From contig OZ176056.1 in assembly GCA_964247055.1 (NCBI GenBank), positions 2,852,001 through 2,916,000 of the forward strand: 64,000 nucleotides of DNA, given 5' to 3'. The notes beneath the pieces are model-generated. The model made no database searches. It saw nothing but the letters and a program-made list of their open reading frames with translations, and was not told the DNA's origin. A program made the translations under genes and the position numbers. The stretch comes from Paragordius varius. Lineage: Eukaryota; Animalia; Nematomorpha. Of the stretch, positions 1 to 64,000 are shown piece after piece. How positions within the stretch are numbered: the first letter of the stretch is position 1; every line of letters begins with the position of its first letter.

Positions 1-613
1 TTAATATCAAATGAAAAGTTCTATATAAAATCGATCGTTTGCCCACTTTTTGCTCATGTCTTCTCTTAGTTAGGTAATTACATAAATTTATATCACAATG
101 TGAGTTTGTGGGAAGGTGTTTTCAATAAGCAATTTTAACTTACTTCCATTTAAAAATCAGAAGATTGCAAGGTAATTAGCATCAGTTATTATTAAAATAT
201 TGATTATATAGTTTATTATAGGGAAGTTTACTTTCACTATGGTTGCCCTAATTTTTTACCGCATTGTTCTCTTTAAAATCCAAAATTATAAAATATAACA
301 TTAGAAAATATGATAAAGGAGCCTAAATTAAGTATTTTAATTTTATACCTGTTTTAATATTAAAACAGTATAAAATTTGTACTAAATAATCTCAAATTAA
401 ATATAACAAATCTAAAAATCATGATTTTAACTTAGACTCACTTAAAATTAATTCATTTTCCCTTTATGCAAAAATTAAATTAAAAAATTGTAATATTTTC
501 AAATTATTATCATTAACATTAGTATCTTTTTCATGTTAGTTATTCAGTATAAAAGGAAGGTGAATATATTTAACTAAAATAAATGTATATCTATTTACTT
601 TTTTTTCCTTTAG

Positions 614-835
614 CCATGCCGAGTGTCAATATACATTTTACGACGCAAAAAAATGGTGTAAACCTATCTTGGACAGAATATAACGGGGTATCGTATTCAC
701 TAACCGCTAATGGAAAAATGTTTAAGAATAATATTAAACCAAAATATTTCATTACATATGAGCTGCTTCAATCAAATAAATTAATTTTTACTGCATACAA
801 CAAGAGAGGAGAAACCAATTTTACTATACCTGAAA
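614..835 (+). CDS. FN3-type exon (copy A), identical to 58243-58464
   Basis: cctttag|CC...GAA A|gtaaat. MPSVNIHFTTQKNGVNLSWTEYNGVSYSLT...FTAYNKRGE has the FN3 hallmarks (LSW, Tyr, x-A-x-N-x-x-G). Confidence 0.8.
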
Positions 836-3800
836 GTAAATTTTAAATGAAAATAACATTAAATATGCATCGTTATTTATTTATTATTAATTGTAATTAT
901 AATTAAATTCTATCAATTATATTAAAATTTAAAATGATTCGGATGAATAGTCCCAGATTTTTCTCTTAAAAAATATTAATGGTTTTTGTTTGTAATGGGT
1001 CGCGTTCATACTAATACAATTATTATTGAGTAAAAATTAATTTTAATTTCTTATGGCACTGCTATACATAATATACCTATATTTTTATAACATAGCACCT
1101 ATAATAACCGAAATAATACCGCTAAGAAAACTACATGACATTGAAGCTACGGATAAGGATCAAAAAATAATTTTTATACGCTCCAATGCCAAATATTTTA
1201 ATATTTCTAAAGACGAAAACTGCGAAACTTGGTTTAAATCCGAACCTTTAATGTCTTTAAATGCGTCGACCACGAAAATATGTATTAGGGCTTACAATGG
1301 AGACTTCTTTGGCCCAATTGAAACTCATGTCCTTGAACGAACAGGTATGTGCAATATATGTATTAACATGTTTTATATCACATGTTAGTATATTATTTAC
1401 AGTTCAAATTCACCCTTGAAACTCAAATTCAACCTCTTCAATTCACCCTAAACTGAATTATGTGCTTTTTAAGATTAAAACTTACCTTATTTTTTAATAT
1501 TTTTAAAATATGAAACTCTGTTTAAAATTAATATAATGCTGAAAAAATAATAAATTATATCGTAAAAATATATCCCATATTACTGATAAGTTATGTTAGA
1601 ACTAGGGTTGTGCTGACCAAGTTATGACCCGGTCAATTGACCGAGTCATGACCAGGTCAGTGAATATTTATTTTTTAACCATGGTCATTTAAAAAAAACA
1701 ACTTTTGAAAAATTGAATTTTTTTTGGAAGAAAGATATAAAGATTGTATAGTTTTTTAATATATTTTCTAAAAAATATATTTTAAATATGCTTATTTAAC
1801 AATATGATATTGTTAAACATGCATTTTTATAACATTAGGATTTAATATCCAGTTATTTCGAAAAACAAAACAATCAAGAGCTTTTCAAAATATGGAATTA
1901 TTCCATATCTGTGAACCAATAAAATGAATAACATTATATAATTGGATATTTTAATGATGAAAGAAAGTGTCAAACAAACTAGGTAAAATTTAATTTGAAA
2001 TATCCAGTATAAGCTATGTATTTGAAGCTTCAGAAGGCCACAAACATGTGGCAAAATTCAATTTTATACAAATTTCTTGATTAAATTTGGTTTTTGTAAA
2101 TAAATATTAAAAAAATGTATACTACAATCTTTTTAGAAAATATGATATTATTAGTGAAACGCAAGTGTAATTCGAACTTTATTTTGACAATCCAAAATCG
2201 CAAGATACTTAATTAAGTAAAAAGTGGTCATGACCCTGACTGGGTCTGACCGGACTTTTTTGAAAAAGCAGTCAAATGCACAACCCTAATTAGAACACAT
2301 AATATATTTGTAGGGTAGATTCGAATTGTTGAAGAGCGAATTTGAATTGTTCGTTAGGCCATTTTTTCATTTTGACTAATTATAAAATATGCAGTAAATT
2401 TTTGAATTCTTCATATAACCTCTCTTAAAAACAACCGCAAAATCTTATAAATTATTAATATATGATTATGAAATTTCAATATATTTGGTAAAAAAAAAGT
2501 TTAAAGTTATATTGCCTAACACTTCATGTTTCAATTTTTTCCCGAGTGACATATTGGGATAGTTGTATATCTAAGAGATCCATTATAAGTTAAACTACTG
2601 TTTTGAAAGTTATTTTAGTAAAAAATTATCAAACATTGTCAGGTAAGATAAAAAAGCATATACTTTTTTTACAGATTTGTGACTACTAGAGTCCAAAAAA
2701 AATCGGAACAGCTCATATAAAAAATATATATCATGTTTTCGCTGATATTTGCAAAGTTAATTATTTACCTTTTTAACCATAAAATACACTTTATTAGCCT
2801 TGTTGCATTGGCGATTTAATAAAAATTATAGAAAAAATGGCAGTGAAAAGTTAGAGGTGAAAATTGTTTTAAAAATTTGTATAATGCGCCAAAGCACTAA
2901 AGAATATACCTTAAATCAGGGGTATCTAACACAAATGGCTTAAAGAGCCACATTTAAATTAATATAATTCAAGACAAAAGTATCAAATAAATATATTCCT
3001 CAAACTTTCATAGATGTGTTAATTTTTATATTAAACTAGCGTGAATCTCGTGCTGCTACGCAGCCCGAGGAAGTCCTTCGGACTTCTGGGGAGGGGGGGG
3101 TTCGAAGTTTGGATTTGAATGGGTCTACCGTTTTTCCTGTAGATCACAAAGCCAGCATTTTCCATTTTTATAAATATATAGATTACCATAAATAATGTAT
3201 TAATATCCATATATCTTTTAACATGCTATACATATGATAGATACTCCTTACTCAGCATCTATCATCAAAGAAACGCTTGACTAAAATTTTTGCCTTTTAA
3301 CAGGCAATACGAAAAATCTTTCTCGAATTTTTCCAGTCTCATACCGTGGGCAAAAAAATACAATCAAAAAATTATTTTTGTGGACTTTGTTTTTTGAAAA
3401 AAATGGCATTTTTTGGGGGGAGCGGGTAAAAAGAGGACCTAAATCAAAAAGTGACTCGACTATGTTCGGCGCAATCGAAAATAAGTAAACAAAAATCATA
3501 TTTGAAATTGAATGGTCCAACACGTTCTCCGGAAAATTGTCGCAAAAACACGATTTTGTGGACTTCTGTTTTTAAAAAAACCCGTTTTTCATACGGGGTG
3601 GGCCCAAACTGGGGACCTAATTCCAAAAAAGGGCGAAGCTATTGTCGGGGCATTCATTAATGATTAAATTTTTCCGATATTTGGATTTAAATGGCTCCAC
3701 CGGTTTTCCGGAAACAGATCACAAAGTTATATGAAAAATCAGTTTTTAGCGGGTAGCTCCTTACCCAGCAGCTATCATCAAATAAACGGTGGACTAAAAT

Positions 3801-6413
3801 TTTTGCCTTTTAACAGGGAATACGTAGAATCTTTATTGAATTTTTACGGTCTCATACCTAGGGCGAAAAATCGATTTAAAAAATTATTTTTGTGGACTTT
3901 GTTTTTTGAAAAAAATGGCATTTTACGGGGGGAGCGGGTAAAAAGAGGGCCTAAATCAAGTGACTCGACTATATTCGGCGCAATCGAAAATAAGTAAACA
4001 AAAATCATATTTGAAATTGAATGGTCCAATACGTTCTCCGGAAAATTGTCTCAAAAACACGATTTTGTGGACTTCTGTTTTTAAAAAAACCCGTTTTTCA
4101 TACGGGGTGGGCCCGAACTGGGGGCCTATTTCAAAAAAAGGGCGAAGCTATTGTCGGGACATTTATTAATGATTATATTTTTTCGATATTTGGATTTGAT
4201 TGGATCTACCGGTTTTCCTGTACCAGATCAAGCCAGCATTTTCCATTTTTATAAATATATAGATTAAAAAAAACAACCATAGTGTGAGACGCGTATCGTC
4301 CTTGTTAAGGACTTATTCATAATGAACACAAGCATACTCTGTCAGTATTTTAAGATTTTAAGACGAGTGATAACGAAAGAGAAAACAGAGAACTTAAGGC
4401 CTAGAGAGGGCAACCAATTGTAGTTAGATCAAGCTAATTATCATAATTCCTTCTTATCCATCAGCCAGGATAGGGAATTTATAATTAAAATTCACCAATT
4501 TTTTGGTGGCCATTTTTATATTTAAGGGTAGGCTAATATTTACGATCTCATTATGTTGTTATTAAATATAAAAATGGCTTTTTCCGCCAAGATTTTTGTG
4601 AATTTTAACTAATAAAAATATAAAATTTTGCTGTTAAATTGTACTTGAATGGAAAATTAAACTTTTTATAAAGATCTGCTAATGATGAAAGCACAATTAT
4701 ATAATATAGCATGATGTATATTTTTCACAAGGACAATTTAAACCACCTTACTTAAAATCCTGCTGTACTATGTTTAGCATGCAATATTTATATAAAAGAT
4801 ATTAGAAAAAAATGTATGGACTACCGAATCTTTTATAATTGTATTAAATAAATCCGACATCCTAATATAGATCAATATTAACAATGAGCTGCTTGTTTCA
4901 CCGATTTGAACATATTCTTTACAATGACCCATGTAATGAAATGTAGTTATTTTTATATAATAATCTGCTTTATAGCACAATTCAAAAATATGGCTTTTCA
5001 CTAAATAAATAAAAAACATTTACCAATTCTAAATATTTTCCAATACATAATTTATAATTCCAATAATATGGGTAGTTGTAAAAGGTAACAAAGCTATGAA
5101 ACGTAAAACTGAAAAGATATTTATTCGGCTTTTTGTGTTTATATATATACTATAGTGAACATAATTTGCATGATAACAATAAAATTTCGAGTAACAAAGG
5201 ATATGATATTTACATAGTACAAAAAAATATAAAAATAAGACAATGCAAATCTCACAAAAGATTATAGTATACAAACAAAATATATATTCATATGTAACAG
5301 TATTGCATTTTAAAAATGGGACTGGGGTTTTCAATATGGCTCTTTTACAAAATAATTATCAAAAAGTTTAGCAGTGGAAGTATTCTAAAGATTCTCAGAT
5401 TGTAAAGGAATGATTCAATGAATGTTATGAAAAATAATAAAAAATATTATGAAAATGCTCGTTTTTGAGTTTTTATTTCAAATCGCTCAGAGATATACAA
5501 CTCCCCCAAAATGTCATAGATATAAATACCACCTTTATATTATAGTTTTTTCGACAAATATATGAATATATAAATCCTAATTCTCTATTAAAAATTAATG
5601 CGTTTACATATATGAAATTATGTGAATTGTATATCCAAAATTTTTGTTTAATATTAGTAATAATTATTTATATACAATTAGTTTATTCTGGCTCTGGTAC
5701 AAAGGACCCTGGTTTCCAATCAAGTTATAAAAGAAAAGGTATTATTTTTTGTTAGGTTATTGCATTTAAATGAAACAAAAGTTGCGTTTGGATTGCGTTT
5801 TTGGTTAAAAAAAGTTTTATTAAAAAAATAGTGCGATATATGCCTATTATTATTTTGCTTTCCTCTATAACTTAGGTCAAGATGATGGGTCTGGATTACG
5901 GCATTCTGGTTATAGGGGAAAAGGTATGTTTTTTATATAATTATGTTTTCTAAAACTAGAATATGATTTGACTGGCATACAGAAAAGTTAGCATTCAAAG
6001 TTCCTTTAAAATCCTTCATAATACTCTAATGATTTACTACTATATCAATAGTTTGCAGTTTGCTGGAAATCTTTTAGTTTATTGTTTTTAAAATGTGTAA
6101 GACATGATTTTTCCTCGTCACATATTATCTTTTAATAAAAAAATAAAAATTGTAGTTTCACGTGAAAGAATTTAAAAAGTTGTATGATGGCCGTTTTAGA
6201 AAATAATTTTAATTTTAAAAACTGGGTCTTGACCTTGAATGAACAGAATAAGTGAGGGCATATTTATGATATTATAATAACATCTACGAAATGTATCATA
6301 ATGTGATTCATTAATATTAATTATTTTAACGTTTATTGATTTAAGTAGAGTTTTTTATATTAAAATTTTTTAACTATTTAGGTTTGTTAGATGACCAAGA
6401 TACATGGAAATGA
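614..6413 (+). CDS. 3' part of secreted Ig/FN3-like modular protein gene, copy A (exons 614-835, 1096-1344, 5682-5738, 5876-5923, 6382-6413)
   Basis: All five exons have AG/GT boundaries in phase 1. The four internal exons are multiples of 3 (222, 249, 57, 48 nt) and splice into one open frame ending GLLDDQDTWK-TGA, with AATAAA ~80 nt downstream. The first four exons recur at 58243-63768. The terminal exon is the least certain. Confidence 0.75.
1096..1344 (+). CDS. Two-Cys FN3-like exon (copy A), hypervariable relative to 58718-58957
   Basis: aacatag|CA CCT...ACA G|gtatgt, 249 nt, open. PIITEIIP...ENCETW...LNASTTKICIRAYNGDFFGPIETHVLERT. Confidence 0.8.
1603..2288. mobile_element. Non-autonomous hAT element (MITE)
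   Basis: 11-bp TIR TAGGGTTGTGC/GCACAACCCTA, 8-bp TSD gttagaac/attagaac. Second copy at 59435-60125. Confidence 0.8.
3036..4263 (-). mobile_element. Non-autonomous Helitron with internal ~510-bp repeats
   Basis: On the minus strand: A|TC 5' end, GC-rich hairpin ctcgggctgc-gta-gcagcacgag, then CTAG|T 3' end. Accounts for the spurious ORFs at 3281-4254. Confidence 0.85.
5682..5923 (+). CDS. Two Ser-Gly micro-exons (5682-5738, 5876-5923), copy A
   Basis: ttag|TT TAT TCT GGC TCT GGT...AAA G|gtatta and cttag|GT CAA GAT GAT GGG TCT GGA...AAA G|gtatgt. GC-richer than flanks and identical in copy B (63526-63582, 63721-63768). Confidence 0.7.
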
Positions 6414-7860
6414 TCAATGATAGATTCATTCGAACAAAACATTATCAATATTTAATCTAAAAATTCAATGTGATTAAATTTTATTTTATTACAAATAAAT
6501 ATGATGGGCAATTCGCTAATTATATGTAAAAAATGGTATATTTTGGGGTAAAAATATTTTTATATCAAACCGTTTATTTAACATTCGCTGACTTAAAACA
6601 TTCAAAATATTACGAGTCAAAATATATCATTTCAATTATTTTTTTGGATAAAACATATAGGGTTTTTAAAAAAAATAAACATGCTTATGCGTAAAAATTG
6701 GAAAAATACTTTGCACAGGGCTCTACCCAGCGGATAATTAAAAAATTGTTTGGTCATTAAATATTTGTCTATATACAAGACATATAATCATTATCTATTT
6801 ACATTATACACAATTTATACGTTTTCCGAAACTATGCTTCAAACCCACTTCTATGCGTGATTGTTGTTAGATCATTACTCACTTGGTTTATGAAGGTATT
6901 TGACTAAATATTTTGCCTTTATACGAAAAATATATAAAATCTGTAAATCACTTTCCGGGAAATTGTGCTTTATTGACACGTTTTTCTTAAATTAATTTTA
7001 TATCGTAGAGTGCCACTACTTGAAAATTAATTTTATATTTACCCATAAAGGACTTTTTTAATTTATGTGTTCTTATGTATGTTTACATTAAATTGGTTTA
7101 AAGAATATCTTCTGGGTTTAGATAAATAAGGGATGATATTTTACAGGGTGAGGGATCAAACACTAGAGTTCTTAAAGTATTTTGTTTGAATATCTCTTCA
7201 ACGTAATAAATGGCAAGATTTTTTCGTATTTTTATTACCATTTTTACGTGGCATCTAGCGGAACATAGGGTCAATTTCGAATAAGTTACAAATTAATGAG
7301 CTAAATATTATTTAAAGAATTTGTGATGTAGGTCTATTATAATTTTTCTTTCGATTGTAAAATATTTATTAAGTCATACTTGCGATATATTTACAAAAAT
7401 TATTTATCGACATTGGAAAGTATTAGATTATCATCACCAAGTATTGATAATTTCACACAGGCTAAATACATAAAATGTATAAATAACAACAAAAATGCAT
7501 TTTTAAAAAAATGGATTAAAACGATTTATAAAACATAATATAAATTAATATAAAATTATTTTAAATAAGTAATGTCCAATTATATAGTCGATCTGCATTC
7601 GACTTTATTCTGCGGCGGCGTTGATTTATATATAGTTTAAAAAAATTTGCATCAATCATTTTATACAATAAAAAATATTTTTTTGTCCTATAATTCCTAT
7701 TGTAAAATCATTTACTAAAGCATATCTAATTCTATATCTATACCTTTGAATTATAATATTATTTTAAATGTGCACAAAATATCACATATTGGTTTAATAA
7801 ATTGTGAAAATACTTTAAAACTTATCCCATAAGTTTATTACATGGTTTTACTTTTTTAGT

Positions 7861-8130
7861 CAGGGGTGTCCAATACGACCGCAAAAAGCGGCTTCTGTTT
7901 AAATTTTAATTTATATGAACAAAACTTTAATTATCTCCTGTTAATTTTTAAAACTTTGGATAAAAGTGTTATATAATAATAAACCAGAAAAGAAAGTAAT
8001 GTTGATACTTTTATTAAATTTTAACCTAATCAAATAACAAATTTGTTGATTTGTATAATCAAATTTTTTACGGTCGTTTCGCTAAGTCTTAAATGCGACC
8101 TAAAAGCCACTTGTGTTAGACACACCTCTG
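7861..8130. mobile_element. Degenerate hAT-type MITE
   Basis: Imperfect TIR caggggtgtccaatac / gtgttagacacacctctg. Related ends at ~2917 and 33034. No TSD recognisable. Confidence 0.4.
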
Positions 8131-8588
8131 ATAAAATATGTAATTATCAAATATTATATTTTTGATTTTCGAAATCTTACCTATCGGCATAACAAGTGAC
8201 GAGGAAATGTGACACTTGAAACAACGTTTGAAATTCAAAAAAATTTTCGACTTGTATTACATTCCCCTTTGTATTATTAAATGTGATCTGGAGACTTGGG
8301 ACATCATACGCTCCAACGGATGACATTAGGATATAATGAATTTCTCGTCCATACCAATTTAAAGCCCGTATACGATTTCTAATACTCAATACAGAATTGT
8401 TATATGGGTAATTTTGAGAAGCGTGGTGGTTTTGTTTGGTAAACATTTCGTTTTTTTTTGAAACTTTGCGTCGGATGGAATGCCCGCTAAAAGTTGGGCC
8501 GCATTCTCCGTACAAACTACGCGTGGAATATAATCTACCACTTCATCACAACTATAATATATTTTGAAACAATTTTGTATCCTATATA

Positions 8589-9733
8589 CCAGATGCAGTC
8601 ATAAGTTATAACCGGTTAACTAGGAGAAAATGTCGGGAAAAAGTACGCAGTCGATTAATTTAACACAGACACCATTTTGTTCATCTGACATTAAACGGTA
8701 AATGCAAACAAGTCGGGTCCGCTAAAAGCTAGTGTGTTCTTTTTATTATCATTCAGTAAATCATTCCTAATTTTGTTCCTAAAAACATTTGCGACACACA
8801 TCGCTTTTATTTAAAGAATAAACTGTTAAAGGTTATCGTTTACTTGTTGAAACATATGGTAATGTTCCATCGATTACATGATGCGAGGTTGAGAAAATAT
8901 GATTTCAATATTGAAGAGACAACGAGCTTTGGTAGACTACAGATGTCGATAAATTACAAGAGTTATTGGATTACCCAACCCAATCTCAACGGCAATAGAC
9001 AAAAGCATTTTATCAAAAAAAACTTTAAAGGCCTGCGGGCAGCGGAAAGACCAACACACTAAGTTAATGGGTCCCCCACAATTTGGATTAAGGTCAAATC
9101 TAAAATGGCAAAAATGTCATGAAAAAGAAATTATATTTGGATTGATTTATGTAATGAAAAGTGACTTTACATTATAAATCTAAAGTCAAAGAATTGGGGC
9201 TTGCAAAGCCGGTCCATCACGCATCCAGGCCAAATCACTTGGGCAAGAAGACCATGCTCTGTGTCTGGGAGAGCGGTATTATCTATTAAGTATTGATTCT
9301 CAGGAAACGGTTGATATACGTACAACTCTATCGCCAACAAATGATTAATTTAAACGATGCATTATGCAAAAAACGTCTGATATGGGCCAGCAGACATGGC
9401 AAAGTGATTTTGACACATGACAATGTTGCATATCACACAGCAAAACCAGTAAACGACCCCTCAAAATCGCTTCGATAGGGTTTTCCACATCCGTCGCACT
9501 TCCCTGACGTGTACCAATTAGCAACTACCTTTGTGTATTAATTGGGGATACGCTCAACAGGGAAGTACTTCAATAATTTGGATAAAGATAATCAATTTTT
9601 CCGACATAACATTCTTTAAATTTTGAGAGATGAGTGATATGAGAAACCGATGGACATTAGATTGAATAAAATAAATCACTTTCAATACGCATTTTTTACC
9701 AAAAATCCGATAAAGACTTATGACCACACCAGG
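8589..9733 (+). mobile_element. Degenerate mariner (Tc1/mariner) transposon
   Basis: Imperfect TIRs flanked by TA (ccagatgcagtcataagt / acttatgaccacaccagg). Broken transposase motifs: WVP(H), GKKTMLCVW, RHGKVILTHDN (DD34D family). Confidence 0.85.
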
Positions 9734-11496
9734 TATATATCCTAGTAGGAGCTCCCTCTACGATTGATAAAGTAAAAAAGGATTCGAAAATTAAATTCTT
9801 TGCGGGTGTGTTCCCTCCCCCTCAGTGATTAATCCAATTGTGGCGTAAGAGACATGCTTTTTATAAGCCTCATCACCCCGAAAATAAATGTTATTTACTT
9901 AAATATTCAAAACGGGGGGATCCACTAAAGTTTATTTCATTAGATCGAAATCTTATATAAGAGCTTTAAAATAAAGTTGCACAATATCCATTATCTATTA
10001 TTATAAAAAATGTAAAATTTTAATTTTCTAAAATTATTTTTTTTAATTTTTTGAATATAATACCCACATGGCAAATTTCCACGCACCTCATAAGCCTCCC
10101 ATAGAGATTCATTTTGTTCGCGCAAACAGAGCTGGTTCTAATCATTATAGCAATTAGCAGAAGATCATAATTTTTGGATGCAAAAATCGAACAAAAAAAT
10201 ACTTTATTTGAGAATGAGGATACTTCTTTTGTTATATGAATATTTTACGTTGATTATTTAGCGTCTTAACACGATTATTATTGACATTATTAAAATTATT
10301 ATTGCTATTAATATTTTTATTAATGTTATTTTCATTGTGACGGGTCTCACACTGATTGTAACATTGTTTCGTTTTTTCATAAACACCATCTCGTGTCAAA
10401 TTTTGTTTAACAGCCCAAAGGCCATAACAAGCGTGACAATAAGCTTGACATTTCTAAAAAAATCAAATTATTCATTTGGCCAGCTTCATAGATGCAGGAA
10501 AATATATTATCACCTCATATTCATCCTTAAACATGTCATGTACACCCTTGGACATATCGAATCGACCCTCAAACATTTCAAATTCACACTCGAACTTAAA
10601 AACTAAATATATTTTTATTTACAACTGGAGAGGCGTACCGAGCATTTGCGGCGCCGGGGCATAAAACTCTTATGGAGCCGCCGCTCCCCTTCTCTTTTTG
10701 AAAGCCAATAAAACAATTTATTAAAAAAATACAAACGATGCTACCTAAACACTATAGATATGACAACACAGTCAAATTAATTTAAATTTTTTGAATGACC
10801 TTTCACAGCTAGCGACAGACGTTGAAATATTTAAAAGTATTAGAAAAGCAAACCCTTAAATTGGGTAACACATCTTTGCCGTTTGAAATCATAAAAGTTA
10901 AAAGTTCTAACGGAGTTGTAGGTTTGACACCTTTTCGACTTAGGAGTAACATCCTACAATCAGAAACATCGATAAAAATATCTGTTCCATTAAAATCTTT
11001 ATTATAAAATTGCTTATAGATTTACAATTATTTTAAAATCCTTATTTTTATTGTTATTGTTATTACGTGTCAATAGATTTTTATCTTACAAAAATCCAAA
11101 TAGAATTTACACCTTTCAGCCTAAAGAATCGCTTTTCCATTTCATGTTGCAATTTATCCAATATCTGTTTCATAACACAATTAATTTCCCTTTCTGCAGA
11201 AAGAATCACTCAATCTGATTCTCCTAGGAATTTTTTGGCTTTCTAGCACGGGTTGATATAGATAAAGAAACATCCGAGTTTTCACATACTATTTTAGCTT
11301 TTTTATGGCTTCCTCGCAAAGTTGATTCCGAATATCTATAATTTAATAGTTAAGGTTTCAAAGTCCTTAAATGCTCCATTAAAATAATTTTAGAATCTTG
11401 CAATCTATATTGAACCCTATCGATTAAAAATCAAAATGAGCTACAAATTTTAGTAAAAATAATAGTTTCCAGGATTTGGTGCTGAGTCATCTAGAT

Positions 11497-13116
11497 CAGG
11501 GCTTCTTAAACTTTTGTAGTCCCGACCCTATTTATGATTGCGAGTTTCTTAACGAACCCAAATATAAAAGAAAAATATTACTTCGGAATAACACTTAGAT
11601 ATTTTGTTGATAATATTAATCGGGATTATTTCGGTTTTGAGAGATTGACAAAAATTAATCTACATTTTTTATAAATTTCTATAACATTTTCTGATCCATA
11701 GTAAATTTATGCAAAATACTAGCAGGCCCGGTCACGCTTCGGTGTGGATTAGTCTCACCGATAAATATTCTTAATAATTTGCAATAAATAGAGTTAATGG
11801 AGATAAAAAATAATAATAAACATATTTAAAAAGAATGTCTTTAATTATTACAGGTTTTTGCATAGGCTGAAATATTGTTTACTCGAAATTGACCATATTT
11901 AATCTGTCCCTTATTAAAGTTAATATTCAACTATCATTGGATTTATTTTAAAATTTTCGTTCGAAATCATGGTTAAAAGTTCTAATTTGAAATTGTGTTC
12001 ATACAGCTGGGATCAAGGGATATAAAAAGTAAATCATTTGTAATCCCTTCTTAAAGGAAAAAATGATATTATACACAAATTCCCTAGAAAAGTGTTTAAC
12101 TGAACTCGTATGGCTTTTAAGTTTTTAGAAAATTAGCTCCAAAACTACGCCTATTTTCTATGGCATCTCAGTTTTAAGCTGGTAGACCCCTACCCATGGA
12201 CCTATATGGAAAAAGCGCTGAATTAAATTCCTTGACTCTGTAAGGCAAATATTTGGAATCATTTTTGATACCATCATCTCATGGTTATTCGAAAAAATAC
12301 CTCATAAATAATCGTTATATGATGGCGTTTACGGTATAAAGGTCCCAAAATAAAGACCCGACCTTAATTACCTAGTTAAGGGTAATATTTTGAGCGTTTA
12401 ATCTCATATGGCTTCATAAATTTTCTGTAAATTAGCTCCAAAACAACGCAATTTCTATATGGCGCAGCTTAAGCGGCTATCTGTTTACTTAGTAGCCAAT
12501 ATTAAAACACGCAAGACTAAAATTTTTGCCTTTTAACAGAGAATTCGAATCCTCACTAAATTTTATCGGTCACACCCTGGGCAAAAAAATATTTAGTTTT
12601 TTTGAAAAAAATGGCATTTTACGGGGGGAACGGGTAAAAAGCGAGCCTAAATTAAAAAAGTAAGCAGACTAGGTTCAGCGCAATCAATTAGTAAAAATAA
12701 TCATATTTGAAATCGAAAGGTACAACAGGTTTTCCGGAAAATTGTCTCAAGACACGATTTTTCTGGACCTGTTTTCAAAAAAACCCGTTTTTTATACGGG
12801 GTGGCCCGAACTGAGAGCCTAATTCAAAAAAAGGGCGAAGCTATTGTCGGGGCATTCATTAATGAAATATTTTTTTGACATTTGGATTTGAATGGGTCCA
12901 CCGGTTTTCCCGAAACAGATCATAAAGGCAAATGCTAATATAAACCCTTCTGAACCAGAAGATTTTATGATAATTATCTACAATGTTATTTTTCTTTATA
13001 ACAATAATTTTACAAGTTAAAAAACATTTTTTGTTAAATTGTATTATCACTCGCGACCCTATAATTTTGCTACGCGACCCCAAATGGGGTCGCGACCCAT
13101 AGTTAAAGAAGCCTGG
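11497..13116. mobile_element. hAT (Charlie-type) MITE nested in the 10629-16953 element
   Basis: TIR cagggcttcttaaact / agttaaagaagcctgg, perfect 8-bp TSD ATCTAGAT. The empty site is visible in the paralog at ~27297. Confidence 0.85.
11719..12945 (-). mobile_element. Helitron-like element nested in the MITE
   Basis: CTAG|T terminus with hairpin cacgc-ttcg-gtgtg. 12510-12930 is homologous to the repeat unit of the 3036-4263 Helitron. The 5' end is approximate. Confidence 0.6.
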
Positions 13117-13654
13117 ATCTAGATACATTAAACTTTTAACATGTCCTGGAAAAGGAAGATTTTGGGTGATAAAAATTTCATGCTGGCCAAATTCGATGTA
13201 AAACATTTTGCCATCGATCTTTTTCCGATTGTAAGTAAGCTTCTAGAGCAGAATCCCTGTTTTATTTATCAATCTTCTTGCTGCCTCTTTCCAAGTAAAT
13301 GCTTTCCGATGATTGCTATTTTCATGATGGATTAATTTATATTTTTTCCTCCATTCATTTAAACCATGCGTAGTATAAAATATGATGGTAAAGAATAATA
13401 TCGATTAAAAAGAAGGAAAACCATACGCAGATTTGTTTTTTGGTGAATATAAAATCTATGACCTCTCAACTTTCTTTCTTTTTTACCGACACGTTGGAAA
13501 AACCAAGATTGAGGGATAGAACGATGATTTTTTGTTTCAAAGAGATTGCATTTATTTTGAAATCCTTGACCACGAATAATCATTTCTGGTTGAGATATTA
13601 CGGGGACATTTTTATTAGAACATTTTAAAAAGGCGAAATCATTAAACTCTATAG

Positions 13655-16381
13655 CAGGGGTGGCCAACGAGGTGACCGCGGTCACGAAAGTGACCGCGAC
13701 AACTCAAAAAGTGACCGCCTGAAAATATTTTTTTTTAAATTTTATTGATTTTTTTCGGATAGTTGGCTACTTCTGAGCTAATTTAAATTTAAAATACAAA
13801 AAAATACGGTTTAAATTAAAAAAAACGTCTAAGAAAAGGGTGTAAAAAAATTATTTTATTAATTATAATTCATATGTTTTGGAGCATTTGCATTAAAACT
13901 TAAAATCAGTCATTTCCCTTGAATATATCAAAACTTTGAGCAAAGCTTATTCATAAATCAGAAGCATAATCGTGAAGTTAGATTTGATTTGATACACCAA
14001 AAGTAGGTTTTTAAAACTTATATTTTAGAATGAGCCAAAAAAAGTTGTACAGATACAAGAAAGATTGGGAGCATGAATACTTTTTTATTATGATAAATGA
14101 AACATGCACCTATCTAATATGCAATAGTACTGTTGCTTTGCCCAAAAAGTCAAATATTGAAAGACATTATAGATCTCTGCATCCACATTACTCCAAAAAC
14201 TACCCCTTACAAACTCAAGAACGCAACATTAAAGTAAAGGAATTAAAAGAACAATTATCCGCCTCACAAAATAGCATACTTAAATACAACAAAGGCTATA
14301 AAAATGCTACGATTGCTTCATTCAAGGTAGCGGAAATACTCATTCGGAACAATAAGCCATTCCAAGATGGTGAAATATTTAAAGAAGCCTTTATTAGCGC
14401 TTGTGATATTTTATTTGAAAATTTTGATAACAAAAATAATATTATGACAGCTATTAAAAGCATAAGCTTATCGAGAAATACCGTTATGCGCAGGGCTGAA
14501 GATATTAGTAATAATCTTGATGAAATTTTACATGAAAATATTAATAACTGTATTTTTTTTCCTTGCAACTCGATGAGTCCACCGATTATGTTGGAATCGC
14601 CCAATTATGCATTTTTATTCGTATGATATTTAGTGATTTATCTGCAAAGGAGGAATTATTAACTATAATACCTCTCCACGAACAAACCAGAGGGCAGGAT
14701 ATTTTTGATTCTTTTTATAAATTTATCACAGATAAACTTCTCATCGTAAAACTCGCATCTATAACTACTGATGGAGCTCCAGCTATGATTGGCGTTAACA
14801 ACGGCTTTATCGCTTTATGTAAAAATCACAGTGCATTTCCCAAGTTCATTGATTACCATTGTATAATCCATAATCAAGTTTTATGTTCAAAAGTTTTAAA
14901 ATACCATCATGTAATGAACCCCTGTTTTAAAATTGTTAACGCCATTCGAACAAAAAGCTTGTCCCGCCGCCAATTTCGAATTTTGTTAAATGAGTGCGGC
15001 GTGGAATATGGAGAACTTTTATTACATACTGATGTAAGGTGGTTGAGTCGTGCCGCATTTTTAATTAGATTTAGGCAACTTTTACCACAAATAGAAATTT
15101 TTTAAGAGAATTCTAAATTTTCATACCCTGAATTGAAAGATCAAGATTGGCTGCTTGATCTTGCATTTTTATGCGATATCACGGAAAAATTGCATAAATT
15201 AAACATCCAATTACAAGGAAAAGATAAAACAATAATGGATATGATGGGTGCTTTAAAATCTTTTAAGGAAACACTAACAGTAGTAGAAACACAATTAAAA
15301 AACCGAGATTTAAAACATTTTTTTAATCTGGCAGCGGTGTCTGAAAAAATAGAGAATCTCTCTTTTGAAAAATATGCAGATGATATTGGTCTGCTTATTA
15401 ATGATTTTGAAAAACGATTTTCATCTATAAATAAACTTGAAGACATCGCTATTTTTTTATCATGCCCATTTAATAATAATAATAATAATGTTGAATATAT
15501 TGCTCAAAAACTCAGCCACTTTCTTGGTGTACCAAATTTAGCAGAGTTGGAAGAGGAATTAATAAATGTTAAATGCGATATCCATCTAAAATCATTAGGA
15601 TCAGATATATATAAATTTATAAATAAAGATAAATACCCCCATATTTGGAAAACCGCTGCATTATTCAATTCTTTTTTTGGATCCACATATTTATGTGAAT
15701 CGGCTTTTTCAATTATGAATGCTATCAAAACTAAACAGAGGTCACAATTAACTAATAAACATTTAGAATCATGTTTGAGAATTGCTTTGACTTCATTTGA
15801 ACCTAATTTAGATAAACTTTCTGAATTTTTTCGCAGTCGGGCGTTTTAAATATTTTTTTCTTTATTAAATATGGATGTTTATCGAGTTTTATTTTCGCTT
15901 AGGAAAAAGCCGATTTACTAAAAAATATGTGGATAGAATTAAAACTGATACAATTTTAATGTACTCTTATTTATGTTCAAATTATGGTTCTAAATTGGAA
16001 TGCTATTTTTTCTTTCTTTTATTTTTTGTATCATAATGTATTCTCCCCTGTAATTTCAAATGCATTGTTTAAATTTTTATATTGTAAAATTTCATATAAT
16101 AGAAATTTAATAAATAAATATTTTGAAGTGTTTTATGTTGGTTAAAAAATTAAGGTAGTTAATAACCCGTTGTCTTTTAATTAAAATTATTTTTGTATTT
16201 GGTTGATAGATAAAAAAATTACAATTTTAAAATGGTTTAAACAAGTCACACTCTAATCTGTAAAGCAGGTATATACATCATTTAAAGTGTTGATTGAGTT
16301 TTTTTGATAAATATTTCTGGGTGACCGCGAACTCTTTTTTTAACAAAAAAGCTCGCGACAAAAAAAGTGTGGCCACCCCTG
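13655..16381 (+). mobile_element. Full-length hAT transposon (Buster/SPIN/Charlie-like)
   Basis: TIR CAGGGGTGGCCA/TGGCCACCCCTG, perfect 8-bp TSD CTCTATAG, transposase inside. Confidence 0.95.
14030..15849 (+). pseudogene. Inactivated hAT transposase (GTF2IRD2/ZBED-like)
   Basis: BED finger (one Cys reads Tyr in TCTYLIC), QLDESTD, ITTDGAPAM, HCIIH, VRWLS, STYLCESAFS. Frameshift at the poly-T near 14555 and in-frame TAA at 15103-15105. Confidence 0.93.
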
Positions 16382-17672
16382 CTCTATAGGTATTGCGCTT
16401 GGAATCACAAATGGTATATTTGTAGTTTTCTCATCTCTTTATTGGATTAATAACTAGGATTTAAGGTGTAGTTCTTAATATTAAGGGGTACCGTTATGTT
16501 TATGTCGCATACACTTTTTTCAATGTTATGGGATATTTTGGTTAAAAAAGATTTACTCATTCGTTTTATTTGTTTTATTCTCTTCCTGGATCTTTCGTTT
16601 CCTATTTGCGTAACCGCTGAGTTTTGGCAATATCTGATAATAATGAAAATAATTATAACAAATACAAAGCTATATTACCTACTTTGTTAGAGATGAATAG
16701 AAATAAGTTTGTACATGTAGAAGGGAATACCTGCATCAAAGTTGTTTTTTGCATAATGTCTCTTAGTCTCATTTATAAAAATTTTATATTTTTTAGGGAT
16801 TATTACGTAAGTTGCTGAAATCCTACTAGAAAGTTGTTATAATATTTGCATAAATTAAATTTAATTAAGAAAAATTATTTTGGCGCCCCTAAAAACAGCG
16901 CCCGGGGCATGATGCACCCCCTTGCCCCCCCCCCCCCCCTTGGTACGCCACTGCAACTGGGTTAAAATTAACAAGATACAGAAAAGGTTGATAAACAATT
17001 GTTTTAACAAAAATATTATACTAATAATGAGTTAGTTGAGCCCAAATATTAGGGTAAATTTAACATGTTCAAGGGTAGAAATATTTTATAATATGAAATG
17101 CTTAATGATGGAATTTATGGGATGTTCAACACGGTTTTTGCGATACGCAAAAATGCTCTAAAAAATTGGAATTAAATCAAAAATATACGATTATTTCGAA
17201 GATATATTATCCAAAATTGAGGTCAAGAAAACCAAAATATATCAAAGCAGCCACGAAGATGTTTATGTTGAACATTAATGATTTAAGGCTCAATGGTATA
17301 TTTTATCCTTTGAATATATCAATTTACATCCACAACCATAATTTTTCCAATACAACGAGTTATTTTTTAAAAATCTATATAGTGGTCTTAATTACCATAT
17401 TTTTAATTTTAAGCAATCAGTTAATTTATAGTTTATTAATTACCCAGAAGTAAGAAAAAAAATATAGGGCGTAAGTAAACAAACAATTTGCAGTCTATGT
17501 GCGTCTGTTTACAAATTCTAAAAATAATTTGTTTACTAAATTCGATTCGCAAAATTTAACCTATATCTTTGTTATCGATTAAAAAATTGAAAATTATATA
17601 AAGTAGGATGTATTGCTAAAATTTATTTTAATATTTTTTTTGTTAAAAACTTTGACAATCCTTACCCATAAA

Positions 17673-19084
17673 ATGAAACTGATATTAATTGTAATACTTT
17701 TTGCCTCTACACTATCATGTTTTTGGAGTCAACCTTTGGAAACAAGCGAGAGATCAAACTCAACTGCATATCTATGGAAGGGTCAAACATTGAAGAAAAT
17801 TGTATCATATCACCCATTACAGTAAAAGCAAGTCTTGCTTTGGTAGAAGCCGCTAGTTCCTGTAAAAACAAAATTATCTCTCCCTGATTTAGCCAATGAT
17901 GCTAAATCCTTCATAGTCGCCAACAATGTTAAATTATCATCAGGATTGGCCAACAATACGGATACCACAATAAGTTTAGTAAACGCCGTGTATGTGGATA
18001 AACGATCTAAGCTAAATCCTAAATTTGAATCTATCGTCAAAGATTTCGGAGCACCCAAAGCAATAAATATGTCAGACTCTCAACAATCTATAAATGAAAT
18101 CAATAGGGATGTTACGAATTGGACTCATAATAAAACCACGAAAATCATTGAGAGTGTTTCATCGAATACTGCAAATTTTCATATCTTCCATGTACTTCAA
18201 AGCTTTGTGGCTTAAACCATTTCAAAAGTAAATTATTAAACAAAAAAGCAACTAATGTTAAAAATATTTTTCTTTGAATTAATTGTCAGTATTGATGAAT
18301 ATGTGTAATAAATTATTGAAATTTAGAGTCAAGAAAAGCCTATTCAAAGATTACAAAGGGAATGTGACCTTGGTTGATTCATTGAGCACAAATGACGATA
18401 TTACAGTATACAATGCAAGCGAAATCAATTCAACCATAGTAGTATTGCCATACAAAAATGATAACTTTACATTTACTGCCATTGTCCCTGGAACTAAAGA
18501 AAATATGCACCGCATTCAAAACATATTGAATAATAAGGTTGTTGAGAATAGAGTCATGTCTCAAATCTCTATTTGGATAAATGCATCAAGCAATACCACA
18601 AAGCGTGGATTAAAAATTCCCTTAATCAATATAACAGCTGAACATGATCTACTTTCCAAACTTGACAAAGCACTCCAGTGCCATAAAGAGTAACAATTTT
18701 TTTTGTATAGTTTTCATATTATTATGCTTGTTTGTAACTCAAAACTGGAAAAATAAGTTTTTACTTTTAGAAAAAAATTCTTAGATTATGCCATATTTTT
18801 TGTATTGAATGATAATTTATCTTTCTCTCTTTAGTAAATTGGACAATATATTTGACACAGAAGTTTCAATTACACGCATGGTTCAAAAAATTAGATTAGA
18901 GACGGGAATAAATGGTACAGAAGGGGCGAGCGTTGTGGCAACTGAAATGATGTATAGATCTGCCGATCTTAATTACAGAATCAATCGACCTTTCCTCTAT
19001 TTTATTTCCCATTCAGATGGTGACATCCTTTTTGCTGGGCGATATGCCATATCCCCATCTTCTAACAGTGGACTCTCAAATTAA
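17673..19084 (+). pseudogene. Secreted serpin, three exons (17673-18227, 18327-18689, 18835-19084), three frameshifts in exon 1
   Basis: Signal peptide MKLILIVILFASTLSC; motifs NCIISP, SSMYFKALWLKPF, VLPYK, NGTEGASVVATEMMYR|SAD, RINRPFLYFI. Both introns are phase-2 GT-AG. 1-nt frameshifts near 17720, 17882 and 18173. Confidence 0.85.
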
Positions 19085-21442
19085 AGCCCTCTTTAAATCA
19101 CAACATTAATATATTAAATAAATATATGAAAAAATATTATAGATATCCATGTGGAGGAATTCTTAGAATAGGTTCTTATTAGTACATTTTAATTATATAA
19201 ACTGTTATGCATATTATTGGTTGCAATGTATGATATAGTCTAAAGCTTTTGTTCATTTCTTTACAGATTATGGTAATCTCATCCCTTTGTAAATATAAAG
19301 TGACAACACAAAAATTATTAAATTAACTTAAGTAAGTATGCAAAAATAATTCTGATATAATTTTAATCAAAAAGTTTAACAGATTTTGCGTAGTAGGTTT
19401 GGAGGAAGCCATTTAACAATGTGTTTGGTGATATCATATCGAAAGATCACAAAATTAGCGCACTTTTATCAAAATCTAAATTCAATATTCCAAAAATATC
19501 ATAAAAATATAGTTAAATTGTATTCTTTAATATAATGTTGACAAATAAGTAATTTAAACCCCTTAATATCAGAGAAATATATATAGATGAAAAAAGTTAA
19601 AGCCTGTTTTAAATATTATAGTACATATAGTACTTAATTAATCGATGAAAAAACGGAGAGAATTAGAAGCTAAGAAATTTTAAACCACAACATGTTAAGA
19701 CTTTATGACCTTTTGAGTTTAAAGAGCGATATTAAATTCAAATATCTTAAAAAGTATTTAATAGGCGGAATTTATAAATATGCTTTCTTTAGCCTTCGGG
19801 GGCATGATACAAGATAGTTTTTATAAAAATCAAAATTTGTAAGTAAATAAGCTCATCTCCAACTGTTACCTGCCATTTTTTTTAAATTTTTTTAAATGGG
19901 TAATATCACTTGGATACAAAACATTTATTCCCCGTTTCGCAACCCAAAAAGATGATTAAATTCATAAAAATACAAGAAAATATAAGGTTTTTTTTAAAAA
20001 TATCATTTACATTTTTAATAAATTACTGTAAGTTCCGTTTAGAAAAATATCATCTCATAGAAACTACCAAAAAAATAAAATATTAAAGATAGTAAACTCA
20101 TGAAAGGTTTAATTTTAAAGATATTTAACTAAATCTACTTTTTGTATGAATCTATCGAGAGTTTAATAAACCAATTCAATATTCTATTTCATATAATCGC
20201 CTATATAATTCTGATTACCTGCGTTAAATATAGGTGGCTATAAAAAATACATGAAAATCATATGTTCTGATAGAAAATAGTATCAGTTATTTTGGTTATA
20301 TCTTTTACAAGTGATATAAGAAAGTTATTTACATTTTTCCGGTAATTGCTCCATATCAGAAAATGGCATTTGTGCAAATTTTTCTGATAAATATTTTGAT
20401 GATTTAAGCAAAATCTGCCAAAATTTTTGTACTTAACGTCATTCCGAGAAACATCTTTTAAAATATATCTTAAACTGCATAAAAAGTAAAGCAATATTTA
20501 AATTTTTTATATGTGGCCCCCAAAAGTCCTATTTTTTCTATCTGAAAACGGGCGCTTTATCATAAACGCAAAACATAAAATTTTGCCCTCTTTGAAGATA
20601 TATAAAATCCTAATAAGCACATCAAAAAATACAAAATTGGAACTTAGAGCCGCATGCGACCCGTGTTGCGCGAAGTATCAATGTTTTAAAATCTAACCAA
20701 TTTTATAATATTAGTTTATCTTATTATTTGTGTTAACCCAAATATTCACCCAAAATTAAAGCTAACAAATCTTTAAATTAAAATCTTAGTGACATTATTC
20801 AGAATAATTTTATAATGCAAAAATGTTTTTTACCGTTTCAACCATGCCATACCATTTCATAAAACTAGCTTCACCAAAATGTCGCTATAATATGAAAATT
20901 TAACACTTATGACAATTTCACTTTTTGTCCGCGATGACATATTGTGGTAGAGGTTTATCCAAGAGCTTAATCTAAACTCTTTGAAAGTTTAAGTTAAATT
21001 CAAATATCAACATTACTCTCCTATATTAAAAAAGCTTATAAATTATTTTTTAACTTCTCCAAAACACGATCAATCATTTGATAACTAAAACAAGAACCTT
21101 AAGTTATTGATGATAAAATGTGTTAGGATAACTAAACTTAATTATTTCAATTTTCTAACCATGATATAATTAATTATTTGCCTATTGTATCAATTTAAAA
21201 TAAGTCGGCGAAAAAGTGTAAGATAGGGATTTTCGTATTTCACATTTTTTTTAAATATTGCAGCATATACCTTTAGTATGAATATTGCAAATTCGACTTA
21301 ATACTATAAATATTTTTAGAGATATTTAATGTTAATTCGCCATAAGATATATAACTGCTGCAAAAGGTCATGATTGTTAAGAATATTTTAAATATCTGAA
21401 TTTCATTTTCAAAATATTGCGGCAATCAAAGTACATGATTAA

Positions 21443-22230
21443 CACTTCGATTCGAAGTATCTTAATATCCCAGACCATTTTTAAATTGGTGTTCTTAACA
21501 AACTACCTAATAGAATTGTAATTTAAATTTATGCTTCTATTCCATAAATTATATAGTTAAATCAAAATATCTTAATAAATTTACCTTTTGAAAAAATTCT
21601 CATCTCGAATTGGTTTGCACCAAAATTATTTTTGAATTTTACCAGAATACATCTTATTTTTTAATTTTGCATAATCCCACTTCTTGTAAAGATATCCATT
21701 AAAATATTTCCCATTACAAAGCATTTATTTTATTAATTTTCAGGTAATTTTGATAGTAGCAGAGATTCGAGCGATATGGTTAATGTCATCTTCGGAATCA
21801 GTCATAAAAAATTTTATTTAGATTTGAATATAACGGAAAATATGGCTTATTCCAAATCAATTGTTTGGATTATAAATAAACTCAAAAATCCAATATAATT
21901 CATTTTATCCCCAGGGCCAAATCAATTATCCAGGACCACTATAATATTTAATTCTTTCATTAATGACATAAAATATTTGATTATGAAATACACATATGCC
22001 TAGGCTCAATCAGAAAATTGGATTACAAAGCTTGCCTCAAGTCTGCAGGATAGATAAAAATTATCAAAATAACTTTTCTGGCTTTAGAAAAGTTGAGAAT
22101 TTCGAAACGCAATAATATTAATTTGAGGTATATACATTTATATATTATACAAAGTGCTGTTTGTGGCCAAGATCTGTTGATAAAAAATCCGTAATATCAA
22201 GTGTGCCAAAATCCGGTGTGCGAAAACCAC
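21443..22230 (+). mobile_element. piggyBac remnant
   Basis: TTAA|CACTT left end. C-terminal Cys-rich domain remnant KCCLWPRSVDKKS...VCQNPVCENH across a frameshift at 22153-22230. Confidence 0.5.
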
Positions 22231-22499
22231 AAAAAACCACCATTTATTGCATTAATTGCTAAATATTTATTATTGTTTTTTTTGTATATTATGTAAACCT
22301 TTAAAAATGAATATTCACAGAATAACATGTTTCCTAATTTAGTATTTTGGCCTAATTTGAAAAACGATCTCACTTAATGGGTAGAGAATTGCAGGGCCTG
22401 ACAATCCAACTGAACCAATCCTGAAACTTAACCCTATCTGTGGAGTTTTAGGAGCGGCTTGGTATATATATATATATTTATTGGCCCACCGCGGTTACT

Positions 22500-23270
22500 A
22501 GTCGTTAGTACTTATCGATAACGCCAAAGGGATTTCGATTTAGAGTATTCTTAATTGCCTGGGAAAACTTATTGCTAGTTTTGGATTTCCTTGTCAATTG
22601 TAACTGACAATGCCAGCTGTCGGTATAAAAGAATTTGATAAAGCACATCTGCACCAAACTCTATTATCAAAGATCAACGTGATGGTAAAAGGAAAAACCT
22701 TGAAAAGTAAATATTTTTATACCAAAGCTAAATTAATGCATGTATATGAAGCATTATTCATATTTCTAGAGAACGGGTTTACATGCGCCAGAAATTCCTT
22801 CCGCTTTATTCATAAAACGTCAAGTTAAAAACCCTCTCTCATAAGTAAAGTCGACCCCAGTCGAATTTATGAACCATATATAGAACCGCACCGCGATTTT
22901 AGACTAACTTTTCTGTATAAAAAATGAGTCGAGTAAGGGGTGGAGGCAGGGCATCATAGAAAAAGGATGACTTTTATCGTACGAAGATAAGGACAAGGAG
23001 GTAGTTAACCGAAAAACGCGTATCAGCTACCAAAAAGATAACATTATCTAAATGCGGATAGAGTTCCGGGTTACATAATGCATGTCTACGGGCAAATTCC
23101 TAGACCAATATCTGCAGTTGAAATCACCCTTACCCGGAATACCCCAGGAAACTCAATGCAATTAAACCTGATATTGGGTCATACGACTGCTAGGCAATGT
23201 ATTGTTAAGAAAAACCCCAAAACCGGAAAGAAAATCCCCTTTACGCAAGTGTCCCGATAGAAACGGGGGA
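22500..23270 (+). mobile_element. Decayed Mag-like Ty3/Gypsy integrase remnant between the serpins
   Basis: KLIASFGFP..IVTDNAS and IKNESSKGWRQGIIEKG*LLSY match GWFARYGTPDVIVTDNAS and IKNELEAGWREGKIVERTGLLSY of the 45783-50355 element. Confidence 0.7.
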
Positions 23271-23856
23271 AAATATAAGATTAATACCCACATGCGTTTG
23301 TAGATAGATATAATGGTGTTCGCTAGATCAGGCAAACTCAATTGTTTTTATGTTTTACTTTTTATTCTTTTTGGATTGAGACGATTATGATTATTTTTTT
23401 AAGGATGTATTCGTATTTTTATGTTATTTTTATATAACTATTGATTCGTGTTGTATAATTAATAATGCAATACTATGATACATTAAAACCATATTCTAAG
23501 ATCTATCGGAGTCAAAAACTCAGGTGATGATATAAATAATAGGGGATTTGTGAAATATCGGTTGGTTTTAAACGTGCTGAATCAACATCTAATCAGAAAT
23601 CAGAAAAACAGAACAATAGGTTTATATCCAGCACATCTAACCGAACAAACTGGCGAAAATACATCCAAATAACAACAGATCGACATGATCTGTGCTATAG
23701 CAACACAAACATCCTTTTTTCTCTATAATAATTCAAATGAATATATTATAATTTATTTCATGATTTTTATCTATAGATGATTATATATTATGAAAGATGC
23801 GTTAACAAAATAAGTCAGGAATAAATTGATGTAAAGATATAAACATTAAATTAAAA

Positions 23857-25212
23857 TTAAGCTGCATTAGGCTTGACATAGCGTCCAACAAACAAAGGAG
23901 TATCTTCATAAGCTATAACATAGATGAAAGGTCTATTGAATACAAATTGACTGGAAACACCAAATCTGTTTCCCAATTCAGAAACTGTAACACTTGCTCC
24001 TTCGGTACCGTTAACCGTGGTTTTCAATACATTGTGATGGATAATGGAGCTTATCTCAAGAGCCTTGCCTGACTTTCTTACTTTATCCATTTTGCTACAT
24101 TGAGAAATCAAAAAAGTTATAGATAATAGAACCAAAATAGGGAATAAATTTTTATAATAAAACAAAAATTACTCTTTATGGCATTTCAATTGATTGGACA
24201 ATAGTTTAAGCATGTCATATCTGCTCTGCTCGTCTAAAGCCGGTATTTTTACACCTTCAGAATTCAGTTTGGTGGCTTCTTTCACCCATTCTTTGATTTG
24301 AGGTATTATGTTTTGGTTAAGTTTGGCCTGTACATCAGTAAAATTAGTGGTCTCTGGTTGAATCGCATAAAATTTATATTTGGGATCAGTGTATGGCAAT
24401 TCTAATATGATGGAATCGTGTTTCGTTGCATTGTATAATGTTGTATTCCTTTCTGTCGACAACATTTTGACCTGGGTTTTCGTTTTATCCAATGATGTAA
24501 AAAGTTCATTTGTTCTAATATAAAAATCATATAATTAAACGCAAAAAGAAAGAGTAAAAAGTATAATATTTATATGTAATATATATTTACATCTCATTAA
24601 AGGGATTGAGCCAGGTAGCATTGAAATATATGGCAGAGATTAGGAGGGCTTTCGCATCTCCACTCAAGTTTTCCACAACTTTTTCGATTTTACCGTGAGT
24701 TAGATTTGAAACTTTCCAATTAATTTGGCTTACAGTATTAGGGGTACTGAACGAAACCTTTTCTACCGAACCATTTAAACTTTTAACATCCATCTCATAA
24801 TTAGAGCTTAATTCTTCTTGACTATCAACATACAGAAGATTAGCTAATTCCATTGTTGCGGATTTACTGCTTGCGGTTGTCGGTGAGCCCATAGACCTTA
24901 AAAAAGTTTGAACATCCTCACTAAATTTGGTTTGTTGGCTAAAATTGGATTCGGACATGAACTTCCTTTGGTTAGCAAAGCTAGATTTGCATATAACGTG
25001 ATTGGAGACTTTAAAACATTAGTTTGAGTAGAGTCATCAAAGTATTTTAAACCATCTTCCAAATTTTTCAACTCTGAATTTTCTGTTTCAGGAGTCAAAT
25101 GCGACGGATTTGATGATAAGGATGATGGTAAAGCATTATAATGATAAATTAAGCAAGTAAGAAATAAAAGAGATTGGATAAAGGAAAGGGCTTGCATAGA
25201 GTATTTAATCAT
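23857..25212 (-). CDS. Secreted serpin, three exons (25212-24591, 24514-24173, 24094-23857), one frameshift
   Basis: Hydrophobic leader; motifs NVLKSP, SAIYFNATWLNPF, ILELPY, NGTEGASVTVSELGNR|FG, FVFNRPFIYVI. Two phase-2 GT-AG introns. One missing A near 24930 (cca aa[a] ttt) breaks the frame, either a sequencing error or recent pseudogenization. Confidence 0.85.
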
Positions 25213-26157
25213 TTTGAGATAGGTAAGTTGGTGGATGAAAAATAAATTTGTGTTAATTGTTAGATTTTTTAGGGGGTTTATATAGTTTTAAATTAGCAAA
25301 GTCATATGTAAGTATTTACGTTGTTTAAAATTACAAGAATTTTGCTTATGTAAAACGTTCGTTTAATATTACTAATAAGATAGTCTTGTTATTTATTTAC
25401 ATAAGCGAGTGATTTACTGATAAAATTTCAACTAACGTATAAATTTGTATTATTTTTAAATGTAAATGATTTAGCAATTCTGGGTATTTTTATTACGAAC
25501 AACAAAAACATGGATATTCTACGAATAATCATACTAAATTTGCGTCAATCAGTAATAATAATAAAATAATTTATTACATAATGTATTAATGAGTCATTTA
25601 AAACAACATAAGGACCATTTTATGCATTTATTCGTAAATTGGAAATTTGCGCCGATTTGAGAAGTATAATAATAATTTATACTGTTTGTTGATTAATTTG
25701 CAATTCTAATATATTATGAAGGAATTGGACAAATAACCAAAATATGCTATCAAATTAAAATGATATATGAACCATCCCTTATTTTAAACTCTATGCAAAA
25801 TGTGTTGGTTAAAAACACTCTGTTAGTACTACTTGACTCTGGATTTTAGAGTTGTATGCTTTATGTTATTAAAAAATTCAATAGGAAGCATATTTAAGTA
25901 TACGATTTTGATGCCTTTGAATTTATTAATTCGAAAAAACGGTTTCCTGCAAACTTATTTTATATAAAAAAAGTCAATGCTTTCAGGGGTGCCCATACAA
26001 ATCACTTCGTGGGGTGCACTCATTATATATTGTAAAAACATATTTTTATGATTTCATACATAATACAATATTATCATTGTTTTTTATTAGTGCCAATATT
26101 TTAGAATGTCAGTAAACTTGTTAAAGTTATAAGATTTTAAAAATAGCATGTTATGTA

Positions 26158-28315
26158 CAGGGGCGTACCGATGGGGGGGCAAGGGGATGCATCATGCCCC
26201 GGGCGCCGTTATTTAGGGGCGCCTAAATGATTTTTTTAAATTAAATTTAAATTATGCAAAAATAATAACAACTTTCAAGTAAAATTCTTCAGCAACATAG
26301 GTAATCTGTAAAATAATATCAAAATTATATAAATGAGATCAAGATCAAGCAAAAAACAACTTTCATTATTCCCTTCAACATTTGCAAACTTATTTTTTCG
26401 CTTTAAAAACGTTTCTTTCTCACGCCCATATTGTTAATTCTTTTATTGCCTTTAATTAAATTATTTTAACTTGTCGCTCTGTTGTACACTTGCTGGCTTA
26501 AGTAAACTTACTCAATTTCGTTTAGCTTACAAGTCAACTGCGACTTTTTTATCACCCCACCCCTTATCTCTTTATAATTTATGATTGCATTTCCATTTTA
26601 TACAAATACCCAATTTCATTTATTTAAATCCCCAAGATCAATCCATCTCTAAGGTAGGTTTTATTACTAACATAGCCTTGTTTTTTTTATAATTACATTT
26701 ACTTTCATCATATATTATCTATGTCTAAACTCAGCGGTTACGCAAATAGGAAACGAAAAATCAAGGAAGAGAATAAAACAAATAAAATGCGAATGCGTAT
26801 GAATTCTTATTTAACGAAAATATCTGACCCTAACATTGAAAAAGTGTATGCGACACAAACATAACGGTAATAACTTAAATACACCTGAAACCCTAGTTAT
26901 TGATCCAATAAATAGATATAAAACTACAAATATATCATTGTAATTCCAAGCGCTATACCTACAGAGTTTAATGATGTCGCCTTTTTGTAATAATAATGTC
27001 CCTCCCGTAATATTTAATCAGCTTCACACAATAATGATTCTTCGTGGATCTCAAGTATATCAAAATAAATGCCATCTCTTTGAAATCATCGTTCAATGCC
27101 TCAATCTTGGTTTTTTCGACGTGTAAAAAAAGGATTTGAAGTTGAGAAGTCTTGGCTTTTATATTTACCAAAGAACAGATCTGAGTATTGTTATAAATGC
27201 CTACTTTTTGATCGATCTTATTATATGAAATATTGGCCTGCATAAAATATCTAATCAACCAAAATCTCCCTGAGGCCGTGTTGCAAGTTTAATGTATCTA
27301 GATGACTCAGCACCAAATCCTGGAAATCTCTATCTTTACTAAAATTGCTCATTTTGACACAAATAATGGGAGAACACATGAGAAATATTGAATTTTTTAA
27401 CGCTTTATCCTATGTTTTATTCAAAAAACGAGTTTATACATCTTTTAGCTTCAGGAGTTAAAGCAAAATTGATTAATGACATAAGCAAAGTAAATATTTT
27501 GAACTAATATTTGATTCAACGCCAGATATAGGGCACCGAGAACAAACTCAAGTTGCCAGATAGGTGTTAATTGATTATGAGAAAAAGAAAGTTGTCATAA
27601 AGGAATCCTTTATGGGTTTTTTTCCAGTTATTCAACAAAGTTGCATTGTCGATTGAAAATGTAATTTTAGAAAATTTAAATATGGATAATATTCAGTTAT
27701 CAAATTGTAGATCTCCAATGCTATGATAATGCAGCTGTGATGTCGGGTCACATTTCAGGCGTTTAACAAAGAATTAGGAAATAAAGCAATATTTGTCAAT
27801 TGTTACAATCATTCCTTAAATTTAGTAGGAGTCACGGTACCAAAAAGATGTTATTGTTGTAACGTGTTTGGGACTAATTAAAAATATCCATCTTTTTTAT
27901 TCAACTATTAGATGAGACCTATTAAAAAATAAACTAAAAAACTATTAAGCGTGAGTCTGAAAGCCCGATGGATTGCTAGAATTCAAGCACTTAATGCCAT
28001 TGAGGGAAGAGATGATTTGATAGAGCTCTTAAAGAATTAAGTAAAAATATTTCAAATACTAGTATAACAAGAAGTGAGGCATCCATTTTACTTCAATGTG
28101 TTTTAAATTTTAATTTTTATCATTTTTCTGGCATCAAATATTTGTAATCGATAGGGTTCAACATAGATTGCAAGATCTTAAAATTAATTTTGATAAAGCA
28201 TTTAAGGGCGATATTTTTTTACTAAATTGTTTTATTGATTTTCAAAAAGAGAAGGGGGGAGGGGGCGCCATAAGTGTTTTATGCCCCGGGCGCCGCAAAT
28301 GCTCGTACGCCACTG
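26158..28315 (+). mobile_element. Degenerate hAT element (ZMYM1/DUF4371-like transposase)
   Basis: TIR caggggcgtac / gtacgccactg, TSD gttatgta/gttatgtc. Broken motifs FDSTPDIGHREQ, YDNAAVMSGHISGV, VNCYNHSLNLVG. Confidence 0.9.
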
Positions 28316-30819
28316 GTTATGTCAATTATGGAAGAAAGCAAGTTTAATCATACTTTTTGGAGCGAAAATTTTTAAACTATTTTGGCACCATGAAAAGTTA
28401 TAAGCTAGTCTTAAGCCATAATTAAGACAGAAAAAATGGTTATATTTTTATAGACTAATTTTAAAGCTCATAATCTACAGAACGATCCTTACATTCGAGT
28501 TATTTTATATTTTAGAATCATTATTTTGAAGTGCAATTTTTTATGCGTTTAACACTTAATTACCTTTTAACTTTTTTGTCAAGTTTACTTTTGGTGTGGT
28601 TTATAGCGAACAATATCGTAAATAAATTACAGCTTTGAAAGTTATTTTAAAAATGTATTTTTCAATTGTTCTCATGTATTAGATAAAAAAGCTATTTTTA
28701 CAGTTTTGTGACTTATAGAGCCTAAAATTGGGACAGCTTTAAAACACCATTGAAACGAACAGCTGATATTAAAATCAATAACAAGTTTTTGCTGGTAAAA
28801 TGTAGCCTGAAAGCCTCTTAAAGTTAATTATTTTTATTTTGTAATTTATACATTTGTTTATCCGGTTGCATTAGCGATTTAAATAAAATAAAAAGTGGCA
28901 AAAAAAAGATAAGTTTTTTACATTTAAAAAAAATATATGTTCCTACTAAAGAAAGCATATTAATTCATCTTACCTTAAAAACTTTTTACTATAAAATTTC
29001 AAACTTCGGGATATGGATACCTTAAAAGTTAATGGAGTGTTAGCTCATTCTAATTCTACATATTAATACAAAACATATGATATAATTATGCCTAGGATCG
29101 TCAACGACAATCCAAGGACATAGCATGATTTAGTGTTTTTATACCGCATCTGTTTTTGGCGATTTATATTTTCTAATATTTGTAGCGTAGTAATCCTCTT
29201 GTATCAGACCAATGCTATATGCAAATCAAAAATTTTTTAATTCGCAAAATTATTTCAGAAATACTAATTGCTTATTTTTTTCAATATCGATTTGTAAAAA
29301 TATACCCGACTTATTAACATATTTCATAGGTTTGACACATAAAAATTGATTTATAATAGTATCTAAGAGCATTGCAATTATTGTCGATTATAATTAATTA
29401 AAGACGTTTTAATTTAAATTGTTTTTTTGGTTATTTTTGGTTTCATTGGGTAATTAATGCTTTTACTGCATTTTAACTAAGTATAAATTAGCAAACCACC
29501 GCATAACTTATTTTATACCAAAAATTTCATTGGATTTAAACTATTGCCATTATGGTATAAGGGGTATACTAAACAAAGTTTATACAGTAAAAACTGAAAT
29601 TATACGGTACGTAAAAATATAGACAAATATTTTGCTCTAAAAAACTAACCATATTTTTTTCACATGATTTATTTAAATTAACTCATTGTTTGAAATGGCA
29701 GAGTCTGAAATAGAGATATATATATTACTAACTCAGTCAATTCTATATTTTACAATTGTCACTAAATAGCTTTTATAAGAAAAATTAAAGTTTTAAAAAG
29801 TAGAGTTGTCTTTTAGATAATAATACTTGTCTTTATATTTTACCTCCGTATAATTTCAATTTTTACTGTATTTTACACTAAATTAAAAACTATACAATTC
29901 GCATATGATACGTAATGATGATTGGAACGGTATGGAAACGTATTAATAATATATATATATATAATTCGATGATGTCTATTACCTCAAAATTTTAAACCAA
30001 AAGGTTTGTTTAAAAAAATAATTATATAACATTTGAAGACGAAGTATATTTTAATCCAAATCGAATATAAAATATGTATTTATAATATCTTAGAATGTTT
30101 TTATACCGTTTCCATCCGTCAAAATAGTATTAAGAACGCATCGACTTATCTCTAAAATTTAAATTTTTGAAAAAATTCAATTGAAAATTTAAGTTGATAT
30201 TAATAGCACATATTGAATTTATCGCGCAGTCTTGGCATTTCTTTTATATTAATCTTTTTATGCTATCCAGTTTATTATATATTTTAGGGATATTTTGTAG
30301 AATAAAATAAACCATTAAGCTTTCACCAAAAATCTTTATTTAGCAAAATGAGCTCCAATTTTGTCATTTCTTTATATAATGCATTTACCAAAAAAGTTAA
30401 CGTTCTTAAATCACTGGCAAGAACTGAAACAAAATTAACCATGATAATCCTAATACATTTTCTTATCAGAATATATATATTTCATCAGGATATTTTTTTG
30501 TCGACACTGTGTATATTTATCTACATAATGAAAACGTATTAAATGTTAACCTGGGTAATATAACTACCCCCAAAAATAGAGATAAGTGTCATAAAAATAG
30601 AATCAGATATTATTAACCAAATTTTATACTGATTTAATACACACTTTTTGAGGTAATTTTTTCTACCACAGCCCGATTTATGTTAAACAATTTAAGAGTA
30701 GATCCAATGTTTTATACAAAAATTCTATGATTAGGTCATGATTCATAGAAAAATTAATTTAGATTTTTTGAAAGTTGAAAATTTAACAGTTATGTATTTT
30801 TTTAATTTATTTAGTTTAT

Positions 30820-32900
30820 TTATCTGGACATCCCCTTGAGGGAAAATTAAAAACCAAATAGATGATTTGATAGGACAACAAAAATGGAAAAGGTTCTTCA
30901 TAAATGCTAAAACCAAGAAAAGTTGCGACTGCTCAAGCGATCATATTAATAACAACAATTAAAACGCGCATGCTAAAACCCCGAAAGAATAAAAAAGAAT
31001 ACTAATACAATGTGGAACGAATCCCTTTAGAATATAGGATAGAAGTAAACAATAGAAATTAATTACTAGGTAAGATAGAAATTATTCAGATAACCAATGG
31101 AATAGTATAAAAACAATAATTCACGAAACAGTACAAAAATATTAACCAAAGAAAAAACATTATATAAAAAAGGGTTATTAGATGACTGCATATTAATAAT
31201 TGAAGAAAGAAGAAGAGTCAAGAAAAGTGACTCCAGAGACAGAAAAGGAAGGACCTGGATGAATACTGGAACGAACAATGCATGACTATTGAGGAAGCAA
31301 ACAGAAAAGGCTTAAGTAATCCTCTGTTCCAAACCATCAGAAATATAACAAATCAATACCAACTTCCAAACATTAAAATTAAGGATGACGACGGAAATAG
31401 AAACTAAAGATGGGAAATTACACTAAACAGCTATATACTGCACGCCCAGGTACAACGATAGACAATATATATGGGGATGATGAGTTATGTATACTTGAAA
31501 CAGAGGTAGTAAAGGCTTTAAACGATACCAATAAAAGCCTGGGGAATAGACAATATTTTCTTGGAATTAAAAAGAGATATACAGATTTGAGTTTTACATA
31601 GATTGTGTCAGGATGTATGGGAGTCAGGTTGGCCAAAAGACTGGCAAACTTTACTGTTTATCCCAGTCTTTAAAAGAGAGATAAATCAAATTGCGAGAAC
31701 TATAAAAACATAGCTCTCATTAGTCATGCAATTAAAATTTAATTTTATTAAGGATCATCCAGAACAGACTACACCAAGTGATAGCCAGGGAGATTCCAGA
31801 TGTTAGGTTTTATGAAGGGAGTAGCACAAGAGATCACATCTCTAACATGAGACGCATAATTGAAACTTTTAAAAATTTCAAGTAAAGTTACTAATATGTT
31901 GTATTGATTATACCCAAGCTTTTGACTCGATTAACCATGTCCATTTATGGCGAATTTGGAATGGGAGTTATAGCAAAGCTTAAAACCTTGCTCAAAAATT
32001 TGTATGAAAACCAAAAAGCCCTAATACAAACCCCGGTAAGCAGAACCAACGAAATTTTAATACAGAAAGGTGTTAGACAAGGATGTTGCCTATCATCATA
32101 CTTGTTTAATATTTGTAGAGAAATGATCATGAGAAAAATAGATGCAGCTACTAAAAGCCTGAGGATAGGAGGGCGAATGATTAACAATCTAAGCCCAGAT
32201 GACACGACGCTGATCGCAGATAATGTAGAATGTTTAGAGATTACGATAAGATTAGTAAGAGAAGAAAGCAAAAGATATGGATTAAACCTCATTCTTAAGA
32301 AAACCAAAGTTATGAGTTTATTAGAAAATAAACCGAATATAACCATGAAGACACCCGAGAGATGCAGTAAATCAAATTCTATTAGGCTCTTTAATAGATA
32401 TAAACGGCTCCTCCACGCCAGATATTAAACGCCGCATAGCATTAGGGAAGTCAGCTGCAAACAATTTGACTAAACTATGGAAAAATATAGATTTCAATAT
32501 GAAAACCAAAAAGAGAGTAATGAAATGCATGGTTATTCCGGTAGCATCTTATGCTGTTGAAGGTCAGAATGATAAATAAAGGATTGCAGCATTTGAAATG
32601 TGAGGAAAGTATTAAATATTACATGGTCAGAAAAGGCTAATTATATAACAGTAAGAGAAAAATTAAATATTAGGAGTCACTTAATGGAAGCTATAATAAA
32701 AAGAAGGTTAACGTACATTGGTCACATTTTAAAAAGTACATCTCTTGAGAAGGATTTTGGAAAAGTTGAAGGGTAAAGAAAAAAATAAAGACCAATGTTA
32801 AGATGATACTGTCAAGAAGGAGTCTGGTAGATGTATAAAAGTTGAAAGATATTGCATGGGAAGGAGACAAGTGGAAATAATTTGTCATTTTAATTTCCAA
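30820..32900 (+). mobile_element. 5'-truncated, decayed RTE-clade LINE
   Basis: Endonuclease tail WTSP...NQID; RT motifs KGVRQGCCLS..LFN, IGGRMINNLSPDD (degenerate YADD); C-terminal RIAAFEM and LEK..GKVEG. Confidence 0.9.
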
Positions 32901-33033
32901 GGTTGAACTCGATTTAGGAATTAACTACCCAGCTAGTTTATCTATAATACTATTTAAATTATTAGCCTACTAGTTTCGACTTTAATAGAGAAACATATTC
33001 CAAAATGGATATCTAAGTTTTTAAACCTTAAAC

Positions 33034-35038
33034 CAGGGGTTTCCAACACAAATAGCTTTAGGGGACATTGGATCAAAAAATCCAGCGGGCTGCATTCGCA
33101 AAATATATATGTGTGTGGATAGATTTGAATACATCAGTTAGCTAACCTTAGACTAGATAAATTTATATATCAGTTTTGAATACATTTTTGATGACCTTTT
33201 ATCTTTGAAATAAACTATTGTATCAATTTTGTTTTTAACCTGCACACGTTATTTTACTTTGGTTTAACATGTGAATAATATCACAAAAAGTATATAAACA
33301 TCGCTATATAGTTTAGTTTTTGTATTTTATCTCAATAAATATTCTTGTTTTACGGTTTCTCGAGTCACCACATTTGGCGCGGTCGTTTTATATCATTACA
33401 TTCGCGCATGGAGATTCTAAAGCATATGATCCCGCAACTAGCTTTGATGACTATATCGATTATATAAATAGAATGTTAACTGTGAAATTAAATTAAGGAG
33501 ATGACGAAACAAAAAAACTTGATATTGGCCTACATCAGTCTATCCCATATTGCAAAGTTGAAGAAGTTCTTTCCCGTATTGTTAGAAGTGGGGTGGGATG
33601 CTTTGGTAGCAGCTGGAAAAAAAATATTTGCTCCGACATACAATGTGTTTGCAGCCAGGTTCCAGTTTATGCAAATCCGGAGGAAAGCCACGGAATCAGT
33701 GATGGATTATTTGATTCGGATAAAGGAATGTGCTGCCCGGTGCAACTTTGGGCAAGATACAATGCTAAGAATCAAGATTGGTTTGTTGGAGGATTTGAAC
33801 TCAAAAGATTGGAAATAGATCTGTTCACGAAATTTCCAGATATGTACGATGGGAAACCTATTACGTTGGAGATGGTGGTAGAAATGGCAATGGCGCAGAA
33901 AAGGCGGATTGTTTGATTGAATAGGGTTTTGACAATAAACAGGTGATGGTAATAAAAAATAAGTGTGAAAAATGTGGGTACGTCCATGCGATCAACTGGT
34001 GTCCCGCAAAGTGATAGTTAAGAAGATAATAATATTCGCATATGTGGTATTTTTAGAGTTATTGTTAACCCAAGTCAGGTTCCTGTCGATCATTTGATTC
34101 CAACGTTAGATCATTTAGTGTTTAAAATCGGGCAGGAAATAGTTTTAACGACCTTAGAAATAAAAGAAGCTTACTGGCAATAGCCCATCCACCTCTTGAG
34201 TTAGAAAAACACCCTCATAACAATTAGAGGACGACATAATACCCAATCAAGTTGTTACACCGGACGAAGAAGTGTACATAAAGAATGAAATCGATTCGGG
34301 GTGGAGCAAAGGTTCAATTTTGGAGAGAACAGGGGTAGTCTCGTACACGGTTAAAGATGGAAATCGAACCCTTCGCAATCCTGCTGATCAATTACGGCCG
34401 ACCGGTGTCGAGAACGGCGGAGAGGGGGATAATAATTTAACGATAAACCAAACAGATGAATGTATTACAACCAATGATCGGGAGGTGGGGGAGGAACAAA
34501 ACAAAGAAAAAGAAAACGAGAAAGACACCCAAGTTGAAATGAAAACGGATCGGCTCGGATTCGGATAATGAGATATGATAGATTTGAACATCAGTTAGCT
34601 AACCTAAGACTAGATAAATTTATATATTAGTTTTGAATTCATTTTTGATGACCGTTTATATTTAAATTAAACTATTTTATCAATTTTGAATTTAACCTGC
34701 ACACGTTATTTTTCCTTGGTTTAACATGCAAATATTATATCCAAAAAAAGTATATAAACATCGCTTATATAGTTTAGTTTTTGTATTTTATCTCAATAAA
34801 TATTCTTGTTTTACGGTTTCTCGAGTCACCACAATGTTTTAACAAATATTATAACAGATTAAAACATATGACATGTGGTACTAACAATTTTTGCTAGTTC
34901 AACGCCGAAATTCGGGAAGATTTATTCAAAATATTTGTTAGAGAAAATTAATTTACTAAAATCTAGTATTTAAAATTCGCTAGCCGCAGAAATTTTTTGG
35001 AAAGCCGCATCGGCTCGCAAGCGTGTTAAACACCCCTC
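33034..35038. mobile_element. hAT-type MITE split by the LTR element
   Basis: caggggtttccaacac at 33034 and gtgttaaacacccctc at 35023-35038. No clear TSD. Confidence 0.45.
33114..34833 (+). mobile_element. Internally deleted Mag-like Gypsy LTR element (1.7 kb)
   Basis: LTRs 33114-33371 and 34576-34833 (TGTGG...CCACA), PBS TTTGGCGCGGTCG, TSD atgtg/atgtt. Contains gag, knuckle CEKCGYVH..WCPA, an RT fragment (NIRICG) and an integrase C-terminus. Confidence 0.85.
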
Positions 35039-36028
35039 ATTTAATCAGATCGTCTCAGTTTTAATAGATGGTCCGTGTTTATTATGGCAATTTCAACATA
35101 GCATTTATTATAAAGTATACGGAGAAAACTACTATCTCGAAATTATTATCGTTATGATAAAGATAGACTTTGTATTTTAAAAACAAATGTAAATACAGAC
35201 TGCATGAATTGTGTTTCAAGGCGTATGACTTCAAGAGTTGAGCAAGTATAAATGGTAAATTATAAGAATTAAATATTATTGGTTTCTTTTAATTATTTTC
35301 GAATCACCGCAATTTAAGTACCGCCGGCGCACATTGCAAAAAGCCATCCGCCAAGTTAAATAATTTAGAAAAGTGTATATAACTTATATTAAGTAGACTG
35401 CTATCATATTATCTGATTATTACGTATTTAAAAATATATAAAAAATAAATTAAATTTTTTATACTTTTTAAATATGGAAATATGTAAATGCAACTAAACT
35501 ATCCCAATTTGAATCGAAGGACTGAAATGAATGTGTTGCATCCAAGTGTTAACTATACCAGGTTTATTTAAACAATATAATAAATACAATTGTTTTTTTA
35601 TTTTTTTTATATAATCAATATACACAAAACAAGCAATCAATAGGTTATCTAATTTTATGTGTGAGAGGTCTAGTGCCAGCCTTTTTTTCGTAAAACATCC
35701 TAATCAAATCATAAAAATTTGTTATTATATACATTGAAAATAACATTAACTCAAATGATAGCTAAAAATATTTGGTATGGTAATTGAACTCTAAACACGA
35801 ACTAATTAACAAGAAAAAAGTTAAGTATTCTTAGTATTTAGATTGTTATATACCAAGGTGTAATAAAAAATTTATCATAAAAGGCAAGATAAAAATAATA
35901 ACAATATAATTTTTAGAGATACAAAATTGAACTGCCCTCATCATTTATTAGATTTCCTATTATATTTGTCAGTTATACCTCCCTTTAACAATTATAACTT
36001 GGAATTTTCTTTTTTTATTTCAATTGAT

Positions 36029-36098
36029 ATGACCAGCATTATGAAATATATTTGGATATTATTATGCTTTACATTGCTATATGGTCAATCAGTTACAG
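36029..36098 (+). CDS. Signal-peptide exon, first copy (MTSIMKYIWILLCFTLLYGQSVT)
   Basis: ATG, hydrophobic core and phase-1 donor ACA G|gtaatt, matching the phase-1 acceptors downstream. Confidence 0.65.
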
Positions 36099-37240
36099 GT
36101 AATTAAATTTTTATGATATATTTGATCGGGTAACTGATTCCTATGCTATTTTATCTAATAAGTTAATTTTTGAATGTATCATAATAATAAAAAAGTTGAA
36201 ATAATTTGACCATTTTATGGCTACATTCCTAAAAAAATATTCATAAGGAAATAATCCAAATAATTGTTGTAAATTAAAATAAGTTTAAATATGATCCCTT
36301 TTACGACTACCCCTGTCGCCTATTCATTATACTAAATTTGGTTGTTAGCGAAATTTTCGGGATGAGTTGGCCTAATTTCAAGCAAAAAAAATCAAGCCAA
36401 TTTTTATCCATTAATACAATTTAGAGAAATTCGACAACTTGTTTGGAATCGAATTACTGCAGCTTTTACAACATATTCTTTAATAGCGTTAAATTCTCAT
36501 TATATTGATAATATAATGATTTATCAATATATATTACAATTTCCTAGTTTTTTGCGTAAGATTATTTAGATAAATCTTACTTTGTTTAGTCGTTGTTGAT
36601 TTTGAGATTCAAATAAGTTGTTAAACACTATGGGTTAGTTATTAATTTATGATTGCCAACTTTGTGTTATTTTCCGATTCTCATTAACAATTGTCCAAAT
36701 ATCATTTGATTCCAACGTTAGATCATTTAGTGTTTAAAATCGGGCAGGAAATAGTTTTAACGACCTTAGAAATAAAAGAAGCTTACTGGCAATAGCCCAT
36801 CCACCTCTTGAGTTAGAAAAACACCCTCATAACAATTAGAGGACGACATAATACCCAATAAGTCTTTACACCGGACGAAGAAGTGTACATAAAGAATGAA
36901 ATCGATTCGGGGTGGAGCAAAGGTTCAATTTTGGAGAGAACAGGGGTAGTCTCGTACACGGTTAAAGATGGAAATCGAACCCTTCGCAATCCTGCTGATC
37001 AATTACGGCCGACCGGTGTCGAGAACGGCGGAGAGGGGGATAATAATTTAACGATAAACCAAACAGATGAATGTATTACAACCAATGATCGGGAGTTGGG
37101 GAGGAACAAAGCAAAGAAAAAGAAAACGAGAAAGACACCCAAGTTGAAATGAAAACGGAAAAGACAACTGAAAAAGAACCGGAGAAAGGATATCCTCTTA
37201 GGGAAAGAAAAGCATCGGCTCGGATTCGGATAATGAGATA

Positions 37241-37498
37241 TGATAGATTTGCACATCAGTTAGCTAACCTAAGACTAGATAAATTTATATATTAGTTTTG
37301 AATTCATTTTTGATGACCGTTTATATTTAAATTAAACTATTTTATCAATTTTGAATTTAACCTGCACACGTTATTTTTCCTTGGTTTAACATGCAAATAT
37401 TATATCCAAAAAAAGTATATAAACATCGCTTATATAGTTTAGTTTTTGTATTTTATCTCAATAAATATTCTTGTTTTACGGTTTCTCGAGTCACCACA
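37241..37498 (+). repeat. Third LTR copy created by the tandem duplication
   Basis: Near-identical to 34576-34833. Confidence 0.9.
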
Positions 37499-38692
37499 AT
37501 GTTTTAACAAATATTATAACAGATTAAAACATATGACATGTGGTACTAACAATTTTTGCTAGTTCAACGCCGAAATTCGGGAAGATTTATTCAAAATATT
37601 TGTTAGAGAAAATTAATTTACTAAAATCTAGTATTTAAAATTCGCTAGCCGCAGAAATTTTTTGGAAAGCCGCATCGGCTCGCAAGCGTGTTAAACACCC
37701 CTCATTTAATCAGATCGTCTCAGTTTTAATAGATGGTCCGTGTTTATTATGGCAATTTCAACATAGCATTTATTATAAAGTATACGGAGAAAACTACTAT
37801 CTCGAAATTATTATCGTTATGATAAAGATAGACTTTGTATTTTAAAAACAAATGTAAATACAGACTGCATGAATTGTGTTTCAAGGCGTATGACTTCAAG
37901 AGTTGAGCAAGTATAAATGGTAAATTATAAGAATTAAATATTATTGGTTTCTTTTAATTATTTTCGAATCACCGCAATTTAAGTACCGCCGGCGCACATT
38001 GCAAAAAGCCATCCGCCAAGTTAACTAATTTAGAAAAGTGTATATAACTTATATTAAGTAGACTGCTATCATATTATCTGATTATTACGTATTTAAAAAT
38101 ATATAAAAAATAAATTAAATTTTTTATACTTTTTAAATATGGAAATATGTAAATGCAACTAAACTATCCCAATTTGAATCGAAGGACTGAAATGAATGTG
38201 TTGCATCCAAGTGTTAACTATACCAGGTTTATTTAAACAATATAATAAATACAATTGTTTTTTTATTTTTTTATATAATCAATATACACAAAACAAGCAA
38301 TCAATAGGTTATCTAATTTTATGTGTGAGAGGTCTAGTGCCAGCCTTTTTTTCGTAAAACATCCTAATCAAATCATAAAAATTTGTTATTATATACATTG
38401 AAAATAACATTAACTCAAATGATAGCTAAAAATATTTGGTATGGTAATTGAACTCTAAACACGAACTAATTAACAAGAAAAAAGTTAAGTATTCTTAGTA
38501 TTTAGATTGTTATATACCAAGGTGTAATAAAAAATTTATCATAAAAGGCAAGATAAAAATAATAACAAAATAATTTTTAGAGATACAAAATTGAACTGCC
38601 CTCATCATTTATTAGATTTCCTATTATATTTGTCAGTTATACCTCCCTTTAACAATTATAACTTGGAATTTTCTTTTTTTATTTCAATTGAT

Positions 38693-41600
38693 ATGACCAG
38701 CATTATGAAATATATTTGGATATTATTATGCTTTACATTGCTATATGGTCAATCAGTTACAGGTAATTAAATTTTTATGATATATTAGATCGGGTAACTG
38801 ATTCCTATACTATTTTATCTAATAAGTTAGTTTTTGAATGTATCATAATAATATAAAAGTTGAAATAATTTGACCATTTTATGGCTACATTCCTAAAAAA
38901 ATATTCATAAGGAAATAATCCAAATAATTGTTGTAAATTAAAATAAGTTTAAATATGATCCCTTTTACGACTACCCCTGTCGCCTATTCATTATACTAAA
39001 TTTGGTTGTTAGCGAAATTTTCGGGATGAGTTGGCCTAATTTCAAGCAAAAAAAATCAAGCCAATTTTTATCCATTAATACAATTTAGAGAAATTCGACA
39101 ACTTGTTTGGAATCGAATTACTGCAGCTTTTACAACATATTCTTTAATAGCGTTAAATTCTCATTATATTGATAATATAATGATTTATCAATATATATTA
39201 CAATTTCCTAGTTTTTTGCGTAAGATTATTTAGATAAATCTTACTTTGTTTAGACGTTGTTGATTTTGAGAATCAAATAAGTTGTTAAACACTATGGGAT
39301 AGTAATTAATTTATGATTGCCAACTTTGTGTTATTTTCCGATTCTCATTAACAATTGTCCAAATTCTTAAAAATATAAGAAATCTTTTGGAATATTGACA
39401 ACAGTTCTTCTTAAATGTCAATTTTTTTATCAAATAATATTGATATAAAATTTAAAATTAATCCTAAACTCAAATGTCTTTAATAGGCAACAAAATAATT
39501 ATTATTTAATCTTTTTGGTTCTATATATTTTTTTGAAAAAATGGGCTAGGAATAATTTGTAATATCTAACATTAACTCAATATAATATAAACCATGTTAT
39601 AAAAGCATGAGTCAAAACGGTTTAAAGCAAGAGTGTCCAACACATGGCCCTCCGAATGCGACCCTTCTAGACATTTTGTGCAACCACAAATTTGAAATAA
39701 GACTTTAAATAATTCGCAAAAATAGTGCTTTTTATGAAATAAATTTAGGAAGAATGATATTGTTGAATTATCTGCCACGGATGTGGTTAACTATATCCAC
39801 AACCGTTTTAATTACTAAATTGAGTTTATCTTTCACACGCGAAACCAAGTTTTGCTGATGAATAAAGCAGTGAAAGGATAAAATATTTTGCAAATTATTT
39901 TGGTTTTTCAAAAGAGGAATAAATATTTTATTTATTCCAATCATAGAGGGATAGCCATCTGTGCAGATCAAAACCAATTTTTCATAGAAATACCATTATT
40001 ATCGAAAAAAGTGTTATTTCGAGAAAATCACTTCCTTTCGTGGTATTATTCATTGGTAAAAATTTAAATATTTATTGTTGATTATGTTGTCGTTGCAAAA
40101 TCTTACGAAAAGCGTACATTGAGGTGTTGTACCAATATCAATGCTAGAATCAATAGCATTATTAAATTTGCAGTTTTTCAGAGCCAATAATGCATTTGAC
40201 ATATCTTCAATGCGTCGAGCACATGTTGCAGAAAGTTGAATTGTTTTAATATGCCTCATGATTTGATCTTCATATGGAATTTATCAAATGAAAAAGTGCA
40301 ACCATTTATTAGACATTCTTTTAGTTGGGAATCAGTAAACGGTTTCATATTTTTTCCTAAAATATAACAAATTTCATACGAAGCTAATTATACAACTTTT
40401 TCCTGGGAGAAAGCTATGGACATAATAGATTTTCTTTTCTGGTATAATTCCTTAATCTTTTAATATTTTTCGTTTTTCCTCATGATTTTCTGGTAATTTA
40501 TGAGAAAAATGGATTGTAAAATTCTTTCAATATTGTATTTTTTTATAATTATGTTGTCCTTACATATAAGGCAGGTAACAACATTTTTATTTTAAACGAC
40601 AAAGAATTTTTCTTCCCATTCTTTTTTAAAGGGCGATTTTTATCGAATAATTTACGTTTTTTAGCATTAGATGTCATCCTTTGAATTTTAAATATGATGT
40701 AAATTTTTTCAAAAAATAGAAATATAATTTGAACTACACTATAAAAAACAAATTGAAATTTAATGATGTTTATTAAAAATATTTTATGGGAGTTATAAAA
40801 AATGAGGCAGGATAGCTATGAAAAGATGTTTTGGGTGAAAGACTTGCTTAAATACAAAAAAGGAAAGCATTAAAAATTTCAAAATAGAAAAGAAAATATA
40901 CAGAAACAATGTGTGCCAAATTTTGGAAATTATTTAAATGTAGGGAAATTTTTCTACATTTCAAATTGGGTAAAAAATAAAAACTACCAAAAGAAAATAA
41001 ATTAAAATTAAAATAATCGAAAATTCGTTTATGGATTAGAAAAATAATGTAATCAATATGGTCATAGGGCAATTTTAAAGCACTCTTAGGGCCGCATGCG
41101 GCCCGCAGGCCGCGGTTTGAGGATCACTGTCTTAAGCTTTTCATCATGTATCAAAAAATAAACATATTGCTATAAATTTGCATTCATTGTAAATTTTAGA
41201 ACGGAAAAAATTAGGACTTTCAAACCACTAAAATTTTAATTTTTATAAAAATATTGTTTGGATTGTTATATGTAATAATATATCTTGATATTTTTGGAAT
41301 GAAGCATTTTTTCGCCAAAAATTTTATTTATCATGTGTGCAAATTTCCACCATTTTATTAAGGTTTTACCACAAATTGATGATTTAATCACATGCAATTA
41401 AAACCAAAAGCACCATGATAATATTGATCTATTTTCCTTTCTTAATGTATCTTTTAACAGGATATTTTTGTAACCTAGGAAATTTATTTTGTGCAAAACT
41501 AATGTAATTATTTTGTACCAAAAAAAAATTAAATGGCCTATTTAATTATACAGATGAACCTGTGAGCGGATCTGGAATTTTTCCAGTAAATAAAGATATG

Positions 41601-44600
41601 GCTATTATTCAATTCTTTTATTATTATAATAGGATAAACTATTTTTATATTCCCGTTACTTCAAGGCGGTTTTGCTGAAAATTATATATAAAATTTTTTC
41701 AACTATAAAAGCGGCATCACTTATAATAAAATTTTAAATTATCAAATTTTTTTAAACCTACGCTATGACGAAAGGTTAAATTAGGATTAAAAATTGAAAG
41801 TTTTTCTTATAAAATCATGTTTTTAGTTTCCTTTAAACATACTCTGTGGCTGGGGTCGGCACGGTCCAATGTAAGCCCTTGCGCGGACAAATAATCTATA
41901 AAATTTTAAAATAAAAATTTAGAGCCTTCATTTGCTATTATTTATTTATCTATCGTCATACTAACTTGTAAAAATAAAACAGTTTTTAAAAAATAAGTCA
42001 TCATCGGACTTTCACTTAATATAAGAATTTAAAGCCAAACAGTTATCAGAAAATTTGTTTAATTATGTTTATATATATATTATATATATATATATATACA
42101 TATATATAGATCTAGTACCTTCTAGCGGTGATGTTTCTTCCAGATCAATCGACGGTATTATAAATTAAATTAACATATAAACTGAATATATCTCTTCTTA
42201 ATCTTTTAATTGGTTTTCAATGCCAGACCAATTTTTTTTATTTAATAACCGGTGGTATTGTATTAAAATTAAAACACGTGTATTTCAATTTTTTGAAAAA
42301 AAATGATTATATATGAAAATAATTATTTTACACATATAGAACATGTTTGATTTTACTTGAAAATTTATAGGAATTAAGATAACTTATTTGTAAAATATAA
42401 AAATACATCAATTATATTTTTCCTTATCAGAAAAAAATTAAATTGTGAAAAAATTTTTAAACTGCAATTATCGCCTTTTAAAATTTTTTTCCGCATATTT
42501 TTCAAAATGACTAATATTTAATTCTAACTATAATTTATGATAAAAATTTGATCCCTTAAATCAAATTAAAATAAGCACTCAGTTTCAGAAGCATAAATTA
42601 ATATAATTCAATTCTACACCTAAATATTAAGTTTTATCAAACAATTATATCAGGTCCTGAACTAAAACGTTTCCCATTAAGATGTAATCTATATTTTTAT
42701 AAAAATGGAAAAGGCTGGCTTTGTGATCTGGTACAGGAAAACCAGTAGACTAAATATCCAAATATCGAAAAAATATAATCATTAATAAATGTCCCGACAA
42801 TAGCTTCGCCCTTTTTTTGAAATAGGCCCCCAGTTCGGGCCCACCCCGTATGAAAAACGGGTTTTTTTTAAAAACAGAAGTCCACAAAATCGTGTTTTTG
42901 AGACAATTTTCCGGAGAACGTGTTGGACCATTCAATTTCAAATATGATTTTTGTTTACTTATTTTCGATTGCGCTGAACATAGTCGAGTCACTTTTTTGA
43001 TTTAGGCCCTCTTTTTACCCGCTCCCCCCGTAAAATGCCATTTTTTTCAAAAAACAAAGTCCACAAAAATAATTTTTTAAATCGATTTTTCGCCCTAGGT
43101 ATGAGACCGTAAAAATTCAATAAAGATTCCACGTATTCCCTGTTAAAAGGCAAAATTTTTAGTCCACCGTTTATTTGATGATAGCTGCTGAGTAAGGAGT
43201 ACCTATCATATGTATAGCATGTTAAAAGATATATGGATATTAATACATTATTTATGGTAATCTATATATTTATAAAAATGGAAAATGCTGGCTTTGTGAT
43301 CTACAGGAAAAACGGTAGACCCATTCAAATCCAAACTTCAAACCCCCCCTCCCCCAGAAGTCCGAAGGACTTCCTCGGGCTGCGTAGCAGCACGAGATTC
43401 ACGCTAGTATAAAATAAAAATAACCACATTTTTCCCTAATAGCATAATTGAATTCCGCGTATAAACCGTAAATCTATTTTTACAATTGCATCATGTTATA
43501 ATAAAAAGACATTAGGTTTAATGCATATTTTTTTAATATACTAACAAAAATTTTATATTTTTAATTAAACAGGAATTTGAGTTACTAAAACATATTTTGC
43601 TAAAATTGACGTGTTTTATATCAACTACATTCATTCAATCTGTATTTGTCTAATGGGTACTAAACGTGAAATTATCAAATAAATGGGCGGTTTCTTACCA
43701 ACTTGTATTGTGAGGATTCGACACTATAAAAATTAATTTCTTATATCGAATTGGCCGTGGGAAAATATTTTCTAATAAATGAGAAAGGCTGGATTTATAT
43801 GCATATATGTTTTTGAAACTATTTATCCAATTTACCAAAAGATTGAATTATGTTTTCAAGGTATTGCAAAATTTTTTTTTAACATATCATGACATAATTA
43901 TGGCAAAAATATAGGGTGTTACAGATCCCTCAGATTAGTAAAAATATTTAATATGGTTAGTTGTCGTTTTTTATCAATCACTATCTAACCAATTTTGATA
44001 GCTATGATAGTTATATATGTAATATTTAAGATGCTCCATGATATACCTTTGCAAATCTGTTAAAATGTATATTAACTTAGTTCCAAATATCTTTCTTTTA
44101 AGAAACAATAATTTTTTAATGCGAATGAAAAATGACCTCTTTTGTCAAATTATAGATAATATCTTTAAAGAAAAGTCAAAAAATCAGATATTAAATATTG
44201 GGGAATCTTTAAGTATATGGGTCGAGCTAGTGGAAAACTTTTCTAATTTTAATAAAAGTCAATGGAAATTGAATGGTAAAGAAATCACGACAGGTTATAG
44301 ACAAGATTCAAAAACTTATACTTACACAAAAGACATGATCAACTTAACAGATGGAGGAAATTATACCTTTAGCATTGGTTCAAAATCAATAAATATCTCA
44401 GTGAGAATCATTGGTAAATAATGTTAATATATATTAAGTTGTAGTTTTTGATATATAAATATATATTTTTTATAATAAGATACATTTTTTTTATTTAGAA
44501 CCAGTACCAATTACTTATGGCAATAATCAAGTTAAAATTAATTTTTCTCGAGTCATACAAAAAAATCAATTGTACAATGTTACTACATATCAAGACTATT

Positions 44601-47600
44601 ATATAAATCATACCACAAAGAGTTTCTCAGAACTAAGCCCTTACATACATCATTTACCATTTGACACTATATGCATTTCAAATTTGATAGAAGAATACTG
44701 TTTTGATGTATATCCAGGTTATATAATTTTAATTTAATAATATATATACAGCGTCCTAAAAATTTATTGATGAAAAATTTATATTCTGATTTGGAAAATT
44801 TAGAATAGAGTGATATTTTTCATTCTGGTTTTAAAGAGTGATATAAGGAAGTTTTTGGTCAATGCTAAATGCCTTATGCCAAAAAATACTAAAATATGTC
44901 AAAAACAGATGAAAGCAAAACAAAAATTTTAAAAATTATTTGTGGGCTCCACCAAATTTTTTCGCTATTCTAAAATGGGCTACTATTAAAATAAATACAA
45001 AAATGCTGAGATTGCGAGATAAAATGATAATATGCTAAAAATTTAAAAAAAAATAAAAAATTATTTTTCAAAGAAATTAGATATTTTTGATAATATCTTA
45101 AGCTTTTATAATGTTCCCTATCAAAAAATAATTTTGCTAGAAATTGAATTTTTAACCAGCGCCATCACTTATAATAAAATTTTATATCAAAATTTTTAAA
45201 CCTACACTATGACGAAACATATTATTTGGAACAATTTACAAAATATAAAAAATTAATTAATACTTTAAGAGGTTAATTTATTTCATGTAGAAAATTATAA
45301 AGTCTCTAATTTGAAATATGAATATCTACCTGATTTGGATATAAAATTGATTTGGTCAACTTACAGCCCAAAAGTGAAAATATATGATGGATATAATTGT
45401 GAGAATTTTATAAACGAAACATCCGAGCACGCATACATTATAAAATACGCAACTATTAGCAAGAAAAATCAAACTTATTGTTTACAAACTGTGAATCAAA
45501 GCGAAAATTTGTTTGAAAGGATAGCCGTAACAATACCAACAAGTATTATTTAGTTATAATTGTGAGACAATCAAAAGATGTAAAAAATAGATTTTATATT
45601 ACCATAAAACTTGTTTTGCAAACTTCCGTCAAATTAGGATTAAAAATTCAAATTTTTTCTTATAAAATCATGTTTTTAGCTTTTAAACATATTCTGCGGC
45701 TGGGGTCGGCACGGTCCAATGTAAGCCCTTACGCGGACAATATCTATAAAAATTTAAAAAAAAAGTTAAGAGCCTTCATATATGTTATGTATAATAACTT
45801 AATTGTTTTTGTTAACTTAACTCAATTGATCTTATTTTAGTTACCTTATGAAAATATAATATCCTTACCTTTGTGCATAATACACCTTTGTACTTGTTAC
45901 GCTAAAAATGTATATTATCTTGGTTGTGAATGCTTTTACCTAAATACTGTAATATTGAGCCTTATGCAAATATATAACTTGTGAATGCTTTCATCTAAAT
46001 ATTGAAATATTTAACCTTATGCAAAAATGCAACCTCGCTCTTAAACTATATATAATGGAACATAGTTTTTTATGATATAAAATAAATTCCTTTTTTTTCG
46101 CTTATTACATTTGGCGCGGTCGATTTTTTATTGTATTACGTTGTATTCATTATTATGGAAAAAATAAGTATTGAAAGTTATAAAATCAATAATAATTTTA
46201 CGGAATATATTAAATATTTACGAAGAAATTTAGTAATTAAAGGAATACAGGATAATAATGAAAATATTAAAGCCATCTTTCTTGCCCAATCCGGTATTGA
46301 TAACATTTCTAAAATGGAACAATTCTTTTACCCCGTTAATATTGAAAACATATCTTGGGAGGAGATTTATGAAGCTGGGGTGAATATTTCAGCCAACCAA
46401 AAATACTTTTTTATCCCGATTCGATTTTTTTAGAGCGGAACGATTAGCGGGTGAAGGATTCTTGGAATTTTTTATAAGACTCAAAAATATGGCCGCTGCA
46501 TGCGAATTCAAAGTAAACGTTGACGAATTAATACGGGACGTGTTTATATGTGGGTTTAACGAGAAAAAACTAGAGACTGAACTGCTGAACAGGTACCCAA
46601 AGGCATTAGACAACGACATACCAGTGGGATTAAATAAGGTTCTAAATTTGGCATTAGCGTATGAAAATTATCACCTTGAAGTGAACTCAGTGAGAGCAAT
46701 ATATAATAATAAAAGTATTAATAATGGTAATAATAATGGTAATACTAATGGTAATAATAATGAAACTTTTAATGATGGTAATATTAATAATAATGAAATA
46801 TATATGGTAAGACGCAAACCTGTCGTAAAATCGTGTTTTAAATGCGGTCGCGCCCACAAATACGGATGCTGCCCAGCGTTTGGGATGGTATGTTTCAAAT
46901 GTCAGGGTAGAAATCATTTCGGAAGCCAATGCCAAAACAAATATGCTGGCAATAACAGGTATGTGAATAATATCGTAAATAAACCTAAAATAAATGTAAA
47001 AATAAACTCAACCCACGTCGAAATGTTATTCGACACGGGGGCGGACATATCTTTAATAAATTTTAGCACGTGGGTTAAAATAGGAAAGCCTAAAATAAAA
47101 CCCATTTATTTTAACATAAACACTTATGATAATAATCCTTTACACATAATAGGAGAGACAACTGTAACTCTTGAATTAATAAAATAAAAAAGATAACAAA
47201 ATGCTTTATAACGAAGAGACATCTTCCTCTAATATTTGGCATGGATTGGATCCAGCTATTCAATATCTCATTGCCTAACGAATTATATATTAATAAATTA
47301 TATCACACAAATGATATTTACAAATATTTAAGTCTTTATTTGATAACAAATTGGGTTGTTGGAAAGGGGAACCCATAAAGATATTTTTAGAAAACAATAG
47401 TAGGGGACGGGTATTTCCGGCTAGAAGGGTTCCCTTGGCCTTACAAGAGAAATTAAGTGAAGAGATTAAAAGGCTAGTATCCTTAAAAATTATTGAACCA
47501 GTAGACCCCAAGCAGTTTAAAATTTGTTGGTCCAGTCCTATAGTAAACGTATTAAAGTCAAATAATGAATTAAGAATATGCGCAGATTTTAAAGTGTCCA

Positions 47601-50600
47601 TAAACAAATACATTAAAACACCTCAATATATAATACTCACATTTGATGATTTGATTTCCAAAATTTCACATGGTAAGACGTTTTCAACATTAGATTAAAA
47701 AGATGCTTATCTTCAGATTCCAGTGCATCCGGAATTTCAAAATCTTCTCACAATATCCACATCTCTTGGGTTTTTTAAAGATACTAGGCTCCCTTTTGGT
47801 CTGTCGTGCGCACCTAGTTTTTTCCAACAAATCATGGATGAGCTATTAGGAGATTGTAAGGGAACAGCGGTCTATTTAGTGTAATTGTTACGGGGGAAAC
47901 GGATGAGGAGCATTATAGAAACCTAACACAAGTATTTGAAAGATTAGAACGAATGGGTCTTAAATTAAAAAAAGATAAAATAATGCTTTTTCAAAAGGAA
48001 GTAGAATATTTGGGGTTTACTATATCAGAAAAAAGTATAAAACCAGCGAGCAGTAAGATTAAAGCCATTCGCAAGTGTCCAGCCCCTAAAGATAAAACAA
48101 GTCTTCGTGCGTTTTTGGGCCTTTTAAACTTTCATTCACGATTTATACCTTCTCTAAATACAATTGTTAACGAACTCCATCAGCTACTGGTTCCAAAAAA
48201 AATGGTGTTGGACCGAGGTACACCAAAATATTTTTGAACGAAGTTATTAATAGGGCATAACAGCCGCCTCTTCCCTTTTAACCCCAGACTTCCCCTTATT
48301 CTAGAAACGGATGCATCTGGGGAGGGGTTTGGGGCCATTTTGTCGCATAGAACGTCGGAAGGTAAACGACCCATTGCATATTTTTCAAAATGTTCCCCGG
48401 CAGAGAAAAATTATTCGGTTATAGAAAAAGAGGCAAAAGCCATTGTATTGGCCCTAGAGATATTTAAACATTTTTATATGGTAGAAAATTTGAGATTAGA
48501 ACAGATCATAAACCTCTTATCAAATTATTCGGGCAGCAACGTGTATTAAGCGAGCTAAACAATAGTAAATTACTAAGATGGATTTCAAAAACATCCATTT
48601 TCGACTTCAACATAATGTACTACCCAGGAACCGAAAATCTAGCAGATTCACTATCAAGACTACCAACTGAGATAACTGAAGAGTGTGACAATGACGAGGA
48701 TATAGCGCAGGAGGTCCGGTTGCAATGGTGTCAGGAGTTAAACTTAAACAAGGAGAGGGTGCATAAGGAAACTATGAGCGATGAGACGTGTAAACAGATT
48801 AAAGCAGCACGAAAGACTAATGATTGGTCTCATCCGGGGGTGCAGTCCTATAAACCACTGAGGAATGATATCGAAGAATCATACGGCCTTCTATATTTAG
48901 GTGACCGCCTTATTGTGCCTCAAAGCATGAGGGTTGATGTTCTTAACTATCTTCATAAAGGTCACCCAGGTATACAGTCCATGAAAGCGTTAGGTAAGAG
49001 TGGTGTGTTTTGGCCGAAATTGAACCAGGATATCGAAAAATGGGTGCAAGGCTGCTCAAATTGTCAAAAGTCACGGTTTAACATTGCAGTAAGCCCGACG
49101 TATAAATGGAATCCGAACACCACCGTTTGGGAGCGATTGCATCTCGATATAGCGGGGCCCGTAGAGAACCTTTCTGGGTCATACTTATAGATCACTGCAC
49201 CCATTAGGTGGAAGTAGCACAGCTTAAAACAGTGAACTCGATCAGTATTTTGAAAGTTTTAGAAGGTTGGTTTGCACGATATGGCACCCCAGATGTGATC
49301 GTAACTGATAATGCGTCGTATTTTAAGTCCGGTGATTTTGAAAGAATATTAAGTTCCTCTAATATCAAGCATGTAACCTCTGCGCCATACCACCCTCGGA
49401 CAAATGGTTTAGTGGAAAGTGTCATTCAAACATTGAAAACGCACTATTATATGTGTTCTGAAGTAGCAGATACAGAACGCCGGTTAAACCAGGTACTGTG
49501 GGCTTACAGATCAGCACATCACAATGGTATAAATGAGACACCCGTACGACTATTCCTAAAACGAAATATACCGACACCGCTGTCCTGGATGAAAGGCAAA
49601 CCAAAGGATTATATCGATGGTACCTCAGATAATATACGTGAGTTCGTTCCAGGTGAGAAAGTGTTTATAAAAAATGAGTTGGAAGCCGGTTGGCGAGAGG
49701 GAAAAATTGTAGAGCGGACTGGATTATTGTCCTACAATATCGAAGATAGAGGGAGGGTTTTACGAAAGCATACGGATCAATTAAGAAGGCGAAAAGAGGT
49801 CCCGATGAACTTAAGCTAGACGACCCGAAAGAATTAGAATCGGAACAACAGAATAATAATGATAATATTATAGCCACCCCATTGCATGGTCCTCCTATTG
49901 ATGACAATATTAATAATGATGATACCAATCCTTCCCCGGATATTTGTCAAGATTTCCACAATAATCAGCAAAGTCCCAACGGCGATAAGATTGCAGAACC
50001 CCCAAGCCTCGAAGTACCAGTGGAGAGACGCTATCCTACCAGTAGCCGAAAAGCCCCTGACAGATACACAAATCACTTTTAAATTAGATAGGAGATATGT
50101 TATGTATAATAACTTAATTGTTTTTGTTAACTTAACTCAATCGTATTTTAGTTACCTTATGAAAATATAATATCCTTACCTTTGTGCATAATACACCTTT
50201 GTATACGCTAAAAATGTATATTATCTTGGTTGTGAATGCTTTCATCTAAATATTGAAATATTTAACCTTATGCAAAAATGCAACCTCGCTCTTAAACTAT
50301 ATATAATGGAACATAGTTTTTTATGATATAAAATTCCTTTTTTTCGCTTATTACAATATACTATTATTAATTTTCTATAGTCATACTAACTTGTAGAAAT
50401 AAAACAGTTGTTAAAACATAAGTCATCGTTGTACTTTCAATTAATATAGAATTTAAAGAAAAACAGTTATCAGAAAATTTGTTTAATTATGTTTATTTAA
50501 ACGTCATGTTCCCAAAATTACCTAGCTTAAAAAAAGTATATACATTATATATAATATATCGTATTTAATTGCAAATTTCTACAACAGATATATTTTTACC

Positions 50601-53600
50601 AACACCCAAAAAAATTGTTGTGAATGTTGGGCAAAAGTTAGAACTTTTTGTCAGACTAGCAATCAAAATTCAAAATTGCACAGGAATCTGGCAAATAAAT
50701 GGAACCGAAATTAAAGATGGTTTTACGAAAAAATGGAATTCGTACACATATGTAAGAGCGAATGTTAGCAAAAATGATACTGGAACATACACATTTGTGG
50801 TTGGACCCAAATCAATAAGCATTAATGTGAAAGTTATAGGTAAATCTATTTTATAATAATCTATTTATTTTTTTATAATTTTAATATACTATAATAATTC
50901 CAATATCATTTACATTTCAAATTCACCCTTGAACAATTCGAATTTAGTTTTTCAAAAAAATATTAACTATATTTTATATTTCATATAATTAAATATTTTT
51001 TATAATTGAAATATGAAAATAAAACCTAAGTTATAAAAATATAATTAATGATTAATATTAGCCTGAAAACACATGTTTTTTAGGGTGAATATGATTTGTA
51101 AATGGTATATATTCTAATAAAAAATCTATCTGGATACTATAATGGCTGAGGTATATAATCTTAGGAGTTATTTAATAAAATAACTTTCGTAGGTAAATAT
51201 ATTCGGAAAGGGAAATGCCTGAAAATTATCATGATAACAGTGCCAAAAATGCTGTTTACAATTATGCTTCATAATCAAATATATCACTAAAATATATCTA
51301 TTACATATTTAAAAATAATACTTAAAATTTTTTTAAAAGTTTTTATTTTTTCGCTAAATAGTGTAGTTCTCTTAACACTTGGATACAACACATTCATTTT
51401 GGTCCTTGGATTCAAATTGGGGTAGTTGAACCATGCCTGTTAAAAATTAAATAATATAACACTTCTATTCAAATTGGGGTATCTAAATACCCCAGACTAA
51501 ATTTAAATTAGGATTTTAAAAAACTATTGAATGAAACGGTCCCAATTTAAATTTATGCATCTATCCTTATAAAAATTACATAAATATGCCAAAATATGTA
51601 AATAAAATTTTTTTTTTGAATAAAAAGTTCCATCTCAAACTCCTTCGACGCCATTTTTATTTTAAATTTTTTTGCAAAATATCGTCTTCTAATAATTTTA
51701 GGGTAAATTTAAAGCTAATATCTTATTTAAATTACATATAAAATTGATAAAAATAGAAAAAGCCGTTTATTTTGTAATATTTTTCAATTTTATCATTGAA
51801 CAGATGTCAGGTTGACTAAATTTTTACCTCTCGCTTTTAAAATAAGTAATATCAAGTATTTTTGAATAAAACTTTTGATATATTTTGGTTTATTAATGTT
51901 ATATAAGTGCAAAATTTTGCAATGGTTTCGATTCTTTCCATATTTTTTAAATAATTTAATTTTAAACAGGCCTTGGGTATTTATTTACCCCAATTTGAAT
52001 CGAAGGACTAAAATGAATGTGTTGTATCCAAGTGTTAAGAATTATGGAAGGAATATAAACCATGACAATTTTGCACTTATATAACATTAATAAACCGGAA
52101 TATATAAAAAAATTTCAAAAATACTTGATATTACTCATTTTAAGGTAAAACCTAAAGGTAATTTAGTCAAAGTCGCATATCATTGATTAATACAAAAAAA
52201 CCACTTTTTTTATAGATATCAATTTTAGATATGATTTAAATAAAAAATTAGTTTTACTATACCATGAAAATAAATGAACACGATATTTTGAAAAAAATTT
52301 GCAAAACAAAAATTGCGTCCAAGTAGTTGGGCATGAAAATTTTTTTCAAATTAAATTTTATTTAGATATTTTAGCTTATTTATATAATTTTTATTGGGAT
52401 AGAAGCATGAATTTTAATTAGGACTGTTTCCTTCAGTAGTTTTTTTTTACATTTTAAATTTAATTAGGTCTGTTTAATCCAAATTGAATCAAAGTGTTCA
52501 AATGACACAAAGATGCTGAGCGCGCTGAAAAATTTAATTTTATCCTAAATTATAACTTAAAATATTATTTAAAACTGCAGTTTTAAATTTTAAAAATTAA
52601 CTATTATATTATGTTAATATTCTGTCCCATATTCATACTATTTTTTGGTATGAAAACGGGATAAAAACACTAATATATATTTAAAAATATTGTTAATATA
52701 ATAATGATAAACATTTTTAATATCTCAAACTTTAAATATTCGTTAATTTATGATTCATCTTAAATATTTTTTTACAAAATTCCATCTAAATTTTAAAGGA
52801 AAGGCTTTTAATTGAAATTTTGCGTAAGTAGTGTTCAGCATCATCAAATTATATAGAATTAAAGTAAAGTGTTTTTATGCGGTTTCTATTATAAAATTGT
52901 ACGAAATACGTTCCAACAATGTTAAAAATAAATTTTTGAAAAAAAAGGATGCATTTTTTAAAAAATAATTTTAGTTAATAAAATTTAGCTTAATTTATCA
53001 TATTTATTGCGCCTCGGCATTTTTGCCTTTATTGTAAGAGAACAGCCCATTATAAAAGAACCAAAAAGTTTGGGACTTTTGGAGCCCCAATCCTATAACT
53101 AATTCTTTTAAAATAATTGTTTGGCTTTTTATTAGTAGTTTATTATATATTATATATTTAAAATAAAGCTTATAGCTTTTAAAGAAAATTATCTGAAAAA
53201 ATGTGTGCAGATTTTGTCAATTCTATATTAAGTATAGTAAAAAAGTGTTCTATATTGCTCGTAAGTAAAAGGAAATGCACCAAGATATTCCCAATATAAA
53301 TCCTTATCAAAATATTATTATATCAGGGTATCTTTTTGTTACCCCCCATTGGAAGCAGTGTGATACTGAGCATCTTTATTTTAGGCTAAATGCTTTATTT
53401 CAAAAATATTATAGTATTACATACTATAATTTAAAGCAGAACAATATCTTAATATTTTAACTTCAAAAGTGGTCCAAGTCTCAAAATATTTAAACCGTTA
53501 AATGGTCTAGTTATCTTAAAAAACGCAATGCGGATGAGATAACAACATTTTTAATATATAATTGTTTCGCAATATGTTGAACATATTTTTAGATGCAATG

Positions 53601-56600
53601 TATAAAACACTTTAAGGAATTTGAAAATATTTGAATGCCAAATGTTAGAATAGGGTTCGAGGTTTAATTAAGTTCAACATCAACGATATATATATAGAAA
53701 AGGGGTATATATACAAAGGTTTGTTTTACCGTTTCACCATACTCGAAAACATCTTAAAATACGCATCAAAATTTTATAAAATTATAACTTTTAACCAAAC
53801 TAGGCTTTTAATATAATGTTTGATGTTATATCCCATATATGCAAATTCTTATCGCAAAATTTAGTTTATTTTAGAAGGCGTCAAATATATATGACGTTCG
53901 AGACTCACATCTTATAATTAGAATTAAAGAAGCTTGCTTTCTTTTAATACTCCTGACATTTTGGGGTAATATACCCTATCCTTTTACCTTTTATAGACGC
54001 TTGCAAAAAAAATTTATTTAAAATTCCTTATTTAATACTTTTTACACGCCATTTTTTCAATTATTTAAATCGCTAGTACAACATGCAATAAATAAATATG
54101 TTGGTTGAACAACGTAAGCAATTAACTTTCGAAGGCTCTAATTACGATTTAACACCAAATTTTCGTAATTGATTTCGATATCAGTTGTGCTTTTGAATCT
54201 GTTCTGGAGCTATCTATATTTAGGGCTCTGGAAAAAATTAAAATATAAGTTTTTTACACCCTGTGTCACTGCGTAAAAATTTATTTCTTAGATAGCCCAG
54301 CGAATTCATTTGGCGAAAAAAATTAATTTATAGATGACCTGGTTGAAAGAGAAAATTTAAATTTAGCATCTCTTATCATTTAATTTAACACAATAAAATA
54401 CTTATAAGATTAATAAATTATATTTTTTGAGTAATACTGTTTTATTTTGGAATCCTACCTGAGCGGGAAGTGGAATTCAACGATCTGCATACAGGTTTAC
54501 ATATAATATTTTTACTGAGATTTACGGATATTGGTTGAAATTACATTAATTGTAAATCCTATTTTGCATTAATTTATATAGATTTGATTCCTGCTCATAT
54601 AAATTCCAAAATAAAACAGTTAAATATTTTATTAATTTTATTTAATATATGCGTTTTTAGTATAAATTATAAATGTTAATAAATTTAAAGTTAAAAAATT
54701 TTTAAGTTCATAACATTTTAATTGTGTAAGAAATATGTTAAAGGTTTAAACAGGATTTTTGATCTGAGTTTTAATAAAACCCTAATTATATGATTTTAAG
54801 CTATTAAATATGTAAATATCTGATATCTATAAATAATTAAATATCTCAAGTTTAGATTATTTTTTCCTTGAATAGATTTAATTTCCCGATTTTTGCCCAA
54901 CTTTGATTTTTCAAATTTAATAAAAAACAAATTACAATTTTTGTGGCATCGCTGGTTATAGGCTATCATATAATAACTCTTTTTGCTTGCAAACAGGGTG
55001 CAACATAAGATGCGATAATTTAGTATACAATCTTAAAATGAAGATTAACATATATATATATATATATATATATTGCATTACTTATACAAAAATTGCTTAT
55101 GATTATTATTATTAATACGTGAAATAGATCAATTCAATGACAACGTTTTTTTAGTTGTTACTTATTAAGCAGAATTTTCTTAATATATGAAAGCGACTGT
55201 TATAGTTATTACGACCATTTATACTAATAATTTGTTTTATTTATAAAGATCCTTTAGTATCCAAACTCTATCCCGATCAGGTTACAACTGATTTTTCACC
55301 AGTTGTGGAACAAAATCAAACTTATTATGTTAGTATTTATGAAAATGAATTTGAAGTTAACGAAGAATATATAAGGAATAATACCCAACTAACACCCTAC
55401 ACATATGAAATACCTCCAAATTTTGAGGGATCATATACTTTTTGTATCACCGCTTCTTTCGAGGAATATTGTGCGGAGGAGATTGATATTCCAGGTTAAT
55501 ATTTTTAGTATAATCTTATAAGTTCATGCGGATCATTATGCAATTTTTAAATTTTATCTAAAACCTCATCGTGTTAAGTGAAAACGAGTTTAGGTGGTTT
55601 CAAAGCCACGCGAGACAAAAATATGGAATTCAAAATTTTATATTTTTAAAACTCTATAAAGATCATAATTTGGCTGGTTTAATTTATTTTTTTCCATGAA
55701 CATTTATGAAGTGGATATTGAGCCATGTTTTTCCCGAGAGTTATGACGGAAGAGGCCACTAAGCATATATGATCATAATTCATAATTTTACGTTTAAAAT
55801 TAATTGTTAAATCCCTCATATAATTGTAAAATTGTCAAACCTGTATTCTCGCTAATATTTATTCCGGATGACTATATTTTAAATTCTGAAATGTTAATAT
55901 ATATAAGATAAATGATAAAAGGTTTATTAACTTTTATATATTATTACAAAAGGAATTATGCTAGATAAATTTATTAAATGACTAGGGAAGCGATGGTCAA
56001 AACCACTGGCAACAAAACGGGGTTTAATAATTGATGCTATGAAAAATATATCGCCAATACCTAAAAGTTTTAAGATACGTATAAATTGACTGAGAATACG
56101 GTTAAGCTAGAAAAAGTTTTTGGTAATTTATAATTGACTAAAGTAAATCGCATCTTCACCCTACACCAGGGCAAAAAAATAAAAAACAAGGTACCATCAG
56201 CAAAAATTTATTCGTTAATATGATGTGGAAACATAAATTTAAAAGCTAAATGTTATTTAATCTGTCGTATTTCAGCAGGGTCTTGGGGGCCTAAATATTA
56301 GCTTAAACATTACGATTTGCTTCAAATATGAATAAAATTTATGTGCGGATAAAATTCTATTTATTTTACCATACACTTACTAGATATTAAGAACGTACCC
56401 AATATATAACTCAAAAATAGCAGCAAGATAATAAATATTAACAGTCCTCGAATATTTTCATATTATAAATATTTTTGATGTGATAAAATAATTTTGGCAC
56501 CATTTTCGCTTTGGGTTTTATGTATAACAATCCATGTATAAAAATAAAGTCAATTCTTTTTCTACATAAGATTTTACAGAATAAATATAAATATTGGAAA

Positions 56601-59600
56601 TTAATTATACTCAATTTCCAATGCATATTATCTAAATCTATATAATGTATATCATATATATCATATATAAAGGTGTAGTCATAAGTTTTTATTGTTTTTT
56701 GGTTAAACAAATAGATAAATTAGAGAATCATTTATTGTTTAATATGTACACGGCTTCACATTTCGCCCTTGAAGGTTTTGTTGAATCATTTATCAATGTT
56801 CTCCAAATTAATGAAGTAGTGCTTTATTAGGTTGAGCTTCATTGATGTAAAGATGTAATAATCAGATAGAGTCAGTTGAGCAGGGCGGATGCAAAATTTT
56901 TTTTTCATCATACAGATTTTAAGGCGTGAATCAGCTGTGTGAGACGAAAAATTGTTACGTAGCGAATCACTTTGTCATTTCTGGCTGGGAGGTTTTTCGA
57001 GTAATGCATCGTTTAAATTAATCGAGTTGCTTATTAATGGTCTCCATAGCTTTAAACATAATAAAAATACCAGTAACACATGTTATTTCTAAAGCGATTC
57101 AGGTATTTGTGTTAATGGACCCTTGGCAAAGTAAAGACGATTATTTTCGTTTAGCATTTATAATGAAGCTTTTTTCATCATCAGTCACATTTAGTGCAAA
57201 AACACCTCATGACGCTTAAGCAGGTTTCGGAAGTCACTTAATAATTTTCATGTTTATTTAAATTGTGTAGGCCTTTTTTTACCAAGTTTGGCCAATCCCA
57301 TTGCTAGACGCCTGCTGAATATCCAAACATGGAATGCTATTGCCAACTGTTGATTTCGAATTGGGTCCTATATCCAATAACTATTGTACCTGATCGTCTA
57401 TGTGGTCAACCAGAAAGACCACGGTTCTTGAACACAATTTTTGAAACCATTTAACGTGATTTAATTGGGATAGCATGTGTTAAAATGACGTTTTTTTTAA
57501 ACCTTTTTTTGATGAAACAAAACATTCTTAGCGTTCTGAAAATGTTCTTCGAAGTCAGAAAATTTGATATAATTACCGAGTGATAAAATAAAACGCTACC
57601 TTTTTGCGGAATCGAAATGCTTATATAGTTTAATATCAAATGAAAAGTTCTATATAAAATCGATCGTTTGCCCACTTTTTGCTCATGTCTTCTCTTAGTT
57701 AGGTAATTACATAAATTTATATCACAATGTGAGTTTGTGGGAAGGTGTTTTCAATATGCAATTTTAACTTACTTCCATTTAAAAATCAGAAGATTGCAAG
57801 GTAATTAGCATCAGTTATTATTAAAATATTGATTATATAGTTTATTATAGGGAAGTTTACTTTCACTATGGTTGCCCTAATTTTTTACCGCATTGTTCTC
57901 TTTAAAATCCAAAATTATAAAATATAACATTAGAAAATATGATAAAGGAGCCTAAATTAAGTATTTTAATTTTATACCTGTTTTAATATTAAAACAGTAT
58001 ATAATTTGTACTAAATAATCTCAAATTAAATATAACAAATCTAAAAATCATGATTTTAACTTAGACTCACTTAAAATTAATTCATTTTCCCTTTATGCAA
58101 AGATTAAATTAAAAAATTGTAATATTTTCAAATTATTATCATTAAAATTAGTATCTTTTTCATGTTAGTTATTCAGTATAAAAGGAAGGTGAATATATTT
58201 AACTAAAATAAATGTATATCTATTTACTTTTTTTTCCTTTAGCCATGCCGAGTGTCAATATACATTTTACGACGCAAAAAAATGGTGTAAACCTATCTTG
58301 GACAGAATATAACGGGGTATCGTATTCACTAACCGCTAATGGAAAAATGTTTAAGAATAATATTAAACCAAAATATTTCATTACATATGAGCTGCTTCAA
58401 TCAAATAAATTAATTTTTACTGCATACAACAAGAGAGGAGAAACCAATTTTACTATACCTGAAAGTAAATTTTAAATGAAAATAACATTATGCATCGTTA
58501 TTTATTTATTATTAATTGTAATTATAATTAAATTCTATCAATTATATTAAAATTTAAAAATTATTCAGATGAATAGTCCCAGATTTTTCTCTTTAAAAAT
58601 ATTAATGGTTTTTGTTTGTAATGGGTCGCGTTCACTCTTATACAATTATTATTGAGTAAAAAATAATGGTTTATTATGGCACTGCTAATAATATTCCCAT
58701 ATATAATTATAACATAGCACCTATAATATCCGCAATAAGACCGAGAGAAATAGGGGAAAAAACTACTAAAATAGAGTGGGATTCCAATGTCAACTTTTTT
58801 AACATATTTGAAGGCGAAAACTGCGAAAATTGGTTAAACCATACATCCAATCCATCTTATAGTGTATTCTTAAATGCGTCGACCAAGAAAATATGTATTA
58901 GTGGTAGCAATGGATACTTCTCTGGCCCAATCAAAACTTTTGTCCTTAAACCAACAAGTATGTGCAATATATGTTTTAACATGTTTTATATCACATGTTA
59001 TGCCAACAAATTAATATTGCCACCTACCCACGGTGTTGGCTTAGGCATGAAAATGCCCAAACGGCAAAGGCCAGTTTCTAATGATCAGTAAAATCATTAG
59101 TTGTACACAAGGGCATTTGCACTACGTAAAAATTGCATCAGATTACCAAAAATATTATAAATATGAATTTCGTGGTACGAAAACTACGAATCCGGAGTCC
59201 TACCCTATGATGATGTATCACATGTTAGTATATTATTTACAGTTCAAATTCACCCTTGAAAAACTCAAATTCAACCTCGTCAATTCAATTCGCCCTAAAC
59301 TGAATTATGTGCTTTTTAAGATTAAAACTTACCTTATTTTTTAATATTTTTAAAATATGAAACTCTGTTTAAAATTAATATAATGCTGATATCGTAAAAA
59401 TATATCTCATATTACTGATAAGTTATGTTAGAACTAGGGTTGTGCTGACCAAGTTATGACCGGTCAATTGACCGAGTCATGACCAGGTCAGTGAATATTT
59501 ATTTTTTAACCATGGTCATTTAAAAAAACAACTGTTTTTGAAAAATTGAATTTTTTTTGGAAGAAAGATATAAAGATTGTATAGTTTTTTAATATATTTT

Positions 59601-62600
59601 CTAAAAAATATATTTTAAATATGCTTATTTAACAATATGATATTGTTAAACATGCATTTTTATAACATTAGGATTTAATATCCAGTTATTTCGAAAAACA
59701 AAACAATCAAGAGCTTTTCAAAATATGGAATTATTCCATATCTGTGAACCAATAAAATGAATAACATTATATAATTGTATATTTTAATGATGAAAGAAAG
59801 TGTCAAACAAACTAGGTAAAATTTAATTTGAAATATCCAGTATAAGCTATGTATTTGAAGCTTCAGAAGGCCACAAACATGTGGCAAAATTCAATTTTAT
59901 ACAAATTTCTTGATTAAATTTGGTTAATATTTGTAAATAAATATTAAAAAAATGTATACTACAATCTTTTTAAAAAATATGATATTATTAGTGAAACGCA
60001 AGTGTAATTCGAACTTTATTTTGACAATCCAAAATCGCAAGATACTTAATTAAGTAAAAAGTGGTCATGACCCTGACTGGGTCTGACCGGACTTTTTTGA
60101 AAAAGCAGTCAAATGCACAACCCTAATTAGAACACATAATATATTTGTAGGGTAGATTCGAATTGTTGAAGAGCGAATTTGAATTGTTCGTTAGGCCATT
60201 TTTTCATTTTGACTAATTATAAAATATGCAGTAAATTTTTGAATTCTTCATATAACCTCTCTTAAAAACAACCGCAAAATCTTATAAATTATTAATATAT
60301 GATTATGAAATTTCAATATATTTGGTAAAAAAAAAAGTTTAAAGTTATATTGCCTAACACTTCATGTTTCAATTTTTTCCCGAGTGACATATTGGGATAG
60401 TTGTATATCTAAGAGATCCATTATAAGTTAAACTACTGTTTTGAAAGTTATTTTGGTAAAAAATTATCAAACATTGTCAGGTAAGATAAAAAAGCATATA
60501 CTTTTTTTACAGATTTGTGACTACTAGAGTCCAAAAAAAATCGGAACAGCTCATATAAAAAATATATATCATGTTTTCGCTGATATTTGCAAAGTTAATT
60601 ATTTACCTTTTTAACCATAAAATACACTTTATTAGCCTTGTTGCATTGGCGATTTAATAAAAATTATAGAAAAAATGGCGGTGAAAAGTTAGAGATGAAA
60701 ATTGTTTTAAAAATTTGTATAATGCGCCAAAGCACTAAAGAATATACCTTAAATCAGGGGTATCTAACACAAATGGCTTAAAGAGCCACATTTAAATTAA
60801 TATAATTCAAGACAAAAGTATCAAATAAATATATTCCTCAAACTTTCATAGATGTGTTAATTTTTATATTAAACTAGCGTGAATCTCGTGCTGCTACGCA
60901 GCCCGAGGAAGTCCTTCGGACTTCTGGGGAGGGGGGGGGGTTCGAAGTTTGGATTTGAATGGGTCTACCGTTTTTCCTGTAGATCACAAAGCCAGCATTT
61001 TCCATTTTTATAAATATATAGATTACCATAAATAATGTATTAATATCCATATATCTTTTAACATGCTATACATATGATAGATACTCCTTACTCAGCATCT
61101 ATCATCAAAGAAACGCTTGACTAAAATTTTTGCCTTTTAACAGGCAATACGAAAAAACTTTCTCGAATTTTTCCAGTCTCATACCGTGGGCAAAAAAATA
61201 CAATCAAAAAATTATTTTTGTGGACTTTGTTTTTTGAAAAAAATGGCATTTTTTGGGGGGAGCGGGTAAAAAGAGGACCTAAATCAAAAAGTGACTCGAC
61301 TATGTTCGGCGCAATCGAAAATAAGTAAACAAAAATCATATTTGAAATTGAATGGTCCAACACGTTCTCCGGAAAATTGTCTCAAAAACACGATTTTGTG
61401 GACTTCTGTTTTTAAAAAAACCCGTTTTTCATACGGGGTGGGCCCAAACTGGGGACCTAATTCCAAAAAAGGGCGAAGCTATTGTCGGGGCATTCATTAA
61501 TGATTAAATTTTTCCGATATTTGGATTTAAATGGCTCCACCGGTTTTCCGGAAACAGATCACAAAGTTATATGAAAAATCAGTTTTTAGCGGGTAGCTCC
61601 TTACCCAGCAGCTATCATCAAATAAACGGTGGACTAAAATTTTTGCCTTTTAACAGGGAATACGTAGAATCTTTATTGAATTTTTACGGTCTCATACCTA
61701 GGGCGAAAAATCGATTTAAAAAATTATTTTTGTGGACTTTGTTTTTTGAAAAAAATGGCATTTTACGGGGGGAGCGGGTAAAAAGAGGGCCTAAATCAAG
61801 TGACTCGACTATATTCGGCGCAATCGAAAATAAGTAAACAAAAATCATATTTGAAATTGAATGGTCCAATACGTTCTCCGGAAAATTGTCTCAAAAACAC
61901 GATTTTGTGGACTTCTGTTTTTAAAAAAACCCGTTTTTCATACGGGGTGGGCCCGAACTGGGGACCTATTTCAAAAAAAGGGCGAAGCTATTGTCGGGAC
62001 CTTTATTAATGATTATATTTTTTCGATATTTGGATTTGATTGGATCTACCGGTTTTCCTGTACCAGATCAAGCCAGCATTTTCCATTTTTATAAATATAT
62101 AGATTAAAAAAAACAACCATAGTGTGAGACGCGTATCGTCCTTGTTAAGGACTTATTCATAATGAACACAAGCATACTCTGTCAGTATTTTAAGATTTTA
62201 AGACGAGTGATAACGAAAGAGAAAACAGAGAACTTAAGGCCTAGAGAGGGCAACCAATTGTAGTTAGATCAAGCTAATTATCATAATTCCTTCTTATCCA
62301 TCAGCCAGGATAGGGAATTTATAATTAAAATTCACCAATTTTTTGGTGGCCATTTTTATATTTAAGGGTAGGCTAATATTTACGATCTCCATATTATGTT
62401 GTTATTAAATATAAAAATGGCTTTTTCCGCCAAGATTTTTGTGAATTTTAACTAATAAAAATATAAAATTTTGCTGTTAAATTGTACTTGAATGGAAAAT
62501 TAAACTTTTTATAAAGATCTGCTAATGATGAAAGCACAATTATATAATATAGCATGATGTATATTTTTCACAAGGACAACTTAAACCACCTTACTTAAAA

Positions 62601-64000
62601 TCCTGCTGTACTATGTTTAGCATGCAATATTTATATAAAAGATATTAGAAAAAAATGTATGGACTACCGAATCTTTTATAATTGTATTAAAATAAATCCG
62701 ACATCCTAATATAGATCAATATTAACAATGAGCTGCTTGTTTCACCGTTTTGAACATATTCTTTACAATGACCCATGTAATGAAATGTAGTTATTTTTAT
62801 ATAATAATCTGCTTTATAGCACAATTCAAAAATATGGCTTTTCACTAAATAAATAAAAAACATTTACCAATTCTAAATATTTTCCAATATATAATTTATA
62901 ATTCCAATAATATGGGTAGTTGTAAAAGGTAACAAAGCTATGAAACGTAAAACTGAAAAGATATTTATTCGGTTTTTTGTGTTTATATATATACTATAGT
63001 GAACATAATTTGCATGATAACAATAAAATTTCGAGTAACAAAGGATATGATATTTACATAGTACAAAAAAATATAAAAATAAGACAATGCAAATCTCACA
63101 AAAGATTATAGTATACAAACAAAATATATATTCATATGTTACAGTATTGCATCTTAAAAATGGGACTGGGGTTTTCAATATGGCTCTTTTACAAAATAAT
63201 TATCAAAAAGTTTAGCAGTGGAAGTATTCTAAAGATTCTCAGATTGTAAAGGAATGATTCAATGAATGTGATGAAAAATAATAAAAAATATTATGAAAAT
63301 GCTCGTTTTTGAGTTTTTATTTCAAATCGCTCAGAGATATACAACTCCCCCAAAATGTCATAGATATAAATACCACCTTTATATTATAGTTTTTTCGACA
63401 AATATATGAATATATAAATCCTAATTCTCTATTAAAAATTAATGCGTTTACATATATGAAATTATGTGAATTGTATATCCAAAATTTTTGTTTAATATTA
63501 GTAATAATTATTTATATACAATTAGTTTATTCTGGCTCTGGTACAAAGGACCCTGGTTTCCAATCAAGTTATAAAAGAAAAGGTATTATTTTTTGTTAGG
63601 TTTTTGCATTTAAATGAAACAAAAGTTGCGTTTGGATTGCGTTTTTGGTTAAAAAAAAGTTTTATTAAAAAAATAGTGCGATATATGCCTATTATTATTT
63701 TGCTTTCCTCTATAACTTAGGTCAAGATGATGGGTCTGGATTACGGCATTCTGGTTATAGGGGAAAAGGTATGTTTTTTATATAATTATGTTTTCTAAAA
63801 CTAGAATATGATTTGACTGGCATACAGAAAAGTTAGCATTCAAAGTTCCTTTAAAATCCTTCATAATACTCTAATGATTTACTACTATATCAATAGTTTG
63901 CAGTTTGCTGGAAATCTTTTAGTTTATTGTTTTTAAAATGTGTAAGACATGATTTTTCCTCGTCACATATTATCTTTTAATAAAAAAATAAAAATTGTAG
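38693..64000 (+). CDS. Secreted Ig/FN3-like modular protein gene, copy B (exons 38693-38762, 41554-41586?, 44156-44413, 44499-44717, 45291-45542, 50588-50839, 55249-55494, 58243-58464, 58718-58957, 63526-63582, 63721-63768; last exon beyond window)
   Basis: Nine internal exons are open, phase 1-1 and multiples of 3 (258, 219, 252, 252, 246, 222, 240, 57, 48 nt). Joining them into one transcript is inferred. No transmembrane exon was found. Confidence 0.7.
39628..41129 (-). mobile_element. Degenerate hAT (GTF2IRD2/Charlie-like) element in intron 1
   Basis: Minus-strand motifs IQLSATCARRIEDMS, ICTDGYPSMIG, FHCFIHQQNL. Ends caagagtgtccaac and tttgaggatcactg, approximate. Confidence 0.8.
41554..41586 (+). 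CDS. Candidate micro-exon 2 (DEPVSGSGIFP)
   Basis: Good acceptor tatacag|AT, GC-rich island, Ser-Gly motif like the 3' micro-exons. The donor reads cca|gtaaat (phase 0), one G short of the expected phase 1. Confidence 0.4.
42688..43407 (+). mobile_element. Non-autonomous Helitron
   Basis: A|TC at 42688, hairpin 43374-43396, CTAG|T at 43404-43407. Same family as 3036-4263 with one fewer ~510-bp unit. Confidence 0.9.
44156..44413 (+). CDS. Ig-like domain exon 1 (cysteine-less I-set-like)
   Basis: tatag|AT...ATT G|gtaaat. LNIGESLSIWV...QWKLNGKEI...TDGGNYTFSIG carries the C-strand Trp and DxGxY motif with Phe in place of Cys. Confidence 0.8.
44499..44717 (+). CDS. Two-Cys FN3-like exon 'a1' (missed by the ORF track)
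   Basis: atttag|AA CCA...CCA G|gttata, 219 nt open. EPVPITYGNNQVKINFS...ICISNLIEEYCFDVYP is homologous to 55249-55494. The fold assignment is tentative. Confidence 0.75.
45291..45542 (+). CDS. Two-Cys FN3-like exon 'c1'
   Basis: atgtag|AA...ACA A|gtatta, 252 nt. KLIWS...IYDGYNCENFINETSEHAY...YCL matches IEWD...IFEGENCENWLNHTSNPSY...ICI of 58718-58957. Confidence 0.78.
45783..50355 (+). mobile_element. Full-length Mag-like Ty3/Gypsy LTR retrotransposon, inactivated, in an intron
   Basis: LTRs 45783-46109 and 50098-50355 (TG...CA), 5-bp TSD ATATA, PBS TTGGCGCGGTCG, PPT before 50098, internal gag-pol. Confidence 0.97.
46131..49819 (+). pseudogene. Gag-Pol (double CCHC knuckle, protease LFDTGAD, RT, RNase H, integrase)
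   Basis: CFKCGRAH..CCPA..VCFKC..NHF, LFDTGAD, LRICADF, LILETDAS, HKGHPG, RLHLDIAGP, IVTDNA, PYHPRTNGLVE. Several frameshifts and stops; YLDD has lost 4 nt near 47879. Confidence 0.95.
50588..50839 (+). CDS. Ig-like domain exon 2 (paralog of 44156-44413)
   Basis: caacag|AT...ATA G|gtaaat. VNVGQKLELFV...IWQINGTEI...NDTGTYTFVVG. Confidence 0.8.
50900..51110. mobile_element. Small MITE with ~30-bp imperfect TIR
   Basis: tatcatttacatttcaaattcaccct versus agggtgaatatgatttgtaaatggtata. The core ttcaaattcaccct recurs at ~1403 and ~59243. Confidence 0.45.
51376..52034. mobile_element. piggyBac-type MITE
   Basis: TTAA on both sides; TIRs begin CACTTGGATACAACACATTCATTTT and match well for ~45 bp, loosely to ~90 bp. 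Solo ends of this family at ~35500 and ~38165. Confidence 0.75.
55249..55494 (+). CDS. Two-Cys FN3-like exon 'a2'
   Basis: ataaag|AT CCT...CCA G|gttaat, 246 nt open. DPLVSKLYPDQVTTDFS...FCITASFEEYCAEEIDIP. Confidence 0.78.
56881..57480 (-). mobile_element. Possible decayed hAT fragment
   Basis: TIR-like cagggcggatgca at 56881 and weak minus-strand similarity to N-terminal regions of ZMYM-type transposases (LLDIGP...; GSIN...CV..IF). Confidence 0.25.
58243..58464 (+). CDS. FN3-type exon (copy B)
   Basis: Identical to 614-835. Confidence 0.8.
58718..58957 (+). CDS. Two-Cys FN3-like exon 'c2' (copy B), hypervariable
   Basis: aacatag|CA CCT...ACA A|gtatgt, 240 nt open. PIISAIRP...KIEWDSN...ENCENW...KICISGSNGYFSGP. 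Confidence 0.8.
59001..59215 (+). mobile_element. 215-bp retroposon-like insertion (SINE or 5'-truncated LINE)
   Basis: Absent from copy A, where a single tatcacatgtta sits at ~1376-1387. Flanked by the 12-bp direct repeat TATCACATGTTA (58989-59000, 59216-59227) and ends in ATGATGATG. Confidence 0.8.
59435..60125. mobile_element. hAT MITE (copy of 1603-2288)
   Basis: Same TIR and TSD. Confidence 0.8.
60874..62103 (-). mobile_element. Non-autonomous Helitron (copy of 3036-4263)
   Basis: Same A|TC...hairpin...CTAG|T ends. Confidence 0.85.
63526..63768 (+). CDS. Two Ser-Gly micro-exons (63526-63582, 63721-63768), copy B
   Basis: Identical to 5682-5738 and 5876-5923. Confidence 0.7.

Follow-up and report, generated by a model that had tools for sequence, protein, structure and literature searches.

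Do exons scattered over 28 kb of transposon-rich DNA in the horsehair worm Paragordius varius belong to one gene, and what kind of protein would such a gene encode? An earlier note on this 64,000-nt stretch (hereafter the window) joined the exons into a single frame of about 640 amino acids and proposed a secreted mosaic of immunoglobulin (Ig) and fibronectin type III (FN3) domains, with an architecture not recognised as a named family. To our knowledge, the secreted proteins of horsehair worms, a phylum of host-manipulating parasites, are still very poorly characterised. Here, we analyse this locus (locus B) together with its paralogs. We find that locus B is clearly a real, constrained coding gene of 11 exons, and that its product is probably a secreted, rod-like protein of seven domains with a role in extracellular binding or adhesion, present in several variants against a changing partner.

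Gene structure of locus B

The locus B gene lies on the plus strand, and its 11 exons encode a product of 627 amino acids, close to the length first claimed; all of the exons listed in the earlier note were recovered at or near their places and in one frame. The product comprises, in order, a signal peptide (SP), an SG linker, the domains Ig1, FNa1, FNc1, Ig2, FNa2, FNb and FNc2, and a tail (T1 and T2), and all ten exon junctions (10/10) are GT–AG and in phase 1. Exon 1 (36029–36098), assigned from the sequence and the gene model, provides the start codon and a 23-codon predicted signal peptide, with a hydrophobic core of 11 residues ahead of L-Y-G/Q-S; its phase-1 end has a GTAATT donor. It is 100% identical to its counterparts in the paralogous loci A and A′ and 74% identical to that in the distant paralog far1. 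The SG mini-exon (42110–42154; 15 codons, phase 1–1) encodes a linker rich in Ser, Gly and Asp; A and A′ carry the same exon at 100% identity, and far1 keeps both of its splice sites. The domain exons follow: Ig1 (44156–44413), FNa1 (44499–44717), FNc1 (45291–45542), Ig2 (50588–50839), FNa2 (55249–55494), FNb (58243–58464) and FNc2 (58718–58957). The tail exon T1 (63721–63768) encodes 16 hydrophilic codons with the motifs D-D-G-S-G and H-S-G-Y-R-G. The terminal exon T2, 32 nt with the stop codon, encodes G-L-L-D-D-Q-D-T-W-K and lies at window-equivalent positions 64227–64258, 227 nt past the window end. The extent given in the earlier note, 36029–64000, covers SP through T1 but not T2. The splice sites of T1 and T2 are kept in far1, A and A′, and the stop in far1. 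The mini-exons were found by tblastx against far1; a search for Ser/Gly-rich open frames missed them.

Two other exon boundaries were considered and rejected. An FNc1 acceptor at 45270, giving a longer exon, is disfavoured by far1 and FNc2, both of which favour 45291, and a read-through of FNc2 into a 44-codon extension is at odds with the conserved donor and with the conservation of T1 and T2.

The SP exon is doubled by a tandem duplication (a 2664-bp repeat at about 34.1–39.7 kb), whose product is a second, near-identical SP exon on the plus strand at 38693–38762. Either this copy acts as an alternative first exon or it lies within an intron. Both this duplication and the tandem paralog family described below go beyond what the earlier note described.

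The intron between FNc1 and Ig2 contains a Ty3/gypsy-type LTR retrotransposon (45780–50360, plus strand), identified by the Pfam domains RVP, RVT_1, RT_RNaseH, Integrase_H2C2 and rve and non-coding for the gene. Its pol is broken across at least five frames, and the LTR pieces at 45979–46083 and 50230–50334 are identical. The element is present in B′ and absent from A and A′. In A and A′, which are free of the retrotransposon, a gap of only about 460 nt separates FNc1 from Ig2, in line with one gene on both sides of the element; two separate genes are rejected on this distance and on the phase-1 end of FNc1, which has no stop.

Paralogous loci on the same contig

The exon set of locus B is collinear in five loci on the contig (B, B′, A, A′ and far1), and this collinearity, with the ten phase-1 GT–AG junctions, bears out the claim of a single gene. 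The family consists of four tandem units of about 50 kb (A, A′, B and B′, within C7:2.78–2.97 Mb), the diverged copy far1 and the pseudogene far2, comprises only about three sequence types and is known only from one chromosome of this genome. The window also includes the 3′ end of paralog A′, which lies upstream (614–6413, plus strand), with FNb at 614–835, FNc2 at 1096–1344, T1 at 5876–5923 and T2 at 6382–6413. In each of B, B′, A and A′, 11 of 11 exons are open and have canonical splice sites. The far1 locus is 35–58% identical to B and retains the mini-exon splice sites, and it has lost most of Ig1. In far2, FNa2 and FNb contain stops and SP is frameshifted.

Domain identity

In the two I-set-like Ig domains, W34, D63, G65, Y67, T68 and F69 are invariant and the motif D-x-G-x-Y-T-F is kept, while neither position of the canonical Cys pair (strands B and F) is a Cys in any copy, just as the earlier note had described the core Trp, DxGxY and missing Cys pair. 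Many muscle I-set domains also have no Cys pair, so its absence still allows the fold. Against solved structures, the Ig profile (A2) matched titin (5jdd, E = 1.9e-9), followed by Ig domains of FGFR, contactin and Dscam. All sequence searches were run exon by exon, and with Pfam no exon reached a gathering cut-off. Ig2 scored 17.7 bits with I-set (PF07679; E = 0.0039, cut-off 23.7) and 18.5 bits with Ig_3 (PF13927; E = 0.003, cut-off 30), and Ig1 scored 14.5 bits with Ig_3 (E = 0.05), below the cut-off. A genome-wide I-set scan at E ≤ 0.01 returned no exon of this family; fn3 (PF00041) matched none of the five FN exons, which are also absent from the genome-wide fn3 scan.

Structure prediction with AF2 gave a clearer picture of two FN types. 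The FNc2 model (pLDDT 84) has a tenascin FN3 domain as its best Foldseek match (TM 0.70), and in VIA all of the top 50 matches (50/50) are FN3 domains, with Z of 8.8–10.2 and r.m.s.d. of 1.9–2.7 Å over 70–79 of 79 residues. As modelled, FNc has the seven-strand FN3 fold. The FNa2 model (pLDDT 88) matches Ig-like domains (PECAM-1, myomesin and TCR) and FN3 domains equally well in Foldseek and VIA (Z of 7.2–8.7), and FNa is, in this model, a generic Ig-like sandwich, not specific to FN3. FNb carries a Trp in strand B and the F–G motif A-Y-N-x-x-G-E, by which it appears FN3-like; language-model features also tilt the same way, although this is no more than a weak lead to fn3. With hhalign, no relationship was detected between FNb and FNc, FNa and FNc, or FNb and a bacterial FN3 protein; the only sequence link to FN3 is that between the FNc profile and a bacterial FN3-repeat protein (E = 1.5e-4). 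The HMMER and Foldseek checks proposed for each exon thus yielded an FN3 fold for FNc2, but no Pfam threshold was passed and FNa2 gave mixed Ig and FN3 matches; the original assignment of all FN exons to FN3 stands by fold for FNc, whereas FNa is unspecific and FNb is placed by motif only.

Features pointing to secretion

The product contains 21 N-x-S/T sequons against 9.2 ± 2.7 expected, a number reached by 1 of 20,000 shuffles, and the reversed motif occurs 9 times. Apart from SP, it contains no hydrophobic segment (no window outside SP has a KD19 above 1.22) and the tail is hydrophilic (KD below −1.3). A transmembrane or GPI anchor is rejected on this clean hydropathy scan, the hydrophilic tail and the kept stop. 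Each FNa and FNc domain of the locus B gene has two Cys (nine residues apart in FNa1), with disulfides predicted between strands F and G in FNa and between CC′ and F in FNc, and FNb has none. Two conserved Cys in every FNa and FNc had been claimed; they are present throughout locus B and invariant among the FNc copies, but the FNa pair is missing from far1 FNa2. The dense sequons and the missing anchor, both noted earlier, are upheld. Because the SP exon is conserved, no other hydrophobic segment is found, sequons are enriched and Cys are paired in FNa and FNc, the sequence supports a product that would be secreted without a membrane anchor and with high potential for N-glycosylation.

Relatives and known architectures

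A profile search with FNc of 1.84 billion proteins, a library that does not include this genome, gave three weak matches and no relative, and a word search with the Ig2 open reading frame in a library likewise without this genome gave no candidate, itself included. Searches of PDB sequences using the profiles of FNc, FNa and FNb turned up no meaningful match. Within the genome, the nearest Ig matches outside the family come from a giant array of I-set domains on C4, with E only about 0.002, and the FN profiles have no similarity to the twitchin-like gene or to canonical fn3 exons. We found no report on hairworm Ig/FN3 proteins in the literature; the sole related paper, on FN3 proteins in the Schistocephalus secretome, offers an analogy. 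These sub-threshold Pfam scores and empty protein searches agree with the earlier view that the protein has no named family. Its sequences may tentatively be regarded as a new orphan IgSF/FN3 family, with no named family or relative in the libraries searched, an absence of little weight because those libraries lack this genome. As a type of protein, it is nothing unusual among the very many IgSF/FN3 proteins.

In its domain order, Ig-Fn-Fn-Ig-Fn-Fn-Fn, the locus B product matches the titin A-band D-zone super-repeat exactly (PMC7427331). Its Ig domains are I-set-like and free of the disulfide, and among solved structures their profile matches titin best (5jdd). In contrast to the titin, twitchin and projectin arrays, however, the locus B product has a predicted SP, dense sequons and FN Cys pairs, is only 627 amino acids long and has no kinase. 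This resemblance may be coincidental or may go back to a remote ancestor of that type.

Soluble class-I cytokine-receptor alpha-type proteins, such as IL-12 p40 and CRLF1, combine one Ig with two FN3 domains. They are secreted, as predicted here, and their Ig-FN-FN module is found twice in the locus B product. The best fold matches of FNc2 include FN3 domains of cytokine receptors (Z of 9.2–10.2), and plain FN3 domains score equally. Membership of the class is rejected: the four-Cys pattern of the first FN3 and the WSXWS of the second are absent. FNa has just two Cys, confined to strands F and G, and FNc has N-G-x-F-x-G-P at the WSXWS position.

The adhesion molecules NCAM, L1/neuroglian, DCC and LAR have an Ig block, then an FN3 block and then a transmembrane or GPI anchor. 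They are extracellular and glycosylated, with phase-1 Ig/FN3 exons, as predicted for locus B, in which, by contrast, the domains alternate, no anchor is present and no Pfam model reaches threshold. Dscam-hv, the snail FREPs and Hydractinia Alr are secreted or surface Ig proteins with variable and constant exons and tandem arrays. Variable versus constant exons and tandem arrays are common to these diversified families and the locus B family (a lead only), but the latter has no exon-cassette array and no sequence relationship to them. No sign of somatic or allelic diversification was seen in the locus B family.

Coding constraint and exon-wise divergence

Between B and its 98.8% identical twin B′, substitutions number 0 in 1,734 exon positions against 91 in 15,609 intron positions (p = 7e-5), and dN/dS against far1 is 0.28–0.64. 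The exons differ sharply in their divergence among the closer paralogs. FNa2 is 100% identical across the four tandem copies, and FNb is 100% identical between the older paralogs. In older paralog pairs, Ig1, FNa1, Ig2 and FNc2 diverge more than their own introns; the FNa1 exon, for instance, is 87% identical, against 92–93% in its flanking introns. The dN/dS is 3.2 for Ig1 and 3.5 for FNa1 (both against A′), 1.3–1.6 for Ig2 (against A and A′) and 1.7 for FNc2 (in an older paralog comparison), with 0.35 for FNc1 (against A′). When the four are pooled, the dN/dS excess has a Fisher p of about 0.02; the individual values above 1 derive from few substitutions, with 3–9 synonymous changes. FNc2, the most variable exon, has 55% amino acid identity to A over aligned codons, or 47.7% with gaps (tblastn), and lies in a divergence island (58640–59215) whose flanks are 98–100% identical. 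This island runs into the intron by about 80 nt, so that a mosaic produced by gene conversion could be mistaken for selection.

The analysis establishes the gene structure, the coding constraint, the folds as modelled and the traits indicative of secretion, whereas secretion itself, glycosylation, a binding function and a partner are inferred. The protein would be an N-glycosylated rod of two I-set-like Ig and five FN3/Ig-like domains, extending from a Ser/Gly linker to a hydrophilic, acidic tail, with a putative role in extracellular binding or adhesion. SP, SG, FNa2 and FNb would form a constant scaffold, and in Ig1, FNa1, Ig2 and especially FNc2 the paralog differences would be mainly amino-acid-changing. 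The paralog array may then supply a set of binding variants to meet a partner that itself changes, for instance a host factor, the matrix, or a mate or gamete. On the putative recognition, matrix or decoy role suggested in the earlier note, the one line of evidence is the exon-specific, fast divergence of the paralogs.

A structural component of the extracellular matrix or cuticle, in which a glycosylated spacer rod without a specific part in recognition has paralogs that differ through relaxed constraint and patchy gene conversion rather than selection for diversity, is a less likely reading that still deserves some weight. Beads-on-a-string FN3/Ig domains suit it, its conserved linker and tail exons could cross-link or attach, and the divergence island reaches into the intron; when variable residues were mapped, they lay on strands as often as on loops, with no concentration in loops. 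It fits poorly with four exons that exceed their flanking introns in divergence and show a replacement excess, for relaxed constraint alone gives a dN/dS of 1 or less, and with the perfect conservation of these same exons between B and B′.

The variable and constant exons would acquire a stronger meaning in a germline-encoded diversity system, functionally analogous to the variable invertebrate IgSF families, which we consider rather improbable. Here, concerted evolution would keep the scaffold (SP, SG, FNa2, FNb and tail) identical, selection would hold or drive Ig1, FNa1, Ig2 and FNc2 apart, and the secreted variants, built on a titin-like super-repeat with an acquired SP, would bind immune or neural targets of the host, or else act in mate or gamete recognition.

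Transposons riddle the locus, far2 is a pseudogene and far1 is without most of Ig1, as might be expected of an unexpressed or non-functional gene-like array with exons intact only through recent duplication; this is very unlikely, given that B, B′, A and A′ each have 11 open exons flanked by canonical splice sites, and given exon changes significantly below intron changes, a dN/dS below 1 on the long branch to far1 and the maintained sequon enrichment. That the product is instead a cytoplasmic, sarcomere-type protein, a small titin- or twitchin-like unit with a spurious ‘signal peptide’, we dismiss almost entirely, since the D-zone order, the titin match, the missing Ig disulfide, as in muscle I-set domains, and the weak matches to the C4 array are outweighed by an SP exon conserved in all loci, a 2.3-fold sequon enrichment, paired Cys in four domains, a twitchin-like gene unmatched by the FN profiles and the small size of a protein that has neither a kinase nor any other sarcomeric part.

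Implications

The source genome is that of an AT-rich invertebrate (about 28% GC), and the analysis shows that paralog profiles combined with structure prediction can recover, from very AT-rich genomes, Ig and FN3 domains to which Pfam is blind. The locus illustrates in clear form how exons of one gene can evolve as a mosaic, for a single young duplication contains both identical and highly diverged exons. As a predicted glycosylated, fast-diverging tandem Ig/FN3 family, it would be a concrete candidate for host–parasite or reproductive recognition.

Exon structure of gene B

The window (G000:C7:2852001-2916000) belongs to an AT-rich invertebrate genome (assembly G000, 110.5 Mb in 44 contigs), has a GC content of 24-41% and is filled with eukaryotic transposons. 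From the forward-strand frames, with the DNA inspected at each candidate boundary, we derived an 11-exon model for gene B on the + strand, in which all introns are GT-AG and all junctions are phase 1, as is classic for shuffled exons of extracellular domains. The model comprises a signal peptide exon (SP, 36029-36098), a 15-codon Ser/Gly/Asp-rich linker (SG, 42110-42154), the domain exons Ig1 (44156-44413), FNa1 (44499-44717), FNc1 (45291-45542), Ig2 (50588-50839), FNa2 (55249-55494), FNb (58243-58464) and FNc2 (58718-58957), and two tail exons, the 16-codon T1 (63721-63768) and T2. The earlier note had spliced these exons in one frame, which holds, and its two SG pieces correspond to SG and T1; the final exon, however, lay out of its view, 227 nt past the window end (window-equivalent 64227-64258; L023:227-258 in the adjoining stretch), where T2 encodes G-L-L-D-D-Q-D-T-W-K and a stop. 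The product has 627 amino acids (617 internal codons and 10 junction codons). All searches and folds were run per single exon, by reference.

Paralogous loci define a single gene

Using tblastn of the B exon products against neighbouring sequence, we located paralogous loci on the same contig: A (C7:2.7865-2.8083 Mb), A' (C7:2.8377-2.8584 Mb, its 3' end inside the window at 614-6413), B' (C7:2.938-2.967 Mb), the diverged copy far1 (C7:3.1007-3.1231 Mb; 35-58% amino acid identity) and far2 (roughly 4.785-4.805 Mb, minus strand), a shorter pseudogene copy. Whole-genome profile searches found no further family members. The exon order is collinear in A, A', B and B', and far1 keeps both the sequence and the splice sites of the mini-exons SG, T1 and T2. 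In far1, only the first 25 or so codons of Ig1 remain, followed by a stop (L029:7003-7080 in the far1 region); because the exons are phase-symmetric, far1 could skip this remnant in frame. The far2 copy has stops in FNa2 and FNb, a frameshifted SP and no trace of Ig1, FNa1, FNc1 and Ig2 (L033/L034, the far2 region).

The large FNc1-Ig2 intron of B contains a Ty3/gypsy LTR element (about 45.78-50.36 kb, 45780-50360) with identical LTR pieces and pol split across at least five reading frames. B and B' carry it and A and A' lack it, which places its insertion between the A/B split and the B/B' duplication. The corresponding gap is only about 460 nt in A and A', which rules out two separate genes and, with the collinear paralogs and the far1 splice sites, bears out the single gene originally proposed. 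Coding constraint is evident as well: B and B', 98.8% identical across 23 kb, differ at 0 of 1,734 exon positions but at 91 of the 15,609 intron positions that align outside transposable elements (Fisher p 7e-5), and dN/dS against far1 is 0.28-0.64 in all six comparable domain exons.

The product has features of a soluble secreted glycoprotein

The signal peptide encoded by exon 1 is of typical form, with a basic residue ahead of an 11-residue hydrophobic core and L-Y-G/Q-S behind it, and is kept in all loci. A 2664-bp tandem duplication (34089-39700, 94-100% identical) doubles this exon and its upstream region, with the second SP copy at 38693; B' also carries the duplication, its second copy being damaged. 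Outside exon 1, exon-by-exon hydropathy found no 19-residue window above KD 1.22, both T1 and T2 are strongly hydrophilic, and the stop position is kept in far1. No transmembrane or GPI signal was found across the B exons by hydropathy and inspection of the tail exons, as the earlier note had claimed. The dense N-x-S/T sequons it described are also confirmed: the mature part contains 21, compared with 9.2 +/- 2.7 in within-exon shuffles (reached in 1/20,000), and the reversed motif occurs nine times, which is the chance level. Two Cys, nine residues apart, occur in both FNa1 and FNa2, where the model places them in strands F and G; FNc1 and FNc2 each carry two Cys that do not vary, one in the CC' turn and the other in strand F. 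These positions suggest disulfides in FNa and FNc. Together, these features point to secretory-pathway passage and a predicted soluble product.

Divergent Ig-like and FN3-like domains

Pfam gave only sub-threshold Ig_3 and I-set matches for Ig1 and Ig2 and no match for the five FN exons, and the B family is not among the canonical I-set (at least 152) and fn3 (at least 71) exons of the genome at E <= 0.01. A profile of six Ig paralog sequences matched titin Ig domains (E 1.9e-9), followed by those of FGFR, contactin and Dscam. Among the copies, Trp and D-x-G-x-Y-T-F do not vary, and none has the canonical Cys pair, just as first read.

The FN assignments stood in part. FNc is FN3 by fold: the FNc2 model, built from seven paralog sequences, has seven strands (pLDDT 84), its best Foldseek matches are tenascin-type FN3 domains (TM 0.70), and the best 50 chains in a Foldseek-independent scan are all FN3 domains (Z 8.8-10.2). 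The FNc profile also weakly matches a bacterial FN3-repeat protein (E 1.5e-4). FNa2, however, is tied between Ig-like and FN3 sandwiches (pLDDT 88; Z 7.2-8.7), and FNb is FN3-like by motif, with weak language-model leads. Profile comparison detected no mutual similarity among FNa, FNb and FNc.

Canonical muscle-type genes lie elsewhere in the genome, among them a twitchin-like alternating I-set/fn3 gene (G000:C5:2.60-2.64 Mb). A giant gene at G000:C4:11.66-11.84 Mb strings together dozens of near-identical I-set exons at intervals of about 300 nt, in two alternating sets, each with a period of about 596 nt.

Exon-wise divergence among paralogs

Compared with A and A', B is a mosaic of identical and diverged exons. 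SP, SG, FNa2 and FNb match A or A' at 100%, whereas amino acid identity is 88% in Ig1, 85-87% in Ig2, 86% in FNc1, 66-68% in FNa1 and about 48-55% in FNc2 (47.7% with gaps by tblastn; 55% over aligned codons). The variable exons diverge more than their own introns at the nucleotide level: Ig1 94.6% identity versus 98.9% in the upstream intron, FNa1 87.2% versus 92-93%, Ig2 94.4% versus 98.7% and 96.7%, and FNc2 73.7% versus 92.5% and 99%. Replacement changes predominate in these four (dN/dS 3.2 in Ig1, 3.5 in FNa1, 1.3-1.6 in Ig2 and 1.7 in FNc2; pooled Fisher p about 0.02); FNc1 has a dN/dS of 0.35. The variable residues, when mapped, showed no restriction to loops.

Divergence peaks in an island at 58640-59215 centred on FNc2 (74% exon identity to A' versus 98-100% in the flanks), with a milder form of the pattern in Ig1, FNa1 and Ig2. 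The island runs on into the upstream intron for about 80 nt and adjoins, just downstream, a 215-nt indel common to B and far2. This pattern fits diversity that may be maintained or imported against concerted evolution, selection and conversion being inseparable with so few copies.

Neighbouring elements

In the roughly 30-kb spacer between A' and B lie two ORFs the size of serpin exons, one on each strand (18283-18693 (+) and 24587-24958 (-); Pfam Serpin E 6e-8 and 1e-19), which places secreted protease-inhibitor genes, or pieces of such genes, inside the repeated unit. Pieces of hAT-type transposase (zf-C2H2_12, Dimer_Tnp_hAT) and a non-LTR reverse-transcriptase fragment (RVT_1) occur at 14030-15849 (+) and 31904-32428 (+). 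A repeat family of about 500 nt, probably a non-autonomous transposon, forms an inverted pair in two B introns (42810-43355 / 60928-61473; 84-99% complementary) and tandem copies at 61084-62070, and also occurs near far1 and far2.

Interpretation and relation to known systems

We consider it likely that B is a real gene for a secreted glycoprotein, one of a small and young Ig/FN3 family restricted to its lineage, and that its product is an extracellular seven-domain rod that acts by binding. Such a rod would combine a core that stays constant with end modules that vary, and would have a putative role in recognition, as a decoy or in matrix. That the product serves only as a structural part of matrix or cuticle is a less probable reading; replacement changes predominate in the variable exons. 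An unexpressed array, for which the pseudogene far2 would speak, seems improbable in view of the coding constraint on the exons. A cytoplasmic titin-like protein is very unlikely: B does share the Ig-Fn-Fn-Ig-Fn-Fn-Fn order of the titin D-zone super-repeat (PMC7427331), and its Ig domains resemble those of muscle proteins, but the signal peptide, the sequons, the Cys pairs and the size of the product speak against placing it there.

Soluble cytokine-receptor alpha chains are also brought to mind by the Ig-FN-FN module of B, which shows neither their four-Cys nor their WSXWS hallmark. In IgSF adhesion molecules the domains come in blocks and an anchor is present, whereas the domains of B alternate. 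The FNc profile found no relative among 1.84 billion cluster representatives and an Ig2 word search found no match, both in libraries without this genome's own ORFs; neither search returned those ORFs, so the lack of hits is little guide to sister species. The B family is a new orphan family within the very well-known Ig/FN3 kind, not a new kind, and its significance rests on its exon-wise diversification and a possible parasite context.

Follow-up and report, generated by a model that had tools for sequence, protein, structure and literature searches.

Introduction

The peptide-binding exons of MHC class I and II genes lie between homogenised flanking introns, and ace-1 in Culex is an example of a duplication through which two alleles became fixed on the same chromosome. 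Dscam1 carries arrays of cassette exons for alternative versions of one beta-sandwich domain, and splicing selects among these variants, which follow each other within a single gene. For duplicates under gene conversion a ‘peak of divergence’ has been described at exon 5 of the primate red and green opsins (Teshima and Innan 2008, reviewed in PMC3924837), which is read as the site that does not tolerate conversion, and such a peak is expected where exchange homogenises the duplicates except at places where a difference is kept (PMC3924837). Hydractinia alr2 possesses a variable extracellular domain exon with chimeric alleles; 35 alleles and codons with raised dN/dS have been reported, and the function of the gene has been proven genetically (PMC3342096).

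Here we compare with these systems a duplicated segment that is present in two copies, A and B, within the window, by which we mean the whole 64-kb stretch of DNA that was analysed. According to a global alignment both copies are 99.5% identical outside an island of about 0.4 kb around a single exon. In our main reading, to which we assign a probability of roughly 55%, old variants of this exon have been retained inside flanks that were homogenised by conversion or recombination.

Results and Discussion

The duplicated segment

The window is AT-rich (GC content 24–41% in 2-kb windows, mostly below 33%) and free of N gaps, and it contains transposon ORFs, serpin fragments and scattered phase 1-1 exons for beta-sandwich domains. 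Self-BLAST and global alignment place copy A at 1..6155 and copy B at 57630..64000, truncated by the start and the end of the window, respectively; here and below, ranges written with two dots are on the forward strand unless stated otherwise. Base 1 and base 64000 are both part of the match between the copies, and the duplication therefore passes both window ends. The copies start 57.6 kb apart, and the 51 kb between them include serpin and transposon genes. A full 57.6-kb tandem repeat is not supported, as nothing at ~18.5 kb corresponds to a serpin site that is located 12.1 kb beyond the end of the window; the sole site in the window coding for GNRFG is found at 23960-23973 on the minus strand, in the serpin fragments.

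Next to the variable exon each copy has its own 222-nt phase 1-1 domain exon (614..835 in A and 58243..58464 in B), which appears FN3-like by eye and is without Pfam support. Both 222-nt exons are identical (0/222 differences), as had been stated in an earlier note made from this DNA, and the near-identity of the distant introns reported there also holds, with 0.4–0.7% mismatches between A and B outside the island. The upstream 613 bp differ by 0.7% in the global alignment and the 4.8 kb beyond position +31 after the variable exon by 0.4–0.7%, with at most three differences in any 100-base window of 2600-6155. The micro-exons listed in the same note could not be located, since scans of 1345-9000 and 1345-6200 and the ORF listing of 1345-13000 gave nothing convincing, and the same two scans revealed no convincing downstream transmembrane exon.

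An island of older ancestry

The global alignment of both copies revealed one island with 24% mismatches (76/314), whereas the flanks show only 0.5% (30/5796; Fisher p 6e-77). It is located around the variable exon (1096..1344 in A, 58718..58957 in B) and includes the adjoining part of the upstream intron (936..1095 in A and 58562..58717 in B by global alignment), where the mismatches rise from 4% to 19%. The first 100 bp of this intron (836-935) contain no mismatch between A and B, the following stretch (936-1005) contains 4% and the last 90 bp (1006-1095) contain 18.6%, and this step in divergence within the intron is significant (p 0.007). The exon itself differs at 26% of its nucleotides and additionally by indels, while a single mismatch is found from +1 to +31 downstream of it. 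A gradual rise in the upstream intron had thus been described correctly, but the divergence does not fade after the exon, as had also been claimed, and instead stops abruptly at the 3' end.

The p-distance at silent sites of the exon is 0.186 and equals that of the adjoining intron (0.186), which is about 35 times the flank value. Because silent sites are as diverged as the neighbouring intron and both exceed the flanks ~35-fold, the island is a patch of older ancestry and does not merely result from fast protein change. This shows that the common ancestor of the island is much older than that of the surrounding DNA. With silent sites and adjoining intron equally diverged, an exon-sized exchange by gene conversion or recombination, which had been put forward before, is indeed the most economical mechanism. 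The stepwise gradient on the upstream side fits several exchanges with differing end points better than one.

Only 43 bp past the variable exon, copy B carries the insertion of a 215-bp high-copy repeat (59001..59215, no strand assigned), flanked by a 12-bp target-site duplication (58989-59000 and 59216-59227). Copy A possesses a clean empty site at ~1364-1375 instead and hence did not originate from the B haplotype by simple recent copying.

Coding comparison of both versions

Version A of the variable exon (1096..1344) comprises 249 nt or 83 codons and contains two Cys and the sequons NIS and NAS; version B (58718..58957) comprises 240 nt or 80 codons, also with two Cys, and the sequons NHT and NAS. 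Both are open and phase 1-1, and it was confirmed that frame, both Cys and the splice sites (AG/GT) are kept. The codon alignment includes 75 alignable codons with 41 identical residues and 34 amino-acid differences (45%). Besides the two Cys, the versions share the hydrophobic core positions and the NAS sequon, and version A is without the B-strand Trp. All indels are in frame, as had been observed, but they form four blocks (6, 1, 2 and 2 codons) and not two.

A previous count by hand of 21 non-synonymous versus 3 synonymous differences has to be replaced by the values from the codon alignment, which according to Nei-Gojobori are Nd 50.3 of 178.3 sites and Sd 8.7 of 46.7 sites. From these we obtained a dS of 0.21, a dN of 0.35 and a dN/dS of 1.66 (NG86), and other methods led to 1.86 (YN00), 2.13 (ML) and 2.98 (LWL85). 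For the exon alone the ratio is not significantly above 1, with a bootstrap 95% interval of 0.85–4.0 and a Fisher p of 0.26. When dN was compared with the pooled silent and 90-bp intron sites the ratio was again 1.66, with an interval of 1.01–2.85 and a one-sided p of 0.04, which is a post hoc and borderline result. Diversifying selection, as proposed in the earlier note, is therefore suggestive only: all estimates lie between 1.66 and 2.98, but the bootstrap interval includes 1.

The differences are evenly spread across the codon positions (17/24/18). When substitutions were placed at random with the observed density and without constraint, ~4% of the trials remained free of stop codons, and the chance that all four indels are multiples of three is ~1/81. 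We propose that selection still acts on both versions as coding sequence, with replacements at least as frequent as silent changes.

Fold of the variable domain

The AlphaFold model of version B, which was built with a three-sequence alignment, has a pLDDT of 74 and represents a seven-strand sandwich. Nearly all of its best 50 PDB matches are FN3 domains with a top TM of 0.6–0.76, including domains of CD148 and CD45, and the AFDB clusters agree on FN3. At the level of the model, version B is thus shown to have a predicted fibronectin type III fold. For version A a three-sequence alignment resulted in a poor model (pLDDT 49). Pfam fn3 gave no match at E up to 10 for version A, version B, the 222-nt exon or the third paralogue described below, and for the domain exons as a whole Pfam returned only weak Ig matches that stay under the cut-off. 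Mapped onto the secondary structure of the B model, the 34 replacements are distributed across every strand and loop and do not cluster in a single set of loops; the loops C-C' (GENCE), E-F and F-G are the least changed.

A profile of the three variable exons was compared with 1.84 billion representatives and yielded no true homologue, the two repeat proteins that matched being spurious. A word-indexed protein search with the 141-aa ORF that surrounds exon B, in which proteins of 78–247 aa are detectable, likewise gave no match.

The poor model of version A might also be taken as a sign of relaxed constraint, with neutral differences and the decay of an exon that has fallen out of use in one copy, probably A. 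This would agree with a dN/dS compatible with 1 and with changes distributed evenly over the codon positions, and words of the variable exon were absent from five RNA runs, all of them very small. Decay, however, cannot give a 35-fold divergence in a patch of 0.4 kb beside 6 kb of neighbouring intron at 0.5%, and by accident the frame would have to stay open (~0.04), all four indels would have to be in frame (~1/81), and both Cys as well as both splice sites would have to be retained. We consider this explanation highly improbable.

The predicted gene and its family

A third, distant paralogue of the variable exon is located at 45291..45542; it shares 27% amino-acid identity with version B and has the same two Cys and phase 1-1. 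Upstream of this paralogue lie a Cys-less Ig-like exon (ORF 44140-44418) and a two-Cys domain exon (44459-44734), and both exon types have counterparts upstream of copy B. The first is a Cys-less Ig-like exon at 50588..50839, also of phase 1-1, which has 37% identity with its counterpart in ORF 44140-44418 and shows a weak Pfam Ig_3/I-set match below cut-off. The second is an ORF with a beta-rich two-Cys domain exon (55206..55496) that is paralogous to 44459-44734 with 31% identity (E 6e-11). Both sets of exons are separated by an LTR retrotransposon (~45628-50496). Further upstream an ORF at 38531..38767 with a signal-peptide-like end is a candidate first exon of an Ig/FN3 mosaic gene; it has a twin at 35867-36103, and the pair is part of a 2.6-kb tandem duplication (34089-39364, self-BLAST).

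As every exon checked is of phase 1-1, one long secreted mosaic gene and two tandem genes are both possible. The functional clues are the signal-peptide-like exon and the N-glycosylation sequons, and the predicted protein is apparently secreted or extracellular. The earlier statement that variation is limited to a single exon for an extracellular-type domain, with homogenised flanks on either side, was borne out. Since the family as a whole evolves fast, the oddity of this locus is the identity of the A and B flanks and not the divergence of the exon.

A gene made of phase 1-1 cassettes might also have contained tandem, mutually exclusive exons, from which each copy deleted a different one after a recent duplication. 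Such a reciprocal loss would account for diverged intron on the upstream side only, as expected if the proximal intron of B descends from an inter-exon spacer. It would require two independent, nearly exact deletions, however, and a remnant of the second exon is absent from both copies, making this history very unlikely. A present-day array of mutually exclusive exons as in Dscam was also considered, but no tandem versions were found within one intron.

Other individuals and close relatives

We compared the region 57400-60399 with Logan contigs from two other individuals (X1 and X3) and two close relatives (X5 and X7). One contig from X1 covers 58532-58937, which includes the island edge and most of exon B, and is 100% identical to B. 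From X3 a contig of 58636-58831, in which the 5' half of the exon is joined to neighbouring intron sequence, shows one difference from B. The 215-bp insertion was found in X1, X3 and X5, with a word depth of 3e4–5e4 in the contigs, and X7 is without depth over most of it. A chimeric assembly of version B could be ruled out, as B, the island edge and the insertion are contiguous in the independent samples X1 and X3.

Additional forms were also detected. In X1 another form, with roughly half the depth, carries four changes within 58951-59002, one of which is Pro78Ser, and X3 contains a variant of ~20% at 58572-58635. The contig from X5 follows B exactly to 58783 and that from X7 to 58879, and both are unlike B from there on, while the flanks of X5 and X7 are 99.6–100% alike. 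X5 also has a minor form of the 222-nt exon with four changes at 58301-58335. These fragments, taken from contigs, suggest that there may be more versions of the exon and break points inside it, also among close relatives.

These break points bear on the simplest history, namely a one-off import in which a recent duplication was followed by a single ectopic conversion tract of ~0.4–0.65 kb from a distant family member, with no need for selection. Such a length is typical for conversion tracts, the 3' limit is sharp, a diverged family member lies nearby (45291-45542) and dN/dS is not significantly above 1; an unseen third paralogue as source would give much the same picture. Nevertheless, no donor of either island is present within the 64-kb window, the stepwise upstream gradient (p 0.007) is unlike one clean tract, and the break points in other samples and relatives fall at differing places in the exon. 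Overall we regard a single import as rather unlikely, and prefer the retention of old variants in repeatedly exchanged flanks.

X1 and X3 have a single letter at every flank position that distinguishes A from B; this letter agrees with A at 57757, 58146, 58488 and 60327, but with B at 58102, 58556-58567 and 59778. At 57913-57916 and 60319, where A and B are the same, both individuals differ from the window. The copy number was estimated from single-contig depths and not from summed bin depth; in X1 the flanks reach 1135–1348 (one contig 1859) and exon B 1352, although contig depth is a weak measure of copy number. The word share of the A stretch (0.61–0.74) is near the estimate for an absent A island. 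In X1 and X3 the locus therefore looks single-copy and B-type, with version A not evident, as far as contig depth as a weak measure can tell. The view of both copies as fixed paralogs, which had been taken for granted before, is thus called into question by these contigs, in which only B appears. The two versions may represent alleles or fixed paralogs, or else two alleles may have been captured by a copy-number variant.

If A and B were alleles of one locus, placed in one contig by a haplotype mis-join or by a young copy-number variant, the exon divergence would be an ancient polymorphism. The flank divergence between A and B (0.5%) is similar to that between the reference and the other individuals (~0.3%), the single letters of X1 and X3 form a mosaic of A and B letters, flank depth equals exon B depth, and the word shares fit a missing A island. 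Against this stand the 51 kb of other genes between the copies in a window without N gaps, the unsupported full-length tandem repeat and the poor quality of contig depth as a copy-number measure, and the letters common to A and B at 57913-57916 and 60319 suggest that A and B are the closest relatives of each other in the flanks. We therefore consider this explanation unlikely.

A possible mechanism and its relation to known systems

In the preferred reading, the variable exon would encode one FN3-fold domain of an apparently secreted mosaic of Ig-like and FN3-like domains, each of them on a whole-domain phase 1-1 exon. Two deeply diverged versions of it would exist, with ~0.2 substitutions per site in silent and intron positions compared to ~0.005 alongside. 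Differences in the flanks would be erased again and again by gene conversion or crossing-over, be it between copies or between alleles, and exchanges that replace the exon would be rejected by selection for different versions or blocked by the heterology itself. We infer the extracellular location, conversion or recombination as the process and selection for diversity from the pattern described above.

Compared to the opsins, this locus shares linked copies, introns that are near-identical through exchange and a divergence peak centred on one exon, which is sharply bounded (0.5% in the flanks versus 24% in the island) and includes the silent sites. The divergence is far higher here, with 26% of the nucleotides, 45% of the residues and four indels, and a whole domain is replaced, whereas the opsins differ in two tuning residues. 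Furthermore, the other individuals look single-copy at this locus, judging from contigs. As in the MHC, old and very different exon lineages are present in young, recombined flanks, recombinant forms are seen and replacements occur no less often than silent changes; in contrast to the MHC, the fold is FN3-like and not that of the MHC groove, and dN is not significantly higher than dS. The likeness to alr2 lies in the concentration of the variation in a single exon, which encodes an extracellular domain of a surface protein of beta-sandwich type, and in the recombination inferred between structural types. There is no sequence relation to alr2, however, and only two full versions plus fragments of others are available here.

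A duplication of the ace-1 type would explain the location of the versions 57 kb apart, the allele-like divergence of the flanks and the single-copy state elsewhere, but the limits of the duplication are outside the window. With Dscam1 the locus has in common that cassette exons provide alternative versions of one beta-sandwich domain. The Dscam variants are arranged in tandem in one gene and selected by splicing, whereas here the versions belong to separate copies of a segment, 57 kb apart and with other genes between them.

Whether such an exon serves as the specificity domain for self/non-self recognition or for host interaction, as suggested in the earlier note, is speculation. It also seems doubtful to us that it is a cassette of a population-wide exon-swapping hypervariable system, in which a large, unannotated family of secreted Ig/FN3 mosaics would retain many old versions of single domain exons and reshuffle these through gene conversion as an invertebrate recognition repertoire.

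Conclusion

In summary we have described a real and well-bounded mosaic in an undescribed gene family, for which the pattern itself is already known and diversifying selection is suggestive. Should it result from a single conversion event or from an assembly or copy-number quirk, the finding would be ordinary. The locus also illustrates the ‘peak of divergence’ signature cleanly in a natural setting, and its silent-site contrast (~35-fold) is unusually high. If the versions are long-lived and kept by selection, the exon would mark the working surface of a lineage-restricted secreted family that is absent from databases, and it would then be an entry point to the function of many Ig/FN3 mosaic genes.

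Results and Discussion

The distant paralogue that provides the third exon of the variable type (45291-45542) is separated from the following Ig-like exon (50588-50839) by an LTR retrotransposon at 45628-50496, whose gag/pol ORFs occupy 46462-49819. Its LTR-like ends lie at about 45628-46109 and 50095-50496 and are only about 91-96% identical to each other, and a solo piece related to them is found at about 41710-42072. Three successive ORFs at 14030-15849 look like a single frame-shifted transposase of the hAT type. A repeat of about 500 bp, probably a non-autonomous transposon, is present both in tandem pairs and as dispersed copies of 85-96% identity (3014-4266, 12598-12930, 60852-62106 and, inverted, 42685-43429).

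We also found a 2.6-kb tandem duplication with units of about 99% identity (34089-36700 and 36701-39364), each of which carries a retrotransposon integrase remnant and one ORF with a signal-peptide-like sequence at its end (35867-36103 and 38531-38767). Serpin-like ORFs are located on both strands of the window, at 18283-18693 (plus) and 24587-24958 (minus), and GNRFG is encoded at just one site within the 64 kb, on the minus strand (23960-23973).

The intron 3' of the variable exon (59000-60200 in copy B, corresponding to 1376-2400 in copy A, the two near-identical duplicated segments) is composed of very high-copy repeats, with a contig word depth of 1e4-2e5 compared to about 1e3 in unique DNA.

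The 222-nt exon next to the variable exon (614-835 in copy A, 58243-58464 in copy B) is identical in both copies, yet it is not invariant everywhere, as contigs from sequencing run X5 of a close relative contain a minor form that reaches roughly one quarter of the depth and carries four changes within the 35 bases corresponding to 58301-58335.
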